Virus record (IMG/VR): IMGVR_UViG_3300029258_002750
Coordinates: 124,001 to 188,000 of that record
Length of the DNA stretch: 64,000 nucleotides
Strand: one strand, 5' to 3'
The notes beneath the pieces are model-generated. The model saw only the letters and a program-made list of their open reading frames with translations, had not been told where the DNA came from and made no database searches. Below, piece after piece: positions 1 through 64,000 of the stretch. Position numbers and translations under genes: made by a program. Each line of letters begins with the position of its first letter. Within the stretch, counting starts at the first letter, position 1.

Positions 1-6
1 TCGGCC

Positions 7-402
7 TCAGAAGGGGAACTCACTCGGATCGATCCCTGGTTCAATGTCGTTCGCGACCTCGGCCAGTCCGACGACGGCGCCCTTGTGGTCGAGGATCTGC
101 TCCCGCATCTTGTCTCGGTAGACCTCTCCCGCGTACGCGCGAGCAGTGTTGTCGAGGCTCTCCCACGTGCTCCTGTGCTGGATCGAGCAGAAGATGAGCA
201 CGCGCTTCTTCGGTCCCTTTCGGAACATGCCGCCCATCTCCAGCACCGTCGAGACGTGGGAGGCGTTGTGTGCTACCCAGCCGGGCGGCAGGTCGCCCCG
301 GAAGTAGTCCTTGGCGTCCCGCGCCTGCTTGTGGATCGCAGCCTCGGCCTTCATCTTCGTTCCGCACAGTTCGCACGTGAAGGTGACATCGATGCCGCTC
401 AC
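7..402 (-). CDS. hypothetical protein, Cys/His metal-binding (CELC...CSIQH)
   Basis: GTG start re-called at 402, GTGA overlap with upstream stop. Confidence 0.75.
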   Translation of the reverse strand: MSGIDVTFTCELCGTKMKAEAAIHKQARDAKDYFRGDLPPGWVAHNASHVSTVLEMGGMFRKGPKKRVLIFCSIQHRSTWESLDNTARAYAGEVYRDKMREQILDHKGAVVGLAEVANDIEPGIDPSEFPF

Positions 403-680
403 GTGCTCTCTCCGACACTCGCCAGCCGATCGATCGCCGAGCACGAGTCGAGCGGGGCCTCGGCCCACTCGTACTGGCAGGTCCGACAGGAGCGGTGCAT
501 GTGCTCCTCGGCGGAGAGCCTGCCTTCCATCAGGCGATTGCCGATCGTCGCCGGTACTGACAGCCCGCTCTTCAGCCTCTTCTTCAAGAACGGCTGTGCC
601 TTGACCCACACCACGTGGATGTCGCGCTGGCCGCACTTGGGGCAGGAGCGATCGTGTCGGTAAGGCTTCAGCTCGCTCAC
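399..680 (-). CDS. Zn-ribbon protein with C-tag
   Basis: CPKC...CRTC; ends SAIDRLASV; GTGA-coupled start. Confidence 0.8.
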   Translation of the reverse strand: MSELKPYRHDRSCPKCGQRDIHVVWVKAQPFLKKRLKSGLSVPATIGNRLMEGRLSAEEHMHRSCRTCQYEWAEAPLDSCSAIDRLASVGEST

Positions 681-865
681 GCGTTCGCCTTGTAGTGCAG
701 GTCGCCGATCCACATCCCGCAGACACAGCAGCAGCCGACGTCACCGGCCCAGTGATCGGTGCGTAGGACGGTGGTGAGTTCCCCCTCCACCTCAGCCTGC
801 TTCGGCTCGTGGTCCTTGCACCAGACCGTGCTCTTCTCATCGAACCAGGCGATAACCTCGTCCAT
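677..865 (-). CDS. small Cys-rich hypothetical protein
   Basis: coupled ORF; WCKDH, CCCVC. Confidence 0.7.
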   Translation of the reverse strand: MDEVIAWFDEKSTVWCKDHEPKQAEVEGELTTVLRTDHWAGDVGCCCVCGMWIGDLHYKANA

Positions 866-1149
866 CAGTCCATCCCACTTGGAGCGGTCGATCTCTTCGC
901 CTGCTCCTCGGCGTAGATCCGATTCGCGTAGTCCGCGTAGGCGGAGAAGATCTCCCTGTCATCTCCCCAACTGGCGATCTCCTTTCGGCCCCTCTCGGTG
1001 CAGTGACCGGCCGAGATGAGACCGAGACGCGACAGGGAGATGACCAGCTCGCGGCCCTCTTGGGTATCGGTCACGCCGACGCTGAACCAGTGGTAGTAGT
1101 AGCGCAGGAGCATCAGCTTTTGCTCTTGCGTCAGGTCCGAACCGGCCAC
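865..1149 (-). CDS. hypothetical protein
   Basis: coupled ORF (TGATG overlap). Confidence 0.7.
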   Translation of the reverse strand: MAGSDLTQEQKLMLLRYYYHWFSVGVTDTQEGRELVISLSRLGLISAGHCTERGRKEIASWGDDREIFSAYADYANRIYAEEQAKRSTAPSGMD

Positions 1150-1152
1150 TTC

Positions 1153-1347
1153 TTACTCCTCTGGGATCGGTCCCAGTCGCAGCTTCTTGGAAACGGATAC
1201 CATTCGCTCGTGGGTGACCGATCCCGCGCACGTCTTGCAGAGAGGGCTACAGCTGTTACCCCACCAGTAGCAGGTGTGCTTGCCGCAGATCACGCAGACC
1301 TCGACGACTTCGTCGCACGGCTGTTCTCTGGTCACTGGTACGGGCAT
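1153..1347 (-). CDS. small Zn-finger protein
   Basis: CVIC...CKTC; ATG at 1347 overlaps upstream stop. Confidence 0.7.
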   Translation of the reverse strand: MPVPVTREQPCDEVVEVCVICGKHTCYWWGNSCSPLCKTCAGSVTHERMVSVSKKLRLGPIPEE

Positions 1348-1559
1348 CAGTCCAGCCACTTCTCGCACCCGCGTTTCATGTTCTCCAGCGCCTCGTACTG
1401 GGCTTCGGTCACGTGCCGCCGGTCCTCGATCCAGGCGCGGATGTCCCGCACTTTCTCCTCGACCGACCCGGCGAACTCCTCGGCCTTCTCGGGCAGCTCG
1501 TTGTCGATCATGTCGAGGATCTCATCGGCGATCTCGAGCGCGCTCTCCCAGTCAGCCAT
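1347..1559 (-). CDS. acidic helical hypothetical protein
   Basis: ATG at 1559 with GGAG upstream. Confidence 0.7.
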   Translation of the reverse strand: MADWESALEIADEILDMIDNELPEKAEEFAGSVEEKVRDIRAWIEDRRHVTEAQYEALENMKRGCEKWLD

Positions 1560-2208
1560 CTCGTCTCCCGCAGCAGCGCTTCCACTTCTTCCCGGAGCCA
1601 CAACCGCACGGTGCGTTGCGGCCTGTCTTCTTCCTCGGTCGGCGGTAGGTTCCGGCGTGCTTGAAGTAGCGGTGCAGGTGGCCATCGGACGTCATGGCCT
1701 CCTTGATGCCCAAGCCGGTGGTGAGCAGCCGCTCCAGCCAGTTGTCCGCGAACCACGACCACACGCCCCCGGGCAGCGGCGAGAACCGATCGTTGAGCAG
1801 CTCGGTCAGGTCGGTCAGGCCCTCGGGGGTCTCCTCCGACTCTTCGTTCACGTCCATCTGGTAGACCGCCCAGACGGCGATCTCGATGAGCGTGAGCACC
1901 TCGGTGACGCTGGCGTTGATGACCGATCCCTCGATGTGATCGGCCGCGCCGAACACGCGCAGGAGCAGCTTGGCGATGTCCTCGTCGTCCGGGTGGACGC
2001 CGTTCCGCTTCCGGGAGAGCCGGATACCCTCCTCGACGGCCTCGGGACACGTGGAGATGAGCCACTTGAAGATCAGGCCCGCGCCCTTCGGGGTCTCGAT
2101 CTCCCACGACGATCCCAGGCACGGGAATCCTTTACGGGCCGCGTGCTTGGTGGCGCGCGCCACGTCGGCCTGGATCTCGGCGATCATCTCGGGCGCGGGC
2201 TTCTCCAT
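1552..2208 (-). CDS. SEC-C motif protein
   Basis: C-terminal GRNAPCGCGSGKKWKRCCG; GGGTAGAAC-N6-ATG. Confidence 0.85.
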   Translation of the reverse strand: MEKPAPEMIAEIQADVARATKHAARKGFPCLGSSWEIETPKGAGLIFKWLISTCPEAVEEGIRLSRKRNGVHPDDEDIAKLLLRVFGAADHIEGSVINASVTEVLTLIEIAVWAVYQMDVNEESEETPEGLTDLTELLNDRFSPLPGGVWSWFADNWLERLLTTGLGIKEAMTSDGHLHRYFKHAGTYRRPRKKTGRNAPCGCGSGKKWKRCCGRRDG

Positions 2209-2214
2209 ACCGAT

Positions 2215-2223
2215 GTTCTACCC
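2215..2223 (-). promoter_or_regulatory. GGGTAGAAC putative promoter, leaderless
   Basis: 6 nt before ATG 2208; its TAG is the upstream stop. Confidence 0.75.
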
Positions 2224-2493
2224 GGGACTGGCGCCCATCCAGCCGAGTTGTGTCACAGCATCAGGGATCTTGCAGCGGTCGCGCCGGACCGAGATGACTA
2301 GGCCGCTTGGCAGCTTCACCAGGTAGCAGTCCGGCGGCGCAATCATGTAGACCTTGGTGTGCCAGACGCCCTGGTCCCGCTGGTGTTGGGTGTGGATTCC
2401 CAAGTTCAGGTCTACGACCGTCCCCCACGTGTATCGGCAGCGTGGGAACGGTGGCGAGAAGATCACCCGGGAGCCGACCGTGAGGAAGTTCAC
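2218..2493 (-). CDS. SH3/KOW-like protein with C-tag
   Basis: LTVGSRVIF; ends DAVTQLGWM. Confidence 0.75.
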   Translation of the reverse strand: MNFLTVGSRVIFSPPFPRCRYTWGTVVDLNLGIHTQHQRDQGVWHTKVYMIAPPDCYLVKLPSGLVISVRRDRCKIPDAVTQLGWMGASPG

Positions 2494-3071
2494 CGGACGA
2501 CGGCGGCCAGCTGATCGATCGCGCTCAGGGGTCCCAACTCGTCCAGCTCCACGTGCAGGGAGGCGATCTTGATTCCTTTGGCCTCGAAAACGACCAGGAG
2601 CACGTAGTCCTGGTCTCGGCTCGGCTCGGTGGCGCACTTCCAGTCCTTCGCGCGCCTGCGCCATCGCCGGTAACCCGCGCCGTCGCGCATCCCCTCGGGC
2701 GGGTCGGTGTTGTCCCAGTACGGGTAGTCCTCGACGTAGTCCGGCATTACCAGGTTGCCGCGCAGCTCGTGCTCGCCCCAGGGGGAAGCGAAGGTGAAGC
2801 GACCCTTCTCGGGGATCCAGATCTTCCAGCCGCACTCCAGGTCGAACCACGGTCGCCGGAACGACTCCTTGGCGATCTCGCGGAACATATCCATCGTCGC
2901 CATCACGCGGTGGCTCCAGGTATCGACCTCGACCCTCTCGGCCTTGAGCTGAGATGCGATCAGGCGCGCCCGGTCCCGGATGATCTGCCACTGAGCGTGA
3001 CGGACGTCTCGAATGAACGCCGCCAACTTGGCCTTCGGAAAGCGCTTGCCTTCGTAGATCTTGGTGCTCAC
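2490..3071 (-). CDS. hypothetical protein with C-tag
   Basis: GTG 3071; ends SAIDQLAAV. Confidence 0.8.
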   Translation of the reverse strand: MSTKIYEGKRFPKAKLAAFIRDVRHAQWQIIRDRARLIASQLKAERVEVDTWSHRVMATMDMFREIAKESFRRPWFDLECGWKIWIPEKGRFTFASPWGEHELRGNLVMPDYVEDYPYWDNTDPPEGMRDGAGYRRWRRRAKDWKCATEPSRDQDYVLLVVFEAKGIKIASLHVELDELGPLSAIDQLAAVVR

Positions 3072-3325
3072 TCGCCTTTGCCCTCCTCGCGCAGCAGCCG
3101 ATCGCCCAGGACGGATAGACGGGTGATCGCGTTGTCGGTGTAGGGCTCCCAGTCGTCGTATTCGTCCGCTCGCGACATCTGCATCCACTCATAGGCCACG
3201 TCGCAGACGTAGATGTCTTCCTCGAAGCCGGTCATTCTTTCGGCGTACGCTGGCTCGTTGTTGATCGCGGCCGGTCGCTTCGCCAGGCCGCTCTCGCTCA
3301 TCTCGATCGCGCGGCGGACCTTCAC
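3068..3325 (-). CDS. DUF2829-like-outline protein with C-tag
   Basis: RRAIEMSESGLAKR...DDWEP; NAITRLSVL. Confidence 0.7.
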   Translation of the reverse strand: MKVRRAIEMSESGLAKRPAAINNEPAYAERMTGFEEDIYVCDVAYEWMQMSRADEYDDWEPYTDNAITRLSVLGDRLLREEGKGE

Positions 3326-3573
3326 GTCAGCGCCGCCAGCCGCGAGATGGCGTCGGCCTGGATCAGCTCGTGAGTCCAGCGGTGGTAGGTGGCCCTCGAG
3401 TTGCCGAATCGCGGGCCGAGTTGGAAATCGACGACCCACAAGAGGCACTCGCCGATCCCATCAGGATCGTGACCCTCGGGGCACTCGCCGTGGATGCTGT
3501 CGCACACCCACTTGACGACCTCGCCCTCCCAGCCGTGGTCGCGATCGATCACTCGTAGCCCGGGGCGGATCAT
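3322..3573 (-). CDS. SH3/KOW-like protein with C-tag
   Basis: IRPGLRVID..WEGEVV; ends DAISRLAAL. Confidence 0.8.
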   Translation of the reverse strand: MIRPGLRVIDRDHGWEGEVVKWVCDSIHGECPEGHDPDGIGECLLWVVDFQLGPRFGNSRATYHRWTHELIQADAISRLAALT

Positions 3574-3579
3574 GGTGAC

Positions 3580-3588
3580 GTTCTACCC
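3580..3588 (-). promoter_or_regulatory. GGGTAGAAC putative promoter, leaderless
   Basis: 6 nt before ATG 3573. Confidence 0.75.
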
Positions 3589-3618
3589 CGGGTCAGCGCT
3601 CTACCCCGGGTCAGCGCT
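3583..3618. repeat. 18-bp tandem duplication CTACCCCGGGTCAGCGCT x2
   Basis: read directly; overlaps promoter and a GTCAGCGCTGAC palindrome. Confidence 0.9.
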
Positions 3619-3625
3619 GACTCGG

Positions 3626-4003
3626 CTATGGACTGACGGTAATGGCCGTCACGTGACCGGCCGTCGAGCTTCCATCTGCCGAGCGGACCTCGAACTGGAC
3701 TCGGAAGTTGCCCGCCAGTGTCGGTGTTCCGCTCACCACGCCGTCCGGTGATGTCGCCAGGCCGGTGGCCGAAAGCCCTCCGTCGTCCGAGAACGTGTAC
3801 GGCTGAACGCCGTACTGCGCAGTCAGGCGGTAGCTGTAAGCCTGACCGACCGTCCCATCTGGCGGGGAGATCGTCGCGAACTCGACGGCTCGAGTAGGCG
3901 TGGAGCTGGTTGTTGTCGTCTTGTCTCCATCGGAATCGCTACATCCGGCAGCGAACAAGCCGACGCACAGAACGAACGCGGCGGAGGAGATCAGGGCTCT
4001 CAT
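3626..4003 (-). CDS. lipoprotein with putative Ig (He_PIG-like) domain
   Basis: signal + lipobox FAAG-C; GTVGQAYSYRLTA...G.VSGTPT.AG.F pattern. Confidence 0.8.
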   Translation of the reverse strand: MRALISSAAFVLCVGLFAAGCSDSDGDKTTTTSSTPTRAVEFATISPPDGTVGQAYSYRLTAQYGVQPYTFSDDGGLSATGLATSPDGVVSGTPTLAGNFRVQFEVRSADGSSTAGHVTAITVSP

Positions 4004-4016
4004 CCCTCATGGCTCT

Positions 4017-4316
4017 CTACCACCTTCCCCGAACCACACCCTGTCTTGGTTCCGTGCGGATGTCCAGCTGATCGGCAATGTTCGCCAGGCGATCGACCAC
4101 ATCGAGCGGCCGGAGGAACATCTGCCACGTGTCGGCGGTGGTGTCCGGCTCGGGGCCATCGAGCACCGTGAACTCGTACATCGGGTCGCCGAACTCCTGG
4201 TCTATGAACTGCCGGGTGATGCGCACGCGCCAGGCGGGTGTGATAGTGTCTCCGCGCCACCAGACGACCTCGCCGATCTTGAACAGGAACGGGTAGATGG
4301 GCTCGGTGAATCTCAC
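4017..4316 (-). CDS. SH3/KOW-like protein with C-tag
   Basis: FKIGEVVWW; DVVDRLANI. Confidence 0.75.
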   Translation of the reverse strand: MRFTEPIYPFLFKIGEVVWWRGDTITPAWRVRITRQFIDQEFGDPMYEFTVLDGPEPDTTADTWQMFLRPLDVVDRLANIADQLDIRTEPRQGVVRGRW

Positions 4317-4495
4317 CCGCAGACCGGGCACTTGGCGAGCAGCCGCCGCGCGCCTGCGCCGCTCGCGACCTTCCATCCCTTCGGCAGCTCGAATGGACCG
4401 CCCTTCGCCTTCTTGTGGCAGCCGGGCTTCGCCGTGCCGCGCACGTGCGCCATGCAGGTCCAGTGGGTCTTCTTCGGTTTCTTCGGTCGGCTCAC
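4313..4495 (-). CDS. small basic Zn-binding protein
   Basis: Lys-rich; CPVCG terminus. Confidence 0.65.
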   Translation of the reverse strand: MSRPKKPKKTHWTCMAHVRGTAKPGCHKKAKGGPFELPKGWKVASGAGARRLLAKCPVCG

Positions 4496-4496
4496 G

Positions 4497-4817
4497 CTAG
4501 TATCCGTCGTCCATTTCGCCCGTGTAGTCGATGAACTTGGTACCGGGGGTCTTGGTCGGGTCGTGGCTCAGGTGGTTCGGGTCCACGATCTTGAAGTTCT
4601 CCAGGGGATCGCGCGGAGTGTTGCGCGGAACGTCGAACGACAGCGACACGATGTCGACGCCCTCGGAGTCGCCCGGCTCGATGTCGGCCGTGACGTTCTT
4701 GAGGATGAACTCCTTACCGTCGAGCGCCAGTCGGATCTCGGGTACGGGTTTCTGCTCCAGCACGCGGTTCAGCCACGCTTGGAAGTCGGTGATCACGCCG
4801 AACTCGGGATCGATCAT
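4497..4817 (-). CDS. hypothetical protein
   Basis: ATG 4817 overlaps upstream stop. Confidence 0.7.
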   Translation of the reverse strand: MIDPEFGVITDFQAWLNRVLEQKPVPEIRLALDGKEFILKNVTADIEPGDSEGVDIVSLSFDVPRNTPRDPLENFKIVDPNHLSHDPTKTPGTKFIDYTGEMDDGY

Positions 4818-5065
4818 GATGCGCGCTCGATTCGTGCGTCTGGTTGGAACAGCCCATCGCGGAGCCTCTCGGCCCACACCTTCTCGAAGTGTCTAGCTCG
4901 TCTCCGGTCGGGCGTGTAACGAGTCTCCTGCATTCCGCGTTCGATGCAGATCCGATCGATCCACATCTGCGAGATGCCATCGCCGTACGTGCAGGAGACG
5001 ATGTAGCCCTCGCCCGGCGCGGGGTGCGGGCTACCGATGATGTCAGCGAACTCGTTGTTGTTCAC
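4814..5065 (-). CDS. hypothetical protein
   Basis: coupled ORF. Confidence 0.7.
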   Translation of the reverse strand: MNNNEFADIIGSPHPAPGEGYIVSCTYGDGISQMWIDRICIERGMQETRYTPDRRRARHFEKVWAERLRDGLFQPDARIERAS

Positions 5066-5343
5066 AGGCCCAATACCTCCAGCACGGACGCGGTTTCGTT
5101 ACGCTCGATCTTCTCGCTTCGCACGAGGTGGGAGACGAACGCGACCAGCTCCGACTTCGGGAGCACGAACTTGGCTTCCGCCGACCAGGTGACGGTCTTG
5201 AGACCGTTGCGGTCCTCGGGCTCGCCTTGCATCAGCTGGACGATCTCAACCTCGCCGCCCTCGATGCCGGAATCGCAGCTGAACACGTACTTGGTCTTCG
5301 CCAGGCCGTCATGCTCCACCTCAGTTCGGAACGTGTGGCTCAC
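5062..5343 (-). CDS. hypothetical protein
   Basis: GTG 5343 coupled. Confidence 0.7.
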   Translation of the reverse strand: MSHTFRTEVEHDGLAKTKYVFSCDSGIEGGEVEIVQLMQGEPEDRNGLKTVTWSAEAKFVLPKSELVAFVSHLVRSEKIERNETASVLEVLGL

Positions 5344-5975
5344 GGCTCTCCCTCGGTCTCCCGAATGCGGACAACCTCGTACCAGTCGACCTCGCACCGA
5401 GTGTGAGTCCACGCGGCGTCCTCGTCGACCTCCGGGTTGTCGTCCTCCAGCACGAAGACGACGAACTTGTGACGCTCCTGCTTCGGCGGTACCAGGACGC
5501 GGGCCTTCGCCCACCGCACGCGTTTTCTCCATGCGGCGAGCGATTGATCTGCCGCCTCGCGTGGCGTGATCGGCTCGCTGAGTCGCTGCGTGAGCTGGAA
5601 GCAGCGGTCCACGCCTTCTACGAAGCCCTCGTCGGCGATACGGACGATCTCGCCTGCCTGGATCCACTCGTTCTCGCGGTCGCGCGCCTGTCTGAACGCT
5701 TCGGCCTCGGCCCGCAGGTCTGCGATGGTCTGCTTCCAGCCGATCCAGGCGAGGTGATCCACGACCTCCAGCCGGGCGGTTTCCTCGGGTGCAAACGGGA
5801 ACCGGGCACCACAGGCCGACTCGAGGATCAGCGTGTCGTTCTCGACCTCCGTCGTCGTCTGCTCGACCACCTTGGCCAGGACCCCGGCCCACGCATCGGG
5901 AACGTCCGAGCTGGCAGACACGCGCAGGACATCGCCCGGCTTGATCTCGTTCTTCGCGACCATGTGAGTCAGCAC
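5340..5975 (-). CDS. SH3-like N-terminus plus coiled region
   Basis: IKPGDVLRV; internal tag-like EVVDHLAWI. Confidence 0.7.
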   Translation of the reverse strand: MLTHMVAKNEIKPGDVLRVSASSDVPDAWAGVLAKVVEQTTTEVENDTLILESACGARFPFAPEETARLEVVDHLAWIGWKQTIADLRAEAEAFRQARDRENEWIQAGEIVRIADEGFVEGVDRCFQLTQRLSEPITPREAADQSLAAWRKRVRWAKARVLVPPKQERHKFVVFVLEDDNPEVDEDAAWTHTRCEVDWYEVVRIRETEGEP

Positions 5976-6014
5976 GATGGCCTCACTCGTTGGCGGCCCC
6001 CAGCTCTCGGTGGG

Positions 6015-6551
6015 TCACGACCACTCCTCCAGTCCGGTGATGAGCGCGCCGATCTCCGCCAGCTTGGTCTCGGCGACCGCAACCACGGCGCGGATCGCTT
6101 CTTCGGGCGTGTCTCCGTGCTCGGCCCATCTGCCGCCAGACGAGTCCGGGCTTCCCAGGAACGCGGTGTAGTGATCGGGCAGGATCGCGGCCAGCTGATC
6201 GATCGCCGATCCCTTCAGCGTGGTTTCGCCGGTCCGACAGTTGTACGTGCCGTGTCGCCAGTGCTCCTTGAGCTTGATCCTGCGGCACGGCGACCAGACC
6301 GTGTAGTGCCAGCCCATGTTCTCGTGCACCTCGGCGGTCCAGCCCTTGCCCATGTGCTTGGCCAGTGCGTGCGCACGGCGCCTCGCCACCTGGTAAGCCT
6401 TCCAGGTGCACTTCGTACCGCACCACGGCGCGCAGTAGAGGTCGCCTTTACGAACGGCGCGCTTCGAGTAGAGATCCTCGATCTCTTTCTCTCGCTCGGC
6501 GGCCGTCTTGATCTTCTTCCGCTTCCGCTTCCTCCTCGATCGCGTTGTCAT
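6015..6551 (-). CDS. hypothetical protein with internal C-tag
   Basis: internal SAIDQLAAI; leaderless start. Confidence 0.8.
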   Translation of the reverse strand: MTTRSRRKRKRKKIKTAAEREKEIEDLYSKRAVRKGDLYCAPWCGTKCTWKAYQVARRRAHALAKHMGKGWTAEVHENMGWHYTVWSPCRRIKLKEHWRHGTYNCRTGETTLKGSAIDQLAAILPDHYTAFLGSPDSSGGRWAEHGDTPEEAIRAVVAVAETKLAEIGALITGLEEWS

Positions 6552-6832
6552 GGTGTCGTTCTACCCAGCTCGGCGAGACGCTCGATCGCGCCGCCAGGTC
6601 GTAGCTCGTGCTCCATGAACCACTGACCATCCTCCGGTTGGTGGTTCTCCAAGAAGATGCGGTAGACCGGCGGGTGTAGCTTGGTGCCTCGATCGACGGC
6701 GACCACACGCCCGCGCCGCAGATCGAGCGAGACGACCTCCACCAACTCGCCCTTCTCGAAGCCGATCTTGGGCATGACGAGCGGCTCGACGGTGATCTCT
6801 TCCGATCGCGCGGTCAGGAAGTACTTGGGCAC
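6548..6832 (-). CDS. SH3/KOW-like protein with C-tag
   Basis: FEKGELVEV...WFMEHELRP; GAIERLAEL. Confidence 0.8.
   Translation of the reverse strand: MPKYFLTARSEEITVEPLVMPKIGFEKGELVEVVSLDLRRGRVVAVDRGTKLHPPVYRIFLENHQPEDGQWFMEHELRPGGAIERLAELGRTTP
6558..6566 (-). promoter_or_regulatory. GGGTAGAAC putative promoter, leaderless
   Basis: 6 nt before ATG 6551. Confidence 0.75.
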
Positions 6833-7026
6833 TCGTCCTCCTCGGCCAGCTGAAGCACGAAGAACGACAGCTCGCAGGCCGGACTGTTCTTGCTCTCGGC
6901 CTCGTCGAGCACACGTCGCGCGCACGCGAACATCCGCTCGCACTTGCCGCCGGTCACCGCGTCGATTGCTCGTCGTGCCTGAGCCCGCTTGCGCGCCTGC
7001 CTGTTGTCTGGCGCGCCGTACCTCAC
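6814..7026 (-). CDS. hypothetical protein
   Basis: coupled ORF. Confidence 0.6.
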   Translation of the reverse strand: MRYGAPDNRQARKRAQARRAIDAVTGGKCERMFACARRVLDEAESKNSPACELSFFVLQLAEEDECPSTS

Positions 7027-7361
7027 AGATCCTCGATGCTCCGTAGGCCCAGCCGGACCTCTTCCAGAGCCTTCTTCCTGGCGGTGAGCCGATCGGCTTC
7101 GGCGAGCATGGCGGCAGCCTGGTCTCTAGTGTGCCGGTCGTACTCTCCGTCGGTGTCCCCGGCCACATGCTCTAGTCCTCGGACGGTTGCGGCGAACATC
7201 GCGTTGAGCCTGCGGTCGAATCTCTCCCGGCGACGCCAGTATGCCCAGCTGTGAATGAGCCGATACCACCAGGAGCCGTGGGCGAGCCGGTCGCTCTCGG
7301 CCCTCAGCTTTTCCAGCTCGCGCCGCATCGATTCGTGGAGCTGCATCTCCTCGGGGGTCAT
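7023..7361 (-). CDS. helical hypothetical protein
   Basis: ATG 7361 coupled. Confidence 0.7.
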
Positions 7362-7966
7362 GCGATTCTCCGGCCGCAGCACCGCTTGTACTTCTTCCCG
7401 CTCCGGCATGGGCACGGATCGTTGCGCCTGAGCTTCTCCCCGGGTCGGCGGTAGGTGGACGCGGCCCGCGTGATCCGGCTGTGGTGCTCCCTGGAGGCGC
7501 TGGCTTCCATTGCGGCTCCTGCTGACATGGTGACTCGGTTCCAGAACATCGACCAGGAACCAAACGCCAGGCGATCTCCATCGGCCAGGCACTCGAACCA
7601 CTCGATGAGCCCGTCGCCGGTCTTTCTGTCAACACCGTGCTCCTCGGCCGCGCTCGACAGCGTACCGGCGAGGAGGATCAGCCCTCCCGATCCAGTAAGG
7701 AACCGGACGCCGTAGCCCTCGGGCGTGCCCCGGAGCGCCTCGGTGATGGAGAGCATCTCCTCCTTGTCTCGATCAACCCACGGCTGCGACAGCATGTAGC
7801 GCTGGGCAACGTCCCAGGCCGGGTCGTTGACGACCTTCAGCAGGATCGGGATCGCGGCCCAGTCGACCTCGACGTACCAGCCTTCGTCGACCCACAGGAA
7901 CGTGTCGCGCACGTGTACTACGCCGTCCGCCATGTGGACCTGCATTCCGGGGAACAACTCGCTCAT
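7358..7966 (-). CDS. SEC-C motif protein
   Basis: C-terminal [18 protein letters not shown]; leaderless start. Confidence 0.85.
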
Positions 7967-7972
7967 GCTGAC

Positions 7973-7981
7973 GTTCTACCC
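7973..7981 (-). promoter_or_regulatory. GGGTAGAAC putative promoter, leaderless
   Basis: 6 nt before ATG 7966; TAG is upstream stop. Confidence 0.75.
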
Positions 7982-8206
7982 AGGATCCAACTGAGCTAGC
8001 CGGTCGATCGCCGACGCTGGCCGCAGCTCGCTCTCGGCCATCAGGTAGGGCTTCGAGCGGTTCCCCAGCGCGAGCAGGTAGATCGAGCAGAAGCGATGGC
8101 CCTGTTCGTTGACGATGGAGCCCGCGATCTCAGCCAGGTGACCGTTGAGCACCGAGTTGAAGCCGGTGCTCGCGATGATCACGACGTCGCCCTCGTGGTA
8201 CCTCAC
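7976..8206 (-). CDS. SH3/KOW-like protein with C-tag
   Basis: YHEGDVVII...ESELRP; SAIDRLAQL. Confidence 0.8.
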   Translation of the reverse strand: MRYHEGDVVIIASTGFNSVLNGHLAEIAGSIVNEQGHRFCSIYLLALGNRSKPYLMAESELRPASAIDRLAQLDPG

Positions 8207-8679
8207 GGGTCGCCGGTCAGGCTCCGCAGGTCATCGGCCAGATTCCTCGCCTCCTCGGCCGTCAGCTCGAGTCGCCAATCGGCCGTCTCTCCTGCCTCGA
8301 TGACCACGCCGTTGCCCCACTCGTAGACGGCCAGGCCGTCCATCAGCTCGTGACCGTGGCCGCGCTTCGGCATTTCGGTTTCGGCTGTCGGCAGACGCAG
8401 CAACCGCGTGTCCTGCCGCCGCCGGATGCTCTCACTGGAGCCACGCCCAAGAAGCGTGAGCAATGCAAGAAGCCCGTCGTCGTCCTTATCCTCGCAGAAG
8501 ACGACGTAGCCGGAGCCGATCCCAACAGCGCCCTTCTCTCCTGGCCGCAGCCTCTCGGCCAGCTTGAAGAGACGACCGTCAGACATCACGCGCCAGAGGC
8601 GGGCGATGTCGGCTTCTTCGAGTCGCTCCTGCGCCTTCTGCAAGAAGTGCTCGGTGATCTTCACGTGTCGGACGCACAT
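8203..8679 (-). CDS. hypothetical protein
   Basis: ATG 8679 with GAGGAG; ITEHFLQKAQER motif. Confidence 0.65.
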   Translation of the reverse strand: MCVRHVKITEHFLQKAQERLEEADIARLWRVMSDGRLFKLAERLRPGEKGAVGIGSGYVVFCEDKDDDGLLALLTLLGRGSSESIRRRQDTRLLRLPTAETEMPKRGHGHELMDGLAVYEWGNGVVIEAGETADWRLELTAEEARNLADDLRSLTGDP

Positions 8680-8683
8680 CAGC

Positions 8684-8932
8684 TCATCTCCTCGGGCGCG
8701 CAGAGCGTTCACCCAACTCGGCCAGCGCGTCGATCGCCGACAACTGGACGATCGACGGGTTGTTCTCTACCCACCGTACGGGCTCGTTGCGGCCGTCGAA
8801 CTTGATCAGGTTGTAGCGACAGTAGTCGACGCCATAGTCGAGGTGATCGACGACGGTACCGCGCACTCCTTCCGGGGCCAGGACGACGCGAGAGCCGATT
8901 GGGAGCAGTCCGTTTCCTCCAGCGCGGATCAC
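8684..8932 (-). CDS. SH3-like protein with C-tag (paralog of 31894-32133)
   Basis: LPIGSRVV..GTVVDH..WVEN..IV; SAIDALAEL. Confidence 0.8.
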   Translation of the reverse strand: MIRAGGNGLLPIGSRVVLAPEGVRGTVVDHLDYGVDYCRYNLIKFDGRNEPVRWVENNPSIVQLSAIDALAELGERSARPRR

Positions 8933-9372
8933 CCCATTCCCTCCAGCGCGGCGGTCAGCGCCGACCTCGCGCGCTCGTAGCGCTTCCGCAGCCCGTGGTC
9001 CTCGGGAAGGTCCGAGAGGTTGTCCTCGATGTCGGCCAGCTTCAGCCGGATCGCTCGCCAGCTGTCGCTCGCGACGATGTCTCCGATGAACTCCATGTAC
9101 GTGCGGTCGTCCGGCCGCGAGACGAGCTGGACCGTGTCGGCGACCTCGATACCGAACCACTCCAGCAGCTCCCGGTAGGTCGTCTCGGTGTCCTCCAGTA
9201 CGTCGTGAAGGACGGCGGCCTTCTTGAGCGTCTCGTCGGCGTACAGCACGCCCAGTCGGTTCGCAACTCGGAGCGGGTGCAGCACGTAGGGCTCGCCGCC
9301 CCACCGTGTCTGCCCGTGGTGCGCCTTGACGGCCAGGATGATCGCGTCTTCGTAGGTCATGCGTGTGCCCAT
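8929..9372 (-). CDS. HD-domain hydrolase, RelA/SpoT HD / small alarmone hydrolase-like
   Basis: AHHGQTR.GGEPYVLHPLRVA, AAVLHDVLEDT, KLADIEDN. Confidence 0.85.
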   Translation of the reverse strand: MGTRMTYEDAIILAVKAHHGQTRWGGEPYVLHPLRVANRLGVLYADETLKKAAVLHDVLEDTETTYRELLEWFGIEVADTVQLVSRPDDRTYMEFIGDIVASDSWRAIRLKLADIEDNLSDLPEDHGLRKRYERARSALTAALEGMG

Positions 9373-9374
9373 GA

Positions 9375-9836
9375 TCAGGCGCCGTTGTCCAGCTTGGCCA
9401 AGGCGTCTTCGAGCCGGTGGACGCGGCGACGGACGCCGGGGATCCGGTTCTCGAAGGCGTAGTTGGTCCGGTTGTGCTTGGCCTTGTAGGCGTCGTTCTT
9501 CTTCTCCAGGTCGGCCAGCTTCGCGCGCTTCGCGGCCAGCTCGCGCTCGGCGCGCTCGCGGCTCTGCTCGGTCAGGGCGATCTCGCCCTTGGAGTTGGGG
9601 AAGGTCTCGAACGCGTAGGTCAGTCGCTCGACCGGCTCACCCGTCTTGGTGAAGCGGTTGTGGCGGCCGTTGAGCAGCGACAGGACGATGTAGCCCTTGG
9701 CGCAGCCGCGCCAGTCGATGCCCGACGTGATCGAGTTCGCGGCCCAGGCGGTCCGGTGCGCGCTCAGGTGGCGCGCGGCCTTCATGACTGCCTTGTAGGC
9801 GCCGCTCGTCTTGTCGTGCTTCGTGGTCTCGTTCAT
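9375..9836 (-). CDS. basic coiled-coil hypothetical protein
   Basis: ATG 9836 with AAGGAG; bipartite motif upstream. Confidence 0.75.
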   Translation of the reverse strand: MNETTKHDKTSGAYKAVMKAARHLSAHRTAWAANSITSGIDWRGCAKGYIVLSLLNGRHNRFTKTGEPVERLTYAFETFPNSKGEIALTEQSRERAERELAAKRAKLADLEKKNDAYKAKHNRTNYAFENRIPGVRRRVHRLEDALAKLDNGA

Positions 9837-9857
9837 CTGTGCGTTGCTCCTTCTGCT

Positions 9858-9888
9858 CCTCTCAACAATCTCGTTCTCGGTTCTCACA
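9858..9888 (-). promoter_or_regulatory. bipartite motif TGTGAGAAC-N11-TTGTTGAGAGG
   Basis: exact spacing shared by 5 copies. Confidence 0.7.
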
Positions 9889-9924
9889 GAGTTATTGTAA
9901 GTAGCGCTGACCGAGCGGTTTACG

Positions 9925-10197
9925 CTACACCCCTGCGGGGTGCGGCAGGGGACTGGTGTTCTCGGTCTTGACCTCGACGCCAGCGTGGCGGGCGACGTGG
10001 AGAGCGATCTCCTCCAAGGTCTTCCACTCGCGGTAGAGACGGGTGGAGTCGTCGTTGGTGGTGTTGTAGTGGCCGTAGACCTTGGCATCGGCGATCCGCT
10101 GCCACTCCATTCGGAGGCGACGGTGCGCGCGGCGCGCCTTCAGCGCGGCGTGCTCGGCGACGGCCTTCAGACTCGCGTTCGACCTCAGCTTGCTCAT
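9925..10197 (-). CDS. hypothetical protein
   Basis: AAGGAG RBS; bipartite motif upstream. Confidence 0.75.
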   Translation of the reverse strand: MSKLRSNASLKAVAEHAALKARRAHRRLRMEWQRIADAKVYGHYNTTNDDSTRLYREWKTLEEIALHVARHAGVEVKTENTSPLPHPAGV

Positions 10198-10214
10198 GGG
10201 GTTCTCCTTTCACC

Positions 10215-10245
10215 CCTCTCAACAACTCAAGCGTCGGTTCTCACA
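10215..10245 (-). promoter_or_regulatory. bipartite motif TGTGAGAAC-N11-TTGTTGAGAGG
   Basis: copy 2; also preceded by ACTTACA as in copy 1. Confidence 0.7.
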
Positions 10246-10263
10246 GGTATTCTGTAAGTGCAG

Positions 10264-10458
10264 TCAGCCGCCGCGCTTATCACATCCCCCGGTCTCGGGC
10301 TGGTAGGGAGGGCAGCCGCCGCAGGTGCAGTCGCGCTCCTGGGTGCAGTTGTCCTCGGGCACCGGGTAGTAGATGTTCGGGTAGGTCCGGGTGTCCGGCG
10401 CGGCCAGGAGTACGAGCGACGAAAAGACGACGACAAAGACGATCACGGTGTGTGTCAT
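10264..10458 (-). CDS. small exported Cys-rich protein
   Basis: hydrophobic N-terminus; CTQERDCTCGGC. Confidence 0.7.
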   Translation of the reverse strand: MTHTVIVFVVVFSSLVLLAAPDTRTYPNIYYPVPEDNCTQERDCTCGGCPPYQPETGGCDKRGG

Positions 10459-10464
10459 GCCTAC

Positions 10465-10500
10465 GTTCTACCCGGGAGTGTCGCCGACCCGGGGTAGAAC
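10465..10500. promoter_or_regulatory. divergent pair of GGGTAGAAC motifs
   Basis: minus copy 10465-10473 (N6-ATG), plus copy 10492-10500 (then AGGAGG). Confidence 0.75.
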
Positions 10501-10517
10501 TACCGCAGGAGGCAACA

Positions 10518-10880
10518 ATGAGAATCTGGGGTGAGAAGCCTGGTTTCTGGTTGTCAGGGCTCGTGATCGGCGCCTTCTTCGGGCTCGTGCTGCAAGGCTG
10601 TCCGCCCACGAGCGGACCCGCCAAGGGCACGCCCGCCGAGAAGATCAATGCGCTCTGGGAGTCGGTGCCGGTAGACACGATGCAGATGCATCCGGTTCGC
10701 CGGACTCCTACTCCCCACGGCTGGCTCGTCGTCAGCGGCAACGGTGGTTCGGTGAATTCGGTGACCTACGTTCCCGATCACGAGCACACCTGGCTCGCGG
10801 TGCCGAAGCCCAAGCCGACGCCGCCCACGGCGGCCGAGATCACCGCCGACGACTGGGGAGGAGCGAGTGATGGGCAGTAA
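10518..10880 (+). CDS. putative lipoprotein
   Basis: signal + LQG-C lipobox; AGGAGG RBS. Confidence 0.7.
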   Translation: MRIWGEKPGFWLSGLVIGAFFGLVLQGCPPTSGPAKGTPAEKINALWESVPVDTMQMHPVRRTPTPHGWLVVSGNGGSVNSVTYVPDHEHTWLAVPKPKPTPPTAAEITADDWGGASDGQ

Positions 10881-11103
10881 GCGGTCGGTCCGGGAGAAGG
10901 CGCTGAAGCCGATCTACACCGACCTCTGCCTGGAGGGCTACGGTCAGTGTGAGTTCCTACACGGCCTCGAAGACGCCTTCGACGAGCCGGGCGACTTCGA
11001 GATCGAGCACAGCGACGAGATGCTGATCCTGACCACGAAGAGCGGCACGCAGATTCGCGCGTTCGCGCGCGAGATCATCTACCTGAACCAGGAGCCCGTG
11101 TGA
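10870..11103 (+). CDS. hypothetical protein
   Basis: operon ORF. Confidence 0.7.
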   Translation: MGSKRSVREKALKPIYTDLCLEGYGQCEFLHGLEDAFDEPGDFEIEHSDEMLILTTKSGTQIRAFAREIIYLNQEPV

Positions 11104-11564
11104 CCGACAGGCCGAGCGACGCGTCCGACCTTCTCCGTGACCTGTGCGAGGACCAGCGGAAGGAGATCAAGCGACTCCGCCAGGAGATCGAGGAGTTCCA
11201 GGCCAGCGCTGACCTCCGATGGGACGCGGACATGCGCGCGATCAAGCGCTGGCAGGAGGCGACCGGCGCAACCGACACCTGGCCGGACCACGCCGACCTG
11301 TGCGTCTGGCTGCTGGAGCAGCTGGACACGCACAAGAAGGAGCAGGCGCGGGAGCTGCACGATCGCCTGAGCAAGCTGCGCTTCATGGCGCACGACGAGC
11401 ACTGCGAGATCTACGCGAAGATCATCAGCGATGCCCAGCATCGCCTCGACAACTGGGACCACGAGCCGACGCAGAAGGCCAAGATCGTTCCCGGGTGGTG
11501 GAAGCTGCCGCGCGATCCACAAGGCACGCCGCAGTGCCGCGCGTGCGGCACGTGGCTGGCATGA
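11100..11564 (+). CDS. coiled-coil protein with terminal Zn ribbon
   Basis: coupled; CRACGTW. Confidence 0.75.
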   Translation: MTDRPSDASDLLRDLCEDQRKEIKRLRQEIEEFQASADLRWDADMRAIKRWQEATGATDTWPDHADLCVWLLEQLDTHKKEQARELHDRLSKLRFMAHDEHCEIYAKIISDAQHRLDNWDHEPTQKAKIVPGWWKLPRDPQGTPQCRACGTWLA

Positions 11565-11896
11565 GCGAGCAGCCGAACTACGAACTGCTCTCCATGCTCT
11601 GTGAAGCGCCAGACAGTCAGATGGGCGAGACGCTCGTGGACATGCTCCGCAAGCTGCTTCCGTCGGCCGTCGAGCAGCTCGGCCGCGTGGCCGATCCCGA
11701 CGAAGACGAGGTGGCGCGCGTTCGTCGCGGACTTCACGAAGCGCTGGACCTCGCTGCCTACAGCTCGCTCGCATCTGGGTTCGTGATGCAGGTACTCGAC
11801 ATGGAGTGGAGACGGCTGGGCGGTTCGCCGGACGACCCGGCGCCGTGGCGCGAAGGACCGCCGTGGAATTGGGTCCAAGACGGAACGGAAGCCTGA
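11561..11896 (+). CDS. hypothetical protein with internal C-tag
   Basis: SAVEQLGRV. Confidence 0.7.
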   Translation: MSEQPNYELLSMLCEAPDSQMGETLVDMLRKLLPSAVEQLGRVADPDEDEVARVRRGLHEALDLAAYSSLASGFVMQVLDMEWRRLGGSPDDPAPWREGPPWNWVQDGTEA

Positions 11897-12174
11897 TGGA
11901 GGATCTTGAGGACCCTACCTGCGACGAGTGCGGGCGACCGACCCTGCCCGAGGACGGCATCGCCGTCCCCGGCGCAGGCGCCGATGGCGAGCCGGGCTAC
12001 TACTGCCGGTCCTGCGCAACCGAAGACGAAATCAAGGAGGACGAGCGTGAGAGATCGATACGGAAAGCGCTACGGAAGCCTGATGGACAACTGGCCCAGC
12101 CGATCGAGGGGCGAGTTGCAGCGGGAGGCGGCGGCGGAGCGGAAGAGGAAGGAGGCCAAGAAGAAGCGCCGTGA
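11896..12174 (+). CDS. Zn-finger hypothetical protein
   Basis: CDEC...CRSC; TGATG coupled. Confidence 0.6.
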   Translation: MEDLEDPTCDECGRPTLPEDGIAVPGAGADGEPGYYCRSCATEDEIKEDERERSIRKALRKPDGQLAQPIEGRVAAGGGGGAEEEGGQEEAP

Positions 12175-12310
12175 GAAGCAGCCGCTCATGGTCCGCGTGC
12201 GGGGCCTGGTCTGGTGCCGGGTCTGCGGCAAGGTGCACGAGCGGCGCTCGCAGATGGCCGAGTGCACGCGGTCGGAGTGGTACGCGCTGTGGAGGGAGAA
12301 GATCAGGTAG
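12083..12310 (+). CDS. basic Zn-finger protein
   Basis: WCRVCGKVH...C. Confidence 0.6.
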   Translation: MDNWPSRSRGELQREAAAERKRKEAKKKRREKQPLMVRVRGLVWCRVCGKVHERRSQMAECTRSEWYALWREKIR

Positions 12311-12592
12311 ATGGCCAGCAAGAACACAAGGGAGCTGGCCCTGATCATGCTGGAAGGGGAGCGGCTCACCGGCGGGGTAACCGTGGAGATGCTGCGGCAA
12401 CGCGCCCAGGTCTCGGACAGGGTGGCGCACCGGATCCTCGGCGACCTGTTCAAGAAGGGACAGGCCGCGCGAACGAAGCGGTGGTGCGCACGGGCCGGTC
12501 GGAACGTGTGGCACTACTACGATCCGAAGACGGGCGGCGGTGCCGAACAGCCGAAGCATCGGACACGGGCCGCGCGGAGGGCCGGTGGCTAG
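12311..12592 (+). CDS. putative winged-HTH protein
   Basis: VTVEMLRQRAQVSDRVAHRILGDLFKKG pattern. Confidence 0.55.
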   Translation: MASKNTRELALIMLEGERLTGGVTVEMLRQRAQVSDRVAHRILGDLFKKGQAARTKRWCARAGRNVWHYYDPKTGGGAEQPKHRTRAARRAGG

Positions 12593-12905
12593 CCAGCTGA
12601 CCGTTGCGCAACGGCTCGTGCTCGAGGCCGATCGGGAGCGCGGCCTGGAGGACGGTCCGCTCGACGAGCCTGCCCAGGAGGGTGAGTTCGACCGGCGGAC
12701 GCGCGCGCAGATGGTTGAGGCTCTCGCCACGTCGATCATCCGAAACGCGCGGGACATGCGGCCCTACCACAAGGAGGAGGCGGCCCTGCGGCGGGTGCTC
12801 GGTCACCCGGACTCGGCCGTCGATGAGCTGGCCGCGCTCTGGAAGGAGCCGACCATGCTGCACGGTCTGCGCGAGGCCCTCGACGAGCTGAGAAAGGAGG
12901 CGTGA
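12585..12905 (+). CDS. hypothetical protein with C-tag
   Basis: SAVDELAAL. Confidence 0.7.
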   Translation: MASQLTVAQRLVLEADRERGLEDGPLDEPAQEGEFDRRTRAQMVEALATSIIRNARDMRPYHKEEAALRRVLGHPDSAVDELAALWKEPTMLHGLREALDELRKEA

Positions 12906-13300
12906 TGGATCCGCTGGTGGACCTGCCGCGCGATCAGCAGGCGCGCCTTCGAGAGCTGAAGAAGCAGCGCGACAAGATCGACGAGGAGATCCTCGTGGTG
13001 CAAGCACGAGGCGATACCTGGTACCCACGACCACTATGCGACCTACTGCCGCCACTGCGGCCACATGATGGACTCGTGGCTCTGAGGTGGGAGCGGCTGG
13101 CTTGTGGCGCTCTGCGGTTCCACGGCAGGAAAGCCATGACGGAGATCGTCGAGCTGCTGCATGGGGATGACGACTACACCACGTCGATCCCAACCGGCTG
13201 GCCCGCGCCCTTCTGGATTGACGTCTACCCGAAGAACATCGAGGCCCAGAACGAACTACTCCGGCTGGTCGAGGAAGACGAGGGTAGAACGACAGCATGA
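12902..13300 (+). CDS. hypothetical protein
   Basis: coupled ORF. Confidence 0.7.
   Translation: MMDPLVDLPRDQQARLRELKKQRDKIDEEILVVQARGDTWYPRPLCDLLPPLRPHDGLVALRWERLACGALRFHGRKAMTEIVELLHGDDDYTTSIPTGWPAPFWIDVYPKNIEAQNELLRLVEEDEGRTTA
13282..13290 (+). promoter_or_regulatory. GGGTAGAAC putative promoter, leaderless
   Basis: 6 nt before ATG 13297. Confidence 0.75.
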
Positions 13301-13800
13301 AGATCAAGATCAGCTACGAGCGAGCGCGAACAGGTTTCCCCGAGGCGGTGAAGGAGGCTGTTGCCAAGCTACGCAAGGGCAGGAGCAAGCATCGCAACGC
13401 GGCCCCCGCCGACCTCCGGTGGAGCCTCTCGTGGGGTGTTCGTATCGAAGGCGGCGCGTTCTCGTTCAAGGATCTGCTGGACGGCACGGCGCGGGCCAGA
13501 GCGGCGGCCCGCCGCGCGATGACGGTTGAGGAGCGCATTGCCGACGAAGTGCGCCGGGTCTTCGCATCCGTCGAGGCGGCCATACCCACCGGGCACTGCT
13601 ACTACGGCGGCGCGCCTCTCACTCCCGTTCCCGACGAGATCGTTCGGTACATCACCGAACGCAAGACCGAGATCTACCGGGAGGAGCAGCGGGAGGAGCG
13701 GCGGGTCGCGGCGATGAGCGACGAGGAGCGCGCGGCCGAGGCCGAACAGTTGCTCAACAAGCTGCGCGGTACGCCCGGGTTCGTGGAGGTGAACCTGTGA
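13297..13800 (+). CDS. hypothetical protein
   Basis: leaderless start. Confidence 0.75.
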   Translation: MKIKISYERARTGFPEAVKEAVAKLRKGRSKHRNAAPADLRWSLSWGVRIEGGAFSFKDLLDGTARARAAARRAMTVEERIADEVRRVFASVEAAIPTGHCYYGGAPLTPVPDEIVRYITERKTEIYREEQREERRVAAMSDEERAAEAEQLLNKLRGTPGFVEVNL

Positions 13801-14063
13801 GTCTGCCGAAAGCCGTCGAGGAGCTGACCGATCGAGTTGGGGGACAGGAGGCGGCCCGGCTGCTGCGCGAGATCGCCGGGACGCTGGATGGGCTGCCGCC
13901 GCCGCCCGAGCCCGAGATCATCATCGCCTGCCTGCACTGCGGCTGCCGGTCGTTCGACTCCAACCTCATGCCGATCACTCACCTGAACGCGATCGTGGGG
14001 TACGTGTCTCGCGGCGTGCACTGCGCGAGGTGCGGCAAGCCGCTCGATTTGAGGCCCAGCTGA
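13797..14063 (+). CDS. Zn-ribbon protein
   Basis: CLHC...CARC. Confidence 0.75.
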   Translation: MSLPKAVEELTDRVGGQEAARLLREIAGTLDGLPPPPEPEIIIACLHCGCRSFDSNLMPITHLNAIVGYVSRGVHCARCGKPLDLRPS

Positions 14064-14299
14064 TGGACGGGGACCTCGGACTCCCACTGCGGCGGTGCAA
14101 GGCTGGCCGGTGTTGCGCTCACGCCGATCCCAGGTGGGTCAAGGAGGCGACGATCCGCCGCGCCGAAGACGGCTGGGAGATCGAGACGGTCGATGGTCAG
14201 GTGCTCACCGTGGGCCAGCTGACGTTCGAGGAAGATCCGAGACGTGAGCAGTTCGAGAAGCAGGCTCGCGCCGACATCCGAGCGATCTGGGGGCGATGA
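14063..14299 (+). CDS. hypothetical protein
   Basis: TGATG coupled. Confidence 0.65.
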   Translation: MDGDLGLPLRRCKAGRCCAHADPRWVKEATIRRAEDGWEIETVDGQVLTVGQLTFEEDPRREQFEKQARADIRAIWGR

Positions 14300-15129
14300 T
14301 GGCCGACTACGAGCGAGAGGACTGGATGCTTGAGGCGCTGAGGTGGGCATCCGCGTACGGATGGACGTGGGTCAGCGCTGACGAGGAGTTCGTGTTCGCC
14401 GACCGGCCCGAGCATCTGAAGGTCATCAAGAACCCGAACTCCGAGGCCAAAGGCGGCTGGTGTCCGTGGTTCTCCCCAATCGGTGCGGTCCAGATGGAGG
14501 CGCCGTTCGGACATCCGATCGCCGCGCTCAAGGCGGCGACCAAGGTCTATGAGATGTTCGTCGGCGAGGATGAGATCGCGCGGCTTGAGAAGGAGAAGGA
14601 GGAGGCAGTCGCGGTGGCGCATCTCCGAGATCGGATCGAGAAGATCAAGAGCCCGCCGCAGGCACCGGCGCCGATGATCGGACTGAACGAGCCGGTCACC
14701 GCCCACGTGCTCATCCAGCGCGTCCAGTGCGAGCGGTGCGGGCTGGCCTTTGACTCACCGGCCAGCAACGCCGGGAGGGTCGCGCTCTGCGGCGGCTGCG
14801 GGATCATGATCCGCTTCCCCGAGATCAACCAGACTGAGCCGTTCCGCGCCCCGTCCAAGGTGGCCAGTTTCCTCCACTGCCCCAGCTGCGGTGTCGCTGT
14901 TCCGTCGTGCAGGAGGGGGAAGCTGTGCCTCAAGTGCGAGGTAGATGGTGTCGACGAGAAGGAGTCGCCGGACGAACGACCGCTCGCGGCCCGCGTCGAG
15001 ATGCTGGAGAAGCGTCTGGACTGTATGCCCTGCCCCTCGAAGGGACCTGGCGGGCGCCCCTGCACCAAACCGTTCGGCCACCAGGCTGATGGCAACCTCG
15101 CGCACACGAACGGAGACTTCGGCTGGTGA
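14296..15129 (+). CDS. multi-Zn-finger hypothetical protein
   Basis: CERC, CGGC, CPSC, CLKC, C..C...H..H. Confidence 0.75.
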   Translation: MMADYEREDWMLEALRWASAYGWTWVSADEEFVFADRPEHLKVIKNPNSEAKGGWCPWFSPIGAVQMEAPFGHPIAALKAATKVYEMFVGEDEIARLEKEKEEAVAVAHLRDRIEKIKSPPQAPAPMIGLNEPVTAHVLIQRVQCERCGLAFDSPASNAGRVALCGGCGIMIRFPEINQTEPFRAPSKVASFLHCPSCGVAVPSCRRGKLCLKCEVDGVDEKESPDERPLAARVEMLEKRLDCMPCPSKGPGGRPCTKPFGHQADGNLAHTNGDFGW

Positions 15130-15338
15130 GCGGCGTCAACCGCGTCAAGCTGCTGTGTCCGGTCTGCGGGAAGACTCCGGTGTCCCGCGACTACCCGAGC
15201 GGCCTGCCGACTCTGGCGGACTTCATCTGCGAGGCGTGCGTCAAGGACGGCAAGACCAAGAAGGACATCCCGTCGCCGTCTCCCGAGGAGCAGGAGATGA
15301 TCGACTGGCTGATGGGAACCGTGGAGGAGCAGCGATGA
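15126..15338 (+). CDS. Zn-ribbon protein
   Basis: CPVC...CEAC. Confidence 0.7.
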   Translation: MSGVNRVKLLCPVCGKTPVSRDYPSGLPTLADFICEACVKDGKTKKDIPSPSPEEQEMIDWLMGTVEEQR

Positions 15339-15949
15339 CGACCGCAGGGTTCGTGCCTTTCTATCCGGTCGGCGACCCGGACAACGACTGGCGGATCGAC
15401 GAGGACGATTTCTACCGCTTCGTGGATGCGGCCTTCGACGAGTGGTACGACTCCGCGTTGGCCGACAGCCACCTCGGTGCGCGTATGCCATACGAGCTGA
15501 CGGCCCGGGAGCCCGAAGCCCGGCCAGTCAGCTGGCCCGACGATCGGACATCCCTGGGACGCCGCGAGTGGAGACGGCCGGTCCACCCCGAGGTGGCGGC
15601 CGAGGCCGAGCGACTCGACCAGATGCACCGGCCGAGCAAGGAGGATGTCGAGGACGTGCTGTTCAGCCCGAGCCCCCTGGCCTGCTACCGGCAAGGCTTC
15701 TCCACCGGGGCCGTGCGGGAGAAGGCCCGCGCCAACGAGGAGTGGAAGGAGCGGCTGGACCGCGACAAGGACGGCGGGTGGGCGGTCGGCTGCCTCCACC
15801 GGGCGATCCGCGCGCGCGGCGCGGACTACGCGCGAGCCCTACTGGAGCGGGCGATCGAGGATGTGACCCGTCAGGACGAGGCCGCAGAACCTCCGCCGCA
15901 GCTCCAGCTCGGCCGGTCCCGCCGCCTGCGCGGTCAGCTCGGACAGTAG
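15335..15949 (+). CDS. hypothetical protein
   Basis: ATG 15335 coupled. Confidence 0.7.
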   Translation: MTTAGFVPFYPVGDPDNDWRIDEDDFYRFVDAAFDEWYDSALADSHLGARMPYELTAREPEARPVSWPDDRTSLGRREWRRPVHPEVAAEAERLDQMHRPSKEDVEDVLFSPSPLACYRQGFSTGAVREKARANEEWKERLDRDKDGGWAVGCLHRAIRARGADYARALLERAIEDVTRQDEAAEPPPQLQLGRSRRLRGQLGQ

Positions 15950-15950
15950 C

Positions 15951-16184
15951 ATGGCCAACGAGAACCTGGTCGATGTCCTGTCTGCGGACTGCCCGACCTG
16001 CGGCGCCTACGCAGGCCAGGTCTGTACCGAGATGGAAGGCGAGAAGGGCTGCTGCCAGAACGTGCCCCAGGGCGTGGTCGAGCACTTCCCTTCCGAGGTG
16101 CATCGGGAGCGGTTCCTCGCGGTCGTGCGCGCGATCTCTGTGGTGGATCGGCTGGCGGCTGTTCCGACCGAGGTGATCGAGTGA
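15951..16184 (+). CDS. Zn-finger protein with C-tag
   Basis: CPTCGA..GQVC...H.ER; SVVDRLAAV. Confidence 0.75.
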   Translation: MANENLVDVLSADCPTCGAYAGQVCTEMEGEKGCCQNVPQGVVEHFPSEVHRERFLAVVRAISVVDRLAAVPTEVIE

Positions 16185-16342
16185 ATGCTGGCGAGCCGTT
16201 CCAGGCCAATGACCAGTTCGAGTTGTGGTGGCGAGCCTACTACGGGCGGCCAGAGGACTACGCTGATCCAGAGGAGTTCTGGGTGCGGAAGTACTTCGCC
16301 TGGGCCGGTTGGCAGGCTGGTCTCGGCGGCGTTCTGACCTGA
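16181..16342 (+). CDS. 53-aa Trp-rich hypothetical protein
   Basis: GTG 16181 and TGA 16342 both coupled; below ORF-track cutoff. Confidence 0.6.
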   Translation: MNAGEPFQANDQFELWWRAYYGRPEDYADPEEFWVRKYFAWAGWQAGLGGVLT

Positions 16343-16614
16343 TGGCTGCGCCCAGCGAGCTTCTCGCGGCGCGTGTCCAGAAGATCGACCCTCGGATGAA
16401 GTGCCGCTGCTGCCTCCGGTGGATGCGCTACAAGCCGACCGAGAAGACGCCAGCCCAACGACGACTCCCGCCGAGCGCGAATGTCTGTACAGACTGCCGA
16501 CCAGCTGATGGCGCGCCGGTTCGGCCGGACTTCATGTCGCTGTCGGTTCCGCTCTGCGCCCGGCGTCGGTGCCCCGACGCGGTGGAGCGGCTGGGGAACC
16601 TGGTGAGGCCGTGA
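16342..16614 (+). CDS. Cys-rich paralog family member with C-tag
   Basis: CRCC..W...CTDC.P...CARRRC; DAVERLGNL. Confidence 0.8.
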   Translation: MAAPSELLAARVQKIDPRMKCRCCLRWMRYKPTEKTPAQRRLPPSANVCTDCRPADGAPVRPDFMSLSVPLCARRRCPDAVERLGNLVRP

Positions 16615-16859
16615 AGTCATGGGATGAGCTTGGCCTCGGCCCGCGCGGCCGGATGCGGTGTGTCTGCTGCCGCCAGTGGATGAGCCACGAGCCGACTGAG
16701 GAGGAGCCTGTTCGCAGGCGGCCTGGCCCCAACGCCTCGGTCTGCATGGGCTGCAAGCCCGTCGGCTGGACCGAGCCCTACCCGAGAGAGAACGAGACCA
16801 ACTGCGCCAGGCGCGGCTGTCCGAGCGCGGTGGAACGCCTGGGGGACCTCGTGCGATGA
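16611..16859 (+). CDS. Cys-rich paralog family member with C-tag
   Basis: CVCC..W...CMGC.P...CARRGC; SAVERLGDL. Confidence 0.8.
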   Translation: MKSWDELGLGPRGRMRCVCCRQWMSHEPTEEEPVRRRPGPNASVCMGCKPVGWTEPYPRENETNCARRGCPSAVERLGDLVR

Positions 16860-17071
16860 ACTGGATGGCTGACTACGAGGTGGGCGACGTCTTCCGGTGG
16901 TGCCGAGAGCGAGACGACCTCTGCCGGATCACGCACATCCGCGACGACGAGATCAACTTCGTCCACATCACCGGCCCGCACAAGGGGATGCCCGGCTACA
17001 CGCTGCCGCCACAGGATGTGGAGTTGGTATCGGCCGTCGAACTGCTCGGACTACTGGCGAAGCCCGGGTAG
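16856..17071 (+). CDS. SH3/KOW-like protein with C-tag
   Basis: YEVGDVFRW; SAVELLGLL. Confidence 0.8.
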   Translation: MNWMADYEVGDVFRWCRERDDLCRITHIRDDEINFVHITGPHKGMPGYTLPPQDVELVSAVELLGLLAKPG

Positions 17072-17074
17072 AAC
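17066..17074 (+). promoter_or_regulatory. GGGTAGAAC putative promoter, leaderless
   Basis: 6 nt before ATG 17081 of a 9-aa mini-ORF. Confidence 0.7.
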
Positions 17075-17106
17075 GTTGGTATGAGCGACCAACCGATGTG
17101 CGGGCG

Positions 17107-17361
17107 ATGACACCATCGCCAGGAGAGCAGCTCTGGGTCCGTCTTCCCGAGTGGGAGATGGGGAGGGATTCGCTCGACCTCATGGGCTACACCTGGTGGC
17201 GCGCGACCTACCAGGGAACGGTGACGACCGGCGCCGACTGCGAGCTGTGGGACGTCGAGCTGCACGCGCCTGATGGGAAGGCCCGGCCGCGACAGCACGT
17301 ACACCCCGAGGACACGCTCCCCATCTCGGCGATCGACCTCCTGGCGGAGCTGTCCCCATGA
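17107..17361 (+). CDS. SH3-like protein with C-tag
   Basis: PSPGEQLWVR; SAIDLLAEL. Confidence 0.75.
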   Translation: MTPSPGEQLWVRLPEWEMGRDSLDLMGYTWWRATYQGTVTTGADCELWDVELHAPDGKARPRQHVHPEDTLPISAIDLLAELSP

Positions 17362-17561
17362 GCGGCTGCAACCACCTGCCCATGCTCTCGGAGCCCACGC
17401 TCACGCTCTACTGCGCGAAGTGCGGCGCGTGGCTACGCCAGGTCAGCGCTGACCAGCTGACGGTCGTTCCTCGAGCTGAGGCCACGCGAGGTATCCACGT
17501 CTGCGAGAAGTGCGGCCACGAATGGATCGGCGACTCCGAGTACTGCGAGGAGTGCGGGTGA
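17358..17561 (+). CDS. Zn-ribbon protein
   Basis: CAKC...CEKC. Confidence 0.7.
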   Translation: MSGCNHLPMLSEPTLTLYCAKCGAWLRQVSADQLTVVPRAEATRGIHVCEKCGHEWIGDSEYCEECG

Positions 17562-17785
17562 GGCGCGGCGATCCGGTCCTGATCATGGTGCCGAAGCACG
17601 AGCCCGAGGAGTGGGCGCGCGGCATCTTCGTCGGGGACACGCCCTACCGCACGCCGGGCGGTGGGCGCGGCGAGCGGCTGTACCACGTCACGCGGGAAGG
17701 CGAGGGCTGCTACCTGACCGCGTCCGAGTTCCGGCTGCTATCGGCAGTAGAGCGGCTCGCCGAGCTGGTCGAGGGGGGCAGATGA
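17558..17785 (+). CDS. SH3/KOW-like protein with C-tag
   Basis: RRGDPVLI; SAVERLAEL. Confidence 0.8.
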   Translation: MRRGDPVLIMVPKHEPEEWARGIFVGDTPYRTPGGGRGERLYHVTREGEGCYLTASEFRLLSAVERLAELVEGGR

Positions 17786-18042
17786 ACATCAACAGTGCAT
17801 TGCGCCTGAGCCGTAACAGGTCCGCCGTCCGGCGGCCCAATAACCAGTGGGAGCCGAGCCGGGTCGAGCTGCACGAGGACAAGGACACGCTCGCCTGGTA
17901 CCTCCGATGGCGGCGACAGTGCTGGAACCGGCTGGGCGAGCGCATCTCCCACCATCTGGCCAGCGATCACGATGACTGGGAGCCCGATCGACCGAAGTCG
18001 GCGGTCGATGCGCTTGGAGAGTTGTCCCGTCGGCCTGGGTAG
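17782..18042 (+). CDS. DUF2829-like-outline protein with C-tag
   Basis: MNINSALRLSRNRSAVRR...DDWEP; SAVDALGEL. Confidence 0.75.
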   Translation: MNINSALRLSRNRSAVRRPNNQWEPSRVELHEDKDTLAWYLRWRRQCWNRLGERISHHLASDHDDWEPDRPKSAVDALGELSRRPG

Positions 18043-18045
18043 AAC
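18037..18045 (+). promoter_or_regulatory. GGGTAGAAC putative promoter
   Basis: TAG is upstream stop; followed by AGGAGG and ATG 18066. Confidence 0.7.
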
Positions 18046-18065
18046 GAAGGACAGGAGGACGTTCC

Positions 18066-18416
18066 ATGCAGGACCCGATGGAAGTCGGCGACGGCAAGTA
18101 CACCTACTACCTCGACGATGACGACGGCCTGCTGAACTGCGACCGGCACGGCGAGCCCTGGCCAGCCTTCCGTGAGACCGGAAGCCACCACGAGGGCTGC
18201 ACGCTGGCGCTCTACCAGGCGCTCGTCGAGGCCCGCGCCGAGAACGACAAGCTGCGCCACCAATTGCTCGTGGCCAAGGTCGAGTGGGACCGTACCATCA
18301 CGCGGCTGAACAGTGCGGTCAACGCGGCCGAGAACGCGGCGACCGTCATTCGCGGCTACTACGAGCGCACGCTCAACGACAGGGAGCGGGAGCGAGGATC
18401 GGACGAGATCTGGTGA
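18066..18416 (+). CDS. hypothetical protein with coiled coil
   Basis: AGGAGG RBS. Confidence 0.75.
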   Translation: MQDPMEVGDGKYTYYLDDDDGLLNCDRHGEPWPAFRETGSHHEGCTLALYQALVEARAENDKLRHQLLVAKVEWDRTITRLNSAVNAAENAATVIRGYYERTLNDRERERGSDEIW

Positions 18417-18637
18417 ATCGCGGCGATGTTCGCGTCGGTATGATCGTCGAGATCGTGAGGCTCGCGCCCATCGGCTGGGGCGACTGTCCCCTGGCCAGGG
18501 TCGTCGATGTTCCTCAGGACGGCAGCGTCACCATCCGGGGGCTGGTCGATGACCGAGACCGGCACTACTACTTCGCCAGCGAGCTGGAGGAGGCGTCAGC
18601 GATCGATCAGCTTGCCGAGATCGTGAGAGATCGATGA
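18413..18637 (+). CDS. SH3/KOW-like protein with C-tag
   Basis: VRVGMIVEI...FASELE; SAIDQLAEI. Confidence 0.8.
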   Translation: MNRGDVRVGMIVEIVRLAPIGWGDCPLARVVDVPQDGSVTIRGLVDDRDRHYYFASELEEASAIDQLAEIVRDR

Positions 18638-18987
18638 TCAGGCGGCCGACAGAAGAGGACCGAGATCGGCTGGCCGATGTGCTAGTGCGCCTGTCATTCG
18701 CCGTGCGCATGGCCTCCGACACAGCGACGATCGCGCGATTCAGTGAGAAGAGCAAGATCCCGAAGGAGCTAGCGGACGAGGCCAGAGATCGCGCCAGCCT
18801 GAGCCGAGACGCGCTGGCCGAGATCCTCAGCTGGGTCGCGGCCCGACACCCCGAGGCGTACGCCCTCGCGCAGATGCGCCTCATGGAGCTGACCGCCGAG
18901 GAGATCACCAAGGAGCACGCCCGCCGGATCATCGACGAGCTGGCCGACATGCGCGACGTGGTGACCGACCTGGGAGAGCTGTCGTGA
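18634..18987 (+). CDS. helical hypothetical protein
   Basis: coupled ORF. Confidence 0.75.
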   Translation: MIRRPTEEDRDRLADVLVRLSFAVRMASDTATIARFSEKSKIPKELADEARDRASLSRDALAEILSWVAARHPEAYALAQMRLMELTAEEITKEHARRIIDELADMRDVVTDLGELS

Positions 18988-19298
18988 GACTGGAAGCCGC
19001 GCGGCGCAAGCCCCGGCCGAGGCGGCCACGGTGCTCCTGCTGCTGTCGGCTGATGGCGTTCGAGCCCTACAAGCGCGGCGACGCGATCCGCCGCCAGCCT
19101 CCCCTCGCGAGCATCTGCCTGGACTGCAAGCCGTTCAAGCGCGGCGAGCACGCGCTCGTCAACCAACGGGACCGGATCTACGGACGGCAGCGCGGCGATG
19201 CGCTGTGCGAGCAGCGCCGATGCGACGAGTACCGGCAGCAGCAGAATGCGGTCGATCAGCTGGCTCGGGTCGGCCGGAAGATGGAGCCTGGCCGGTGA
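18984..19298 (+). CDS. Cys-rich paralog family member with C-tag
   Basis: CSCCC...CLDCKP...CEQRRC; NAVDQLARV. Confidence 0.75.
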   Translation: MRLEAARRKPRPRRPRCSCCCRLMAFEPYKRGDAIRRQPPLASICLDCKPFKRGEHALVNQRDRIYGRQRGDALCEQRRCDEYRQQQNAVDQLARVGRKMEPGR

Positions 19299-19615
19299 GA
19301 GGCGCGAACGGTGGACTGAACGGTGGACTGATTATCTGGACGGTCCAGAACCAGGTGGGACAGACCGTGGAGCTGTGGTCAACCCCCGAGCTGGCCCACA
19401 CGGCGGCCAGGCGGCTGGCCGAGGATAACCTCGCGGCCTACCAGCAGAATCCGATGCTGAACGGCGTCCGCTTCACCCTCCGCGAGATCCCCTACTGCGG
19501 CGGCTGGGTGATCCAGAGGAGCGGCCGGGACGATGAGCCGTGGAAGGTACGGCGGCGGGAGATCTGGGGCCTGTCGGCGGTGGATCGGCTCGCGGCCCTG
19601 GCGAGGCCCCCATGA
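19295..19615 (+). CDS. hypothetical protein with C-tag
   Basis: SAVDRLAAL. Confidence 0.7.
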   Translation: MRGANGGLNGGLIIWTVQNQVGQTVELWSTPELAHTAARRLAEDNLAAYQQNPMLNGVRFTLREIPYCGGWVIQRSGRDDEPWKVRRREIWGLSAVDRLAALARPP

Positions 19616-19854
19616 AGCTCGAAGTCGGCAAGGTCTACCGAGTCATGCGTGGCGGCGCGTTGTGCGTCAGCGGCTTCGTCGGCTGCCTGGTGCGCGTCGA
19701 GAAGCTGGGCCACGAGCCTGAGGGCGAGAAGTGGGCCTGGGCGCGGCGGCTGAACAGCGGCGAGGCCCAGTGGTTCTACGAGAACGAGCTGCGGGAGGTG
19801 TCGGCGATCGATGCGCTGGCCGAGATCGTCCGGCCGGGTAGAACGAAGGCATGA
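19612..19854 (+). CDS. SH3/KOW-like protein with C-tag
   Basis: LEVGKVYRV...WFYENELRE; SAIDALAEI. Confidence 0.8.
   Translation: MKLEVGKVYRVMRGGALCVSGFVGCLVRVEKLGHEPEGEKWAWARRLNSGEAQWFYENELREVSAIDALAEIVRPGRTKA
19836..19844 (+). promoter_or_regulatory. GGGTAGAAC putative promoter, leaderless
   Basis: 6 nt before ATG 19851. Confidence 0.75.
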
Positions 19855-20117
19855 CCCTCCACCAGGCGATCGAGTGTTCCAGGTCCGGCCGGGCAGAGCG
19901 CGCGCCAGCCAACGGGCGGGAGCCCTACCGAGTGCGGAAGCTGTCGCAGCGGTGGATGTTTGGCTGTCGGACGCCACGCTACGCCACCGTCACGGTCGGC
20001 GGCGATGAGTTCGTCGATTGGCGCGAGGCGCTGAAGTTCGAGGACTGGCTGCCGCTGGACCCGAAGGATGCGGTGACGCGGCTCGGCGAGATCGCGCGGC
20101 CCGAGAGCGGTCCATGA
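19851..20117 (+). CDS. DUF2829-like-outline protein with C-tag
   Basis: MTLHQAIECSRSGRAER...EALKFEDWLP; DAVTRLGEI. Confidence 0.75.
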   Translation: MTLHQAIECSRSGRAERAPANGREPYRVRKLSQRWMFGCRTPRYATVTVGGDEFVDWREALKFEDWLPLDPKDAVTRLGEIARPESGP

Positions 20118-20344
20118 AGGTCGGCGACCGGATCGTCTACCGAGAGCTGTACGGCGACCGCATCCGCAGGCCGGGCCGGATCGAAGCAGACGGCTCGCGC
20201 GGCGGTGATGGACCTCCCTTCTGGATCATCCGGCTGGACGACGGCATCTCCTCCTTCCCAGTCGATGCCGACGCGCCCCAGCTCGAGCCCGAGCCCGCCG
20301 TGGATCAGCTCGCGCGGCTGGCCCCGGACCCCGACGGCCCATGA
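20114..20344 (+). CDS. SH3/KOW-like protein with C-tag
   Basis: MKVGDRIVY; PAVDQLARL. Confidence 0.8.
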   Translation: MKVGDRIVYRELYGDRIRRPGRIEADGSRGGDGPPFWIIRLDDGISSFPVDADAPQLEPEPAVDQLARLAPDPDGP

Positions 20345-20769
20345 AGCTAGAGACCGACCGCGTTTACCGAATCAAGGCGACTGTGTCACTTGCCTACGGG
20401 GGTCGGCTGGTTCGCATCGCGGCTCTCATCGGCGGCGGCGACGTGGGGGTCGGCTGGTTCCTCGACGCACCATCGGCGCAGACCGAGCGCTGGTTCTACG
20501 CGTCCGAGCTGGAGCCCGCGTCGGCCATCGATCTGCTGGCCGCCCTCGCCCCACGAGAGCCGAGTCAGCGCCGACCTCCCTCCTGTGAGGAGAATCGGGC
20601 CGCGCAGTCCGTGACCGAGCACCTGGTCAGGCAGCGGTACCAGTCTCCGTCGGCGATCGAGCGGCTGGCGGCGGTTACGGATGCGGCGGCTCGAGAGCGA
20701 GTGCGGGTCTACGATGATCGTGTGCGGGAGCTGGAGGAGTTCTTCAGGCTGACGCTGCCGGGGAGCTAG
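20341..20769 (+). CDS. SH3-like protein with two C-tag copies
   Basis: WFYASELEP SAIDLLAAL ... SAIERLAAV. Confidence 0.8.
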   Translation: MKLETDRVYRIKATVSLAYGGRLVRIAALIGGGDVGVGWFLDAPSAQTERWFYASELEPASAIDLLAALAPREPSQRRPPSCEENRAAQSVTEHLVRQRYQSPSAIERLAAVTDAAARERVRVYDDRVRELEEFFRLTLPGS

Positions 20770-21062
20770 CTCGCGGCGGCCAGCGCTTCGAGATCGGCCA
20801 GCAGCGAGACCAGCCGAGCCTTCTTGACGCGGCGCTCGGCGGCCATCGAGCCGATGACGCTCGCGAGCGTCTGGGTGAAGGGGACCCGCTCCAGCCGCTT
20901 GGTGGTGGGGTTCCAGTCGAGCCCGTAGGTGGTCCGGCCAACGAGCCCGAGCCGGGCGCGGATGTGGGCGACGGCCCACTGGCTGTCGGCGGCGACCTCG
21001 TCGCCGTGGTCGGGCAGCAGGGGAACGATCGCAGTCAGCAGCTCGGTCTTCGTCTTCCTCAT
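20766..21062 (-). CDS. hypothetical protein
   Basis: ATG 21062, GGGAG RBS, bipartite motif upstream. Confidence 0.7.
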   Translation of the reverse strand: MRKTKTELLTAIVPLLPDHGDEVAADSQWAVAHIRARLGLVGRTTYGLDWNPTTKRLERVPFTQTLASVIGSMAAERRVKKARLVSLLADLEALAAAS

Positions 21063-21081
21063 GGCGGCTCCCTTCTCTGCC

Positions 21082-21112
21082 CCTCTCAACAACCGAGCGG
21101 CGCGTTCTCACA
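21082..21112 (-). promoter_or_regulatory. bipartite motif TGTGAGAAC-N11-TTGTTGAGAGG
   Basis: copy 3. Confidence 0.7.
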
Positions 21113-21387
21113 CGCGATGACCGCCGGACATCGCCCCCCGACGTAAGTGCTTGAAAAAGGGGCGCGGCCGAGATGGCAACCTGAGCCCCCATATGAGGAA
21201 GAACCTGACGACCTCGACGACCCTGGCTGCCGCAGGCCCGATCGACGACGCCCGATCGACGACGGACAGCTTGGGCTGCACCCTGGTCGATGCAGTGCCT
21301 CTAAGCCCCCCAACCGAGGCCCCGTCCGACACACATAACGACGCCAAAGGACATACGTCGCTCCATCCTCAATAAAGGACTTAGGGT

Positions 21388-22413
21388 TGCCCCCAGGATG
21401 GGGGCACCGGACGCTTGTGTAAGCCCAGCTGGTGCCCCCATGATGGGGGCAGACCCACGGTCGGATTATGGGTTACGGCGGGGTCCCCGCCTGTGACCCG
21501 TCTAAAATTGGCTCTCCTCGGTCCTAGCGGGCACTCTGGCGAGCCCATTTTCAAAACTCGACCCTAGCTACCTGCCATCGAGAGTTGCCCCTCAGAGGCC
21601 CGTAGAGGCCCGTGGTGAAGAGCGGCTTCCGGCCGCCGATGAGGCCCGATCCCAGGAGGGCGCCTGGTCACACTGGTCTGTCACACACCTCGGGCGCGGG
21701 CCGCCGCCAGGCCGCCAGCCGCCAGGCCGCCAGCCGCCTGGGCTCCAGGCGGTCGGTCACGCCGGGTGTCACATCTCTGCCTGGTGCCCCCATCGTGGGG
21801 GCACGTAGCTCGGCTTCGGCCGCGCGCGTTTCCGAGCTGTGCTCGAGCGCACGGCCGGTGCCCCCATCGTGGGGGCACCGGACAGCGAGTGGCGTTCACG
21901 GTGGTGCTAACGAGTAAGGCGCGATCACGATGAAGGCGACCGGCCGAAGGCCGCCTGGCTACTGGGCTCCAGGCCGGGCATTACAGCAGCATCGTGGCGA
22001 GTGAGTATTCACGGCGAGGTCAACTGGGTGCGCGGGATTGAGGAAGGGGGTACCGTGTCCGTCCCCTACTAACAGCTACCGACAAGTAGGACACGGTCGC
22101 GGCCGGTGCCCCCGCCATGGGGGCACCTGACACCGAGCCTGAAGAACTTGTGGAGATCCCCTAGCGGGCAGCCCGCCCCCCAAGCGAACTGACCCGGGGG
22201 TGGCCCTCGACTCTTGGTCGAGGCCCGGCCGCCGGTGCCCCCGTGGCGGGGGCACTCGAGGCCGAGGGTGATACCCCTTTCGATTGGGGGTCGTGATCGA
22301 TTGCGCCGGTCAACGATGGAATAGTTGCTCAGAACCGGCTGCCAGCTCGATGTTTGTGGCGATTCGTCTTCGAGGCGGCAGAAACGCGGCCGGTGCCCCC
22401 ATGACGGGGGCGC
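21388..22413. repeat. array of 7 palindromes GTGCCCCC-N5-GGGGGCAC in a non-coding region
   Basis: copies at about 21388, 21431, 21783, 21855, 22105, 22234, 22392. Confidence 0.85.
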
Positions 22414-22414
22414 G

Positions 22415-22423
22415 GGGTAGAAC
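22415..22423 (+). promoter_or_regulatory. GGGTAGAAC putative promoter
   Basis: abuts last palindrome, upstream of HTH gene. Confidence 0.65.
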
Positions 22424-22442
22424 GAGGGTACTCGGGGGTCCG

Positions 22443-22673
22443 GTGAACCTGGCGCAGAGAGCCCGTATAGCCACAGGACTTAGCCAGCGCGAGCTGGCCA
22501 GGCGGCTTGGGGTCAGCCACTCGAGCTTCGAGCGCTGGGAGGCCGGAACAGTACCATCGTCGATGGCGCGCAACTTGTTGAGGCTGATCGAGTTGCACCC
22601 GCAGTTTGTTCTCGACGAGTTGGAGAAGAACGGGCCAGCGGTGTCCAACGGCCCATCCCGGGGCGCCACTTGA
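22443..22673 (+). CDS. XRE-family HTH regulator (HigA/MqsA-like)
   Basis: RARIATGLSQRELARRLGVSHSSFERWEAG...P. Confidence 0.85.
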   Translation: MNLAQRARIATGLSQRELARRLGVSHSSFERWEAGTVPSSMARNLLRLIELHPQFVLDELEKNGPAVSNGPSRGAT

Positions 22674-22737
22674 TGTCCAGTGGTCCATTTTCTATGCTGT
22701 CGGCGTTGTCCAGTAGACCATCGGAGGTGCAAGCGCG

Positions 22738-23358
22738 ATGACCCTTGTGTCGGAAGCCCGTGCTGCGACGGGGCTTACGCAGCGTGAGTTCGCGGCCATC
22801 GTTGGCGTCGATCCGTCCCAGATCGGCCACTGGGCGAGCGGCCGGAAGCGCGTAGCTAAAGCCGTGTCCTCACTGATGGTTGTGATCAAGGCCATGCCCG
22901 CCGAGGCCGTTGCTATTCTGGCCGAGCACCACGGGGTGAAACTCAAGGGCGAGGTCAGCGCTGCCCTCAACCGTGCGGGTTCCAGCCCAGCTGTTGTGCA
23001 GCGACCCGTTGAAGAAGTCGACCTCGAGGAGGCCGACCTCGGGGAGGCGGAGGACGGGTTCCGGCAGCTCGACTCGGGCTACCTGGTCTTCCCCGACCGG
23101 GGCATCGTGGCCGAGTTCGATGAGGACGACCCCCATGGGGGCGTCGAGCCGTCGCCCGAGCCCGACGATGCGGGCTTTGCGGGCGATGGCGGCCCGCCGC
23201 CCGGCCGCGCGCGGCCGGGTACCGAGGAGGACCGGGCCTACGGCCCGAATCGGCGGGGCGACACCGGCAAGCGCCGGGCAGTCGATGAGCAGGTCCCCGA
23301 CTACACGCCCGAGTTCGGCTACACGGGCGGCCAGGAGCCGCCCGGCGGCGGCCCTTGA
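22738..23358 (+). CDS. XRE-family HTH regulator with acidic disordered tail
   Basis: ARAATGLTQREFAAIVGVDPSQIGHWASG. Confidence 0.85.
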   Translation: MTLVSEARAATGLTQREFAAIVGVDPSQIGHWASGRKRVAKAVSSLMVVIKAMPAEAVAILAEHHGVKLKGEVSAALNRAGSSPAVVQRPVEEVDLEEADLGEAEDGFRQLDSGYLVFPDRGIVAEFDEDDPHGGVEPSPEPDDAGFAGDGGPPPGRARPGTEEDRAYGPNRRGDTGKRRAVDEQVPDYTPEFGYTGGQEPPGGGP

Positions 23359-23641
23359 CGCCGGGCATGACTCTGGGGTAGCCTACGGCTACCCCAGGTG
23401 AACTGGGGAACCCAGTCCAGTCTCGAGCCCGGCCCCATGCTGGTCGGGCTCGCGGTCCGTACAGGCCGCGACCCCGCTCGTGGGGATGGGGCGAGCGGGG
23501 CCGGGCGCAGAAGAAGCCTGACCAAGAGCCAGGAGGTAACGCCCAGCATCGTAGCCGAGCCCGGCCCGGCGGGCCACCAGATACCCCCTAGCGGGCAAGT
23601 CCTTATTTCTCGGTGCCGGGCCGCGCCGTAGACTGGGCCGG

Positions 23642-24037
23642 ATGAACGTGCTCGTGATCGAGGAGAGGGCCGAGGCCCGCGACCGGCTGCTCGACGCCCT
23701 GGTCGATGAGCACGCCGCGTGGCCAGCCGCGAGCTGGGAGGATGTTGCCCTCGTGGTGAACGAGGGCCGATGGTGGCCGCAGGCGGTCGTGCTTGGGCAG
23801 GCCGCCAGCCGGGGCGAGCTGGTTCGGGTGCTTCGGCACACCTACGGGGAGCATCTCCGGGTCGTGCTCTACATCGAGGAGCCCACGGTCGCGGCCGTGC
23901 TCGCGAAGGCCCTCGTGAGCGTGGCCCACGCCAACGCCTGGGTCACCGATGCAGAGCTACCCCTTCTGCACGAGGTCGTGGCCGGGCGCGTCGCGCCGGA
24001 CGCCGATACTCCACGCGGCGGGTTTCCCCTGCCGTAG
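23642..24037 (+). CDS. degenerate receiver-domain-like protein
   Basis: MNVLVIEE..EARDRLLDAL; PQAVVLG in place of PDLVLLD. Confidence 0.5.
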   Translation: MNVLVIEERAEARDRLLDALVDEHAAWPAASWEDVALVVNEGRWWPQAVVLGQAASRGELVRVLRHTYGEHLRVVLYIEEPTVAAVLAKALVSVAHANAWVTDAELPLLHEVVAGRVAPDADTPRGGFPLP

Positions 24038-24204
24038 GTCCGGCCCGCCGCGCGGGCACACCACGTCGCCGTTGCTGAAGCCGCCGTGGCAGCAGCGGCC
24101 GTGCACGCGGTAGTAGCAGCCAGCGCCAGCGGCGCCCAGGGGGCAGCAGTCTCGCTCGGCAACGGACATCCCAGACCGCCACCAGCGTAGCGCGCGCGGC
24201 CGAC

Positions 24205-24528
24205 CTAGTCCTCGTCGTTCTTGAAGCGCTCCCAGTCCTCTTCCCAGGCGAGGTCCGACTCCGGCTCCGGCCGCTCCGCAGGGAGCAGCGGATCGTCTTG
24301 GAGGATCGGCCGGGCGGGCGGCGGATCGGTCAGCCACGCGTTCGAGAGCGCGTGCAGATGGGCGTGCAGCTCGTCGGTCATGCAGTCCACGTGTACGAGC
24401 TGGCCGGAGTCGTGGTGCCACCAGTAGCGGTCGCCGAGCCCGATGTGGGCGCGGCGGCAGCCGTCGCAGTGGCGGGGAACGGGAGAGTAGCACCGCACGA
24501 GGCGGAGACCGGGGTGGGAGAGCGACAT
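24205..24528 (-). CDS. Zn-finger hypothetical protein
   Basis: CDGC...HVDC. Confidence 0.6.
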   Translation of the reverse strand: MSLSHPGLRLVRCYSPVPRHCDGCRRAHIGLGDRYWWHHDSGQLVHVDCMTDELHAHLHALSNAWLTDPPPARPILQDDPLLPAERPEPESDLAWEEDWERFKNDED

Positions 24529-24618
24529 AGTAGGGAGCCCCGTCCTTTCTGCCCACACCGTAGCGCAGACCCCCGACAACTGAGCGCGCGGTCAGCGCTG
24601 CCCCCGTAGACTGGGAGG

Positions 24619-24807
24619 GTGAGCCCGGCCCGCGCCCTCCTGTGCCCCATCTGCAAGCGGCCGATCGACGTGCACCACCGCGCGGCGATCGACACCAAGC
24701 GCGACCGCATCTACCACGTCTCCTGCTGGTGCAAGCTGCAAGGCTGGCCGCTACCAAGGTGGCTCGACGAGCGGTATCATCGGCGGCCAGGAGGCACACG
24801 ACCATGA
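24619..24807 (+). CDS. Zn-finger hypothetical protein
   Basis: CPIC...YHVSC. Confidence 0.65.
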   Translation: MSPARALLCPICKRPIDVHHRAAIDTKRDRIYHVSCWCKLQGWPLPRWLDERYHRRPGGTRP

Positions 24808-25220
24808 GCTTGTTCGAGCGATGCGCGACGCCTGGGATGAAGATCCGCAGCAAGGGCAAGGGCATGGCGCGCGGCCAGGGCAAGGGTCCCATCGGAGAGC
24901 CGACTGGTGAGGTCGAGGAGGACAAGACGAGCCTGCTCGGCCGCGCGATGACGGCCTACTACGTGGACCTGGGCGATCTCTCGACCGAGGAAGCCGAGGA
25001 AGCGCTGGCTGCCGCGAAGGACGAGCTGGCCGAGGACAAGGACGTGACCCAGGCGCAGAAGGAGCTGGACCATCTGCTCCAGATGCTCCGCACGCTGGCG
25101 AAGAAGCACACCAAGCGGCTGGAGTGGGCTGGCTCGCACCACCAGGACTACCAGAGCGCGGCCCAGGAGGCGAAGCGCGGCCTCCTGGGGATGGTGGCGG
25201 CACTCGCCAACCTGCACTAG
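24804..25220 (+). CDS. coiled-coil hypothetical protein
   Basis: AGGAGG RBS; starts MSLFER. Confidence 0.75.
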   Translation: MSLFERCATPGMKIRSKGKGMARGQGKGPIGEPTGEVEEDKTSLLGRAMTAYYVDLGDLSTEEAEEALAAAKDELAEDKDVTQAQKELDHLLQMLRTLAKKHTKRLEWAGSHHQDYQSAAQEAKRGLLGMVAALANLH

Positions 25221-25223
25221 CTG

Positions 25224-25586
25224 CTACGGAACGAGCAGGTCAGCGTCGACCCCGGCCCAGAACGCTTCGCGAGCGCGGGCACCATCGACGCAGCCCTCCG
25301 CGCCGGGGATCGCGGGACGCGGGCAGCAGGGCGCACCGGCCCACCAGTCTGGTACCTCCCCGAGCCCCAGCCGGGCACCGCACTCGAAGCAGCGGCGGCC
25401 CTCCCCGCCGCCGCCGACCCCGGCCCAGTCAGCGCTGACCTCGAGCGGCGACCGGTCCAGCGGCCGAGCGTGCAGCTCACGCGGCTTGCTCCCGGCGCGG
25501 CGACGCTCCACCAGCAGCCGCAGCCCGGCCTCGATGTCACCCGTGGCCGCCGCCCGCTCCAGCTCCCGTAGTCGTTGGTCGCTCAT
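25224..25586 (-). CDS. hypothetical protein with MSDQRLRELER leader
   Basis: clean ORF; CFEC...CC. Confidence 0.65.
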   Translation of the reverse strand: MSDQRLRELERAAATGDIEAGLRLLVERRRAGSKPRELHARPLDRSPLEVSADWAGVGGGGEGRRCFECGARLGLGEVPDWWAGAPCCPRPAIPGAEGCVDGARAREAFWAGVDADLLVP

Positions 25587-26224
25587 ACCTGCCTGACGGG
25601 CGAGCCGCAGCCGACTGACACGGCCCCCGGTGCGGGCGACCCACAGGCCCCCTAGCGGGCAGTGCCCCCTCGAGTCGGCGATGACCCCCTCCCCCTAGCG
25701 GGCAGTGGGGTCTCGCCGAGCGGTTCCTGCGTTTTGTAGAGGGTCTCAACGCCCAGAACGGGCGGAACGTAAGGGGAGTCTCCAGCTCACCTTTCCGAAA
25801 CCGACCCTAACAGTAGCCGAACCCGGCCCTGCCCCACACCTGCGCACTGGACCCCGGCCCCCTGGCCATCTGCTTGGTTCCTGCGTTACCGAGGCCCCCC
25901 ATCGAAGGATGGGCGACGGAACCGGGTGGGACTATGGACCCACCCTCTTGGAAACTCACCCTGTAGGGGTGCAGCCCGCGCCCCCAGAGGGCTTCTGCGA
26001 CACGGGCACGCCATGATGCACAGCTCCCCAGCCCGAACACGACACCCGAACCTGCCATGACAGCTCACCGGCCGCGATCCGGTGGACGAGGAGTCGTTCG
26101 GGGGATAATCCAGGTCCCCAAAATCGCGCGGGAAGTGGTTGGTAGAGAGAAGAGCGCGCGCTCTCCCTCTCCGACTACCTCCGCTTACCCCCACAGCATC
26201 CCTTGGCGTCTTCGCCGCGTGTTT

Positions 26225-26233
26225 GGGTAGAAT
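26225..26233 (+). promoter_or_regulatory. GGGTAGAAT promoter variant
   Basis: upstream of ATG 26256. Confidence 0.55.
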
Positions 26234-26255
26234 CGTCGGCTGTGTGGAGATCTGG

Positions 26256-26588
26256 ATGAGCCTGCGCGATCGTCTGCTCGATGAAGCTGCGGCTCCCAAG
26301 GCGGACGTGGGGTGGGCGAACTCGCAGGCGAAGGCCGCGAAGAAGGCCGCGCAGTCTCGCTGGGGAGCCGGATGGAACCTGCTGTCGGTGGAGCAGCAGA
26401 AGGGCGCGGTCGCGCTGGTGCGATCGGCTGGCGGTGTGGAGGAGTCTGAACCGCACCCGGACTCACCTGCTGGGATCACGGCGCACTTTCGCCGCGAGCG
26501 GGAGATGAAGCTCAAGGTCGCGCGCGCGAAGAAGGAGCGCGCGAAGGCCGAGCGCGAGTGGAACAAGAAGAGGAAGGCGGGACGATGA
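26256..26588 (+). CDS. basic protein, possible internal head protein
   Basis: MSLRDRLLDE-A; Lys/Arg-rich. Confidence 0.7.
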   Translation: MSLRDRLLDEAAAPKADVGWANSQAKAAKKAAQSRWGAGWNLLSVEQQKGAVALVRSAGGVEESEPHPDSPAGITAHFRREREMKLKVARAKKERAKAEREWNKKRKAGR

Positions 26589-27199
26589 GCCTGTTTGATC
26601 GCGTGACCGTTCGCCGCGTGGACCTGGGCGAGATGGACGACGGTGGCTACGGTCCGCGCAAGACCTACTCGTACGACTACGACCAGTACGGTGTCCACAA
26701 GACCACCCACTACGGCGAGCCGGAGGTTTCGCCGTCCAAGTTTCCACCGTCCAAGCCGTCCAAGCCCAAGCCCAAGAGGAAGCCCAAGAAGAAGGGCTCG
26801 CTCAGGCAGCTCAAGACCAAGGTCTGGATGCGCCCGCCGAACGGCGACTACGAGCTGGTGGCCGCGTTCAAGGCGAAGGGCGACGGGCACCTGTTCGCTG
26901 ACAGCAAGAAGAGCAGCCCGCTCGTGAGAGGCGGCGGCAAGTTCGTGGTCGAGGACAAGGACGAGGCCAGCGAGCTGACCGAGAGCTTCTACAAGCGGAC
27001 ATCCGGCTTCCAGGTGGACGACATCGACGTGAGCTTCGGTCCGTACAACATCGGCACGCCCGACCACTTCGGCCTGGTCTTCAAGCAGGGGATGAGCGAG
27101 CACTCCGTCACGCTCATGCCGATCCAGCTCAAGCCGATGGCCGATGGGCTGCGGAAGCTGGCCCGCCACATCGAGAAGGCCAAGCTGCCGAGGAAGTAG
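26585..27199 (+). CDS. Lys-rich protein
   Basis: MSLFDRV; ATGA coupled. Confidence 0.8.
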   Translation: MSLFDRVTVRRVDLGEMDDGGYGPRKTYSYDYDQYGVHKTTHYGEPEVSPSKFPPSKPSKPKPKRKPKKKGSLRQLKTKVWMRPPNGDYELVAAFKAKGDGHLFADSKKSSPLVRGGGKFVVEDKDEASELTESFYKRTSGFQVDDIDVSFGPYNIGTPDHFGLVFKQGMSEHSVTLMPIQLKPMADGLRKLARHIEKAKLPRK

Positions 27200-27203
27200 C
27201 GAT

Positions 27204-27554
27204 TCAGGCGTCGTCGTTCGGGTTGTAATGCCAGCTCACCTTGAGCGGTACGCACACCAGCGGATCGTGCGTCTCGATGACGCCGGTCTTGTAGTTGATC
27301 TCGCCGACCGTGTTCCCCTGGCAGCGGAGCTTGCCCATCCCGTCGTCCGTCATCGGGTACGGATCGGTGACCAGCACCGAGCCGGGTCCCACGGGGAAGT
27401 AGGGCAGACGATAGCGGGTGGGTCGGCGCTGACCCGTCGCTACGTCGCCTAGCCGCTCGACTGCTGAGGGCTCCTCTGGCTCGATGGTGCTGCCGTCGAT
27501 GCGGTTGGAGGAGTAGTACTTGTTGGGCGGCGCGATGTCGTTGTAGTTGGTCAC
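27204..27554 (-). CDS. hypothetical protein with internal C-tag
   Basis: SAVERLGDV. Confidence 0.7.
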   Translation of the reverse strand: MTNYNDIAPPNKYYSSNRIDGSTIEPEEPSAVERLGDVATGQRRPTRYRLPYFPVGPGSVLVTDPYPMTDDGMGKLRCQGNTVGEINYKTGVIETHDPLVCVPLKVSWHYNPNDDA

Positions 27555-27841
27555 GGCCGGGCCAGGTCGGCCAGATAGTCGATGACCATCTTGGGTGACA
27601 CCGGCTCCCAGTTGTTGGTCTTCTCGGCGTCGAGCATGGGGACGAGCTGGATGCGGATCTTGCCGGGCTCGTGCTCGCCGAGATGCTTGAGTGCGCGAGC
27701 GCGGGCGACCTGGCCGACGTTGCAGAGCTGGCGGCGCACGTAGGACATGGACCCGAGCGAGCAGTAGAAGACGAGCGGCTCGTAGCTCTCATCGACGGCG
27801 ATCTTGACGCGGCTGGCCGCGATGGCGTCGGTCGGGCTCAT
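27551..27841 (-). CDS. hypothetical protein with C-tag
   Basis: MVIDYLADL. Confidence 0.7.
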   Translation of the reverse strand: MSPTDAIAASRVKIAVDESYEPLVFYCSLGSMSYVRRQLCNVGQVARARALKHLGEHEPGKIRIQLVPMLDAEKTNNWEPVSPKMVIDYLADLARP

Positions 27842-28062
27842 TCGACCGGGTCTCCGAGCTTCCAGCGCGCGAGGTCACCGAGCTGCTCGACGGCCGAGAT
27901 CACGCGGACCTGCTCGGTCGGGATGCCGACCAACGGCCGGTCCCACTGGTCCGGCTGGATGTTCACAAACGTGCCCATGGGGCCGACTCCGAAGACCGTT
28001 CCGCGCAGGCCGCGAGTGCCGGGGAGGCCCTCGAAGATCTCCACCCGGTCGCCGGGCTTCAT
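27838..28062 (-). CDS. SH3/KOW-like protein with C-tag
   Basis: MKPGDRVEI; SAVEQLGDL. Confidence 0.8.
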   Translation of the reverse strand: MKPGDRVEIFEGLPGTRGLRGTVFGVGPMGTFVNIQPDQWDRPLVGIPTEQVRVISAVEQLGDLARWKLGDPVE

Positions 28063-28280
28063 CCGCCGCCGCCGATCCAGAGATCGTCGCCGCGCAGGAA
28101 CACGTCATGGGCGATATTCCAACCCTTCTTGGACTCGGCCTTTAGGGTGCCCATGAAGTGCCCCTTGTCCACGCGAATGTAGGCTCCCATCTCGCCGAAC
28201 AGGTCGTCGATCCAGATGTAGACGTCATCGCACTCCGCGAGGGCCTCATCGATCTGATCGGGCTTGAGCTTGAGCTGCAC
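28059..28280 (-). CDS. hypothetical protein
   Basis: GTG 28280 with GGAGG 8 nt upstream. Confidence 0.65.
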   Translation of the reverse strand: MQLKLKPDQIDEALAECDDVYIWIDDLFGEMGAYIRVDKGHFMGTLKAESKKGWNIAHDVFLRGDDLWIGGGG

Positions 28281-28299
28281 GGTTCTCGCCTCCGCCACC

Positions 28300-28318
28300 G
28301 TTCTACCCGGGGTAGAAC
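28300..28318. promoter_or_regulatory. back-to-back promoter pair GTTCTACCCGGGGTAGAAC
   Basis: 19-bp inverted repeat at strand switch; plus copy N6-ATG 28325. Confidence 0.75.
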
Positions 28319-28324
28319 GAGGGC

Positions 28325-28702
28325 ATGACCTACTTGCTCCTGGGAATCGCGGCCGTGGCTCTTCTGTCCGTCTTGTCCTACGCGGCTACGCCAGCCGAGG
28401 TCGGGCGCGCGTGTTCGTGTGAGCACTGCTCGTGGTACCTGAACAAGCGGCCGGGGTGCTCGGGGCCGATGGTGCGGGCGCCCTACATCCCGATCTCGAT
28501 CATCGAGGGTCTTCTCCTCAAACCGATTACCGAGCCCGGCCCGGTCACCTTCCTCCGCTACAAGTACCCGCTCATTCGCCGCGTCAACGCGCGCACGGTG
28601 GCTGAGAAGCTGGTGCGGGTCGAGCCGATGCCGAAGGACTGGCTGCCTGCCGAGCTACGCGTCTTTGAGGGTATGCCTCCTCCGATGAGGAATCGCGTGT
28701 GA
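28325..28702 (+). CDS. exported/membrane-anchored hypothetical protein
   Basis: hydrophobic N-terminus; CSCEHC. Confidence 0.7.
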   Translation: MTYLLLGIAAVALLSVLSYAATPAEVGRACSCEHCSWYLNKRPGCSGPMVRAPYIPISIIEGLLLKPITEPGPVTFLRYKYPLIRRVNARTVAEKLVRVEPMPKDWLPAELRVFEGMPPPMRNRV

Positions 28703-29064
28703 CCGACGCCGAGGCCATCAAGTGGCTCCGCAAGCACGGGTGTGTGGTGATCTTCCACGAGGACCGGATCATCGCGTTCCGGCCGCGAGGTCTGGTCAAC
28801 CTGTCCGCCGCCGGTAACAGCGACTCGCCGTCGCCGATGATCTCGTTCCCGCACGGCTCGACGTTCGGCTACACGGAGCACGCTGGCGAGACCGTCGCCG
28901 AGCTGGTCGAGCACGTTCGATCATGCTGGCTGGACAACGACGCTGGGGTAATCGATGGCCTGGCAGACTGCTGTGAGGAGAGCAGTCCGCCCGGCGTTGA
29001 GTTGTACGTCGGCACATCGATGCGGGAGAGATACCCAGGGCTCGTGGAGGAGGGTAAGGAATGA
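28699..29064 (+). CDS. hypothetical protein
   Basis: coupled ORF. Confidence 0.7.
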   Translation: MTDAEAIKWLRKHGCVVIFHEDRIIAFRPRGLVNLSAAGNSDSPSPMISFPHGSTFGYTEHAGETVAELVEHVRSCWLDNDAGVIDGLADCCEESSPPGVELYVGTSMRERYPGLVEEGKE

Positions 29065-29378
29065 GCTACGAGGACTACGAGGCCCACAAGGCGGAGATGG
29101 AGCGAGTTGTTCCGCAGATCGCCACCGAGCTTGGAGAGGCGCTGGAGTCCGCGCCGCCGGAGGTGAAGGGAGCCTTCTTCATCGTCGCCGGGTCGCTCGG
29201 CAACGGGATGATGGGCCTGTTCGGAGGGCGTCGAGCCGTCGCCCGAGCCCGACGACGCGGGCTTTGCGGGCTAACGTCGTTGTTCAACTCGACGGCGCGG
29301 GACGCGGCCTTCGGGATTCTGCGCAAGTGGATGGTCGAGACGTTCGACTGGTACTCCGCGCACGAAGGACTGTCGTGA
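29061..29378 (+). CDS. hypothetical protein
   Basis: coupled ORF. Confidence 0.7.
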   Translation: MSYEDYEAHKAEMERVVPQIATELGEALESAPPEVKGAFFIVAGSLGNGMMGLFGGRRAVARARRRGLCGLTSLFNSTARDAAFGILRKWMVETFDWYSAHEGLS

Positions 29379-29641
29379 ACGATCGCGGCTTCCGACCCGG
29401 TGACCGCGTGTGGATCGATCCCTCTCAGGAGGAGGTCTGGAGGGAGACTCGTCGGCCGATCTACGTGATCTCCTACTTCGGCCAGCGCGAGATCGGCGGT
29501 CGCGAGCGGCCGTGCGCGAGGCTTGCTGTAGCACCGGGGCCGAGCACCTGGGCGTCCAGGCAGAATCCGCCGTCGTGGGTCCCAATCGAATGGCTGCGGC
29601 ACGCCGATGATCTGGTGACGCGCCTCGGGAGGCTCGCGTGA
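29375..29641 (+). CDS. SH3/KOW-like protein with C-tag
   Basis: FRPGDRVWI; DLVTRLGRL. Confidence 0.8.
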   Translation: MNDRGFRPGDRVWIDPSQEEVWRETRRPIYVISYFGQREIGGRERPCARLAVAPGPSTWASRQNPPSWVPIEWLRHADDLVTRLGRLA

Positions 29642-29877
29642 GCGAGTTCCGCGTTCGCGATCGGGTGAGGATCGCCGAGGATCGTCGGCGTCCCGGCAAG
29701 TTCATGATTCTGGGACTCGAGCCCAAGCGGGCACGCGGGGCCGACCTGGCGGTTCCGTGTGCGCTCGTGCAGCGGCTCAGGGAGGGTCTGGGAGAGATCA
29801 ATCAGGTCTTCTGGATCGAGGAGAGCGCGCTGGAGCACGCCGAGGATGCTGTGTCGCGGCTCGGGAGGCTCGCGTGA
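29638..29877 (+). CDS. SH3/KOW-like protein with C-tag
   Basis: FRVRDRVRI; DAVSRLGRL. Confidence 0.8.
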   Translation: MSEFRVRDRVRIAEDRRRPGKFMILGLEPKRARGADLAVPCALVQRLREGLGEINQVFWIEESALEHAEDAVSRLGRLA

Positions 29878-30278
29878 GGGGCAACACGACGACCTGTCCG
29901 ATGTGCCGTGGGGAGGCCAAGCGTACCGGGGCTTCCGAGGTTGATCTGGTCCTTCAGCTCCGCCAGCTGTTCGCCTGTCAGTTTTGCGACTGGTCGGGAT
30001 GGTTACCCGGCGAGGAGCTGGACAACATGCGCGCGCTCGGCGGTGTCTCGCCCGAGTTCCGCGTTGGGGATCGCGTGCGAGTCAACGAGCACTACGGCCT
30101 CCAGCCTGGCATCTACGTGGTGATGGAGACGGGCCTGCGCGTCGATCCCGAGACTCACGGACTGAGGATGTCGGCTCTCATCTCGCTCGAACGGGTCGGC
30201 GTTGACGCCGTCACGATCTCTGTCGAGTACCTTGACCATGTGGACGACGCTGTGACCAGGCTGGGTAGGCTCTCGTGA
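29874..30278 (+). CDS. Zn ribbon + SH3-like protein with C-tag
   Basis: CPMC...CQFC; FRVGDRVRV; DAVTRLGRL. Confidence 0.8.
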   Translation: MRGNTTTCPMCRGEAKRTGASEVDLVLQLRQLFACQFCDWSGWLPGEELDNMRALGGVSPEFRVGDRVRVNEHYGLQPGIYVVMETGLRVDPETHGLRMSALISLERVGVDAVTISVEYLDHVDDAVTRLGRLS

Positions 30279-30511
30279 GCTTCGCGACACTGTTCTGCGG
30301 CGGCTTCCGCGCGGGTGACCGTGTGCGTGTGAAGGGCGTCGAGATCATCGGCCGGATCAGGAAGTTTGAGATGCGCGCGGAGGAAGTGAAGGGCCTCGTG
30401 ATGTGGGCGATGGTGGTGTCGGAGACCCCTCGCATCGGCGCCGTCTGGTCGAAGATCGCCGAGCTGGAGCACGCGAGCGATGCCGTCACACGGCTGGGTC
30501 GGTTGGTGTGA
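30275..30511 (+). CDS. SH3/KOW-like protein with C-tag
   Basis: FRAGDRVRV; DAVTRLGRL. Confidence 0.8.
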   Translation: MSFATLFCGGFRAGDRVRVKGVEIIGRIRKFEMRAEEVKGLVMWAMVVSETPRIGAVWSKIAELEHASDAVTRLGRLV

Positions 30512-30604
30512 AGGTCTACCTGATCTATCTTCGTCGTCGCGCTCGTGCGCGAGAGGGAGGTCCGGGGATCGGTCGTCGATGCACTGGCGGAGGTGGTGCG
30601 ATGA
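30508..30604 (+). pseudogene. frameshifted C-tagged mini-gene
   Basis: GTG 30508 frame VKVYLIY; +1 frame FVVALVREREVRGSVVDALAEVVR* ends in ATGA overlap. Confidence 0.5.
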
Positions 30605-30840
30605 GGGAGACGGCCTTCGCCGTTGGCGACCGCGTGCGGTGGGCGGTTGGTGTCGAGCATGTTGCGCATCTCGCAGCGTCTCGTATGCGGGGAAGGGTCA
30701 CGAATATCGTAAGAGGTGGTCGTCTGCACGTGGTCTGGGACGGATCGTGCTACGAGTGTCCTCCGGTCTTCGTGTGGCCCAAAGACCTGGAGACGGTAGA
30801 CGCCGTCTCTCAGCTTGGGGAACTGGCCGATGGAGTATGA
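30601..30840 (+). CDS. SH3/KOW-like protein with C-tag
   Basis: FAVGDRVRW; DAVSQLGEL. Confidence 0.8.
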   Translation: MRETAFAVGDRVRWAVGVEHVAHLAASRMRGRVTNIVRGGRLHVVWDGSCYECPPVFVWPKDLETVDAVSQLGELADGV

Positions 30841-31099
30841 AGGCCCTGCGTTCCGGCCTGGTGATCGTGTCCGCTGGCTCTCGTGGAAGAACAACCGCGC
30901 TGGCTTCCCGTCTGTTCGACACGGATGGGTCCGCCGAATCGTCGAGCCAGCGCGCTCCGCTCACGGGCCGCGTCTGCTGATCGATGTCGATCCGTTCTGG
31001 GGCGAGGTACCGACGGCGATTGAGCTTCTGCCGCACCTGCACGGGGTCCGCAAGCTCTCGGCCATCGACGCGCTCGCCCAGCTGATGAGGAACCCGTGA
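30830..31099 (+). CDS. SH3/KOW-like protein with C-tag
   Basis: FRPGDRVRW; SAIDALAQL. Confidence 0.8.
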   Translation: MEYEGPAFRPGDRVRWLSWKNNRAGFPSVRHGWVRRIVEPARSAHGPRLLIDVDPFWGEVPTAIELLPHLHGVRKLSAIDALAQLMRNP

Positions 31100-31144
31100 T
31101 CGACGGCGATCGAGTGCGCTATCGCGGCCCGAAGGAGAAGTAGC

Positions 31145-31897
31145 GTGGGAATGCAGGGTCGCGCTGTTCCGCCAGGGCCGCCGCGTCGGCCTATGCGCTC
31201 ATTCCACACGAAGCCGCCCGAGCCGCCGATGTTTAGCCTTCGGCCGAGCGAGCGTCGTGAGGACGAGCGGTGCGCGCTCTGTCATGACGGGCCGACCGGC
31301 CTGGTCATCTGCCGGGGATGCGGCGCGCTGACGCACGCCCAGTGCCTCCTCCACCACGGCTCGTGCCCGACCCCGGGCTGCGACGAGCGCGATCCCATGC
31401 AGGAGCCGCCGCCGAGCGTGCGCGGCCAGCTCAAGGAGTGGCGCAACTTCTTCCGGGGCGAGAAAGGTCCGAGAGAGGAGCCTCGCTGTCGTCACAAGTT
31501 CGGCAAGGACCAGCGGTGCGTCTACTGCCACAGGGACGTGGACGACATCTGGCAGGACGGTCCGCCGGTCTACGAGGATCCTGACGCTCGCGGGCCGTGC
31601 AAGAAGTGCGGCAAGGAGGTCTTCGCCGGGCTGAACTGCCTAGCAGAGCAGGACCAGTACGGCGAGGATGCCGCCTACTACCACATGAGCTGCTGGCGGA
31701 AGCTCAAGGACCAGGAGCGAGAGAAGCGCAGGCCGCGCTGGTGGGCGAGTGCAGAGCTGTGGGTAGCCGCGCTCTTCGTGATGTTCCTGATTGCTGGTAT
31801 AGGCGAGTTGATCGTCACCGGGGAGCCCACGTTGATGCTCACCGCCATCTTGGCATTGGTGCTCTGGCTCATGGACCAGAAGCGGCGGCGGCGATGA
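31145..31897 (+). CDS. multi-Zn-finger protein with C-terminal membrane anchor
   Basis: several CxxC/HxxC; two C-terminal hydrophobic segments. Confidence 0.75.
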   Translation: MGMQGRAVPPGPPRRPMRSFHTKPPEPPMFSLRPSERREDERCALCHDGPTGLVICRGCGALTHAQCLLHHGSCPTPGCDERDPMQEPPPSVRGQLKEWRNFFRGEKGPREEPRCRHKFGKDQRCVYCHRDVDDIWQDGPPVYEDPDARGPCKKCGKEVFAGLNCLAEQDQYGEDAAYYHMSCWRKLKDQEREKRRPRWWASAELWVAALFVMFLIAGIGELIVTGEPTLMLTAILALVLWLMDQKRRRR

Positions 31898-32133
31898 GCC
31901 TGATCCCTGTTGGCACCAGAGTCCGGCGCTGCGGCTGGCCGACCGATCCTCACCACGACTACGTGGGGACCGTCATCGACCACAACCACAACACCGAGAA
32001 TCCGCAGAGCCGCCTGCGCTACGACGTGATCGAGTGGGACCATCTTCCGGGCACGCGCTCCCAGTGGGTCGAGAACCACGCTGGCATCGTGCCGCTGAAC
32101 GCGATCGAGCTGATGGGAGAGCTGGTCGAATGA
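31894..32133 (+). CDS. SH3-like protein with C-tag (paralog of 8684-8932)
   Basis: IPVGTRVR..GTVIDH..WVEN..IV; NAIELMGEL. Confidence 0.8.
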   Translation: MSLIPVGTRVRRCGWPTDPHHDYVGTVIDHNHNTENPQSRLRYDVIEWDHLPGTRSQWVENHAGIVPLNAIELMGELVE

Positions 32134-32507
32134 CCGAGGTCATCTGCCCCTACTGCGGCCAGCCCGCCCAGCTGACCGACTCGGCCGAGGTCTACGGCGG
32201 CCGGTCCTACGGCAACATCTGGCTCTGCCGACCGTGCGGTGCGCGCGTGGGTACCCACAAGCGCGACGGCAAGACCCCGCTTGGGACGCTTGCTGACGCC
32301 CCGCTGCGAGCGCTCAGGATGCGCGTGCACGGAGACTTCGATCCGCTCTGGAAGCAGGACCCCGAGCCGAGAGGCGCGCGCCTCCGCTGGTACCGGCGGC
32401 TCGCCGAGGCGATGGGGATCGAGCTGAAGGACTGCCATATGGCCATGTTCGACGAGGAGTCGTGTCGTCGGGCGTTGGAGGCGATCGAGATCATCCGACC
32501 CGGGTAG
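32130..32507 (+). CDS. DUF3268-like zinc-finger protein
   Basis: CPYCG..A.L....VYG......WLC..C.A.VG.H.....PLGTLA...LR..R...H..FDPLW. Confidence 0.8.
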   Translation: MTEVICPYCGQPAQLTDSAEVYGGRSYGNIWLCRPCGARVGTHKRDGKTPLGTLADAPLRALRMRVHGDFDPLWKQDPEPRGARLRWYRRLAEAMGIELKDCHMAMFDEESCRRALEAIEIIRPG

Positions 32508-32510
32508 AAC
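32502..32510 (+). promoter_or_regulatory. GGGTAGAAC putative promoter, leaderless
   Basis: 6 nt before ATG 32517; TAG is upstream stop. Confidence 0.75.
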
Positions 32511-32516
32511 GTCAGT

Positions 32517-32756
32517 ATGGTGCGAGCCGGGCTAAGAGAGGGCGAGAGGGTCTGGGTGCGGGCGATCGGGGGGTCGCTCGAGCGCGCGCCCCGCCGGGCC
32601 ACGGTCACCTGCACCGGGTCTTCGGCTCTGCCGACCCCGGCTCGCTACTACGACGTCGAGTTCGACGCGGGCGATGAGCGGCGGCTCTGGCTCGGCGACC
32701 ACAACTACGACGTGTGGAAGCGATCCGCGATCGATCGGCTAGGAGAGCTGGCATGA
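32517..32756 (+). CDS. SH3/KOW-like protein with C-tag
   Basis: LREGERVWVR; SAIDRLGEL. Confidence 0.8.
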   Translation: MVRAGLREGERVWVRAIGGSLERAPRRATVTCTGSSALPTPARYYDVEFDAGDERRLWLGDHNYDVWKRSAIDRLGELA

Positions 32757-33331
32757 CTCCCGACCAGAAGGTGAAGGCGGCCGAGGCCGCGCTCAAGAAG
32801 GCGCAGGACGAGGCGAAGCAGGCGAAGCTCGAACAACTCGCGCTCGCGGCCGACAAGAAGCTCGCCGAGGCGGCCCGCGCCGTCTGGGACATCGCCGATG
32901 CGGCCGATCATCCTGAGTGGCTCCACGACATGGAGAAGCAGGTCCACCTGGTGCGCGACAGGATCGCCCTCTCGCTCCTCGGGGCCGGGCCGCGCGTCGA
33001 GGGCCTGGAGAAGCTCGACCCGCATCGGTGGGGGCCGGGCGAGTTCGCAACCAACGAGCCGCACACCTACACGACCGACGAGGATGTGCACCACGCCATC
33101 GCGACCTGGATCTTCGATACGCTCGGTGTGCGCGGCTACGAGCGAGGCCGTCAGGAGAAGTGGGAAGAGCAGTGGTCCAAGGAGGAGATGGACGGGCACG
33201 AGGAGGCGCTGGCCCGGATCCGCGAGCTGATCTTCAACGCCTTCAAGGCGGCCTACGGCAACGAGTCGCGCGCCCGCGAGTTCGCCAACGAGAGCACCCG
33301 GGCCTGGCGCGAGGGCAGACACGACACGTGA
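32753..33331 (+). CDS. hypothetical protein
   Basis: ATG 32753 coupled. Confidence 0.75.
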   Translation: MTPDQKVKAAEAALKKAQDEAKQAKLEQLALAADKKLAEAARAVWDIADAADHPEWLHDMEKQVHLVRDRIALSLLGAGPRVEGLEKLDPHRWGPGEFATNEPHTYTTDEDVHHAIATWIFDTLGVRGYERGRQEKWEEQWSKEEMDGHEEALARIRELIFNAFKAAYGNESRAREFANESTRAWREGRHDT

Positions 33332-33621
33332 CTACCGTCTTCGTCGTCCTGCGCGACTACATGGGCGATCATCACGCCCACCCCGAGTTCGAGTCGGTCT
33401 GGTGGAACAGGGAAGAGGCCCGGGAGGAGTGTTTGCGGCTCGCGGAGGAGGAGATGACAAGGAGCACCGGCTACATCCTCCGCCTTCGGGTCACCGACAG
33501 CGTAGTACGTATTGAGCACAAGCTCACTGGTGGCACCTGGGCGGATCGGACGCTCTTCTTCACGAAGCCCGTCGGGATTCGCGGGTCAGCTGTCATGGCG
33601 CTAGCGAGTCTGGTGCGATGA
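33328..33621 (+). CDS. hypothetical protein with C-tag
   Basis: SAVMALASL. Confidence 0.7.
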   Translation: MTTVFVVLRDYMGDHHAHPEFESVWWNREEAREECLRLAEEEMTRSTGYILRLRVTDSVVRIEHKLTGGTWADRTLFFTKPVGIRGSAVMALASLVR

Positions 33622-33851
33622 GAGCGCGGCCGACGGACGACTTCTGGTACCGCTTCGACCCCGGCGACCGGGTGGAGGGCATTCCCGGCTCGGCGACGCT
33701 TCGCGGCCGACGCGGCACCTTTCTCGGCTACCACGACCGCAACGACACGCTGGTCGTCGTCCAGTTCGACGACGAGGTCGACCCGGAATCCGAGCCGATC
33801 TCGCTGCTCCAGAAGCTCGGGGCGGTGGAGAGTCTGGGAGAACTGGCGTGA
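33618..33851 (+). CDS. SH3/KOW-like protein with C-tag
   Basis: FDPGDRVEG; GAVESLGEL. Confidence 0.8.
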   Translation: MRARPTDDFWYRFDPGDRVEGIPGSATLRGRRGTFLGYHDRNDTLVVVQFDDEVDPESEPISLLQKLGAVESLGELA

Positions 33852-34261
33852 ACCGGCTCGAGGCAGCGGAGCAGCTCGGCCCGGCCGACGACACGGTCTT
33901 CATCGTGTTCGAGTGGCGCGAGGAGGGCTACACGGCCAACGTCGGCCGCCGCGAGCTGAGGAAGACGAGGGACAAGCTCATCATCCTCGGCCTCTACTGG
34001 ACCGAGGGCCTCGCGCGGCGGCGAATCCACGAGGAGATGGCGAAGCCATCAGGCGAGGACTGGGGAAGCGCGGGCGCGCACGAGGTCCCCAGCCCGCCGC
34101 TCCCGATCGACATCTCCTCGCCGGTGGCGATGTGGCGACTCCGGCGGCGGCGAAAGGACTCCTACCGCAAGTTCCTTGCGATCTGGAAGGTCCAGGTCTT
34201 CGGCTGCGCGATCGACCGCCTGGCGGCCATGGTCGAGGAGCACAACGAGCGAGCAACGTGA
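33848..34261 (+). CDS. hypothetical protein with C-tag
   Basis: CAIDRLAAM. Confidence 0.75.
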   Translation: MNRLEAAEQLGPADDTVFIVFEWREEGYTANVGRRELRKTRDKLIILGLYWTEGLARRRIHEEMAKPSGEDWGSAGAHEVPSPPLPIDISSPVAMWRLRRRRKDSYRKFLAIWKVQVFGCAIDRLAAMVEEHNERAT

Positions 34262-34533
34262 ACATGAAGACGCACATCACCCAGGCCGGTGAGGAGATCT
34301 CCCAGCACCTCGATCTCGGCCAGCGCGAGTTTCCGCCCGGCTGCTCCGGCGAGGGGATCGTGGTGTGCGCGACCTCGTCGTGCGATGCGTCGTTCCTCTA
34401 CGGTCCTGTCCCGGCATTCTGGGAGTACGTCGAGGCGGCCGGGATCGGCTCCTACCACTGCCCGAAGCACGCGCTCCATCCGGCGTCGGCCGTGGACCAG
34501 CTCGGCGGCCTCGCCGACGAGGAAGACGAGTGA
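34258..34533 (+). CDS. Zn-binding protein with C-tag
   Basis: CATSSC...HCPKH; SAVDQLGGL. Confidence 0.75.
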   Translation: MNMKTHITQAGEEISQHLDLGQREFPPGCSGEGIVVCATSSCDASFLYGPVPAFWEYVEAAGIGSYHCPKHALHPASAVDQLGGLADEEDE

Positions 34534-34784
34534 ACCGCTACGACGACTATGCGGAGATGGACCAGTACGGCGAGTCGATTCTCAGCAAGGCGATGCGCAT
34601 CTACCGGCCGCCCGAGGCATCCGCGATCGACCGCCTGGCAGCTGTGACCGACAAGGAGGCGGCCCGCCGCGTTCGGGAGTGGGACGAGCACGTCGAGCGG
34701 ATGCGGGAGAACCTCGAGATCGTCAAGAGGCTCTCGCTTACGCCCGCCCGGTTCGAGTTCAAGATCGACGTGGGAGAGCTGTGA
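34530..34784 (+). CDS. helical protein containing C-tag
   Basis: SAIDRLAAVTD...; similar to 20341 second half. Confidence 0.75.
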   Translation: MNRYDDYAEMDQYGESILSKAMRIYRPPEASAIDRLAAVTDKEAARRVREWDEHVERMRENLEIVKRLSLTPARFEFKIDVGEL

Positions 34785-35107
34785 TGCTGAGTGCCAAGAA
34801 TCTGCTGCGGAACATCCTCGGCCCGAACGTCGAGCTGGTGAAGGTCGATGCGCCGATCTTCAAGGCCGGGATCGGTGAACCGTTGGTGGCCGCCCTCCGA
34901 CGTTTCGAGGACGAGGACCACCTGATCGACTCGGCCTTCGCCGAGGGGTGGGAGAAGCTCTACGTCTACGAGATTCGCGGGTGGCTGCGCGGTCCCTACT
35001 TCATTCGTGGGGCCGTCGAGCCCGGCCCATGGCTCTGCGGACACCACGGACGGTGCTCGTGCCTCTGGCATCACCAGACGCAGCGGCGGCGACGGAGGTG
35101 GATGTGA
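34781..35107 (+). CDS. hypothetical protein
   Basis: coupled ORF. Confidence 0.65.
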   Translation: MMLSAKNLLRNILGPNVELVKVDAPIFKAGIGEPLVAALRRFEDEDHLIDSAFAEGWEKLYVYEIRGWLRGPYFIRGAVEPGPWLCGHHGRCSCLWHHQTQRRRRRWM

Positions 35108-35664
35108 GCGAGTTCGATCCCGGCCACGGCTACAACGACGGCTACGGAGACTTCGGCCGCGATCCGGCTCCATACGATCCCCAGACTGCGCTGTGGGTGA
35201 TGGGGGCGATCGACGAGCTGCGCGGCCTCGGGATCATCGAGGAGATCGCGGGCGAGAATCCCCTTGGCGGCCGTGAAGACAGGAAGCGCTACCGCGAGCT
35301 GAAGAAGTCCGGCTTTGTTCCCCAGCTGACCGAAGCGATGAAGGTCGTCAAGGCCCACGTGCTCGCCGAAGATCAGCCTCTCTTCGAGCGCCTGTTCCGA
35401 GGGATCATCGAAGAAGGGTGGGAGTCGATCCGACGCGAGCGTGATCTCATGCTCGAAGAAGAACGACAGTCGCAGGTCAGCGCTGACGACGACGATGATC
35501 CCTACGCGCCGTTCCGCGAGTTCTACAAGCGGCACGGGATCTATCTGCCCAAGGATTCGACTGCCGAGGGGCGCCCAGATGCGCAAAAAAAGGTGCCATC
35601 GGAAGAAGAGCCGCGCCCGCGCCCCGAGGACTACGGCTTCCCGAGCGACTGGGTGCTGCTATGA
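35104..35664 (+). CDS. acidic hypothetical protein
   Basis: GTG 35104 coupled. Confidence 0.7.
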   Translation: MSEFDPGHGYNDGYGDFGRDPAPYDPQTALWVMGAIDELRGLGIIEEIAGENPLGGREDRKRYRELKKSGFVPQLTEAMKVVKAHVLAEDQPLFERLFRGIIEEGWESIRRERDLMLEEERQSQVSADDDDDPYAPFREFYKRHGIYLPKDSTAEGRPDAQKKVPSEEEPRPRPEDYGFPSDWVLL

Positions 35665-36008
35665 CGAGTGTTCCGCCGATCGACCCACCATGCGCTGAGT
35701 GCGGGGCTGGCGAAGGTGAGCCGTGCGTAGGGCCGCACAGCGCGGACGTCGAGGGCGAGGAGCACGTCTACGCGATCGGCGACCGGGTCCAGTGGACCTC
35801 CTCCAGCGACGGCGGAATGAGCCGACGCCAGGTCGGCCCGATCGAGGGGACCGTTGCTGAGATCATGGACTCCGGCCGCGTTTGCGTGGACTGGGACAAG
35901 CCGTTCGACAGGAAGTATCGGTCGATCCCGATCGTCGTCTGGCCCGCTGACATCGAGCCGGTTGATGCTGTCTCGCGACTGGGGGATCTGCTCGATGACG
36001 GCGCCTGA
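35661..36008 (+). CDS. Zn finger + SH3-like protein with C-tag
   Basis: CAECGA..GEPC; YAIGDRVQW; DAVSRLGDL. Confidence 0.8.
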   Translation: MTSVPPIDPPCAECGAGEGEPCVGPHSADVEGEEHVYAIGDRVQWTSSSDGGMSRRQVGPIEGTVAEIMDSGRVCVDWDKPFDRKYRSIPIVVWPADIEPVDAVSRLGDLLDDGA

Positions 36009-36240
36009 GCCGGAGTTCAGCGTCGGCGACCACGTCGTTCACTATGTGCCTGAGGTCGGCATCCGCGAGCGCGGCGAGGTCAACTGGGTGCGCACGAGCA
36101 AAACACGCGTCAGCTACGATGTGATCTTCAGGCACGGGGACGGCCGTCTCAAGGGCCTGCTCAAGGAGGTCGATCCGGCGTGGCTGCTGCCGCTCTCAGC
36201 CGTCGAGCGGCTCGGAGACCTGGGAGACCTGGCAGGATGA
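35995..36240 (+). CDS. SH3/KOW-like protein with C-tag
   Basis: FSVGDHVVH; SAVERLGDL. Confidence 0.8.
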   Translation: MTAPEPEFSVGDHVVHYVPEVGIRERGEVNWVRTSKTRVSYDVIFRHGDGRLKGLLKEVDPAWLLPLSAVERLGDLGDLAG

Positions 36241-36605
36241 GCGGGCTGGCCGCGCTTGATCAGGCCGTGGTCGACCCGCGCGAGGGGTGGAAGCGCGTCT
36301 CCCAGTTCATCTGTCGGAGACAGTTCGACCGCGCGAAGGTCAAGTACTCGTCCGAGCGCGGTGGTCGTGTGCTGATTCGGCTGGTGGACGATGTCCCCGA
36401 GCGCACGATCACAACGCTGACCGCGCCCGGCTACCCCAACGAGATCGTGGTGGCAACGATGGCCCTCCTGGCGGACAGGATGCCGGAGGACCAGGCGATC
36501 TGCTCGTTGTGGGTGTGCTCACTGGCCGGACAGGTCACGGTCTACAGCCTGGAGCTTCATCCAGAGCCGTCTGCTGTTGATCAGCTCGGAGACCTGACGC
36601 GATGA
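36237..36605 (+). CDS. hypothetical protein with C-tag
   Basis: SAVDQLGDL. Confidence 0.75.
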   Translation: MSGLAALDQAVVDPREGWKRVSQFICRRQFDRAKVKYSSERGGRVLIRLVDDVPERTITTLTAPGYPNEIVVATMALLADRMPEDQAICSLWVCSLAGQVTVYSLELHPEPSAVDQLGDLTR

Positions 36606-37108
36606 GCAACCCCTTCATCGTCCCTGTTCCGCGCGGCGCGACCCAGATCGACCTGCGGCCCTACCTGGCGCCGATCCTGCGGGAGCTACTGCTGATCGCG
36701 CAGCGCGGTCAACCGTGGGGCGAGGCGCATACCGAGATCGAGCTGGAGGACTGGATTGGTCGCGTCTACGGGCGCGACCGACTCGCTCGCGCGATCGAGC
36801 TGGTGCAGCGGGAGTGGTTCTCGGAGTACATGCTCTCGAGGAAGTGGCGCCGGAGCGGCGGCCTCGACGGCGGATTCGCCCAGTACTATCCTCCCGAGCC
36901 GGAGATGAAGCGGCGGGGGCACTTGTGCATCCGGCTGAAGGAGGAGTTCATTCCCGAGAGCCTGCCTCTGATCAGCCAGCACTGGAGGGCGATCCACGAG
37001 ATCGCAAACTGGGAGAAGCGCGCGCCAGCCGAGGTTGCTCGCGACATCCTGGCGATTGGTGGACTGGCTGTGGATGCGCTTGCGCTCCTCGGCGCGGAGA
37101 CCGAGTGA
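36602..37108 (+). CDS. hypothetical protein with C-tag
   Basis: LAVDALALL. Confidence 0.75.
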   Translation: MSNPFIVPVPRGATQIDLRPYLAPILRELLLIAQRGQPWGEAHTEIELEDWIGRVYGRDRLARAIELVQREWFSEYMLSRKWRRSGGLDGGFAQYYPPEPEMKRRGHLCIRLKEEFIPESLPLISQHWRAIHEIANWEKRAPAEVARDILAIGGLAVDALALLGAETE

Positions 37109-37458
37109 GCCTGCTGATCTACCCGGTTGAGGTTTACATCGATCATCGGCTGCGCGAGCGGTTCCCGGATGCCGTAGTCGCGGTTCGCCGCCACTGTGGG
37201 ATGCCGCACTGGTACATCGGCGGCGAGCCAAAGCGCGGCGGGTGGATCCGCTGCCCCGGAGCCGACGGCTGGATGCAGGCACCGTTCCGGCTTTGGCTCA
37301 CCAGAGGATCTGGCAGCCGATCGATTGGTTACACGAGTAGGGGCGAGCTGAATCCGACCTTCGTGCGAGTCGACGACGACAAGCGGTCGTGGGAGTCAGC
37401 GGTGGGGCGGGTGATGCGCGCCGCCGACGATGCGCTTGTTGGGTGGTCTCTTGTATGA
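37105..37458 (+). CDS. hypothetical protein
   Basis: GTG 37105 coupled. Confidence 0.7.
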   Translation: MSLLIYPVEVYIDHRLRERFPDAVVAVRRHCGMPHWYIGGEPKRGGWIRCPGADGWMQAPFRLWLTRGSGSRSIGYTSRGELNPTFVRVDDDKRSWESAVGRVMRAADDALVGWSLV

Positions 37459-37790
37459 GCCTGTCCATCGGCGTCTACACGAGCAACAACGGCAATCGGC
37501 GGATTCATCTCGGCGACACCGACCAGTGGAGCGAAGGTCTCCGGCCGAGTCTGTGCGGTCTTCACTTTCTTGTGTGGTCGCCGGTTCGGGTGATCGAGGA
37601 CGACAACACGGTCCAGTCACCGGCGACGCGCGGCAAGCGCTCAAGAGACGCGGATGTCGAAGAGGTGCTGCGCTACTACCAGGAGTACAAGAAGGCCCCG
37701 CACTGCCAACGATGCCTGAGACTAGCGCAGAGATTCCGTGACGCTGTTTCTCAGCTCGGCGCCATCGCCCCTCGATCTGGTGGGGCGTAG
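37455..37790 (+). CDS. Zn-binding protein with C-tag
   Basis: H....SLCG...CQRC; DAVSQLGAI. Confidence 0.75.
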   Translation: MSLSIGVYTSNNGNRRIHLGDTDQWSEGLRPSLCGLHFLVWSPVRVIEDDNTVQSPATRGKRSRDADVEEVLRYYQEYKKAPHCQRCLRLAQRFRDAVSQLGAIAPRSGGA

Positions 37791-38092
37791 GGGCAAGCCT
37801 CAACGGCGTCGGCGATCTCGTCGCGCGGATTAGTCACCCGCGCGAGTCGGTCCACGGCCGACAACTCGTAGACGGTTACTTTGCCGCGCGGGCGTTCTGG
37901 ATTGCCCGGCCGCCAGTACCACTTCACGCGGACGCCGTGACTCTCGGCCAGGTTCGGGAACCTCTCCTTGAACGTCTCCCGCAGGGCGTGCAGGACGATC
38001 GGCCGGTAAGGCTCGCGGCGGAGGTAGTTCTCGAGCAGCGTGGTCAGTCTCTCCTCGGCCATCTCGGGCGTGTGGTAGTCGGGGTCGATCAT
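37751..38092 (-). CDS. hypothetical protein with C-tag
   Basis: SAVDRLARV. Confidence 0.7.
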   Translation of the reverse strand: MIDPDYHTPEMAEERLTTLLENYLRREPYRPIVLHALRETFKERFPNLAESHGVRVKWYWRPGNPERPRGKVTVYELSAVDRLARVTNPRDEIADAVEACPYAPPDRGAMAPS

Positions 38093-38340
38093 GCGAGCTT
38101 GCCCAGCTGATCGACGATGTTGCGCAGCTCGACCTGGCAGGGCCAGACGAGTTTGCCCTCGAATGGGGAGCTTTCGGGCACGAAGATCCACGGCTGGTGG
38201 CACCGCTGGCACCCGCACAGGAACCGGCCGCGCACGATCGACTCCACGACAGCTTGGTCGGCCGACATGACAGCGCCCTCCTGGCCGGTCTTGATGAGTG
38301 TCACCAGTGCGCATTCCCACAGCTCGCCTTCACTCGCCAT
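38089..38340 (-). CDS. Zn-binding protein with C-tag
   Basis: CGCQRC; NIVDQLGKL. Confidence 0.7.
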   Translation of the reverse strand: MASEGELWECALVTLIKTGQEGAVMSADQAVVESIVRGRFLCGCQRCHQPWIFVPESSPFEGKLVWPCQVELRNIVDQLGKLA

Positions 38341-38842
38341 CGGCCAGCGCTCCGAGCAGATCCACGGCCGGGATCAGGGTGTAGATCGATTCGAGAAGGA
38401 ACTGGAGGACCCGCTTCGCGTCCTCGCCGTCCAGGTCGGCCGGATCGTCTGGGGCCTTCCCTTCTCGGTTGACCGAGCACAGCATCAAGACGGTGGCGTG
38501 GATGTTGATCTTCGCGGCCAGCATTCCACTGGGCTGCTCGTCGTAACGCTGCTTGATCAGTTCGGATAAGGTCACGCCGGTCGCGAGCGCGTCAAATCCG
38601 GCGTCGGGAACCTCGGTGCTGAGGTCAAACTCGGCCACGTCGGTGTAGAGCGGCCGGGCGATGGAGTGCCATTCCATGGCGAGCTGGAACGGCTCCCGGC
38701 CTACGTGCCGATTCCAGTCTCCCGCGTTGGACAGGATCTCGGCGAACTTCCTGAGCATGTGACTGGCGAGAGCGTGGGCCGAGATCGTTTTGCCGTCTTG
38801 CTGCTCCAACAGCTTGAAGATGTCCTCGATCGAGACGGTCAC
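38330..38842 (-). CDS. helical protein with C-tag
   Basis: PAVDLLGAL. Confidence 0.8.
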   Translation of the reverse strand: MTVSIEDIFKLLEQQDGKTISAHALASHMLRKFAEILSNAGDWNRHVGREPFQLAMEWHSIARPLYTDVAEFDLSTEVPDAGFDALATGVTLSELIKQRYDEQPSGMLAAKINIHATVLMLCSVNREGKAPDDPADLDGEDAKRVLQFLLESIYTLIPAVDLLGALADGE

Positions 38843-39177
38843 GGCCTGTCCTCGGCCACCTCGGCCAGCGCAACCACAGCTCCGCGCGCGCGTAGGATCG
38901 CGGCCCGCATTTCGCTCTGGAAGATCTCCCGGGCGATGCGCTGTCCCTCTCTCTGGGCCTTCTTGGCGATGTCATCCTCAGCCTTCAGCAGCTCCATCCT
39001 GCACTCCTTGGAGCAGAAGATGAGCGTCGGGTCCATGCCTTCGGTGAGGAAGCGCACAGGGCGCATACTCGGACGATCGACCCAGTTCTCAGGGAGCTTG
39101 ATCTGGGTATTCGGCCTGTGCTTCCGCTCGTTGCGCTTCCCGCACCAGCAGCAGACCGTGGTCACCTTCATCGTCAT
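38839..39177 (-). CDS. Zn-finger protein (CxxC...FCSxxC)
   Basis: CCWCG...FCSKEC; leaderless start. Confidence 0.75.
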   Translation of the reverse strand: MTMKVTTVCCWCGKRNERKHRPNTQIKLPENWVDRPSMRPVRFLTEGMDPTLIFCSKECRMELLKAEDDIAKKAQREGQRIAREIFQSEMRAAILRARGAVVALAEVAEDRP

Positions 39178-39183
39178 GCCTTC

Positions 39184-39202
39184 GTTCTACCCCGGGTAGA
39201 AC
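39184..39202. promoter_or_regulatory. back-to-back promoter pair GTTCTACCCCGGGTAGAAC
   Basis: each copy 6 nt from a start codon (39177 minus, 39209 plus). Confidence 0.8.
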
Positions 39203-39208
39203 GAGGTC

Positions 39209-39445
39209 GTGAGCCAGATCCCCATCCGCGCCCGGGTCATGCTGCGGCGAGCTATCGACTGCTGGCAGGAGCACGTCGAGGATCACAGTGGAAATCAAGC
39301 ACGCCTACGGGCGGCCGTAGCCGATCCCACGCGACTCCTCCAGGGCGGCCTTGTAGAATGCCCCCTGCGGAGGAGGCGCTACGCATGGCTATTCGTACGT
39401 CGGTCCGGGCTTCGATCGGGGGGAACACCGAGGGAGGGGCGCTAG
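39209..39445 (+). CDS. hypothetical protein
   Basis: leaderless GTG; overlaps next gene by 61 nt. Confidence 0.5.
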   Translation: MSQIPIRARVMLRRAIDCWQEHVEDHSGNQARLRAAVADPTRLLQGGLVECPLRRRRYAWLFVRRSGLRSGGTPREGR

Positions 39446-40020
39446 CCGCAGCGGCCTACGACTTCTACCTCGACGACCAGGACCAGCACAACCAGCTGAC
39501 GGTGACGGTCGAGCCCGGCGATGTCCTCAAGCCGGTGACCCTGCCGACCCAGCCAGCCGAGGCCGGGGCGAAGCAGACGTTCTTCATGCTGCGCACCGAT
39601 GGCGACATCCAGGTGCGGCTGAACGACAACACGACGCTGACCTTCAGCATCGCCGCGAACGGGCTGATGGTCTTCTCGGGCCTGCCCGAGATCAGCCGGA
39701 TGGAGTTCAGCTACGTTGGAGCTGGGACCGAGGAGGTCAAGGTCCACATCACCAAGATCATCGGTGACCAGCTCCTCCCCGACCCGGGCGGGCCGGGCGG
39801 TGCGATCGGCCGCGTCGAGGACAAGTGGGCCGCGACCATCGGTCAGACGGTCTTCACGCTCACGCGCGCGCCGGAGGAGCCCGACTCGTGGCCGCTCTTC
39901 ATCGAGGGCGTCCAGTACTCCTCGCCGGACTTCTTCACGGTCTCGGGAACCACGCTCACCTGGCTCGATGTGCCGTTCACGCTGCCTGCCGGTGCGCGGG
40001 TCGAGTTCTACTACGAGTAG
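39385..40020 (+). CDS. beta-rich putative virion structural protein
   Basis: AGGAGG RBS; ATIGQTVFTL...LFIEGVQY...DFFTVSGTTLTW. Confidence 0.65.
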   Translation: MAIRTSVRASIGGNTEGGALAAAAYDFYLDDQDQHNQLTVTVEPGDVLKPVTLPTQPAEAGAKQTFFMLRTDGDIQVRLNDNTTLTFSIAANGLMVFSGLPEISRMEFSYVGAGTEEVKVHITKIIGDQLLPDPGGPGGAIGRVEDKWAATIGQTVFTLTRAPEEPDSWPLFIEGVQYSSPDFFTVSGTTLTWLDVPFTLPAGARVEFYYE

Positions 40021-40029
40021 GAGGACGCT

Positions 40030-40902
40030 ATGGGAATCTTCGGTGCACAACTGGACGATGACGCCATCCCGCAGGCGAAGCTCTCCCCGGATGTCCAGGC
40101 GAAGCTCCCCACCTGGGAGACCAAGACCGAGAACTTCGCGATCACAACCGCCGACAACGGCAAGGGCTACATCAACACGGGTGCGACCGGGCCGGTCAAG
40201 GGCACGTGCGCTGTGGGCCTGCCAGACGGCTTCGAGGTCTCCTTCCTCCGGGTCACGGCTCAGGACTTCTGGTTCCAGCCAGCGCCGGGCGAGGAGTGCT
40301 ACCGCACCGACCTCGGTACCTTGACCGGCTGGGGCACCAACCTTGCGGTCTCGATCAACGCCCTGGTCAATCGCATCACCTGGAAGCTCGTGGTCGACGG
40401 CGCCAATCGGATGTGGGTTCCGCTCGTCGGCACCGTGAACCTGAAGGCGCAGTACCCGCTCCAGGGTCTCGACCTCAAGGACAAGACCCCAGACGGAGCG
40501 GCCTTCAACGTCAATCCGCCGACATGCGCGGCCGGGCGCTGGGAGATCCGCATCCGGGCCGAGCCATCGGCCACGCTCCTGGGATCGCTCGAGTGGGACG
40601 GCGGGTTCACCTGGACAGATGGCGCCGTCGCTGGCGTGTCTGACCTGCTCTATCTGGAGATCGACGCTTCCCTGACGCACGCGGGCGACGATGTGGTCTG
40701 GTCCGACGATCCGGCCGACGACCAGTTCCTCACCCTTTCCTACAGCACCGGCGGCGGCTTCCTCACGCTCTCCACGATCAAGCCCTACGAGGGGCCGCTG
40801 ACCATCGGCCGGGGACAGCTGCTCGACTACTGGATCGGCCAGGACGGACGGCTCTACGCGCGCAACGGCGGTGCGACCCCGTTCCCCTACGAGGCGGTCT
40901 AG
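40030..40902 (+). CDS. putative tail fibre / structural protein
   Basis: AIPQAKLS repeat-like motif; Thr/Gly/Trp beta-rich. Confidence 0.55.
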   Translation: MGIFGAQLDDDAIPQAKLSPDVQAKLPTWETKTENFAITTADNGKGYINTGATGPVKGTCAVGLPDGFEVSFLRVTAQDFWFQPAPGEECYRTDLGTLTGWGTNLAVSINALVNRITWKLVVDGANRMWVPLVGTVNLKAQYPLQGLDLKDKTPDGAAFNVNPPTCAAGRWEIRIRAEPSATLLGSLEWDGGFTWTDGAVAGVSDLLYLEIDASLTHAGDDVVWSDDPADDQFLTLSYSTGGGFLTLSTIKPYEGPLTIGRGQLLDYWIGQDGRLYARNGGATPFPYEAV

Positions 40903-41135
40903 CTCTCCGGCAAGCTACCCAGCTGACTGACCGCGTCCTTCGGTTTGACCGGCTCCCAGTCGGCGAACAGCTCTGCGTTGGCCCAGCGCTCGTCCTGCGT
41001 CTCCGGCCCAATCCCGTGGTACATCACGTAGACGCCTAGTTCGGTCCAGGTAACCGAGTACGGTTCCTCGCTGTTCGCCGGTTTGCGGCGGGCTGCGGGT
41101 ACCTCGCTGCGTCGTAGCGCCGTGTAGAGCTGCAT
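40899..41135 (-). CDS. DUF2829-like-outline protein with C-tag
   Basis: MQLYTALRRSEVPAARR...AELFADWEP; DAVSQLGSL. Confidence 0.75.
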   Translation of the reverse strand: MQLYTALRRSEVPAARRKPANSEEPYSVTWTELGVYVMYHGIGPETQDERWANAELFADWEPVKPKDAVSQLGSLPES

Positions 41136-41141
41136 GTCGGT

Positions 41142-41150
41142 GTTCTACCC
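41142..41150 (-). promoter_or_regulatory. GGGTAGAAC putative promoter, leaderless
   Basis: 6 nt before ATG 41135. Confidence 0.75.
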
Positions 41151-41662
41151 TACGCGGCCGAGAGGGAGAACACCTCCGCGTTCGCGTCGAGCAGGGCGCC
41201 GAGTGAGGTAACGACGTCATCGTTCGGTGCGCCCTCCGGCCACCACCGGACCACGATCGGCTCGAGGTTCCGCTCCAGCAGGGCGCGCACGTCATCCCAG
41301 TGGCACGGGTGGCGGTGCTCGTGGAACAACTCGGTCGCCCACAGCGCGGCGAGCAGGATCCTCTCCAGCTTGTCGCGGCCCGATGGTGTGATCTGCTCAC
41401 GGAGCTGCGGACCCTCGTCCTCGTAGAAGGCGAAACAGCTCGGCCGGAACTGCGGGAAGACCTGGCAGATGAGGTAGTCGATGTAGGACTGGTAGTGGTC
41501 GGGATCGTCGCCCCCGGCCACGGTTTCCACTGCCGCCTTCAGCTTGCTCCGGTCGTGGAGCGTCTTCTCGATGAGCGGAAAGATGGTCGTAGTGGTGCCG
41601 CCGTCAATCTCCAGCCCGAGCACGAGTTGGAGCTGAACGGTCTGGGTGAGTTGCAAAAGCAT
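41150..41662 (-). CDS. hypothetical protein with C-tag
   Basis: GGAGG RBS; DVVTSLGAL. Confidence 0.75.
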   Translation of the reverse strand: MLLQLTQTVQLQLVLGLEIDGGTTTTIFPLIEKTLHDRSKLKAAVETVAGGDDPDHYQSYIDYLICQVFPQFRPSCFAFYEDEGPQLREQITPSGRDKLERILLAALWATELFHEHRHPCHWDDVRALLERNLEPIVVRWWPEGAPNDDVVTSLGALLDANAEVFSLSAA

Positions 41663-41741
41663 GGCTGCCTTCCTCCGGGTTGGTTGAGCAGCAGTTCCTT
41701 TCGCATGAGGCGTGCCGAGGAAACCCCGACCAACCTCTACT

Positions 41742-41772
41742 CCTCCCAACAGCTCACCGGCCCGTTCTCACG
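41742..41772 (-). promoter_or_regulatory. degenerate bipartite motif CGTGAGAAC-N11-CTGTTGGGAGG
   Basis: same N11 spacing as the other copies. Confidence 0.5.
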
Positions 41773-42125
41773 GCTGGAGTTCCGGCAGAAGATTCTTTGT
41801 GCGTTCGGAAGATCCCTTGTGCCTCGATCCGGCCTGGAGCGGATTCCGATCCGGCCAGGGCCGGATTGGGGTGAGCGGCGGGATCGTCGGCTATCCCCTG
41901 GGATAGCTCCGGGGCGCCCCGGGGCTCGCCAGAGAGCCCGACATAAACGCTTGGGGGACGAGGTTGCCCCCGACTATCGATGTAAGTCCTTTAGAATCAA
42001 CGCAGCGCTTCCAGAGCCCGCGTGTGGTTCGATCATCAGGCCGAGGGCTCGTGGCCCCTGTGCGCCGAGATCGTGTCTCCTGATCAAGGACGTGGCGCCA
42101 GGGAGCCTGCCAGGACGTCTGCCCG

Positions 42126-42134
42126 GGGTAGAAC
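42126..42134 (+). promoter_or_regulatory. GGGTAGAAC putative promoter, leaderless
   Basis: 6 nt before ATG 42141. Confidence 0.75.
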
Positions 42135-42140
42135 GTCAGC

Positions 42141-42560
42141 ATGGCGCGTAAGAAGACTCCGGGCATCCCGCTCGCGATGACCACGAATATGTGGATCGGC
42201 TTGCGACTGATCGGCTCCCACTACCTGTGGGAGCGCGCCTGGCCCGACCCGGATCACGAGCCGAAGGAGTACGAGAAGGTCTGCGCTGTGGAGAAGCTCT
42301 ACGAGGAGCTGCCCGGCGACTGGCCAGCGACCGAGGGGCCGAATCGACGCCGCGCCTATGGCGGTCGGCGGGGGCGCGCTCTGAAGAGGCGCCAGAAGAT
42401 GCACCTTCGGCCCGAGCAGGTCGAGCCGATGCTGGACCTGCTGCGCTATGCGGTGTCGGTGCCCGGCGGCTTCATGGACAACCTGGTCTCGGGCTACCAC
42501 ATGCGGATCGCGCAGTTGGAGAAGCTCGACCTGATCACGATCATGGGCTCGCTCGCGTGA
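42141..42560 (+). CDS. hypothetical protein, paralog of 43510-43860, degenerate C-tag
   Basis: RKK.PGIP...LR..G.H.L.E; DLITIMGSL. Confidence 0.8.
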   Translation: MARKKTPGIPLAMTTNMWIGLRLIGSHYLWERAWPDPDHEPKEYEKVCAVEKLYEELPGDWPATEGPNRRRAYGGRRGRALKRRQKMHLRPEQVEPMLDLLRYAVSVPGGFMDNLVSGYHMRIAQLEKLDLITIMGSLA

Positions 42561-42811
42561 AGCGTCGGCTTCCAGTCGGAACCCCGGTAGTGATCACCGG
42601 CGGCGGCCACGAAGGGGCACTCGGCTACATCACCTGGGACGAGGCTCTCAGCGCGCTGCCGGGCTTCGTTACGGTCCAGCCGGACGACTACAGGGGATTT
42701 GCCGTTCGAGTGCGGATCGAGGACGTGGAGCCCCGCAGCGCGGTCGATGCCCTGGCATCGGTCGTGAGGGAGGAAGAACGTGGAGCGGACGCTGGTACTG
42801 ATCAAGCCTGA
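42557..42811 (+). CDS. SH3/KOW-like protein with C-tag
   Basis: LPVGTPVVITGGGHEGALG; SAVDALASV. Confidence 0.8.
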   Translation: MKRRLPVGTPVVITGGGHEGALGYITWDEALSALPGFVTVQPDDYRGFAVRVRIEDVEPRSAVDALASVVREEERGADAGTDQA

Positions 42812-43229
42812 CGCGGTCTCGCGCGGGCTCGTCGGAGAGATCATCTCCCGCTTCGAGCGGAAGAAGCTGAAGCTCCTCGGTCTGAAGATGCTGCGCGCCG
42901 ACGGGGAGCTTGTCGCACAGCACTATGCCGAGCACGTTGACAAGCCGTTCTACGCGGAGCTGGCCCTCTTCACGATGAGCGGGCCGATCGTGGCGATGGT
43001 TCTGGCGGGTCACCAGGCCGTTCACGTCGTGCGCACCTTGATGGGACCGACCGATGGGGTAGGCGCGCCGCTCGGAACGATCCGGGGTGACTTCGCGTCC
43101 GGCGATCCGATCCGCGAGAACCTCGTCCACGGCTCCGACTCAGCTGAGTCGGCTGCGCGGGAACTCGAGTTGTTCTTCGGCGGCGACTTCGATGTGGACG
43201 ACCATCGGGTCAGCGCTGACGGGCCGTGA
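42780..43229 (+). CDS. ndk: nucleoside-diphosphate kinase
   Basis: ERTLVLIKPDAV.RGLVGEIISRFE, GTIRGDF, NLVHGSDS. Confidence 0.95.
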   Translation: MERTLVLIKPDAVSRGLVGEIISRFERKKLKLLGLKMLRADGELVAQHYAEHVDKPFYAELALFTMSGPIVAMVLAGHQAVHVVRTLMGPTDGVGAPLGTIRGDFASGDPIRENLVHGSDSAESAARELELFFGGDFDVDDHRVSADGP

Positions 43230-43513
43230 CCGAGAACGAGTTCATACGAGAGATCACGGCTCTCGGGTTCTACCCGCTCACCGGCCACGGCACGCGGCCA
43301 GCGAGCGACCTCGTCCACGATCGCCTGAGCATGATGGTCGATCTTCGCGGGCTGAGGCGGCGAGCAACCTACCGCCGTGGCAATCCCTACCTCAGCGCTC
43401 TTGCGGCAATAGCGCGTGAGATCAGCAAGCTCGATGCGATTGATCAGCTCGCCCTGCTGGGAGATACGCTGCCGACCGAGGTAGAACAGGGGTTAGAGGA
43501 ACATGATCTATGA
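43226..43513 (+). CDS. hypothetical protein with C-tag
   Basis: DAIDQLALL. Confidence 0.7.
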   Translation: MTENEFIREITALGFYPLTGHGTRPASDLVHDRLSMMVDLRGLRRRATYRRGNPYLSALAAIAREISKLDAIDQLALLGDTLPTEVEQGLEEHDL

Positions 43514-43860
43514 GCAGGAAGAAGCCCGGAATCCCGATGAGAATCACGGGGCCGGTCCTGTTGGCCTTGCGAATGGCTGGGGCGCATCATCTTTACGAGA
43601 ACGAGAACGATGACGAGGTCCGGTGGTGGCTGGACCGGCTGCCTCGACCGGACTGGGAAGAGGCGGCTCGTAGCTACACAGGTGTTGGCTCGAAGACTAT
43701 TCGGATTCCGGCCGCCAAGGTGGACTCGTTCATCCGCTTCTTGAAGATTGCTGCCACGAATCCGCACCAGGGGCCTGGGGTCGGTGGTGCGATCGAGAGC
43801 CGGATCGAGAAGCTCGAGTCGATGAGCAGCATCGAGCGGCTCGGTGCGATCGAGCCGTGA
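43510..43860 (+). CDS. hypothetical protein, paralog of 42141-42560, with C-tag
   Basis: SSIERLGAI. Confidence 0.8.
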   Translation: MSRKKPGIPMRITGPVLLALRMAGAHHLYENENDDEVRWWLDRLPRPDWEEAARSYTGVGSKTIRIPAAKVDSFIRFLKIAATNPHQGPGVGGAIESRIEKLESMSSIERLGAIEP

Positions 43861-44216
43861 GGTTCTGGGAGGCGGTCCGCTGGAGCAAGAGCGGTGTTGC
43901 GTCCTACGTGGTGAAGGAGCCAGGCTGTCCAGAAAACCCGATGACTGAGGAGGAGATCGAGGAGGCGTTCTGCCTCTCCAGCCGCCTGAACGTGAAGATC
44001 GCGCAGGGTCAGCCGGTTCTCATCAACGACAACCACTACGCAGCCGATCGCGTGCCGGATCTGATCGAGAACAGCGTCGAGTGGGAGCCATTTCCGCCCG
44101 TCCGCGACGCGATTTCTGAGCTGGGGAGTCTGACCCCCGAGGTAGAACTGGGGCATGACCCTGGACGAGGCCCTGGGATGGAGCGATCGGCGCGCGGCGG
44201 TCCGTACACCAGCTGA
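43857..44216 (+). CDS. DUF2829-like-outline protein with C-tag
   Basis: MRFWEAVRWSKSGVA...VEWEP; DAISELGSL. Confidence 0.7.
   Translation: MRFWEAVRWSKSGVASYVVKEPGCPENPMTEEEIEEAFCLSSRLNVKIAQGQPVLINDNHYAADRVPDLIENSVEWEPFPPVRDAISELGSLTPEVELGHDPGRGPGMERSARGGPYTS
44140..44148 (+). promoter_or_regulatory. AGGTAGAAC promoter variant, leaderless
   Basis: 6 nt before ATG 44155. Confidence 0.65.
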
Positions 44217-44385
44217 TCCGATCGAACCGTGCGCGGTCATAGATCCACCGTGCACGTGTTGTCCGACGGTTGCGCTCACGGCCACGCGCGAGCCGACTGA
44301 CGTCGCTTGGGCCTACACCTTCGAGAACTGGGAGCCGGTCAGCGCCGACCTGGGCGCGCTGGCGATGAGCGGGACGCGCCGGTGA
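44155..44385 (+). CDS. DUF2829-like-outline protein
   Basis: MTLDEALGWSDRRAAVR...FENWEP. Confidence 0.7.
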   Translation: MTLDEALGWSDRRAAVRTPADPIEPCAVIDPPCTCCPTVALTATREPTDVAWAYTFENWEPVSADLGALAMSGTRR

Positions 44386-44600
44386 AGTTCCGTGTGGGGC
44401 AGGAGGTAGTGGTTACGGCAGGCGATGCCCAGGTCAACCGAGGGGCGGTCGCCAAGGTGACTCAGATCGAACATGCGTCTGTGAACCCCCACCGGGTGCG
44501 GATCAGCCACCACGGATGGAGCACGTGGGTCACGCCCGATCAGATCGAACATGCGAACGCGATCGAGGGCCTCGGTGGCCTGGCGGATGTCGTCCGATGA
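44382..44600 (+). CDS. SH3/KOW-like protein with C-tag
   Basis: KFRVGQEVVV; NAIEGLGGL. Confidence 0.8.
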   Translation: MKFRVGQEVVVTAGDAQVNRGAVAKVTQIEHASVNPHRVRISHHGWSTWVTPDQIEHANAIEGLGGLADVVR

Positions 44601-44950
44601 GCCTCTCGGATGTTCCCCTGTCCGACCTGGCCGACGAGGTGTTGTTCCACGGGGTAGAGCAAACGCTGCTCAACAAGGTCCGTGAGCGCTCTCGCTCGGT
44701 CTACAAGGTCGCCCGCGACCTCATCGATCATGCGGAAGGTCCCAAGACCATCGGACGGTTCATCGACGCGCGTGATCAGGCAGAGCACGGCATGGACTCG
44801 AACAGACTCTCCTCGGCGCTCATGGCGCTCTGTCGAGCCGAGGCCAAGCTCGCCAACACCGACGATGTGAAGCACCGCGCCCGGCGCTACTTGGTCTCAG
44901 TTCTGCCTGCCGTCGATGCGCTTGCCATCCTGGGTAGGGAGGAATCGTGA
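44597..44950 (+). CDS. helical protein with C-tag
   Basis: PAVDALAIL. Confidence 0.75.
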   Translation: MSLSDVPLSDLADEVLFHGVEQTLLNKVRERSRSVYKVARDLIDHAEGPKTIGRFIDARDQAEHGMDSNRLSSALMALCRAEAKLANTDDVKHRARRYLVSVLPAVDALAILGREES

Positions 44951-45225
44951 CCTACCAGCAGGCGTGCAAGCTCAGTGAGGTTGGGATCGCTGTCCGATGC
45001 AGCGGTGACCTCGCGATCTACTGGACGTGGGACCCAGACGCGCAGGCGGTGCCGAATCCTCGAGCGCCAGCTCGCGCGGTGTGCCCACGCGCGGCCCGCA
45101 TGGTGGACCACCGCTATGCCGGTCTCAACGACGACTGGCAGCCGTGGATGCCGCGCGACGTGATCACAATGCTCGGTGACCTCGTCCGCGAGAAGGAGGA
45201 ACGAGCGTGGCTGTCGGTAGCGTAG
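44947..45225 (+). CDS. DUF2829-like-outline protein with C-tag
   Basis: MTYQQACKLSEVGIAVR...NDDWQP; DVITMLGDL. Confidence 0.75.
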   Translation: MTYQQACKLSEVGIAVRCSGDLAIYWTWDPDAQAVPNPRAPARAVCPRAARMVDHRYAGLNDDWQPWMPRDVITMLGDLVREKEERAWLSVA

Positions 45226-45241
45226 AGGGGAGAGGGGCGCT

Positions 45242-45751
45242 GTGAACTTGGATTCGGCGATACGGTCTAGTGGCATTCGCGTTGCGGTTCGCGAGAGCCT
45301 CGTACCGCTGGTCACGGGCCGGGGCCGGTACCGTACCCGTGAGGAGTGGCGGAAGATCCGCATCTGGGAACTGCCCTACATTGCTACGAAGAACCTGGTC
45401 AAGTTCGACGACAGGACAGGGGAGCCGGTCTACGAGACGAGGGTCTACACCAACCAAGGGCAGCCGGTTGCGCTCGCGCTCGCGAAGCGTCGGGACGACG
45501 ATGACTGGGTTCCGGTCGACCGTGTGGACCCGATCACGCTCATGGGCAACCTGCTCGATCGCGAGGAGATCGTGGCCCGGCAGCGTCGGATCACGACCAG
45601 GAAGCGCGAGCTGGGGGTTCCCGAGGGACAGGAGTGGACCTGTACCTGGATCCACGACCTGATCGACGATGGCGAAGACGAGCGCGACCTGATGGACCGG
45701 ATCTTCGGCGGTCCTCCTGCCGCCATCAAGCCGCCGATTCCGCCGGTATGA
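45242..45751 (+). CDS. DUF2829-like-outline protein with C-tag
   Basis: MNLDSAIRSSGIRVAVR...DDDWVP; DPITLMGNL. Confidence 0.75.
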   Translation: MNLDSAIRSSGIRVAVRESLVPLVTGRGRYRTREEWRKIRIWELPYIATKNLVKFDDRTGEPVYETRVYTNQGQPVALALAKRRDDDDWVPVDRVDPITLMGNLLDREEIVARQRRITTRKRELGVPEGQEWTCTWIHDLIDDGEDERDLMDRIFGGPPAAIKPPIPPV

Positions 45752-45758
45752 TGCCGGT

Positions 45759-46124
45759 ATGAGCAAGACGACCTCGATCCGCCTTACTCACCGCATCTGC
45801 AACGACCTGCGGATCGTCCTTCGGAAGAAGAGCGACGAGGTGCTCGTGACCAACCGGAACGAGTACGTCCACTACAAGAAGGTCGCCGAGCAGCTCGATC
45901 GGGAGAAGGCCAGCGTGAAGGGTGGTGTCACCGTCCACATGAGCTACTGGTCGAGGTCGGCGCTTCTCGTCCTCCGCGAGCTGCTCTTCGCTCTGCTCGA
46001 GGACTGCACCCAGGTCCAGATCCGCCGCGCGGTCCTCAAGCGGATCGCGACGATCGAGGACTATGCCGAGGTCTCGGCCGTCGAGCGGCTCGGCAACATC
46101 GTCCAGCTGAAAGTAGCTTCGTGA
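45759..46124 (+). CDS. hypothetical protein with C-tag
   Basis: SAVERLGNI. Confidence 0.8.
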   Translation: MSKTTSIRLTHRICNDLRIVLRKKSDEVLVTNRNEYVHYKKVAEQLDREKASVKGGVTVHMSYWSRSALLVLRELLFALLEDCTQVQIRRAVLKRIATIEDYAEVSAVERLGNIVQLKVAS

Positions 46125-46468
46125 GTTTCGTGCGTCCCGTGTTCAATGCCCGGGGAACCTGGACGGGTAGGTTTTCGGCGGGTAGGCGGCAGACGCACCC
46201 GAAGTTCAAGATGCGGCCGTTCTCGTATCGCTCGCGGCAAGTGATCAAGCGGCACGTGGATCGGTGGGAAGCCTGGAGGGCCGCTCCCAACAACCAGGCG
46301 AATGCAGAGCACCTCATCTTCCTGGTCGATGCCTGTACGCCATCGGCGCTCAAGGCGCGAGGCATGGGCCGAGCCGCACGGCTGGCACGAGACGAGATCT
46401 TGGACCGGCTGTACGAGCTTCAGCAGATGAGTGCTGTGGAGCTGATGACGCTGCTCATCGAGTTCTAA
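46121..46468 (+). CDS. hypothetical protein with degenerate C-tag
   Basis: SAVELMTLL. Confidence 0.75.
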   Translation: MSFVRPVFNARGTWTGRFSAGRRQTHPKFKMRPFSYRSRQVIKRHVDRWEAWRAAPNNQANAEHLIFLVDACTPSALKARGMGRAARLARDEILDRLYELQQMSAVELMTLLIEF

Positions 46469-46536
46469 CCCCAGGCGGAAGCTCTCCTTGCCTCCGGCCC
46501 CCTTGGACGAGATCATAGGGGTTCCCCGGAGGCTCC

Positions 46537-49500
46537 ATGAACCTGACCGAGCTTAGGGACTCCTGCATCCAGTGCGTGTGCAAGCATCTTGCCCAGGCCG
46601 AGGTGCTGATGGGCGAATCGGTCCAGGGTTACCCCGAGCACAGGTGGCTGGCGATTGGTCATATGGGCGAGGCGGCTGACGAGTGCTGCAAGGACTTCCC
46701 GAAGCTCGCGGCCGAGATCCGCAAGCACCGGACGCGTTACATGGCCGATCCCTCCTACTCCGTTCCGGTCATGGAGCTGATCGAGAAGGCGAATCGCATG
46801 GCGACCAAGACCGAGAACATCCAACCGGCGCGTACCCTCGATGAGGCCCTGGCCTTTCTGGATGAGGGGCGGCGGCGGAAGCACCGGGAGACGGAGCTAC
46901 TCACGCCCGCGCAACTGCACGCTCTGGTGAATCACGAGGCCGACCAGGACTACCTCAAGTGGGCGCACGGCTTCGCCAGCCGCTACAACGAGCGCGCCGG
47001 TCTCGATCTGCACGGGCCGGGCGGCGACGCCAAGGGCGCCGCCGAGGTTGCCGAGCAGGCCGAGGCGCTCGACGACGAGCGAGTCGACGGCCGGTTGGAC
47101 GAGGGCTCGTGGAAGGACAAGTTCTCCGAGCAGTGGCCCGGTGGTCCAGTCTCGCAGGACGAGAAGCTGTTCAAGGACCACGGCCACAAGCTCGGCGACT
47201 GGCTCCGCAAGTTCATGGACGACAACATCCCGAAGAAGGCCAAGGGGTGGCTCGCCAGCAAGAGTCAGGCGAAGTGGTACAAGAAGGGCCTGGAGGAGCT
47301 TGAGAAGGCGGCGAAGGCCGGTGGCGAGCCCCCGCCACCTCCGAAGAAGAAGAAGAAGTTCAAGCCCAGCCACTACCAGCAGGCGATCTTCGACTGGGTC
47401 GCCGATGCGTCGAAGAAGGACAAGGCCGCGCTCGTCGTGGACGCGAAGGCGGGCGCGGGAAAAAGCACCACCATGGAGCAGGCGCTCGAGTTCGTGCCGC
47501 CCGGCCAGAAGGTCGTGTTCCTGGCCTTCAACACCGACATTGCCAACGCGCTGGCCGAGCGCGTCAAGGACATGAAGAACGTCGAGGCCGCGACGATCAA
47601 CGCCTACGGGCGCGCGTCGGTGGTCAAGGCGTTCAAGAAGGGCGGCAAGCCGCCTGAGCTGGTGAAGAACAAGAACCGGCTCATCTGCGACGAGCTGGTG
47701 AAGAAGCTCGCCCCCGACAAGAAGACAGCCGAGAAGTACGAGTCGACCTACGGCTACGACATGGGCGAGGCCATCACCAAGCGCAAGATGATGGGCACGC
47801 TCGACGAGAAGGGCGAGATGCAGTTCCCGCCCTGGAAGGAGGTCTTGGCCAGGTTCGAGATCGACCTTCCGACGTCTGGGACCCAAGGCGAGTACCTCAC
47901 GCCGCAGCAGGTCACGGACACGCTGGAGGAGGCGTTCCAGCGGAGTGTCGATGACAAGGTGACGATGGAGTACGCCGACCAGGTGCTCTGGCCGGTGATG
48001 CACAACCTGCCGATCATCAGCCGGGCGACTGGGAAGAAGGCCAACCTCGACTGGGCGATGGTTGACGAGGTCCAAGACCTCTGCCCGCTCGAGCGCGAGT
48101 TCGCCAAGCGACTCGCCCCGCGCCACATGCTGGTGGGCGACCCGAACCAGTCGATCTACGCCTTCAAGGGCTCAGATCCCGACTCGATGTCGAAGATGCA
48201 GGAGCAGCTCGGCGCGGAGGAGAAGCCGCTCTCGATCTGCTATCGCTGCCCGAAGAAGGTCATCACCGAGGCGCAGACGCTCGTTCCCACGATCGAGGCG
48301 GCCCCGAACGCACCTGACGGCGACGTCCAGACCATCAAGCACGCGCAGTTCTACGAGACCCTCAAGCCGGGGGACTTCGTGCTCTGCCGCACCAACGCGC
48401 CGAACGTGGCCGCCGCGCTGGGGCTGATCGCTCAGGGCAAGAAGGCGAACGTCGTCGGCCGTGACATCGGGAAGTCCCTGAGCAGGCTGATCGAGAGGAT
48501 CGGCGGCAAGAAGGGCCACAAGGACATGCCCATCGACGAGTTCGCTGGGAAGGTGCAGAGCTGGCACGCGAAGGAGACCAAGCGGCTGACGGCCGAGAAG
48601 AAGGAGCACTTGCTCCAGGGTCTCGACGACAAGCGCGACTGCCTCCAGGCTCTCATGTCGAAGGGCGACGTGAAGGTCGCCGGTGACCTGATCAAGGTGG
48701 TCAACCAGCTGTTCGTGCAGGACCCGACACCGGCCATCAACTTCTCCTCGGTGCACAAGGCGAAGGGTCTGGAGGCGGACAACGTCTACATCCAGCGGCC
48801 CGACCTCCTGCCGCTACCGAAGGCGCTGAAGTCCGAGGATCCGGTCCAGATCCAGCAGGAAGACAACCTCAAGTACGTGGCGATCACGCGCGCGAAGAAG
48901 GCGCTGACGTGGGTCCTGCCGCCGCCGAAGGAGGGCGAGGACGAGGGGCCGACCGCTCCGCTGCCGTCACCGCCTCCGCCTCCCAAGCCCTCGCCCGCGC
49001 CTCCCCCGCCACCCGCGCCGGAGGCGAAGAAGCCCAAGGCGAAGAAGAAGGTCACCAAGAAGAAGAAGGTCACCAAGAAGAAGGTCAAGAAGAAGAAGGT
49101 CACCAAGAAGAAGGTCAAGAAGAAGGGTGTCACGAAGGCCGACATCGCCAAGCTGATGTCGATGATCCCGGACGACGCCACAATGGCCGACTGGGGCGAG
49201 TCAATTGACCCGAACGGCGCGACGCTGTTCGAGCGTGTTGTCGGGGTCCTCGATGAGGGTGCCGACTTCACCAAGGGCCGACGGAAGGTCTCCAAGAAGA
49301 AGCTGGTCGCGAAGAAGAAGGCTGCGGCCAGCGTCAAGATGCCCAAGAACGCGGCCCAGGCGGCCGAGCAGATCAAGGCCGCGCTGGCGAAGGGCGATCA
49401 GGCGACGGCGAACCGCGTCTGGGAGCTGTACGTGCACGGCGGCGGGCTGGGCGAGCCGGGGATGTGGGGCTACCAGTCGCGCAAGGCCGACATTCGCCAG

Positions 49501-51789
49501 ACCAAGCTCGCCAAGCTCGGCGTCTCGTGGAAGGGGTCTGGGCCGGTCGTCGAGGGGAAGGAGACGACTGCGGATCTGGTGCTGGCCGAGGTGAACGCGC
49601 TGACCGGAGGGAACACCATCAGCGCGACCGCGCTGGCCAGGAAGATCGGTCGAGCGCGAGGAACCGTCGTCAAGGCGGCCAGTAGGCTGGCCATGCGCGG
49701 CAAGATCGAGCGGTTGTCTGGTCTGGACGTCTACGCGCCTCTTCGAGAGGGGCGCGAGGTCAACAAGGACGGCACGATGTCCTGCGGCGTCTTCCTGCCG
49801 GTGCCGTCGAACCTGGCTCGCTACTTCCCGGACAAGAGCGAGGAGGACGACTCGGTCCCGCACTTCACGGTGCTCTACGCCGGTGATCTCTCGCCAGCTG
49901 ACTACGGGAAGCTGGTCGATGTGGTCGGCAAGGTCGCTCGGAAGCACGAGCCCTTCCTGATGCGGATGGGCGGCTACGGCGAGTTCACGAACAACAACGG
50001 CCAGACGATCCCGCACATGATCGGCAACGCCTGGCCCGAGAAGGCGAGCCTCAACGATCTGCACGCGGCTATCCGCAAGGCGGCCGAGCAGGCCGGTGTT
50101 CCGATCGCGCACACGTATGGACCAAACGAAGACAAGAAGAAGGGCTACGCCGAACAGTTCAAGGCGCACGCGACGCTGGCCTACATCAACCCGGGCGAAC
50201 CGGCCTACAAGGGCCACAGGCCCGAAGGGAGCTGGAAGGTGACCGACCTGGAGCTGTGGGGCCACGAGAAGTATCGGGTGCCGCTCGGTGCGACCGTGAC
50301 CGAGGACTACAAGGCGACCAAGAAGAAGGCGAAGAAGAAGGCGAAGAAGCCCAAGGGGTCCAAGGCATTCCTCAAGGACGTGGAGGAAGCCGCCAGCAAG
50401 CTCGCTGGCAAGCCGCTCAAGGTCGACAAGCACTCGACGACGCTTGGGAAGGGATTCGACTACTCGTTCAAGAGCGGTGGCCGGTTCAAGATCCGGCTTC
50501 GCCCGGATGGCTCGTTCACGGTCAAGCTCCAGGGACAACCGAAGCCGCACTATCGCTACCGGGGCGACGGCGCGACCCTCGCTGGCGCGCTGGCTTCGAT
50601 GAAGTCGGAGAAGACCAAGGGTAAGAAGCCTCCCGAGCACCACGTGCAGATCGCGAAGGCCGGGAAGAAGCCCAAGATGAAGCCGTGGGCAGTCGGCGAG
50701 CCTGGCCCCAAGCAGGCGAAGGTGAATGGCATCATGCTGTTCAACGACCTGGGCGTGGACCAGGAGACCTGGGACCGCTACGCGACGGCCTGCAAGGACT
50801 CGATGGACCTGCTCAAGAAGCGCGGCTTCGGCTTCATGCTGCCGAACGTGACGATGCACCTCCGCACCGGCACGGCGCTGGGAAACTACGACATGAAGAC
50901 GAAGATCGTCGAGATCTTCGTGAACACGATCGGCGCGAAGCAGACTCCGGCCAAGATCATGACCACGATGGTCCACGAGATGGGACACCACTACTACTAT
51001 CGGGAGATCCCTCGCGCGCGCAGGAAGACCTACGCCTGGTACTTCGGGCTCGCGAAGAAGCCAACCGAGAAGGGGAAGAAGCACGGCGACTTCCCCAGCT
51101 CCTACGGGGCGACGAAGCGCTACGAGGACTTCGCCGAGATCTTCGCGGCCTACATCGGCAAGGGGCACAAGATCCAGAGTCGCTACAAGCTCACGAAGGA
51201 CATCATGGACCGCTTCCGTACGTTCATGGCGCCCGACAAGCGCGTGGACCTGCGCGAGGACGAGGAGCTGTTCGGCGATGGCCTCTCGTCGGTGCTCGAG
51301 CGGCGCGAGGTGGTGACCCTGGGCGTCTGCTGCGCGCTCTGCGAGGCCGAGGGCAGCAAGACCGGAGGGGGCAGCAAATGGGTGCATCCGCTGGCGCTGC
51401 TCGCCAGGAGGCGCGCCAGGATCGATGCCAGGGACGGTCACGACGACGCGGCCGAGTATTGGCGCGGGTGGGCTGTCGGTTCGTTCCTGACGGCCAAGAA
51501 GGGCAAGGGCGACGACCCGGGCAGCAAGAGCACTCATCGTCTCGCGCTCCGCGCGCGCGACTGGGCCGAGAAGGATGACGAGGAGGGGCACAGCGACGCG
51601 GCCGAGTACTGGCGCGGGTGGGCAGCCGGGGCGTTCCTGACGGCCGAGGCTGTGGACTTCCCTCACCGCTACAGCTCGCCTGCCCAGGGCTCCTCGCGCA
51701 CGGGCGTGGGGACTGCTCCCGTCGAAGACCCGGGGGAAGCGCTGCCGCCGCCCGCGAAGCGGCGGAAGCTGAAGACGCCGCGCCCGTAA
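46537..51789 (+). CDS. 1750-aa polyvalent protein: UvrD/SF1 helicase + 2H phosphoesterase + zincin metallopeptidase-like
   Basis: AKAGAGKST, DEVQD, VGDPNQSIYAF, YRCP, SVHKAKGLE, YVAITRAK; PHFT (49858) and HATL (50167); HEMGH (50974) ...EDFAE. Confidence 0.9.
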   Translation: MNLTELRDSCIQCVCKHLAQAEVLMGESVQGYPEHRWLAIGHMGEAADECCKDFPKLAAEIRKHRTRYMADPSYSVPVMELIEKANRMATKTENIQPARTLDEALAFLDEGRRRKHRETELLTPAQLHALVNHEADQDYLKWAHGFASRYNERAGLDLHGPGGDAKGAAEVAEQAEALDDERVDGRLDEGSWKDKFSEQWPGGPVSQDEKLFKDHGHKLGDWLRKFMDDNIPKKAKGWLASKSQAKWYKKGLEELEKAAKAGGEPPPPPKKKKKFKPSHYQQAIFDWVADASKKDKAALVVDAKAGAGKSTTMEQALEFVPPGQKVVFLAFNTDIANALAERVKDMKNVEAATINAYGRASVVKAFKKGGKPPELVKNKNRLICDELVKKLAPDKKTAEKYESTYGYDMGEAITKRKMMGTLDEKGEMQFPPWKEVLARFEIDLPTSGTQGEYLTPQQVTDTLEEAFQRSVDDKVTMEYADQVLWPVMHNLPIISRATGKKANLDWAMVDEVQDLCPLEREFAKRLAPRHMLVGDPNQSIYAFKGSDPDSMSKMQEQLGAEEKPLSICYRCPKKVITEAQTLVPTIEAAPNAPDGDVQTIKHAQFYETLKPGDFVLCRTNAPNVAAALGLIAQGKKANVVGRDIGKSLSRLIERIGGKKGHKDMPIDEFAGKVQSWHAKETKRLTAEKKEHLLQGLDDKRDCLQALMSKGDVKVAGDLIKVVNQLFVQDPTPAINFSSVHKAKGLEADNVYIQRPDLLPLPKALKSEDPVQIQQEDNLKYVAITRAKKALTWVLPPPKEGEDEGPTAPLPSPPPPPKPSPAPPPPPAPEAKKPKAKKKVTKKKKVTKKKVKKKKVTKKKVKKKGVTKADIAKLMSMIPDDATMADWGESIDPNGATLFERVVGVLDEGADFTKGRRKVSKKKLVAKKKAAASVKMPKNAAQAAEQIKAALAKGDQATANRVWELYVHGGGLGEPGMWGYQSRKADIRQTKLAKLGVSWKGSGPVVEGKETTADLVLAEVNALTGGNTISATALARKIGRARGTVVKAASRLAMRGKIERLSGLDVYAPLREGREVNKDGTMSCGVFLPVPSNLARYFPDKSEEDDSVPHFTVLYAGDLSPADYGKLVDVVGKVARKHEPFLMRMGGYGEFTNNNGQTIPHMIGNAWPEKASLNDLHAAIRKAAEQAGVPIAHTYGPNEDKKKGYAEQFKAHATLAYINPGEPAYKGHRPEGSWKVTDLELWGHEKYRVPLGATVTEDYKATKKKAKKKAKKPKGSKAFLKDVEEAASKLAGKPLKVDKHSTTLGKGFDYSFKSGGRFKIRLRPDGSFTVKLQGQPKPHYRYRGDGATLAGALASMKSEKTKGKKPPEHHVQIAKAGKKPKMKPWAVGEPGPKQAKVNGIMLFNDLGVDQETWDRYATACKDSMDLLKKRGFGFMLPNVTMHLRTGTALGNYDMKTKIVEIFVNTIGAKQTPAKIMTTMVHEMGHHYYYREIPRARRKTYAWYFGLAKKPTEKGKKHGDFPSSYGATKRYEDFAEIFAAYIGKGHKIQSRYKLTKDIMDRFRTFMAPDKRVDLREDEELFGDGLSSVLERREVVTLGVCCALCEAEGSKTGGGSKWVHPLALLARRRARIDARDGHDDAAEYWRGWAVGSFLTAKKGKGDDPGSKSTHRLALRARDWAEKDDEEGHSDAAEYWRGWAAGAFLTAEAVDFPHRYSSPAQGSSRTGVGTAPVEDPGEALPPPAKRRKLKTPRP
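49041..49130 (+). repeat. AAGAAG(AAG)GTC(ACC) microrepeats encoding a KKKVT linker
   Basis: read directly. Confidence 0.8.
51445..51645 (+). repeat. 150-nt-period repeat encoding DAAEYWRGWAxGxFLTA twice
   Basis: copies 51445-51495 and 51595-51645. Confidence 0.85.
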
Positions 51790-51850
51790 GTCGTTTAGAA
51801 CTCACCAACCGCGTCGAGATGCTCGACGTGGCTCGGGTGTCTGGCGAGCT

Positions 51851-51859
51851 GGGTAGAAC
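51851..51859 (+). promoter_or_regulatory. GGGTAGAAC putative promoter, leaderless
   Basis: 6 nt before GTG 51866. Confidence 0.75.
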
Positions 51860-51865
51860 CTCGGT

Positions 51866-52330
51866 GTGGAAGACCGTATCGTCGGCCTACAGGGACTCTT
51901 CGACAAGTGTGTCGCACGCGGCGTGAGCTGGAAGAAGCTCGCGGCCGTGTTCGATGGCATCGGCGGCTACCTCGGCGTGCGCGGCCGGGAGCTGGGCTAC
52001 GACGATGTCCAGTGGAACGCGGCCACGGTGCGAACAGCTCTCCACACGATGAGGCTCGCGGCCGAGCCGAAGACCCATCGTGTGCGCGGCGGCTACCACC
52101 CGACGAGGCCGCGCTACGCGCACGTGGATCTCAGTGTGGAGGAGATCCAGAGGCGGTCGATCCCGCACCTACAGCGGTGCATGGAGGCTACGCTCGACGC
52201 TTTCCGCTTCTTCGCCAGGCGGTACCGTGACGAGTTCGCGGACGAGCTGGAGCGCATTCTCAAGATCGGACTCACCGAGCACCTGGACGCGATCGACGCG
52301 CTGGGTGCGCTGACACCAGTAGAGGACTGA
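51866..52330 (+). CDS. hypothetical protein with C-tag
   Basis: DAIDALGAL. Confidence 0.8.
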   Translation: MEDRIVGLQGLFDKCVARGVSWKKLAAVFDGIGGYLGVRGRELGYDDVQWNAATVRTALHTMRLAAEPKTHRVRGGYHPTRPRYAHVDLSVEEIQRRSIPHLQRCMEATLDAFRFFARRYRDEFADELERILKIGLTEHLDAIDALGALTPVED

Positions 52331-52332
52331 GT

Positions 52333-52683
52333 ATGGACGGCAACGCCTATCAGGAGAAGACCAGGACGACCGCGATCTACGTGGAAACGGTCCAGCCGAT
52401 CTCGCAGGAGGAGGCCAGGATCGTCTACACGATGTTCGGCATGATGGGCGAGCTGGGCGAGCTGGCCGAGAAGGTCAAGAAGACCCTGCGCGGCGGGAAG
52501 ACGCTCGCCTCGATCAAGGGTGACCAGCGGTTCGCGAAGGAGCTGGGCGACATCGCCTGGTATTTCTCGGAGACCTGCACCGAGCTGGGCTTCAAGGTCA
52601 ACGACGTGCTCGAGGGCAACGTCGCCAAGCTGGCATCCCGGAAGGAGCGCGGCGTCCTGCACGGGGAGGGAGACGATCGCTGA
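52333..52683 (+). CDS. mazG: MazG-like nucleotide pyrophosphohydrolase
   Basis: GMMGELGELAEKVKK...KELGDIAWY...N..KL.SR..RG.L.G.GD.R. Confidence 0.9.
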   Translation: MDGNAYQEKTRTTAIYVETVQPISQEEARIVYTMFGMMGELGELAEKVKKTLRGGKTLASIKGDQRFAKELGDIAWYFSETCTELGFKVNDVLEGNVAKLASRKERGVLHGEGDDR

Positions 52684-53075
52684 ACGATCCTCTTGTTCCG
52701 CTCACGCCCGGCCCGCCGTGCCCGTCCTGTGGCTCGCGCGTGTCCATGCGCGCGCTCATGATGCTGCGCGACTCGCTGGAGGAGCGGAAGAAGAGGATCG
52801 AGCAACGTCGTCGGGAGGCCGCAGCTCCGCCCGGCTCTCTACTCGCTGGCAACAGCGCGGTCATCGGGGCGATGAACGTGATTCAGCAGCACGTGATCGT
52901 CACCGGGCCTGGAGGAGTCAGTAGTGAGGACGAGGTCTGTGCCGACTGCGGCACCCACTGGAAGCCGACAGCGAAGGTCGAAAGCGACGAACTGCGCGCG
53001 GAGATACGCAGGCTCCGTACGGAGATCGACTCGGCCGTAGATCTGCTCGGAGAGCTGGGTAGAACGTCACCATGA
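52680..53075 (+). CDS. double Zn-ribbon protein with C-tag
   Basis: possible CTG start at 52680 (CTGA overlap) restores CPSC...CADC; SAVDLLGEL. Confidence 0.65.
   Translation: MNDPLVPLTPGPPCPSCGSRVSMRALMMLRDSLEERKKRIEQRRREAAAPPGSLLAGNSAVIGAMNVIQQHVIVTGPGGVSSEDEVCADCGTHWKPTAKVESDELRAEIRRLRTEIDSAVDLLGELGRTSP
53057..53065 (+). promoter_or_regulatory. GGGTAGAAC putative promoter, leaderless
   Basis: 6 nt before ATG 53072 of a 29-aa mini-ORF. Confidence 0.7.
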
Positions 53076-53099
53076 GCGAGCGTCAGATCAGGAGGTCCG

Positions 53100-53768
53100 A
53101 TGTCTGGGGGCGAGATGCGTACCTGTGCGAGCGAGGGATGCGAGGAGCCGACGAAGGATGAGCGGTGTCCTCTGTGCCAAGCGGAGGACGAGGTCTTCTC
53201 CGAGGAGAAGCTCTCGCCGCGCGAGCTGCTGAAGGCTAGCCTCGCCCGACTACGACAAGTCGAGGAGGAGCACCGTGCGCTCTGCGAGAGGCTGGCGGAC
53301 AGCGAGGGCCTCGACGGCATGGCCGAGGATCTGATCGAGATCGGCCGTCTGCCGCCGTCCAAGCTCAAGTACCCGATCGAGATCACCGACGTCCGTGGAT
53401 CGGGCCTGCTCGAGTGGCTCGAAGAGAACAGGCTCAACTGGCGCAAGCCGGGCACGTTCGTCAGCGTCCGGCCATGCGGCGACGAGTACGAGGGCAAGAC
53501 CTACTTCGGCATCCTCATCGGCGATCTGCCGATCAGCGTCGGCATCAGCTATGACGACGAGACGGGTCAGCTTCACGTGTGCGCTGGGCACGGCAACCCG
53601 GCGATCTTCGTGCCCGCTCTCGGCAAGCTCATCTTCGGCTGCGGCTCGTTCTGGGGGCCGATCAAGGACCCGGAGCAGGTCCGAAAGATCACCGACGACG
53701 AGATCCAGAATCTCTGGTACATGAAGGCGATCAAGGCCCAGCTGGCTGGGCTGGAAGGCGACGCGTGA
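53100..53768 (+). CDS. hypothetical protein with N-terminal Zn finger
   Basis: CASEGC...CPLC; GGAGG RBS. Confidence 0.8.
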   Translation: MSGGEMRTCASEGCEEPTKDERCPLCQAEDEVFSEEKLSPRELLKASLARLRQVEEEHRALCERLADSEGLDGMAEDLIEIGRLPPSKLKYPIEITDVRGSGLLEWLEENRLNWRKPGTFVSVRPCGDEYEGKTYFGILIGDLPISVGISYDDETGQLHVCAGHGNPAIFVPALGKLIFGCGSFWGPIKDPEQVRKITDDEIQNLWYMKAIKAQLAGLEGDA

Positions 53769-54217
53769 CCGCCGAGGCTGTCACGATCGGGCTACCGCTG
53801 ATCACCTGGGAGAGGCTGCTGCTCGTCTTCCAAAACGCATATCAGCTTGATGCCGAGCCGCCGATGGGATGGAGCGAGGAGGAGCGCAAGCGGGAGAAGC
53901 GCGCCATGTTCTCCGCGATGGCGGCTGTAGGTCGGCAGCAGGAGGAAGCGAGGGAGCTGCCGCCTGGCGACTGGATGGTTGTCTGGGACGAGGTCGATCG
54001 TCTAACCAGGTGGAAGAACCTCAGCCAGGGAGATCGAGCGGCCATCCGCGAATTCCGGTCAGCCGTTGAGCGAGCGCCTGCGCTGCGCCCCACCTTCCGC
54101 ATCCTCGGGCTCGTGAAGCGGGCGCAGGGGTCGGTCCTCGCGGCGCAGCAGCAGGTCAGCGCTGCCCAGGAAGACGTGGGCAAGGCCCTGAAGGCGATCT
54201 TCCTTGATGGCTCGTAG
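53765..54217 (+). CDS. helical hypothetical protein
   Basis: GTG 53765 coupled. Confidence 0.7.
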   Translation: MTAEAVTIGLPLITWERLLLVFQNAYQLDAEPPMGWSEEERKREKRAMFSAMAAVGRQQEEARELPPGDWMVVWDEVDRLTRWKNLSQGDRAAIREFRSAVERAPALRPTFRILGLVKRAQGSVLAAQQQVSAAQEDVGKALKAIFLDGS

Positions 54218-54560
54218 GAAGAAGGCGAAGCGCAGGCACCTAGTTCCGACGCGACCGGAGCCAAGGCTAAAGCCGAAGTCGTTCTCGCCGAGCGCCACCA
54301 TCCGCGAGCTGGTGCGAATGCTGTTCGGTTCGGAGGTCAAGCCGGAGGGCGAGGTCTACTTGCAGTGCGGATCGGCTGACGAGCGGAGTGGCGAGATCTA
54401 CCTCCAGATTGGCCTCACCATCATCCCGGACCCCGATGCGAGCGTCGTGGATCGTCTTGGCGATCTCCTCAGGCGCGAGGAGCGAGAGGCGCTCACGCGC
54501 GGAAGCGACGGGTTCGTCGGCACACGCTTCGGCGAGGTCGGGATCGACCCCCTGGGATGA
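54207..54560 (+). CDS. hypothetical protein with C-tag
   Basis: SVVDRLGDL. Confidence 0.75.
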   Translation: MARRKKAKRRHLVPTRPEPRLKPKSFSPSATIRELVRMLFGSEVKPEGEVYLQCGSADERSGEIYLQIGLTIIPDPDASVVDRLGDLLRREEREALTRGSDGFVGTRFGEVGIDPLG

Positions 54561-54901
54561 CAGATCGGGAGAAGGAACTCATCGCGCGGCGGGCCTACGG
54601 CGAGTACGCCGTCAACGAGCAGTGCACGCGCATCTGGGAGAAGTACAGGAAGAAGCGGCGGGGGTCGATCTACATCGAGTTCTTACGCGTGATCCACCAG
54701 AGAAGCTACACGTGGGAGGAGTACGAGGCCGCAGCTCGGCCAATCCACAAGGAGCATCCCAGGGAGCCGTCTCCAGCCTTCGGGCCGGAACCCGGGCCGG
54801 AGCCGGAGCACGAGGGTCTCCTGGCTGACCGGGATTCGATCCTCGAAGCGCTCCGGCGACCGTGGCCGCGTCGTGGATTATCTGACGAGGAGAAGTCGTA
54901 A
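54557..54901 (+). CDS. hypothetical protein
   Basis: coupled ORF. Confidence 0.7.
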   Translation: MTDREKELIARRAYGEYAVNEQCTRIWEKYRKKRRGSIYIEFLRVIHQRSYTWEEYEAAARPIHKEHPREPSPAFGPEPGPEPEHEGLLADRDSILEALRRPWPRRGLSDEEKS

Positions 54902-54979
54902 GCTCCCATTGTAGCCCAACTTGCGATCGTGCGACGAGCGTACTAGATGTCGGACGTCTAGGGTAGGAACAGGAGAGCC

Positions 54980-55189
54980 ATGCTGCCGGACTACCTGATC
55001 GCCCTGACGGACCTTCACGAGAAGACGCCCCAGTTCTTCCGGGACGAGGTCTTCGCTCACGGGGATGCCAAGACCAGGATCGTCGCGCTCAGGATCCTAC
55101 GCGATGGCCTGGACCCCGTGCGGCGCTCCTCGCCTGTTCTCCGGGCGATGATGCAGATCGAGTCCAAGGAGCACGGAAACGCTGGGTAG
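54980..55189 (+). CDS. hypothetical protein
   Basis: AGGAG RBS. Confidence 0.7.
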   Translation: MLPDYLIALTDLHEKTPQFFRDEVFAHGDAKTRIVALRILRDGLDPVRRSSPVLRAMMQIESKEHGNAG

Positions 55190-55192
55190 AAC
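55184..55192 (+). promoter_or_regulatory. GGGTAGAAC putative promoter
   Basis: TAG is upstream stop; followed by AGGAGG. Confidence 0.7.
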
Positions 55193-55213
55193 CACATCAG
55201 GAGGTGGTTACCC

Positions 55214-55735
55214 ATGCCTTTCGTGAGGCTCGACGCAGACGAGATGGAGTTGATCCTGCTCCACCTGCCGGACGACACCGTGTGCCACGATCTCCGCTTG
55301 CGCCTTGGCACGATCCTGCCGATGGTCCCCCATCTACCTGAGAACTTCGTGGTTGCTGGGTCGGACGAGCACCACGTGGCGAGCAGCGAGGGCGTACCCG
55401 AGGAGCCCAAGGCCGAGGAGACCTGTTCGCCTCCCACTCAGGCCCACGCCGAGAAGCCCTGGCCCGAGGGCGTCGTGCCCTTCGGAACCCTGCCCTTCGG
55501 TTGGCGTCGACACGGCGAGCGCGTCGTGCGCGCCAAGGAGGAGCAGGACGTCATGAAGTGGATCCTGAAGGGGAAGAAGAAGGGGTGGACTCACGCCCAG
55601 ATCGCTGCCGATCTGAACGGCCGTCTCCTTCGCACCCGTCGTGGCTCCAAGTGGGAAGGGAGCGGCGTGGGACGTCTGCTGAAGACGTCAATCGAGCACG
55701 AGATGAACAAGCACCTCAAGAAGCGCTGGGGCTAG
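55214..55735 (+). CDS. serine-recombinase DNA-binding (Recombinase) domain protein lacking catalytic domain
   Basis: PFGW...EQDVMKWI...G.T.AQIAADLN.....TRRGSKW....V.RLL. Confidence 0.7.
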   Translation: MPFVRLDADEMELILLHLPDDTVCHDLRLRLGTILPMVPHLPENFVVAGSDEHHVASSEGVPEEPKAEETCSPPTQAHAEKPWPEGVVPFGTLPFGWRRHGERVVRAKEEQDVMKWILKGKKKGWTHAQIAADLNGRLLRTRRGSKWEGSGVGRLLKTSIEHEMNKHLKKRWG

Positions 55736-55775
55736 ACGATCGCACGCGCGCCCGCTGATCGTTAGAATCGCGGTC

Positions 55776-57239
55776 ATGACCACGCTGACCGCACTGCTGC
55801 TCGAGGCCCGTCGAGGCAGGATGGGCCGCTCCGGCCGCCGCCGTCCGCTCAAGACGGCTCCGCGTCACAAGACATCGGCCAGGCGCGAGAAGAAGTCCGC
55901 CAAGCCCATCAAGATCACCAAGGAGATGCTCAAGAAGGGCGTCAAGCCCGAGGGCGTCACCTGGAAGGACTGGATGCAGGCAGGCGGCAAGTTCGGTGGC
56001 GGTACAGGCAAGCCCAGGCCGAAGAAGCTCCGCGTCCCGAGCCATGTGGAGGTTGAGATCGGCCGCTGGGCGCTCGATCGGGTCTACATCAGCGACTCGA
56101 ATCTCGAGCACCACCTCCAGCGATCTGGCCGCAAGGGAGATCTCCCGCACACGGCCGCATGGGTCGGTACGGACAAGGAGCGGATGAAGCTCCTGCTCAA
56201 GTTAGGCGTTCGTCACTACCGCAAGAAGGGCCGGAAGTCGAAGGAGAAGGAGAAGGCGAAGTCGGTCTCGAAGTCGATGGGGAAGGCGCTCTCGGCCGAC
56301 CCGTTCGCGGGAGCCAGCTGGGGAGACGAGGACAAACTCCAGCAGACCGGCTGGTGGGGCGTGGGCGGCGGCAAGAAGGCATCGAAGCGGCTCCCGAAGC
56401 CGAAGCCGAAGCTCACGCCCGAGCAGCAGAAGCTCCGAGATCTGGTGAGCGGCTTCAAGAAGAAGATGTCGCACATCCCGCGTACGGCGGCCGGTGGCAT
56501 CGTCTTCAAGACGTTCGAGGGTCCCGATCTCTGGGATCTGCCGGTGCTGGCCTGCCAGGTCGCGCCCAAGTACGGCACCTACTGGGTGTTCCCGAAGGGT
56601 GGTCTCGACATTGGCGAGAGCCTGCACAAGGGGGCGGCTCGCGAGGTCAAGGAGGAGAGCGGTGTTCGTGCGAAGGTCGCGAACAACCAGGCGCACGTTA
56701 CCAAGAGCAAGTTCGGTGACCGTGGCAAGTACGACCTTCCGCTCATCCTGAAGCTGATGAAGGAGCAGTACCCCAAGGAGGCCAAGTTCATCGAGTCCCA
56801 GGCTGAGGAGATCAAGGGGATGTTCTTCTCCTGGGAGAATGAGACCCACTACTACGTGATGAAGCACACCGGCGGCTCGCCGGGGTCTGGCACCGATCAC
56901 GAGATGGCCCGCTCCGAGTGGGTATCGCTGCGCGACGCGTTCAAGCGCAGCTATCGGATGGAGGAGGTCGTCACGAAGCTCTTCCCGGTGATCAGGCGGA
57001 TGTGGAAGCCGACCGGCGAGGCGAAGAAGCCGCTGCCGATCTCGGCGCTGCGGACGCCCAAGCCGAAGACGATGCCGGTCGGCAAGCCATCGGGCAAACC
57101 GATCGGCCCGAGCCGGATCGTGATTACACCGGCCACGAAGCAGTCGCAGAAGCACACGCCGCTGAAGCAGTGGCCGCCGCCGAAGAAGCAGACCAGCTAC
57201 AAGAGCTACCCGATCTGGAAGCTCTACGGCGGCAGCTAG
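55776..57239 (+). CDS. Lys-rich protein with Nudix hydrolase domain
   Basis: WVFPKG + Nudix box GGLDIGESLHKGAAREVKEESGV. Confidence 0.9.
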   Translation: MTTLTALLLEARRGRMGRSGRRRPLKTAPRHKTSARREKKSAKPIKITKEMLKKGVKPEGVTWKDWMQAGGKFGGGTGKPRPKKLRVPSHVEVEIGRWALDRVYISDSNLEHHLQRSGRKGDLPHTAAWVGTDKERMKLLLKLGVRHYRKKGRKSKEKEKAKSVSKSMGKALSADPFAGASWGDEDKLQQTGWWGVGGGKKASKRLPKPKPKLTPEQQKLRDLVSGFKKKMSHIPRTAAGGIVFKTFEGPDLWDLPVLACQVAPKYGTYWVFPKGGLDIGESLHKGAAREVKEESGVRAKVANNQAHVTKSKFGDRGKYDLPLILKLMKEQYPKEAKFIESQAEEIKGMFFSWENETHYYVMKHTGGSPGSGTDHEMARSEWVSLRDAFKRSYRMEEVVTKLFPVIRRMWKPTGEAKKPLPISALRTPKPKTMPVGKPSGKPIGPSRIVITPATKQSQKHTPLKQWPPPKKQTSYKSYPIWKLYGGS

Positions 57240-57628
57240 CTCTCGCTCGGATCAGGGTGCGTCGCGGCCAGCACATCGATCGTGCTGGTCGAGTCGCCGA
57301 CGATCGCCTGGATCTCGGCTGCGCTGACGCCCTTCAGGATGAGCGCTCGCATGAGGCGCAGGATCGCCTCGCTCTTGGCGCTCTCCCGCGTGTCCTTCGA
57401 TCGCCAGCCGCAGCTCGGACAGAACGGCTGGGCCAGCTCCCAGGAGGCGGCCACGATCTGCACGCGGGAGGTCTTGATCGAGGACTTCGTGAAGCCGACG
57501 CCCTCCCAGGGGTAGGGCGCCGACATGGTGACGTTGTAGAGCGCGACCAGCTTGCCGTCACAGCCTGGCGCCGGGCAGGGGCACGCCTCGAACTCGTTGG
57601 CCTTGCTCCAGTTCTTGTCCTTCGCCAT
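57236..57628 (-). CDS. Zn-ribbon protein with degenerate C-tag
   Basis: CP.PGC...CPSC; STIDVLAAT. Confidence 0.75.
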   Translation of the reverse strand: MAKDKNWSKANEFEACPCPAPGCDGKLVALYNVTMSAPYPWEGVGFTKSSIKTSRVQIVAASWELAQPFCPSCGWRSKDTRESAKSEAILRLMRALILKGVSAAEIQAIVGDSTSTIDVLAATHPDPSES

Positions 57629-57634
57629 GCGATC

Positions 57635-57643
57635 GTTCTACCC
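57635..57643 (-). promoter_or_regulatory. GGGTAGAAC putative promoter, leaderless
   Basis: 6 nt before ATG 57628. Confidence 0.75.
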
Positions 57644-57648
57644 CGGCC

Positions 57649-58467
57649 TCAGCTGATCTTGCCGGTCTTCTCGGTGATCTTGGTGGCCAGCACATGGAGC
57701 TTGCGATCTGCGATCTTCTTCTTGGCCTCCTCCCAGGCCGTCCACGACTTGATCCACTCGGTGAGCTTGTTCTTCCACTGGACTAGGGCGTCGCCCTTGG
57801 CTCGCGCGATGGCGTGTTCGACCTCGTTCGCGTTCCAGCTCGTGTCTCCCTTGGTCTTGCCGTTGAGCAGTTCCCTCTTGGCCTCGGTTCGCGCGGTCCG
57901 AATGTGGCCGATCAGAGCGCCCTCCCTTTCGGCCAGCCCCTCGGCCCACTCGCGTTGGAAGTCGACGATGGCCGCACGTCGGATGTCCTTGTGCTTCGCT
58001 GTGTAGACGATCCCGTTCTTGGTGATCGAGCGCGCGATCCCCTCCTGGTGCTCCTTGCAGCGCTGGGCGAAGGCTTCCACCGAGTCCCGGATTTCCTTCA
58101 CGAGGTCGCGGGCCGCGTGCTCGCGAAGCGCCTTCTCAGCTTGCGCCTCCTTCTTCAGCTCCTCGAGAATCTCCTCGGCCTTCACCTTGTTTCGGCCGAG
58201 GTCCACGACCTCGAACTGGGCGTCGTAGCGCTGCCAGTCCTGGTAGGGCGCGCGCGGCTCGGCCCCGAGCATCGTCACGATGTCGACCTCACTTCCCCAG
58301 GCCCCGCGCATCGCGGCGACGAGGTCGCGGGTCTTACTGGAGAGCCTCCACTCCCACCTGTGGCGCAGGCCATAGTACTGGAACGTGCGCAGGCCGCGCG
58401 TGCGGGTGGCCAGAGTGATCTCCGGCTTCTCGTCAGCCTTGGTGGTCTCGGTGGTCTCTTCGGTCAC
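57649..58467 (-). CDS. coiled-coil hypothetical protein
   Basis: long clean ORF, coupled. Confidence 0.8.
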   Translation of the reverse strand: MTEETTETTKADEKPEITLATRTRGLRTFQYYGLRHRWEWRLSSKTRDLVAAMRGAWGSEVDIVTMLGAEPRAPYQDWQRYDAQFEVVDLGRNKVKAEEILEELKKEAQAEKALREHAARDLVKEIRDSVEAFAQRCKEHQEGIARSITKNGIVYTAKHKDIRRAAIVDFQREWAEGLAEREGALIGHIRTARTEAKRELLNGKTKGDTSWNANEVEHAIARAKGDALVQWKNKLTEWIKSWTAWEEAKKKIADRKLHVLATKITEKTGKIS

Positions 58468-59297
58468 GCTGCCTTCTCTTCGGCCTCGGGCGTCTTGAAC
58501 CAGTCCGGCTCGCGCCAGCCGTCTTCCTTCGCTTCCTCGATTGAGTCGTAGCCGGAGGCGATGGCCTCGTCTTCGGGTGTCCAGGTCTCACCCCTGTTGA
58601 TCGCCTGGCGGCCCTCGTATGTCAGGTCGATCTCGTCGCCGTCGTGCGAGCTGTCGTAGTCGGTGTCGGCATTGGCGAGCACGTAGCCCCATCCACCGCA
58701 CAGCTTGCACACGTCCTTCGCGTAGGGCCTGCCGCCCATGTGCCCCTCGCCCTCGCATCGGGGGCACGCCCAGACGGGCGCGTCGTGCGGCGAGGCGTAG
58801 TGATGGCTCTCCTCGCGCGCCTTGTGCAGCAGCTTCAGGATGGGCAGTACTTGCTCTTCGCACCCCGCGTACTCCAGCAACGCCATGGCGAGCCGGACGA
58901 CTTCGTGCGCAGGCTGCTCTCGCGCGAACTTGCCGACTGGTGAGGAGTAGCCCTCGATGATCTTGTCCACGGCCAGGGAGAAGACGACCTCGCGCTCGGC
59001 GTCGGCCTTTGCCTCGGCCTCGGTCTTCTTCGCAACCTCGGCCAGCTTCTCGACCGCGCTCATGTCGTGGCGGTCGCACAACTTCTTCGCCGACTCGTGT
59101 GCCAGCTGCCAGAGCCTTTCCTCCTCTTCGTCGAGGCAATTCCTGGGCTCCAGCCCTTCGCAGATGGTGTGCTCGTAGCGATACCGCGCGAGGGACAGGT
59201 CGGTGCCGAGACTCGCGACGTGGGACAGGAACTCCTCCTTGGTGAGCGGGGTGTTGTGCCCGTCCGGGACCGGAACGTATCGCCGCTGGTAGGTCAC
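58464..59297 (-). CDS. hypothetical protein with DnaJ-like CxxCxGxG Zn finger
   Basis: CPRCEGEG...CKLCGGWG. Confidence 0.75.
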   Translation of the reverse strand: MTYQRRYVPVPDGHNTPLTKEEFLSHVASLGTDLSLARYRYEHTICEGLEPRNCLDEEEERLWQLAHESAKKLCDRHDMSAVEKLAEVAKKTEAEAKADAEREVVFSLAVDKIIEGYSSPVGKFAREQPAHEVVRLAMALLEYAGCEEQVLPILKLLHKAREESHHYASPHDAPVWACPRCEGEGHMGGRPYAKDVCKLCGGWGYVLANADTDYDSSHDGDEIDLTYEGRQAINRGETWTPEDEAIASGYDSIEEAKEDGWREPDWFKTPEAEEKAA

Positions 59298-59467
59298 TTC
59301 TTCTCCGTGCACCGCTTGCAGCGTCGCCGTCTCGCGATCGGTTTGCTCGCGTCGACCAGCGTGTAGTGACCGCACTCCAGGTACTCGACGCGGAACTGGC
59401 TCATGACCGACTCGCCGTTCGGCTTGTCGTTCGACTGTCGCACGACCCTGCGGAGCGGAGCGGCCAT
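59294..59467 (-). CDS. small Zn-finger protein
   Basis: LECGH...RRCKRC; both ends coupled. Confidence 0.7.
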   Translation of the reverse strand: MAAPLRRVVRQSNDKPNGESVMSQFRVEYLECGHYTLVDASKPIARRRRCKRCTEKK

Positions 59468-60483
59468 TAGTAGCGCGCCCCAGAGATTCCGCTCGCGCTC
59501 ACGTAGTCCGGGTCGCCGGGGATGGCCGAGGCGCCGACCGTCGCGGGCTCCTCGGTGGTCCCGTTTGCGGCCTTCTCCAGCTTGTTGACGAGCTTCTCGA
59601 AGAAGCCGCGCTGCTTGCCGCCCGGCGCGAACGAGCCGAACTTGACGACCTTCGCGGCGATGTCCTTGATCGCGTTGCGCTCGTAGTCGTCGAGCTTGCT
59701 CGCGCCAGCGTCCCACGCCTTCCGGGAGCGGTTGATCAGTTCGGCGTCGTCGGCCGCCAGCTCGGCCAGGTCGTCGTCGGGGACCGGCTGGGTGGGCTCG
59801 CCCATCTTGACCGTCTCGGGCTCCGGCTCGCTGGCCTTCTGGGCGTCCAGCTCGGCCTGCTTGTCGAGCACCGGCTCGAGCCGCTTGATCCACTCCTGCG
59901 CGGTCTTCCGCACGCAGGTGCCGTCGAGCACCTTGTAGGCGTTCTTCGAGAGTGCCTTGCGGTCGTACCAGGAGAGGACCGACCGTGCCTTGTAGCCGGT
60001 CTTGTGGAAGAGCGCGTAGACCGTCTGGCGCGCCGTCTTGTCCTCCTCGACCGAGAGACCGCGCGTCTCCAGCAGCTCCAGGCAGAGGTCTTCGCAGACC
60101 TTCACCTTCATCGCGGCCTTGCACTTGGACATCTCCTTGTCCCAGCGCTTGAGGGCCTCGAGCTTCTCGGCCGACTCCGGCACCGCGTCCAGCCAGTCGG
60201 TGATGCACTTGGACCCGACCGGGGAGAGGGTGACCTCCTCGGTTCGCACGAGGCCGGTCGCGACCTTGCCGAGCGCGGTCGGCGTGTCGGGCGCCTCGAA
60301 GTGGATCGCGAAGAGCCACTTGATGTTCTTGTGCTCGCAGAGGATGCAGTCGTCGCCGTCGTCCTCGTAGCCGATGAACTCGGGGTGTGCGAAGGCGACG
60401 TCGTGGTCGCCGAGGCCGTGCTTCGCGAACACCTCGGCGCGCTTCAGGTTGTGCTTGTTGATCGTCTTCTTGCTGAGTGCCAC
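59467..60483 (-). CDS. hypothetical protein with Zn finger
   Basis: CILCEH...VGSKCI; AAGGAG RBS. Confidence 0.8.
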   Translation of the reverse strand: MALSKKTINKHNLKRAEVFAKHGLGDHDVAFAHPEFIGYEDDGDDCILCEHKNIKWLFAIHFEAPDTPTALGKVATGLVRTEEVTLSPVGSKCITDWLDAVPESAEKLEALKRWDKEMSKCKAAMKVKVCEDLCLELLETRGLSVEEDKTARQTVYALFHKTGYKARSVLSWYDRKALSKNAYKVLDGTCVRKTAQEWIKRLEPVLDKQAELDAQKASEPEPETVKMGEPTQPVPDDDLAELAADDAELINRSRKAWDAGASKLDDYERNAIKDIAAKVVKFGSFAPGGKQRGFFEKLVNKLEKAANGTTEEPATVGASAIPGDPDYVSASGISGARY

Positions 60484-60501
60484 TGTGTGACTCCTTCCAC
60501 C

Positions 60502-60532
60502 CCTCTCAACAACCAGGCGTCTGGTTCTCACA
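60502..60532 (-). promoter_or_regulatory. bipartite motif TGTGAGAAC-N11-TTGTTGAGAGG
   Basis: copy 4. Confidence 0.7.
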
Positions 60533-60545
60533 CCTCTCTTTGAAG

Positions 60546-60554
60546 GTTCTACCC
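60546..60554 (-). promoter_or_regulatory. GGGTAGAAC putative promoter
   Basis: upstream of bipartite motif. Confidence 0.6.
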
Positions 60555-60565
60555 AGCTCGCGCGA

Positions 60566-61126
60566 ATGGACTTGTGCTCGCCAGGAATGCCCTCTAGCCG
60601 TAGGATGTCTGGGTCCTACGAGGCCATGGGGGTTACGACAATGCTGGACTTACGTCTGTCCGACTCACGGCTGTGGCACTATCGGGCGGTGGTCACCCGA
60701 GTGATCGACGGTGACACCGTCGAAGCGCACATCGACTGCGGGTTCGGTAACTACCGGGTCGAGCGGCTCCGGCTCGCGAGGGTGGACGCGCCCGAGATGA
60801 GGCCGCGTCGGGGCACGCCCGAGCAGAAGGAGGCCGAGCGAGCTGTCGCGGCAGAGTCCAAGGACCGTGTGATCGAGTTGGTCCAGGGCCGCGAGTGCAT
60901 GATCCGCACCTACAAGACCGGCAACTTCGGCAGGTGGATCGCCGACGTCCACCTCCCTGACGATGCGGTCTCCGCGCTAGGCCGTGTCGCATCGGACGAG
61001 CCGTTGAAGACCGTCAACGAGGTGCTCATCGAGGAGAAGCTGGCGATCCAGTACGGAGGGAAGAAGCCGGACAACTGGGAGGAGTACCGCAACCAGCCCC
61101 GGCCCGAGGAGGCCGGAGAGGCGTAG
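60566..61126 (+). CDS. thermonuclease (SNase-fold) with inserted C-tag
   Basis: RVIDGDT, RLARVDAPE, NFGRWIADV, VNEVLIEEKLA; start may be later (60605-60641). Confidence 0.85.
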   Translation: MDLCSPGMPSSRRMSGSYEAMGVTTMLDLRLSDSRLWHYRAVVTRVIDGDTVEAHIDCGFGNYRVERLRLARVDAPEMRPRRGTPEQKEAERAVAAESKDRVIELVQGRECMIRTYKTGNFGRWIADVHLPDDAVSALGRVASDEPLKTVNEVLIEEKLAIQYGGKKPDNWEEYRNQPRPEEAGEA

Positions 61127-61169
61127 CGATCGGGCCAATCTGCTATCCTCGCTGCTTGGAGATGATCTG

Positions 61170-61694
61170 GTGACGACGACCGTGGTGCTGAAGCGTCGGC
61201 CGCTGAAGACACTCCCGTGGGAGAAGATGTCCCAGCAGCTCAAGGACGCGATGCAGGCGTGGATCGATTCGGGCGGCGATCCAGCGCTCTTGGACAAGGT
61301 CGAGGCGCTCACCAAGAAGGTCCAGCAGGCGTCGAAGAAGGAGCTGCCGCCGCGCAAGCGGGTGAAGTCGAAGAAGGGCCTGGGCGGACGCCACTTCCGG
61401 GAGGAGCTACTCAGCTGGCTCAGGGAGGCGATGCCGAACCCGCGCTTTCCAATGCTCCCTGGGGAGCGCGACAAGTTCTCCTACACTGAGCTGGGGATGC
61501 GCTCGCGCGTGCAGCGCGCTGCGCGCACGGGCGAGTGGACCGTGGTCTTCACCAACGGATTCGTGAAGAAGCCGGTGAAGGTGAAGGCGAGCGCCGAGCG
61601 AATGGCGGAGCGGGCTGCCTGGAAGAAGACCGGCTACAGCAAGAGGCTCTGGAAGATCGTCCGTACCGTGCCACCCGTCAAGAAGGTGAAGTGA
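61170..61694 (+). CDS. basic hypothetical protein
   Basis: Lys-rich; GGAG RBS. Confidence 0.75.
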   Translation: MTTTVVLKRRPLKTLPWEKMSQQLKDAMQAWIDSGGDPALLDKVEALTKKVQQASKKELPPRKRVKSKKGLGGRHFREELLSWLREAMPNPRFPMLPGERDKFSYTELGMRSRVQRAARTGEWTVVFTNGFVKKPVKVKASAERMAERAAWKKTGYSKRLWKIVRTVPPVKKVK

Positions 61695-62056
61695 TGGGGG
61701 AGCCGCTCGACGAGACGATGGCCCGGCGGCCAGAGATCAGGAAGCGGATGGTCTACATTCGCCGCAAGGCGATGGGGCCGCCGCCGCCGGAGACGCCCGA
61801 GGCCGAGCTGGTCGACGAGATGATCCGCGAGGCCGCGATCGACTTCGATCTCTCGCCGGTCCTCTCAGGCGACAAGCTCCTGGCCCAGCGAGTGGCCGAT
61901 GACTTCGTGAGGGACCTCAGGAAGAAGGTCAGCGCCGACACGGAGATATCGGATGAGGATCTCGAGAAACGGCTTGAGATGCTGTGGCCGTGGTTCTACC
62001 GCTCGCTGAACATCTTCCGCAACCGGCTCAAGACCGCAATTGGAGGACAGTCGTGA
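61694..62056 (+). CDS. hypothetical protein
   Basis: TGATG coupled. Confidence 0.75.
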   Translation: MGEPLDETMARRPEIRKRMVYIRRKAMGPPPPETPEAELVDEMIREAAIDFDLSPVLSGDKLLAQRVADDFVRDLRKKVSADTEISDEDLEKRLEMLWPWFYRSLNIFRNRLKTAIGGQS

Positions 62057-62607
62057 GTTTCTACGATCGCATCGTCGAAGGCGGCGGCTACGACGACCCG
62101 CCCGACCTTTCCGAGTTCCAGCGCCAGGTGCTCAGGGCTGCGCGGGCGACGCCCAGCGTGAGTGGCACGGGCCGGTTTATCGGCGGAAAGGCGGCGGGTT
62201 CAGTCATCAAGACCATGCGCAAGCAGGGCGTCACCGTGAAGGCGGCGGAGGGCAAGAAGAAGGTAGAGAAGGCGCTCGCCCAGCTCCACAAGCGCGGCCT
62301 AGTCTGGACCCGGCGCGAGGGTACCTGGTCCGGCAAGGCAGGTGGCGAGGTCTTCCACACGCGCGTCTCCACGCCATCCGCAACCTCGATCAAGAGGGGC
62401 GGCTACGTCGACCTGTTGCTCAAGAAGCTGAAGAAGGCTGGCATCAAGACGGCGACGACGTGCCAGCTCGACTACAGCAAGACCCTGAACCGGCGCGAGG
62501 GGATCGGTATGTCCATCGCCGATGTCGTGAAGCTCGCCGCACTTCCGTCCTTCAAGCTCCCGACGAAGGACGAAGCCCGCGCCCACAGGCACGCGAAGGG
62601 GAAGTAG
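62053..62607 (+). CDS. basic protein, possible internal head protein
   Basis: starts MSFYDRIVE-G; Lys-rich. Confidence 0.7.
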   Translation: MSFYDRIVEGGGYDDPPDLSEFQRQVLRAARATPSVSGTGRFIGGKAAGSVIKTMRKQGVTVKAAEGKKKVEKALAQLHKRGLVWTRREGTWSGKAGGEVFHTRVSTPSATSIKRGGYVDLLLKKLKKAGIKTATTCQLDYSKTLNRREGIGMSIADVVKLAALPSFKLPTKDEARAHRHAKGK

Positions 62608-63092
62608 TGGTCCCGTACGGTCTGGCAGAAGGAGCGCTCATCTACGCGGCCGATGGTTCGATCATCATGCCAACGTCGATCGAGAAGCTCGCCAAGACCG
62701 GGGAGCAGCCCGAGGTTCTCGCCTACCACAAGAAGAAGGACAGGATCGTCAAGGTTGTGGCGCAGTACCCACGGATGGCCAGTACCGAGGCCGAGATCGT
62801 GGAGGTGACCCTCTTCAACATGCACAAGCTCCGATGCACGCCGAACCACAAGGTGCTCACGACGGTTGGCCTCATCGAAGCCAGGGACCTGAGGACGGGC
62901 GACAAGCTCGTTAGTCCGTCTGCCGGAGCGGGCATTCCCGGCCAGTTCATGTTCACCGCCAACAGGGCCAATCGCGTGGCGGTCGCGGGCGACCCTGTCC
63001 CAGCTGGAAAAGCGCGTGTGTTCGACATCACCACCACGACGGGCAACTTCGTTTGCGAGGGTATCGTCGTCTGCGGCAAGGATGCGAAGTGA
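62607..63092 (+). CDS. stand-alone Hint (intein-like) domain, predicted splicing-inactive
   Basis: block A GLAEGALIYAADG, block B LRCTPNHKVL, block F VFDITT..GNFVCEGIVVC. Confidence 0.8.
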   Translation: MVPYGLAEGALIYAADGSIIMPTSIEKLAKTGEQPEVLAYHKKKDRIVKVVAQYPRMASTEAEIVEVTLFNMHKLRCTPNHKVLTTVGLIEARDLRTGDKLVSPSAGAGIPGQFMFTANRANRVAVAGDPVPAGKARVFDITTTTGNFVCEGIVVCGKDAK

Positions 63093-63826
63093 GCATTGCG
63101 GGCGACACGGTTATCCACACCCTCACCGGCCCGCAAACCGTCACTCGCATCGCCAACACCGACAAGGCTGTTCACGTCTTCGCCTGGAACGGGGCGAAGA
63201 TCGCGGGCGGCCGGATCTACATTCCGCCGACACCGTGCCGCGCTCAGACGTATCGCGTCGTCCTCGACAACGGCCGCAGCTTGCGGGTCAGCGCCGACCA
63301 GCGCTTCCTGGTATTCACCAAGAGCGAACCGAAGGGCGTTGAGACCGTTCAGGCGATAGACCTCAAGCCGGGCACGAGCCTGCTCCCCCTCTACCTCGGT
63401 CGTATCAAGCAAGGTGGCTATCCGACCTTCAAGCAGGTGGGCGATCATTGGAAGCGATCGGCGTGCGCCAGCGACCGGAAAAGATGGCGGAGCGTCGCTC
63501 GAATGGTGTATGAATGGGCCTCTGGCGACGCTCTCGTTCCTGGGCTTCGGGTGAAGCACAAGGACGGCAATCCTGACAACTGCCACCCCAAGAATCTCTA
63601 CATCGACGGGACCCCACGGCCGGGGAACCGCAGCAAGCTCAATCGTCTTCTCGATCTCCAGAGGAAGATCATGCCAGGCAACCACAAGGTCGCCGGTTGC
63701 GAACCCTGGATCGAAGAGGAAGATGTATACGACGTCCTTCCACAAGACTGCTCGAGCGTTGCGGCGACCGAGGTCTTCTTGGGGGTCGGCGAGGAGACTG
63801 GAGGACTAGATGGCCCTCCGCGATAG
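63089..63826 (+). CDS. stand-alone Hint domain with HNH endonuclease insertion
   Basis: SIAGDTVIHT..G, LRVSADQRFL, RMVYE...KHKDGNPDNCHPKNL, NHKV...DVYDV. Confidence 0.8.
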   Translation: MSIAGDTVIHTLTGPQTVTRIANTDKAVHVFAWNGAKIAGGRIYIPPTPCRAQTYRVVLDNGRSLRVSADQRFLVFTKSEPKGVETVQAIDLKPGTSLLPLYLGRIKQGGYPTFKQVGDHWKRSACASDRKRWRSVARMVYEWASGDALVPGLRVKHKDGNPDNCHPKNLYIDGTPRPGNRSKLNRLLDLQRKIMPGNHKVAGCEPWIEEEDVYDVLPQDCSSVAATEVFLGVGEETGGLDGPPR

Positions 63827-64000
63827 GGCGGTCAAGGCGCTCCGAAACGTGTTCGGCGCTCCTCAAGCGGAGCGCGCCAAAGCCGACTCGCCCTCGGTCG
63901 CGGCGATGCGGCATCACGTGCCCAGCATGTTCACGGTCTGGGGACGCGAGGACATCGGCGGCCTGCTCACCGTCTCCCAGTCCCTCATGGATCGGTTCGC
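63810..64000 (+). CDS. partial CDS running off the window, function unknown (portal-like N-terminus is only a guess)
   Basis: GGAGG RBS, ATG 63810, MALRDRAVKALRNVFG...SLMDRF, open to end. Confidence 0.55.
   Translation, partial: MALRDRAVKALRNVFGAPQAERAKADSPSVAAMRHHVPSMFTVWGREDIGGLLTVSQSLMDRF

What the first reader, a model, noticed from the sequence alone, without database searches (positions are those of the whole stretch)
2215..60554. Genome-wide GGGTAGAAC motif placed exactly 6 nt before start codons
I found about 26 copies on both strands, always pointing into an operon. In 18 the start codon follows after exactly 6 nt with no RBS (2208, 3573, 6551, 7966, 10458, 13297, 17081, 19851, 28325, 32517, 39177, 39209, 41135, 42141, 44155, 51866, 53072, 57628). 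Most of the rest are followed by an AGGAGG-type RBS. This is the geometry of an extended -10 element driving leaderless mRNAs. The -10 reads TAGAAC instead of the canonical TANNNT and no shared -35 is evident, which suggests a phage-specific sigma factor or RNA polymerase.
Basis: partly seen in the sequence, partly recalled or inferred. Interest (0 to 1): 0.7.

Follow-up and report, generated by a model that had tools for sequence, protein, structure and literature searches.

The report
Phage promoter motif for leaderless genes
An uncultivated 275-kb phage carries 51 identical copies of a 9-letter DNA word placed 6 letters before start codons, which is most likely a promoter that makes messages with no leader; the arrangement is a known kind, but this word and its strictness are new.

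Summary
GGGTAGAAC occurs 24 times in the window (0.13 expected) and 51 times in the whole 275,101-bp phage genome. ATG or GTG follows after exactly 6 nt in 27 of the 51. 48 of 51 copies point the same way as the next gene, 12 of 19 divergent gene junctions carry the word, and none of 19 convergent junctions do.

The exact 9-mer is kept in related phage fragments down to about 56% portal identity. At orthologous sites the 9-mer and the ATG are conserved, while the 6-nt spacer and everything upstream drift. No -35 block exists.

This is the geometry of a -10-type promoter element whose transcripts start at the A of ATG. The other copies sit about 7 nt before an AGGAGG site. The word is absent from the structural-gene block. 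It drives replication genes and many small genes of unknown function.

Outside the window the phage encodes one sigma-like protein, with an ECF-type sigma-2 domain. No phage RNA polymerase was found. Whether this sigma or the host's sigma reads the motif is unresolved, because no RNA data and no host are available. It is a new variant of a known kind: a -10 element next to the ORF, giving leaderless mRNA.

The parts
2215..2223 (-). Motif copy. ATG at 2208 after 6 nt; leaderless gene 1552-2208 (218 aa, SEC-C motif). The upstream gene stops at the TAG inside the motif.
3580..3588 (-). Motif copy. ATG at 3573 after 6 nt; 83-aa ORF 3322-3573.
6558..6566 (-). Motif copy. ATG at 6551 after 6 nt; gene 6015-6551 (178 aa). 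The upstream gene reads through the motif and ends at the TGA of ATGA.
7973..7981 (-). Motif copy. ATG at 7966 after 6 nt; gene 7358-7966 (202 aa, SEC-C motif).
10465..10473 (-). Motif copy, left arm of a divergent pair. ATG at 10458 after 6 nt; gene 10264-10458 (64 aa).
10492..10500 (+). Motif copy, right arm of the divergent pair. AGGAGG starts 7 nt after it and ATG follows 17 nt after it (120-aa ORF ending 10880). Leadered type.
13282..13290 (+). Motif copy. ATG at 13297 after 6 nt; gene 13297-13800 (167 aa).
17066..17074 (+). Motif copy. The ATG at 17081 after 6 nt opens only 9 codons. Coding ORFs start 23-83 nt downstream.
18037..18045 (+). Motif copy. AGGAGG follows, and the ATG at 18066 lies 20 nt after the motif; gene 18066-18416. 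Leadered type.
19836..19844 (+). Motif copy. ATG at 19851 after 6 nt; gene 19851-20117 (88 aa).
22415..22423 (+). Motif copy directly after the last of 7 hairpin repeats. A GTG 19 nt downstream opens an XRE-type HTH gene, 22443-22673.
28300..28308 (-). Motif copy, left arm of a back-to-back pair 1 nt apart. GGAGG follows, then a GTG 19 nt downstream; gene ending at 28059.
28310..28318 (+). Motif copy, right arm of the pair. ATG at 28325 after 6 nt; gene 28325-28702 (125 aa).
32502..32510 (+). Motif copy. ATG at 32517 after 6 nt; 79-aa ORF 32517-32756.
39184..39192 (-). Motif copy, left arm of a back-to-back pair 1 nt apart. ATG at 39177 after 6 nt; gene 38839-39177 (112 aa).
39194..39202 (+). 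Motif copy, right arm of the pair. The GTG at 39209 after 6 nt opens a 78-codon ORF with a negative coding score. The real gene lies further on, behind a TAGAAT word at 39354.
41142..41150 (-). Motif copy. ATG at 41135 after 6 nt; gene 40899-41135 (78 aa).
42126..42134 (+). Motif copy. ATG at 42141 after 6 nt; gene 42141-42560 (139 aa).
43267..43275 (-). Orphan motif copy, antisense inside + strand gene 43226-43513. No ORF of 30 aa or more lies within 120 nt. Still conserved in relative G003.
51851..51859 (+). Motif copy. GTG at 51866 after 6 nt; gene 51866-52330 (154 aa).
53057..53065 (+). Motif copy. The ATG at 53072 opens only 29 codons. AGGAGG and the ATG at 53100 start the real gene, 53100-53768.
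55184..55192 (+). Motif copy. AGGAGG starts 7 nt after it, and the ATG at 55214 lies 21 nt after it; gene 55214-55735. Leadered type.
57635..57643 (-). Motif copy. ATG at 57628 after 6 nt; gene 57236-57628 (130 aa).
60546..60554 (-). Motif copy. 13 nt further on lies the second conserved leader (GTGAGAAC-N11-TTGTTGAGAGG-AGGAG), then the GTG start of gene 59467-60483.
44140..44148 (+). One-mismatch variant AGGTAGAAC. ATG at 44155 after 6 nt opens a 76-codon ORF with a weak coding score.
43479..43487 (+). One-mismatch variant AGGTAGAAC. The ATG at 43510 lies 22 nt after it; gene 43510-43860.

Best explanation
GGGTAGAAC is the core, -10-type element of a phage promoter class.

How it works (inferred). 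RNA polymerase melts the DNA at TAGAAC and starts about 7 nt after the C. In roughly 30 of 51 copies that base is the A of ATG, so the message has no 5' leader and no ribosome-binding site. In most other copies the transcript starts just before an AGGAGG site and has a leader of about 15-25 nt. There is no -35 element.

What it drives. The class drives the non-structural part of the genome: replication genes such as the clamp, a helicase and RNase H, plus many small genes of unknown function. It is not found in the virion gene block.

Who reads it. The invariant C where ordinary -10 elements have T, and its strict coupling to the GGG, suggest a dedicated specificity factor on the host core enzyme. 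The best candidate is the phage's own ECF-like sigma (genome 59176-60063), which would itself be made from ordinary TAnnnT-type promoters.

Shown versus inferred. Shown: the motif, its geometry, its orientation, its conservation, and the existence of the sigma gene. Inferred: that transcription starts at the ATG, and which factor reads the motif. I put promoter function at about 0.85 and the assignment to the phage sigma at about 0.5. The confidence given here is for the whole statement.
For: Abundance and strictness
- 51 exact copies against about 3 expected.
- One-mismatch variants sit near background.

Geometry
- A start codon lies at +6 in 27 of 51 copies, and at +7 in a few more.
- 25 of those 27 starts are ATG, against 51% ATG genome-wide. 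None of the 18 called genes in this class has an SD core, against 214 of 390 other genes.
- The base before the start codon is C or T in 25 of 26.
- In the leadered copies the SD begins about 7 nt after the motif.

Placement
- 40 of 51 copies lie within 100 nt upstream of a gene on the same strand.
- 48 of 51 point the same way as the next gene.
- 12 of 19 divergent junctions carry the motif, including back-to-back pairs 1 nt apart. None of 19 convergent junctions does.

Selection
- In 24 orthologous pairs the 9 positions are identical in 22-24 of 24, against about 78% background.
- The spacer is at or below background, the ATG is kept in 22-23 of 24, and nothing upstream is conserved.
- The same 9-mer and geometry occur in relatives G001, G003, G004, G005 and G006. 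It is also present in a contig whose sigma is only 37% identical.

Genes served
- Clamp, helicase, RNase H and ORFans. None lies in the 188-266 kb structural block except a small insert at 197.8-200.2 kb, and none lies in the 50-80 kb sigma region.

The factor
- There is one sigma-like gene, with an ECF-type sigma-2 fold: Z 10-11 to sigmaE, SigW and CnrH.
- Its operon is preceded by TAnnnT-type words, not by the motif.
- GGG goes with a final C and other triplets go with a final T in leaderless geometry: 30:2 against 5:3, 16:0 against 5:5, and 18:0 against 3:2 in three genomes.
- In the best-studied case of a -10 element next to the ORF, the sixth T is nearly invariant for the host sigma (PMC12340547).
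- Fourteen bacterial genomes from candidate host groups show no excess of GGTAGAAC-N6-ATG.
Against: - No RNA run holding this phage was listed, so no start site has been seen.
- The host is unknown. There is only a weak hint towards Myxococcota, from ribonucleotide reductase similarity.
- The sigma has a sigma-4-like segment and a C-terminal extension. ECF sigmas normally need a -35 element with AAC, and these promoters have no -35.
- The 9-mer stays identical in phages whose sigma has diverged to 37% identity. That is at least as easy to explain by a conserved host sigma.
- A second conserved element (GTGAGAAC-N11-TTGTTGAGAGG, 12 copies) has a two-part shape that would suit an ECF sigma better.
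- One relative (L199) has TCGTAGAAC in front of its own sigma operon.
- Caulobacter's housekeeping -10 consensus, GCtANAWC, matches 7 of the 8 bases of GGTAGAAC.
- Four of 51 copies are antisense or deep inside genes.
- The complex prediction was not run by the tool and gives no evidence either way.
Confidence: 0.5

Rival explanations
1. The motif has the same promoter and leaderless function, but it is read by the host's primary sigma as a strong -10-only, extended -10-like promoter. That would make these the phage's early promoters, with no phage sigma involved.
For: - TAGAAC keeps the T and A of TANNNT. Related TAGAAT, TAGGAT and TAAGAT words sit before other genes, some also 6-7 nt from the start.
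- A -10 element alone is enough for the host sigma in Deinococcus (PMC12340547).
- Caulobacter RpoD prefers GCtANAWC, with C at the last place.
- The 9-mer is unchanged across phages whose sigma is only 37% identical.
- The many short operons of small unknown genes look like early genes.
Against: - A primary sigma normally tolerates variation, but here 51 copies are identical and variants are near background.
- GGG and the final C are coupled, as if they form a class separate from the TAGAAT words.
- The sixth T is nearly invariant for host sigma recognition where it has been tested.
- Fourteen genomes of candidate host groups show no excess of the arrangement.
- The phage tmRNA is the one-piece type, which gives no support to an alphaproteobacterial host.
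Confidence: 0.3
2. It is a promoter read by some other phage factor. This could be a protein that re-aims the host sigma, as T4 AsiA and MotA do, or an unrecognised phage RNA polymerase, for example the conserved giant protein (2086 aa) encoded near the sigma gene.
For: - A gene block of ParB-like, sigma, about 220 aa, about 680 aa and a giant 1800-2086 aa protein is conserved in four distant relatives.
- The giant protein matches no family or solved structure.
- Strict invariant promoters are typical of phage-specific polymerases.
Against: - No T7-like or multi-subunit polymerase domain was found. The T7-family search had no positive control.
- The TAGAA core looks like a sigma-type -10 element.
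- Nothing points to a polymerase fold in the giant protein.
Confidence: 0.08
3. The word acts in RNA rather than DNA. It could be a cleavage site that trims transcripts to a leaderless form, or a signal for restarting translation after the upstream gene's stop codon (the TAG inside the motif).
For: - In about 20 copies the upstream gene ends at the motif's TAG or at the TGA of ATGA.
- The fixed 6-nt distance to the ATG would also suit a translation signal.
Against: - Back-to-back divergent pairs 1 nt apart, and copies in divergent junctions, have no upstream gene on the same strand.
- About ten copies sit before an ordinary SD at 7 nt and not before an ATG.
- The pyrimidine and purine rule at the predicted start is a transcription feature.
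Confidence: 0.05
4. The GAAC at the end of the motif is an ECF-type -35 element (AAC motif). The matching -10 element and the transcription start would then lie about 17-30 nt downstream.
For: - The phage sigma is ECF-like.
- ECF -35 elements contain GGAAC-like words (established knowledge).
Against: - No conserved block lies 16-20 nt after the motif.
- Such transcripts would start inside the ORFs and lose the conserved ATG.
Confidence: 0.03

Closest known systems
-10 element next to the ORF giving leaderless mRNA in Deinococcus-Thermus (Zhong et al. 2025, PMC12340547) and, by earlier computational work, in Actinobacteria
   Same: - A -10-type word lies a fixed few bases before the start codon.
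- There is no SD, and a -35 is dispensable.
- The distance to the start codon matters.
   Different: - There the word is a loose TANNNT with an almost invariant last T, and it is read by the host RpoD.
- Here the word is a 9-base invariant with C in that place. It is carried by a phage clade and is absent from the candidate host genomes tested.
Thermus phage phiYS40 middle and late promoters (Sevostyanova et al. 2007; recalled from memory, seen here only as a citation in PMC12340547)
   Same: A large phage in which many non-early transcripts are leaderless and come from promoters with a -10-like element and no -35.
   Different: - As I recall, phiYS40 encodes no sigma, and its motif is a TA-rich extended -10.
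- Here the word is GGGTAGAAC and a phage sigma gene exists.
Phage T4 late promoters (TATAAATA, read by gp55 with gp33 and the sliding clamp; established knowledge)
   Same: - A strictly conserved promoter with a -10 element only, in many copies.
- It is read by a phage-encoded sigma-family protein on the host core enzyme.
- This phage has a T4-like portal and prohead protease.
   Different: - T4's motif serves the late, structural genes. This one is missing from the structural block.
- gp55 is a sigma-2-only protein. This sigma also has a sigma-4-like part and an extension.
- T4 late messages have leaders.
Caulobacter housekeeping promoter -10 consensus GCtANAWC
   Same: GGTAGAAC matches 7 of its 8 positions, including the unusual final C.
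   Different: - Caulobacter promoters also have a TTGaCgS -35, and the consensus is loose.
- Nothing shows that this phage infects an alphaproteobacterium.
- The phage tmRNA is the one-piece type.
Start-associated sequences of cluster K mycobacteriophages (recalled from memory)
   Same: A conserved short word repeated many times immediately upstream of start codons in a phage genome.
   Different: As I recall, those 13-bp words contain the ribosome-binding site and are thought to act in translation. Here there is no SD, and the word also sits upstream of ordinary SD sites.

Membership tests
sigma-70-family -10 promoter element | It lies about 6-7 nt upstream of the transcription start. | not testable with these tools
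   No RNA run was listed. As a proxy, there is a fixed 6-nt gap to ATG in 27 of 51 copies, with a pyrimidine before a purine at the predicted start.
sigma-70-family -10 promoter element | TANNNT hexamer with conserved T(-12), A(-11) and T(-7). | tested here: not met
   T and A are invariant, but the last base is C in all 51 copies and in all relatives.
sigma-70-family -10 promoter element | It points towards the gene it serves, sits at operon heads and divergent junctions, and is not found at convergent ones. | tested here: met
   48 of 51 copies point the same way as the next gene, 12 of 19 divergent junctions carry it, and 0 of 19 convergent junctions do.
extended -10 promoter | TGn immediately upstream of the hexamer, making up for a missing -35. 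| tested here: inconclusive
   The three bases are GGG, so the G of TG is present and the T is not. There is no -35.
leaderless mRNA | The start codon lies at the 5' end, AUG is strongly preferred, and there is no SD. | tested here: met
   For the sequence part: 25 ATG and 2 GTG against 51% ATG overall, and 0 of 18 with an SD core. The 5' end itself was not observed.
ECF-sigma promoter | A -35 element with AAC, and a -10 element (CGT or GTC type) 16-17 nt downstream. | tested here: not met
   No conserved block lies 16-20 nt after the motif, and no -35 lies before it.
T4-type late promoter system | It serves the structural (late) genes. | tested here: not met
   No copy lies in the 188-266 kb structural block, apart from a small insert at 197.8-200.2 kb.
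ECF (group 4) sigma factor, for the phage protein at genome 59176-60063 | Sigma-2 domain. | tested here: met
   Pfam Sigma70_r2 at 25-28 bits, over the cut-off. The PDB profile search finds CnrH and sigmaE. The fold matches at Z 10-11 with rmsd 1.9-3.0 A over about 90 residues.
ECF (group 4) sigma factor, for the phage protein at genome 59176-60063 | Sigma-4 domain that reads the -35 element. | tested here: inconclusive
   No Pfam r4 hit was found. However, ordinary ECF sigmas align to about residue 200, and whole-chain structural alignments cover residues 25-229 at high rmsd.
Caulobacter-type RpoD -10 element (GCtANAWC) | It is read by an alphaproteobacterial housekeeping sigma, together with a TTGaCgS -35. 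| tested here: not met
   There is no -35. The host is unknown. The word itself matches 7 of 8 positions.

The most novel reading that the evidence does not exclude
A clade of uncultivated jumbo phages uses its own ECF-like sigma, which carries a cysteine-bearing C-terminal extension, to read a 9-bp promoter with no -35 and with C where every studied -10 element has T. This would switch on a regulon of about 50 promoters whose messages are mostly leaderless. It would be a phage-made transcription and translation channel kept separate from the host's.
Probability: 0.35. Interest if true: 0.7.

Novelty: new variant of a known kind. Interest (0 to 1): 0.55.

Why it matters
If the motif is a promoter, this genome comes with a ready map of about 50 start sites and corrected start codons for genes that ordinary annotation would misplace. 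It would also show that a whole group of large environmental phages runs much of its early and replication programme on leaderless messages.

If the phage sigma reads the motif, the pair would be a compact, orthogonal promoter and sigma set. It would also be a test case for how a sigma-2 domain accepts C at the last -10 position and works without a -35. The claim can be tested directly with purified proteins, even though the host is unknown.

Tried and rejected
- **RNA evidence.** The phage is present in sediment and seawater DNA runs, but no RNA run was listed.
- **Complex prediction.** It gives no evidence.
- **Literature.** A search for the 9-mer found only primers and microRNA sequences.
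- **Back-to-back palindrome.** A scan of viral contigs for it found nothing outside this genome's own records.
- **Cultured relatives.** The best phage matches to the portal are 31% identical, and there were none to the sigma.
- **GGTGCRAMTCC.** This word looked like a second promoter class in relatives, but it is the T-arm of tRNA genes.
- **Phage polymerases and translation factors.** T7-like and multi-subunit polymerase domains were not found. S21 and IF3 genes were not found either.
- **Giant 2086-aa protein.** It has no family, structure or atlas match.
- **Sigma and motif co-variation across distant relatives.** Most contigs carrying sigma homologues are too short or could not be fetched.
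- **Host.** Only a weak Myxococcota hint came from ribonucleotide reductase similarity. Relatives cannot be drawn for a virus record.
- **Gene calls.** They come from my own crude codon-bias caller, so individual start sites outside the motif class are approximate.

Full report
**What the window is.** The window is bases 124001-188000 of a 275,101-bp virus record with direct terminal repeats, judged complete. GC content is about 65%. The phage encodes:
- a T4-type portal, a prohead protease and a tail sheath;
- a tape-measure-like protein;
- DnaB, family A DNA polymerase, a bacterial-type sliding clamp, RecA, class II ribonucleotide reductase and RNase H;
- 36 tRNA genes and a one-piece tmRNA.

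It has no close cultured relative. It occurs in sediment and seawater DNA runs. It is therefore an uncultivated jumbo myovirus with an unknown host. The only host hint is that its ribonucleotide reductase is most like those of Myxococcota, at 55-57% identity.

- GGGTAGAAC occurs 24 times in the window against 0.13 expected, and 51 times in the genome against 3 for the reversed control word.
- It is the most over-represented 9-mer in the genome.
- The word is nearly invariant. All one-mismatch variants together are close to background. Only AGGTAGAAC, and to a lesser extent GGGTAGAAT, share its placement.
- A start codon follows after exactly 6 nt in 27 of 51 copies (25 ATG, 2 GTG), where about 0.5 ATG would be expected. 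A few more copies have the start at 7 nt.
- In the window, 17 exact copies and one variant have this geometry, and 14 of them open ORFs with clear coding signal.
- The ATGs at 17081 and 53072, the GTG at 39209 and the variant's ATG at 44155 open short or poorly coding frames.

**Placement.**
- 40 of 51 copies lie within 100 nt upstream of a gene on the same strand.
- 48 of 51 point the same way as the next gene.
- 12 of 19 divergent junctions carry at least one copy, and none of 19 convergent junctions does.
- Three window junctions hold pairs on opposite strands. Two of them (28300/28310 and 39184/39194) are only 1 nt apart, and each arm faces its own gene.
- Only 4 copies are antisense or deep inside a gene. 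In the window this is 43267(-).
- Copy 22415, which seemed to have no gene, precedes a 76-aa XRE-type HTH gene.

**Fine structure.**
- The consensus is CC-N-GGGTAGAAC-G-W-N-R-G-Y-ATG-A.
- The base before the start codon is C or T in 25 of 26 cases, and the start base is A or G. This is the usual preference at a transcription start.
- Genes of this class have no SD core: 0 of 18 called ones, against 214 of 390 other genes.
- They use ATG far more often than the genome average of 51%, as expected for translation from a 5'-terminal AUG.
- In about ten other copies an AGGAGG-type site begins about 7 nt after the motif, with the start codon at 17-27 nt. A start about 7 nt after the motif would give those messages a minimal leader that begins at the SD.
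- An RNA-level signal tied to the ATG would not explain this second class, nor the back-to-back pairs.

**Selection.** The 9-mer is also the top word in related phage fragments:

| Relative | Similarity to this phage | Copies | Fragment size |
|---|---|---|---|
| G001 | sigma 84% identical | 9 | 75 kb |
| G003 | portal 85% identical | 29 | 160 kb |
| G004 | portal 71% identical | 14 | 131 kb |
| G005 | portal 60% identical | 34 | 120 kb |
| G006 | portal 56% identical | 9 | 73 kb |

- The geometry is kept in these relatives; G005 has 17 of 34 copies with a start at +6.
- In 24 orthologous pairs with about 78% background identity, the nine positions are identical in 22-24 of 24.
- The six spacer positions are at or below background, and the ATG is kept in 22-23 of 24.
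- No block upstream is conserved.

So the word itself is under selection, independently of the coding sequence around it, and there is no -35 element.

**What the word overlaps.** In about 20 copies the upstream gene ends at the TAG inside the motif, or reads through it and ends at the TGA of ATGA. This follows from tight gene packing. Copies in divergent junctions have no upstream gene on the same strand.

**Which genes it serves.**
- The word precedes the clamp gene, a helicase, RNase H and a long series of small genes with no known family.
- It is absent from 50-80 kb, where the sigma gene lies.
- It is absent from the 188-266 kb virion block, apart from a small divergent insert at 197.8-200.2 kb.
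- This marks it as an early or middle class, not a late one.

**Other promoter-like words.**
- Classical TTGACA-N17-TAnnnT promoters are almost absent. One good example lies at genome 263535.
- Looser TAGAAT, TAGGAT and TAAGAT words are enriched upstream of genes (10 against 0.4 expected). Several also lie 6-7 nt before a start codon.
- In leaderless geometry GGG goes with the final C, and other triplets go with the final T: 30:2 against 5:3 in this genome, 16:0 against 5:5 in G003, and 18:0 against 3:2 in G005. This suggests two classes rather than one graded consensus.
- A third element, GTGAGAAC-N11-TTGTTGRGAGRGG followed by an SD, has 12 copies. It is shared only with the closest relative G003.

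**Who reads the motif.**
- No T7-like or multi-subunit RNA polymerase domain was found. The T7 search had no positive control.
- One sigma-like gene exists, at genome 59176-60063, outside the window.
- Its residues 25-125 are an ECF-type sigma-2 domain: a profile match to CnrH and sigmaE, and a fold match at Z 10-11 with rmsd 1.9-3.0 A.
- A full HMMER scan of 1.84 billion representatives finds about 25 full-length relatives. It also shows that ordinary ECF sigmas align on to about residue 200. The protein therefore probably has a diverged sigma-4 part, followed by a C-terminal extension with conserved cysteines and a tryptophan.
- The gene sits in a conserved block with a ParB-like gene and a giant protein of unknown nature.
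- Its operon is preceded by TAnnnT-type words in this phage and in two relatives (L197, L198), and by TCGTAGAAC in a third, L199.

*For the phage sigma:* the motif's invariance, its C at the position where T is nearly invariant for host sigma recognition in the best-studied comparable system (PMC12340547), the coupling of GGG and C, and the lack of any excess of the arrangement in 14 bacterial genomes from candidate host groups.

*Against it:* ECF sigmas normally need a -35. The 9-mer stays the same where the sigma is only 37% identical. The two-part GTGAGAAC element would suit an ECF sigma better. A housekeeping sigma that prefers a final C is known in Caulobacter, with consensus GCtANAWC.

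I cannot decide between the two readings with the data at hand.

**Comparison with what is known.**
- A -10 element placed a few bases before the ORF, working without a -35 and giving leaderless mRNA, is an established expression mode in Deinococcus-Thermus.
- From memory, the same mode is found in Actinobacteria and in the middle and late genes of Thermus phage phiYS40.
- Strictly conserved -10-only phage promoters read by a phage sigma are known from T4 late genes.

What is new here:
- the word itself, with all nine bases invariant and C at the last place;
- its conservation across a clade of uncultivated jumbo phages;
- its use for the non-structural programme;
- its presence in a genome that also encodes an unusual ECF-like sigma family.

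I file it as a new variant of a known kind.

Noticed in passing
whole genome; window examples are the C-termini of genes 16856-17071, 17158-17361, 19612-19854, 32556-32756 and 52740-53075: At least 24 otherwise unrelated small proteins, and RNase H, end in the same 9-residue peptide S-A-[VI]-[ED]-x-L-[GA]-[ED]-[LI], within 12 residues of the C-terminus. There are 28 strict matches against 0.005 in shuffles, and no homology between the N-terminal parts. Codons vary, so selection acts on the protein. The peptide is abundant in relative G005 too (35 near a stop). It matches no Pfam family. It looks like a shared docking or targeting tag.
   Followed up: partly
genome 6.5-16.7 kb (outside the window; loci L011, L012): About 32 of 36 phage tRNA genes have a T-loop starting TGC instead of the near-universal TTC, meaning G at position 55 where pseudouridine normally sits. 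The same GGTGCRAMTCC word is over-represented in relatives G003, G004, G005 and G007.
   Followed up: partly
window 9887, 10244, 21111, 41771 and 60531 (all - strand); 12 copies in the genome: A second conserved leader: GTGAGAAC-N11-TTGTTGRGAGRGG-N3-5-AGGAG-N5-8-start. Four copies are preceded by ACTTAS-N9. It shares AGAAC with the main motif and is present only in the closest relative G003. It could be a two-part promoter or a conserved 5' UTR.
   Followed up: partly
window 3610, 14371, 17442, 25428, 35476 and 43209, and all over the genome: The perfect palindrome GTCAGCGCTGAC occurs at 18 exact sites, plus about 15 GTCRGCGCYGAC variants, mostly inside genes and spread over the whole genome. 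It is also over-represented in relative G003. A ParB-like gene sits next to the sigma gene, so a parS-like role is possible.
   Followed up: no
window 21376-22411: Seven copies of a strong hairpin, GGTGCCCCC-N4-5-GGGGGCACC, lie in a stretch of about 1.3 kb with no called gene. The stretch sits between a class-2 leader and the motif copy at 22415, next to an XRE-type regulator gene. It may be an origin, a set of terminators, or small RNAs.
   Followed up: partly
genome 58256-69573 (L023) and loci L039, L197, L198, L199: A conserved gene block: ParB_N protein, ECF-like sigma, a protein of about 220 aa, a protein of about 680 aa, and a giant protein of 1800-2086 aa with no detectable family, solved-structure or atlas match.
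   Followed up: partly
genome 191916-194747 (L018) and 40880-43639 (L013): The prohead protease gene carries a Hint/LAGLIDADG homing-endonuclease insert (an intein). The family A DNA polymerase has an intein-splicing domain hit.
   Followed up: no
window 17081-17110 and 53072-53161; genome 197935: Three motif copies are followed at +6 by an ATG that opens only 9, 29 or 10 codons, ahead of the real gene. These may be leaderless mini-ORFs.
   Followed up: no
window 26225-26233, 39354 and 55763; genome 22116, 27241, 104744 and 204102: TAGAAT, TAGGAT and TAAGAT words (ordinary TAnnnT type) lie upstream of other genes, several also 6-7 nt before the start codon. This points to a second, looser class of -10-only promoters, including ones in the structural region.
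   Followed up: partly

What the first reader, a model, noticed from the sequence alone, without database searches (positions are those of the whole stretch)
3068..45751. Eight paralogs with a DUF2829/Tad2-like outline, most carrying the tag
ORFs 3068, 17782, 19851, 40899, 43857, 44155, 44947 and 45242 share an N-terminal helix M-x-[LIFY]-x-x-A-[LIVC]-x-x-S-x4-A-x-R. They also share a terminal [DE]-W-x-P (DDWEP, FEDWLP, FADWEP, NDDWQP) directly before the tag, with variable middles. This resembles the DUF2829 layout (F..AL..LK.G..V.R ... D..A.DW). That family includes Tad2, a phage sponge for Thoeris gcADPR and cyclic-dinucleotide signals. The resemblance is by eye only. If real, this is an unusually large, diversified panel of candidate immune-signal sponges.
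Basis: inference. Interest (0 to 1): 0.75.

Follow-up and report, generated by a model that had tools for sequence, protein, structure and literature searches.

The report
Tagged Tad2-like paralogs, jumbo phage
An uncultured 275-kb phage from sediment and seawater carries ten intact copies (nine in this window) of a small protein whose predicted fold most resembles the Tad2/DUF2829 anti-defence sponge, but the residues Tad2 uses to hold its ligand are missing, so a sponge role is unproven.

Summary
The eight ORFs are coding and share an N-terminal helix and a C-terminal [DEN]-W-x-P placed just before the genome-wide C-terminal "tag" helix. The family is larger than reported: nine copies in the window, one more intact copy and one frameshifted copy elsewhere in the 275,101-bp phage genome, plus copies in related metagenomic phages.

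The Tad2/DUF2829 reading is only partly supported.
- Sequence methods fail: Pfam, PHROGs and NCBIfam give no hit, an exhaustive HMMER profile search finds only the family itself, and hhalign P ranges from 0.002 to 0.09 depending on the alignment.
- Language-model neighbours of two of three paralogs tested are mostly PF11195.

The Tad2 ligand-contact signature (GWNGK, W-x-x-S-Q-x-D) is not conserved, and the tetramer prediction gave no answer. My best reading is a highly diverged, expanded, tag-fused DUF2829-like binder family. Immune-signal sponging remains a hypothesis.

The parts
3068..3325 (-). Family member (85 aa). Likely GTG start at 3325, not 3448. Tag NAITRLSVL with a 15-aa tail.
   Evidence: leave-one-out E 2.6e-4
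17782..18042 (+). Family member (86 aa). Ends DDWEP, then linker DRPK and tag SAVDALGEL.
   Evidence: leave-one-out E 4e-7
19851..20117 (+). Family member (88 aa). EDWLP, linker LDPK, tag DAVTRLGEI. Source of AF2 model 1, with element order helix-4 strands-helix-strand plus tag helix.
   Evidence: leave-one-out E 7e-8
27551..27841 (-). N-terminus M-S-P-T-D-A-I-A-A-S, NNWEP, tag variant MVIDYLADL.
   Evidence: E 3.6e-9 with the 19-sequence HMM that includes it; leave-one-out E 0.19
40899..41135 (-). Family member (78 aa). ADWEP, linker VKPK, tag DAVSQLGSL. Source of AF2 model 2 (pLDDT 89).
   Evidence: leave-one-out E 5e-6
43857..44216 (+). Family member (119 aa), the most divergent. VEWEP, tag DAISELGSL, then a 27-aa tail that overlaps the next member by 62 nt.
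   Evidence: leave-one-out E 0.8 without the tag; an ortholog-like copy in relative G001; the two SNPs in the tail are non-synonymous
44155..44385 (+). Family member (76 aa). ENWEP. Tag degenerate or shortened (VSADLGAL).
   Evidence: leave-one-out E 5e-8; the two SNPs in the overlap are synonymous in this frame
44947..45225 (+). Family member (92 aa). DDWQP, tag DVITMLGDL with a 13-aa tail.
   Evidence: leave-one-out E 7.5e-6
45242..45751 (+). Long-form family member (169 aa). DDDDWVP, tag-like DPITLMGNL, then a 65-aa conserved C-terminal extension. This is the subtype most widely found in related contigs.
   Evidence: leave-one-out E 1e-4

Best explanation
The ORFs encode a lineage-specific, expanded family of small phage proteins: ten intact copies plus one frameshifted copy per genome, nine of them in this window.

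Architecture (shown or predicted):
- A 60-90-aa domain whose predicted fold is a stripped-down version of the Tad2/DUF2829 fold. It has an N-terminal helix, a small antiparallel sheet, a short helix, and a last strand ending in [DEN]-W.
- A short Pro-containing linker (typically P-x-x-P-K).
- The same 9-residue amphipathic C-terminal helix, the 'tag' ([SD]-A-[VI]-[DET]-x-L-[GA]-x-[LIV]), that ends about 90-100 other small proteins of this phage.

Inferred mechanism:
- The conserved N-terminal helix corresponds to the helix that interlocks dimers into the tetramer in Tad2. Together with the terminal D-W it forms a constant scaffold.
- The hypervariable middle corresponds to the loops that make the ligand pockets in Tad2. 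It would give each paralog its own binding specificity.
- The proteins would act early in infection as stoichiometric binders (sponges or decoys) of host molecules.
- The tag would dock them, like the other tagged proteins, onto one shared partner or destination.

Shown: paralogy, coding status, conservation in related phages, tag architecture.
Predicted: the fold.
Inferred only: oligomerisation, binding, ligand identity and the anti-defence role.

The canonical gcADPR pocket of Tad2 is not present, so if these proteins are sponges their ligands or binding mode differ from SPO1 Tad2.
For: The family is real:
- establish the shared motifs and paralogy.
- Coding-frame GC3 is 0.74-0.94.
- Near-identical DNA is present in sediment and seawater metagenomes from at least three studies.
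- Homologues occur only in related uncultured phage contigs. Three copies lie in a 120-kb relative that also carries tags.

Fold evidence:
- AF2 model of the 40899 copy: pLDDT 89, pTM 0.75. AF2 model of the 19851 copy: pLDDT 75, pTM 0.63. The secondary-structure order of the 19851 model matches the published Tad2 topology minus helix alpha2.
- Foldseek against 350,542 PDB chains puts SPO1 Tad2 (8smf_B) at rank 1 for model 1, TM 0.41-0.44 over the full length. Everything else has TM <= 0.30.
- AFDB clusters (2.3 million): a Tad2-like protein is rank 1 for both models (E 0.37 and 0.17, probability 0.57 and 0.69, TM up to 0.50).
- BFVD: five Tad2-like proteins are among the top 28 hits.

Other evidence:
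- ESM Atlas features: 40 of 100 neighbours (all clusters) and 75 of 100 (named clusters only) are PF11195 clusters for two paralogs.
- hhalign of the 10-paralog profile against a 45-sequence DUF2829 profile gives P 0.004 local and 0.0022 global. It aligns M1 with Tad2 M5, invariant A6 with invariant A10, and terminal DW with DW.
- Context: the genes sit in long arrays of small, mostly ORFan genes.
Against: - No significant sequence match to PF11195 or any other family in Pfam, PHROGs or NCBIfam.
- The exhaustive HMMER profile search of 1.84 billion representatives returns only 10 hits, all from the family itself.
- A PDB sequence-profile search finds nothing.
- hhalign P rises to 0.068-0.093 with a 19-sequence family alignment. 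Single sequences give P 0.03-1.
- Foldseek against PDB with the more confident model 2 does not list Tad2 in its top 50.
- The ESM Atlas shape searches give no Tad2-like cluster.
- The third paralog tested by features points to PF18066 and NinX instead.
- The DUF2829-invariant W25-N26-G27-K28, W73, S76, Q77 and D79 include the gcADPR contacts. They are not conserved in this family; only scattered paralogs keep a Trp at roughly either position, and this was judged by eye.
- Homotetramer prediction gave no answer, score 0.01.
- No RNA run was listed, so there is no expression evidence.
Confidence: 0.45

Rival explanations
1. The paralogs are bona fide Tad2-type sponges: homotetramers that sequester known immune signals (gcADPR, His-ADPR, cyclic di- or mononucleotides) of Thoeris, CBASS or Pycsar, with each paralog tuned to a different signal.
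For: - Same fold-level evidence as the best explanation.
- The Tad2 family is known to be functionally versatile. It uses two different pockets and binds His-ADPR, cUMP/cCMP, N7-cADPR and CBASS dinucleotides (bioRxiv 10.1101/2025.08.24.671296).
- The conserved part of the family is the helix that builds the tetramer in Tad2.
Against: - The gcADPR-contact residues and the family-invariant GWNGK and W-x-x-SQ-x-D motifs are absent.
- The Pfam model does not match.
- Tetramer prediction gave no answer.
- The host and its defence systems are unknown.
Confidence: 0.12
2. The family is an unrelated, clade-specific ORFan family. The likeness to DUF2829 (a short N-terminal helix, a small sheet and a terminal DW) is chance or convergence in a very small alpha/beta domain. 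Its function is tied to the tag system, for example as adaptors, regulators or cargo of whatever reads the tag, rather than to ligand sponging.
For: - No sequence method reaches significance.
- Model 2 gives no Tad2 hit in Foldseek against PDB.
- The family is restricted to one small phage clade.
- About a quarter of the proteome carries the same tag on unrelated domains.
Against: The same pre-specified family comes out on top in independent libraries and with two different aligners, for two paralogs that are only about 35% identical. It also comes out on top in a sequence-feature search that uses no structure. By chance this is very unlikely, because DUF2829 supplies only a handful of the 48,161 PDB representatives.
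Confidence: 0.3
3. The ORFs are not real genes: chance open frames in a GC-rich genome, or an assembly artefact.
For: High-GC genomes have many long spurious ORFs (230 ORFs of at least 40 aa in 22 kb). No RNA run was listed.
Against: - Codon-position GC matches real genes.
- The ORFs tile without gaps with their neighbours.
- The motifs occur far above chance.
- Protein-level conservation with substitutions is seen in other phage contigs.
- The same DNA appears in several independent metagenomes.
Confidence: 0.01

Closest known systems
Tad2 of Bacillus phage SPO1 (PF11195, DUF2829/Tad2-like; PDB 8SMF, 8WJE)
   Same: - Small size (about 60-90 aa for the domain).
- The domain starts at the initiator Met.
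- An N-terminal helix with an invariant Ala in the same register.
- A following antiparallel sheet and a short helix before the last strand.
- The domain ends in [DE]-D-W plus 2-3 residues.
- It is the best PDB match of model 1, and hhalign aligns the two end to end.
   Different: - No significant sequence similarity.
- Lacks helix alpha2 and the G-W-N-G-K and W-x-x-S-Q-x-D motifs that carry the gcADPR contacts.
- Carries an extra linker plus tag helix.
- Ten intact paralogs in this genome, whereas the one search run on SPO1 found a single PF11195 match.
- Tetramerisation not shown.
ModTad2 (Myroides odoratus prophage, PDB 9EIB) and AcrIIA7/HgmTad2 (PDB 8KBI)
   Same: They are ranks 1 and 2 of 48,161 PDB representatives for both AF2 models in a structure-only search, each covering essentially the whole domain. 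They belong to the same DUF2829 family, whose members bind different ligands in two kinds of pocket.
Short (about 63 aa) 'Thoeris anti-defense 2-like' proteins in AlphaFold DB (cluster representative A0A3D5P7N7)
   Same: Best AFDB-cluster hit of model 2 and rank 3 of model 1. TM is 0.50 normalised by the hit, over residues 1-66 against 1-63. This shows that minimal DUF2829 forms of this size exist.
   Different: E 0.17-0.82, which is not significant. It has no tag. I could not retrieve the sequence to compare motifs.

Membership tests
PF11195 (DUF2829 / Tad2-like) | Match to the Pfam HMM at or above the gathering score (25 bits) | tested here: not met
   hmmscan of the 8 ORFs at E up to 10 gives no PF11195 hit. 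A six-frame search of the whole phage genome with PF11195 gives 0 candidates. The same is true of relative G001. Positive control: SPO1 Tad2 scores 84.8 bits.
PF11195 (DUF2829 / Tad2-like) | Profile-profile similarity to a DUF2829 alignment | tested here: inconclusive
   hhalign P is 0.004 (local) and 0.0022 (global) with the 10-paralog profile, in the expected register. It is 0.03-0.09 with the tag included and 0.068-0.093 with 19 sequences. Reported probability is at most 8%.
PF11195 (DUF2829 / Tad2-like) | Fold: N-terminal helix, antiparallel beta-sheet, short helices in loops (topology from bioRxiv 10.1101/2023.05.01.538930) | tested here: inconclusive
PF11195 (DUF2829 / Tad2-like) | Invariant R-x-G-W-N-G-K motif in the beta1-beta2 loop (W25 and N26 contact gcADPR) | tested here: not met
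   The motif is invariant in the 45-sequence DUF2829 alignment. In this family the position holds P-A-N-x-x-E-P or other sequences. Only the copy outside the window has a G-T-W-N-like string, judged by eye.
PF11195 (DUF2829 / Tad2-like) | W-L-A-S-Q-T-D motif before the last helix (W73, S76, T78, D79 contact the ligand) | tested here: not met
   The motif is invariant or near-invariant in DUF2829 (contacts). This family has only a near-invariant Ala and, in about half of the members, an aromatic residue 7-12 positions before the DW.
PF11195 (DUF2829 / Tad2-like) | Domain ends in [AE]-[ED]-D-W followed by 2-3 residues | tested here: met
   D84 and W85 are invariant in DUF2829. W is invariant and preceded by D/E/N in all members here. 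The two are aligned to each other in the global hhalign.
Tad2-type sponge (function) | Homotetramer with ligand pockets at protomer interfaces | tested here: inconclusive
   Four-copy complex prediction of the 40899 copy scored 0.01. The tool's verdict was 'no answer, not evidence for or against'.
Tad2-type sponge (function) | Binds and sequesters an immune signalling molecule; inhibits Thoeris, CBASS or Pycsar | not testable with these tools
   This needs purified protein and binding or plaque assays.

The most novel reading that the evidence does not exclude
The phage runs a proteome-wide sorting or docking system. A 9-residue C-terminal amphipathic helix marks about 100 small, mostly ORFan proteins, roughly a quarter of its genes, for one shared receptor or destination such as a compartment, the virion or a hub protein. 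One class of this cargo is a tenfold-expanded, hyperdiversified set of minimal Tad2-like sponges that together soak up a broad spectrum of host immune or signalling molecules by pockets unlike those of known Tad2 proteins.
Probability: 0.12. Interest if true: 0.85.

Novelty: new variant of a known kind. Interest (0 to 1): 0.5.

Why it matters
If these proteins are DUF2829-fold binders, they would extend the Tad2 family well beyond what sequence profiles can see. The family would include minimal 60-aa domains that lack the canonical pocket. It would also be a case in which one phage diversified the scaffold into ten paralogs, which is a natural experiment in sponge specificity.

The fusion of every copy to a tag shared by about a quarter of the phage's proteins suggests these binders are delivered to, or assembled on, a common partner. 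I know of no such arrangement for sponge proteins.

If the fold likeness is only superficial, the family is just one of the many paralogous ORFan families of jumbo phages, and the tag is the more interesting object.

Tried and rejected
- Pfam, PHROGs and NCBIfam scans of the members gave nothing relevant, only noise at E > 0.08.
- A PDB sequence-profile search gave 0 hits at E <= 10.
- The exhaustive HMMER profile search without the tag returned only the family itself. A word-seeded search with a 19-sequence profile returned 15 hits, none with a Pfam domain.
- The genome search 'relatives' is not available for virus records.
- ESM Atlas shape searches gave no informative neighbour.
- Enlarging the family alignment with three copies from relative G001 did not strengthen the hhalign link; it weakened it.
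- The homotetramer prediction gave no answer.
- Laying contigs of four other metagenomes showed about 99% identical strains with too few SNPs for a selection test.
- No RNA run was listed.
- A literature search for a shared C-terminal tag in jumbo phages found nothing relevant.
- I considered that the tag might be a DNA- or RNA-level element and rejected it. Its codons vary freely (Ser as TCG or AGC, Leu as CTG or CTC, all Ala and Gly codons), while the peptide and its helical periodicity are kept.
- I considered a sliding-clamp-binding or degron motif for the tag, but nothing tested here supports either.
- I considered Phage_ABA_S/NinX (PF18066, PF10765), suggested by features for one paralog. 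No HMM hit supports it.
Full report
**Setting.** The window is bases 124,001-188,000 of a single 275,101-bp IMG/VR virus record with direct terminal repeats. It is rated complete and has 65% GC. PHROGs annotation of the large genes shows a tailed, myovirus-like jumbo phage. It has baseplate wedge, tape measure and tail fibre genes and its own replication set: DnaB-type helicase, primase, clamp, DNA polymerase and UvsX-like recombinase. No close relative is in the GenBank phage collection. Near-identical DNA is present in sediment and seawater metagenomes of several studies, so the sequence is not a one-off assembly artefact. A simple GC3-based gene call gives about 420 genes at 89% coding density. 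Long arrays of small genes lie between about 95 and 178 kb of the genome.

**Checking the observation.** All eight ORFs are present and have the codon-position GC signature of real genes in this genome.
- Aligned, they share invariant M1, A6, S10 and a C-terminal W-x-P, with near-invariant A15.
[DENV]-W-x-P followed by the tag occurs 10 times against 0.03. The two features always occur together.
- With the tag cut off, leave-one-out HMMs still recover 7 of 10 members at E < 1e-3. The 43857 copy is the weakest.
- An HMM of the family finds a ninth copy in the window (27551-27841, minus strand), a tenth intact copy at genome 122,761-123,024, and a copy split over two frames near genome 95.9-96.2 kb. 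It finds nothing else.
- The ORF listed as 3068-3448 most likely starts at the GTG at 3325.

**The family elsewhere.**
- An exhaustive HMMER search of 1.84 billion representative proteins, using the tag-less profile, gives only ten hits at E < 1e-3. All are this family, from this phage or close relatives.
- A second, word-seeded search with 19 sequences adds more copies of the long form (the 45242 type) on contigs up to 160 kb. None has a Pfam domain.
- A degenerate DNA pattern for the tag picks out one 120-kb IMG/VR contig (53% complete, 68% GC). It has 19 tags in the 28 kb I read and three family members.
- The family and the tag therefore travel together in a small clade of uncultured phages.

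**Is it DUF2829/Tad2? Sequence evidence.**
- Pfam, PHROGs and NCBIfam scans are negative.
- The PF11195 model finds nothing in this genome or the relative, while it scores 84.8 bits on SPO1 Tad2.
- I fetched SPO1 Tad2 (L004:1489-1755) and built a 45-sequence DUF2829 alignment from its homologues, all annotated PF11195.
- hhalign of the 10-paralog profile against it gives P 0.004 (local) and 0.0022 (global).
- This is not robust. With the tag included P is 0.03-0.09. With 19 family sequences it is 0.068-0.093. Single sequences give 0.03-1.
- Sequence alone does not establish homology.

**Is it DUF2829/Tad2? Structure and feature evidence.**
- AlphaFold2 with the family alignment gives pLDDT 75 and pTM 0.63 for the 19851 copy, and pLDDT 89 and pTM 0.75 for the 40899 copy.
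- The 19851 model has helix, four strands, short helix and strand. This is the published Tad2 order without helix alpha2. The tag follows as a separate helix.
- For model 2, Foldseek against the PDB shows no Tad2.
- In AFDB clusters a Tad2-like protein is rank 1 for both models. In BFVD, five of the top 28 hits are Tad2-like.
- By ESM Atlas sequence features, 40 of 100 neighbours (all clusters) and 75 of 100 (named clusters only) are PF11195 clusters for two paralogs. A third paralog points to Phage_ABA_S/NinX.
- Each score is sub-threshold. The repeated first rank of one pre-specified small family, across libraries, aligners and paralogs, is hard to get by chance.
- I put the probability of a genuine DUF2829-like fold at about 0.6.

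**What is and is not conserved.**
- In SPO1 Tad2 the ligand is held by W25 and N26 (the GWNGK loop), W73, S76, T78 and D79, with I63, T65, D67 and H71. Helix alpha1 interlocks the two dimers into the tetramer.
- In my DUF2829 alignment, W25-N26-G27-K28, W73, S76, Q77 and D79 are invariant.
- In this family the conserved parts are the N-terminal helix and the terminal DW.
- The GWNGK and W-x-x-SQ-x-D motifs are absent. The middle is so variable that it barely aligns.
- By eye, some paralogs keep a Trp near one or the other position, but not as a set.
- If these are sponges, they do not use the SPO1 pocket. The Tad2 family is known to use a second pocket and to bind very different signals, so this weakens the idea but does not exclude it.
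- A four-copy complex prediction gave no answer.

**The tag.**
- A pattern [SD]-A-[VI]-[DET]-x-L-[GA]-x-[LIV] lies a median of 5 residues before the stop in 96 coding-frame ORFs of the genome. My gene call finds it in 88 genes, and looser variants occur in more.
- The first position is a helix N-cap residue (S, D, N, T or G). Hydrophobic residues fall at positions 3, 6 and 9. AF2 models it as a helix.
- Codon usage within the tag is free: Ser as TCG or AGC, Leu as CTG or CTC, all Ala and Gly codons. Selection therefore acts on the peptide.
- Of 77 tagged proteins outside the family, only four have any Pfam hit: two phage zinc-finger domains, one WGR and one RNase H.
- In the family, the Pro of DW-x-P and the following P-K belong to the linker that precedes tags elsewhere as well.
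- I could not identify what reads the tag.

**Verdict.** The Tad2-like outline is the best fold hypothesis but is not a demonstrable family membership. The sponge function is a reasonable but untested guess, made less likely for the known Tad2 ligands by the missing pocket residues.

Noticed in passing
whole genome; in the window e.g. 399-680(-), 7976-8206(-), 16342-20769(+), 29638-30511(+), 35661-36605(+): A C-terminal 9-residue amphipathic helix 'tag' ([SD]-A-[VI]-[DET]-x-L-[GA]-x-[LIV], median 5 aa before the stop) ends about 90-100 small, mostly ORFan proteins, roughly a quarter of the genes. Its codons vary freely, so the peptide is what is selected. It is also present in a 120-kb relative (IMGVR_UViG_3300033153_010718) and in ENA contigs. 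What reads the tag is unknown.
   Followed up: partly
window, 36 sites, e.g. 19836-19844(+), 41142-41150(-), 10465-10473(-)/10492-10500(+), 28300(-)/28310(+), 39184(-)/39194(+): The 9-mer GGGTAGAAC (up to 1 mismatch) occurs 36 times against 6.9 expected. It is co-oriented with the genes, is typically 6-15 nt upstream of start codons, and forms back-to-back pairs where transcription diverges. It looks like a promoter or start-associated element, possibly giving near-leaderless mRNAs. Its TAG often serves as the stop codon of the upstream gene.
   Followed up: partly
L002:1919-2198 (genome about 95,919-96,198, minus strand), outside the window: An eleventh family copy is split over two reading frames. 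The N-terminal helix is in one frame, and NWEP plus the tag are in another. This could be a pseudogene, an assembly indel or a programmed shift.
   Followed up: partly
window 44155-44216: Two family members overlap by 62 nt, because the 43857 copy reads through the usual stop-containing motif and runs 27 aa beyond its tag. The two SNPs seen here in other metagenomes are synonymous in the 44155 frame and non-synonymous in the 43857 tail. The tail is probably unconstrained.
   Followed up: partly
window 46537-51789(+): A 1750-aa protein directly downstream of the 43857-45751 paralog cluster combines a UvrD-type helicase with a 2H phosphoesterase domain (PF13563, 32.7 bits, residues 1105-1245). 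From my own knowledge, this is the superfamily that includes the anti-CBASS nuclease Acb1 as well as RNA-repair LigT enzymes.
   Followed up: partly
window 1552-2208(-), 7358-7966(-); L007:3161-3772, 5411-6118: Proteins of about 200-235 aa end in a SEC-C-type zinc motif (C-x-C-x-S-G-K-K-[WY]-K-R-C-C). They recur in this phage and in its relative.
   Followed up: no
genome 40,691-43,636(+) (L011), outside the window: The open frame upstream of and including the DNA polymerase domain contains three internal tag-like motifs at residues of about 115-340. It may be a run of small tagged genes fused in frame, or a polymerase with a tagged N-terminal region.
   Followed up: no
window 42780-43229(+) and 8929-9360(-): Auxiliary nucleotide-metabolism genes sit among the small-gene arrays. 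One is a nucleoside diphosphate kinase (PF00334, E 2e-49). The other is an HD-domain-like protein, judged by eye from its H-H-G-Q...H-D motifs and not tested.
   Followed up: partly
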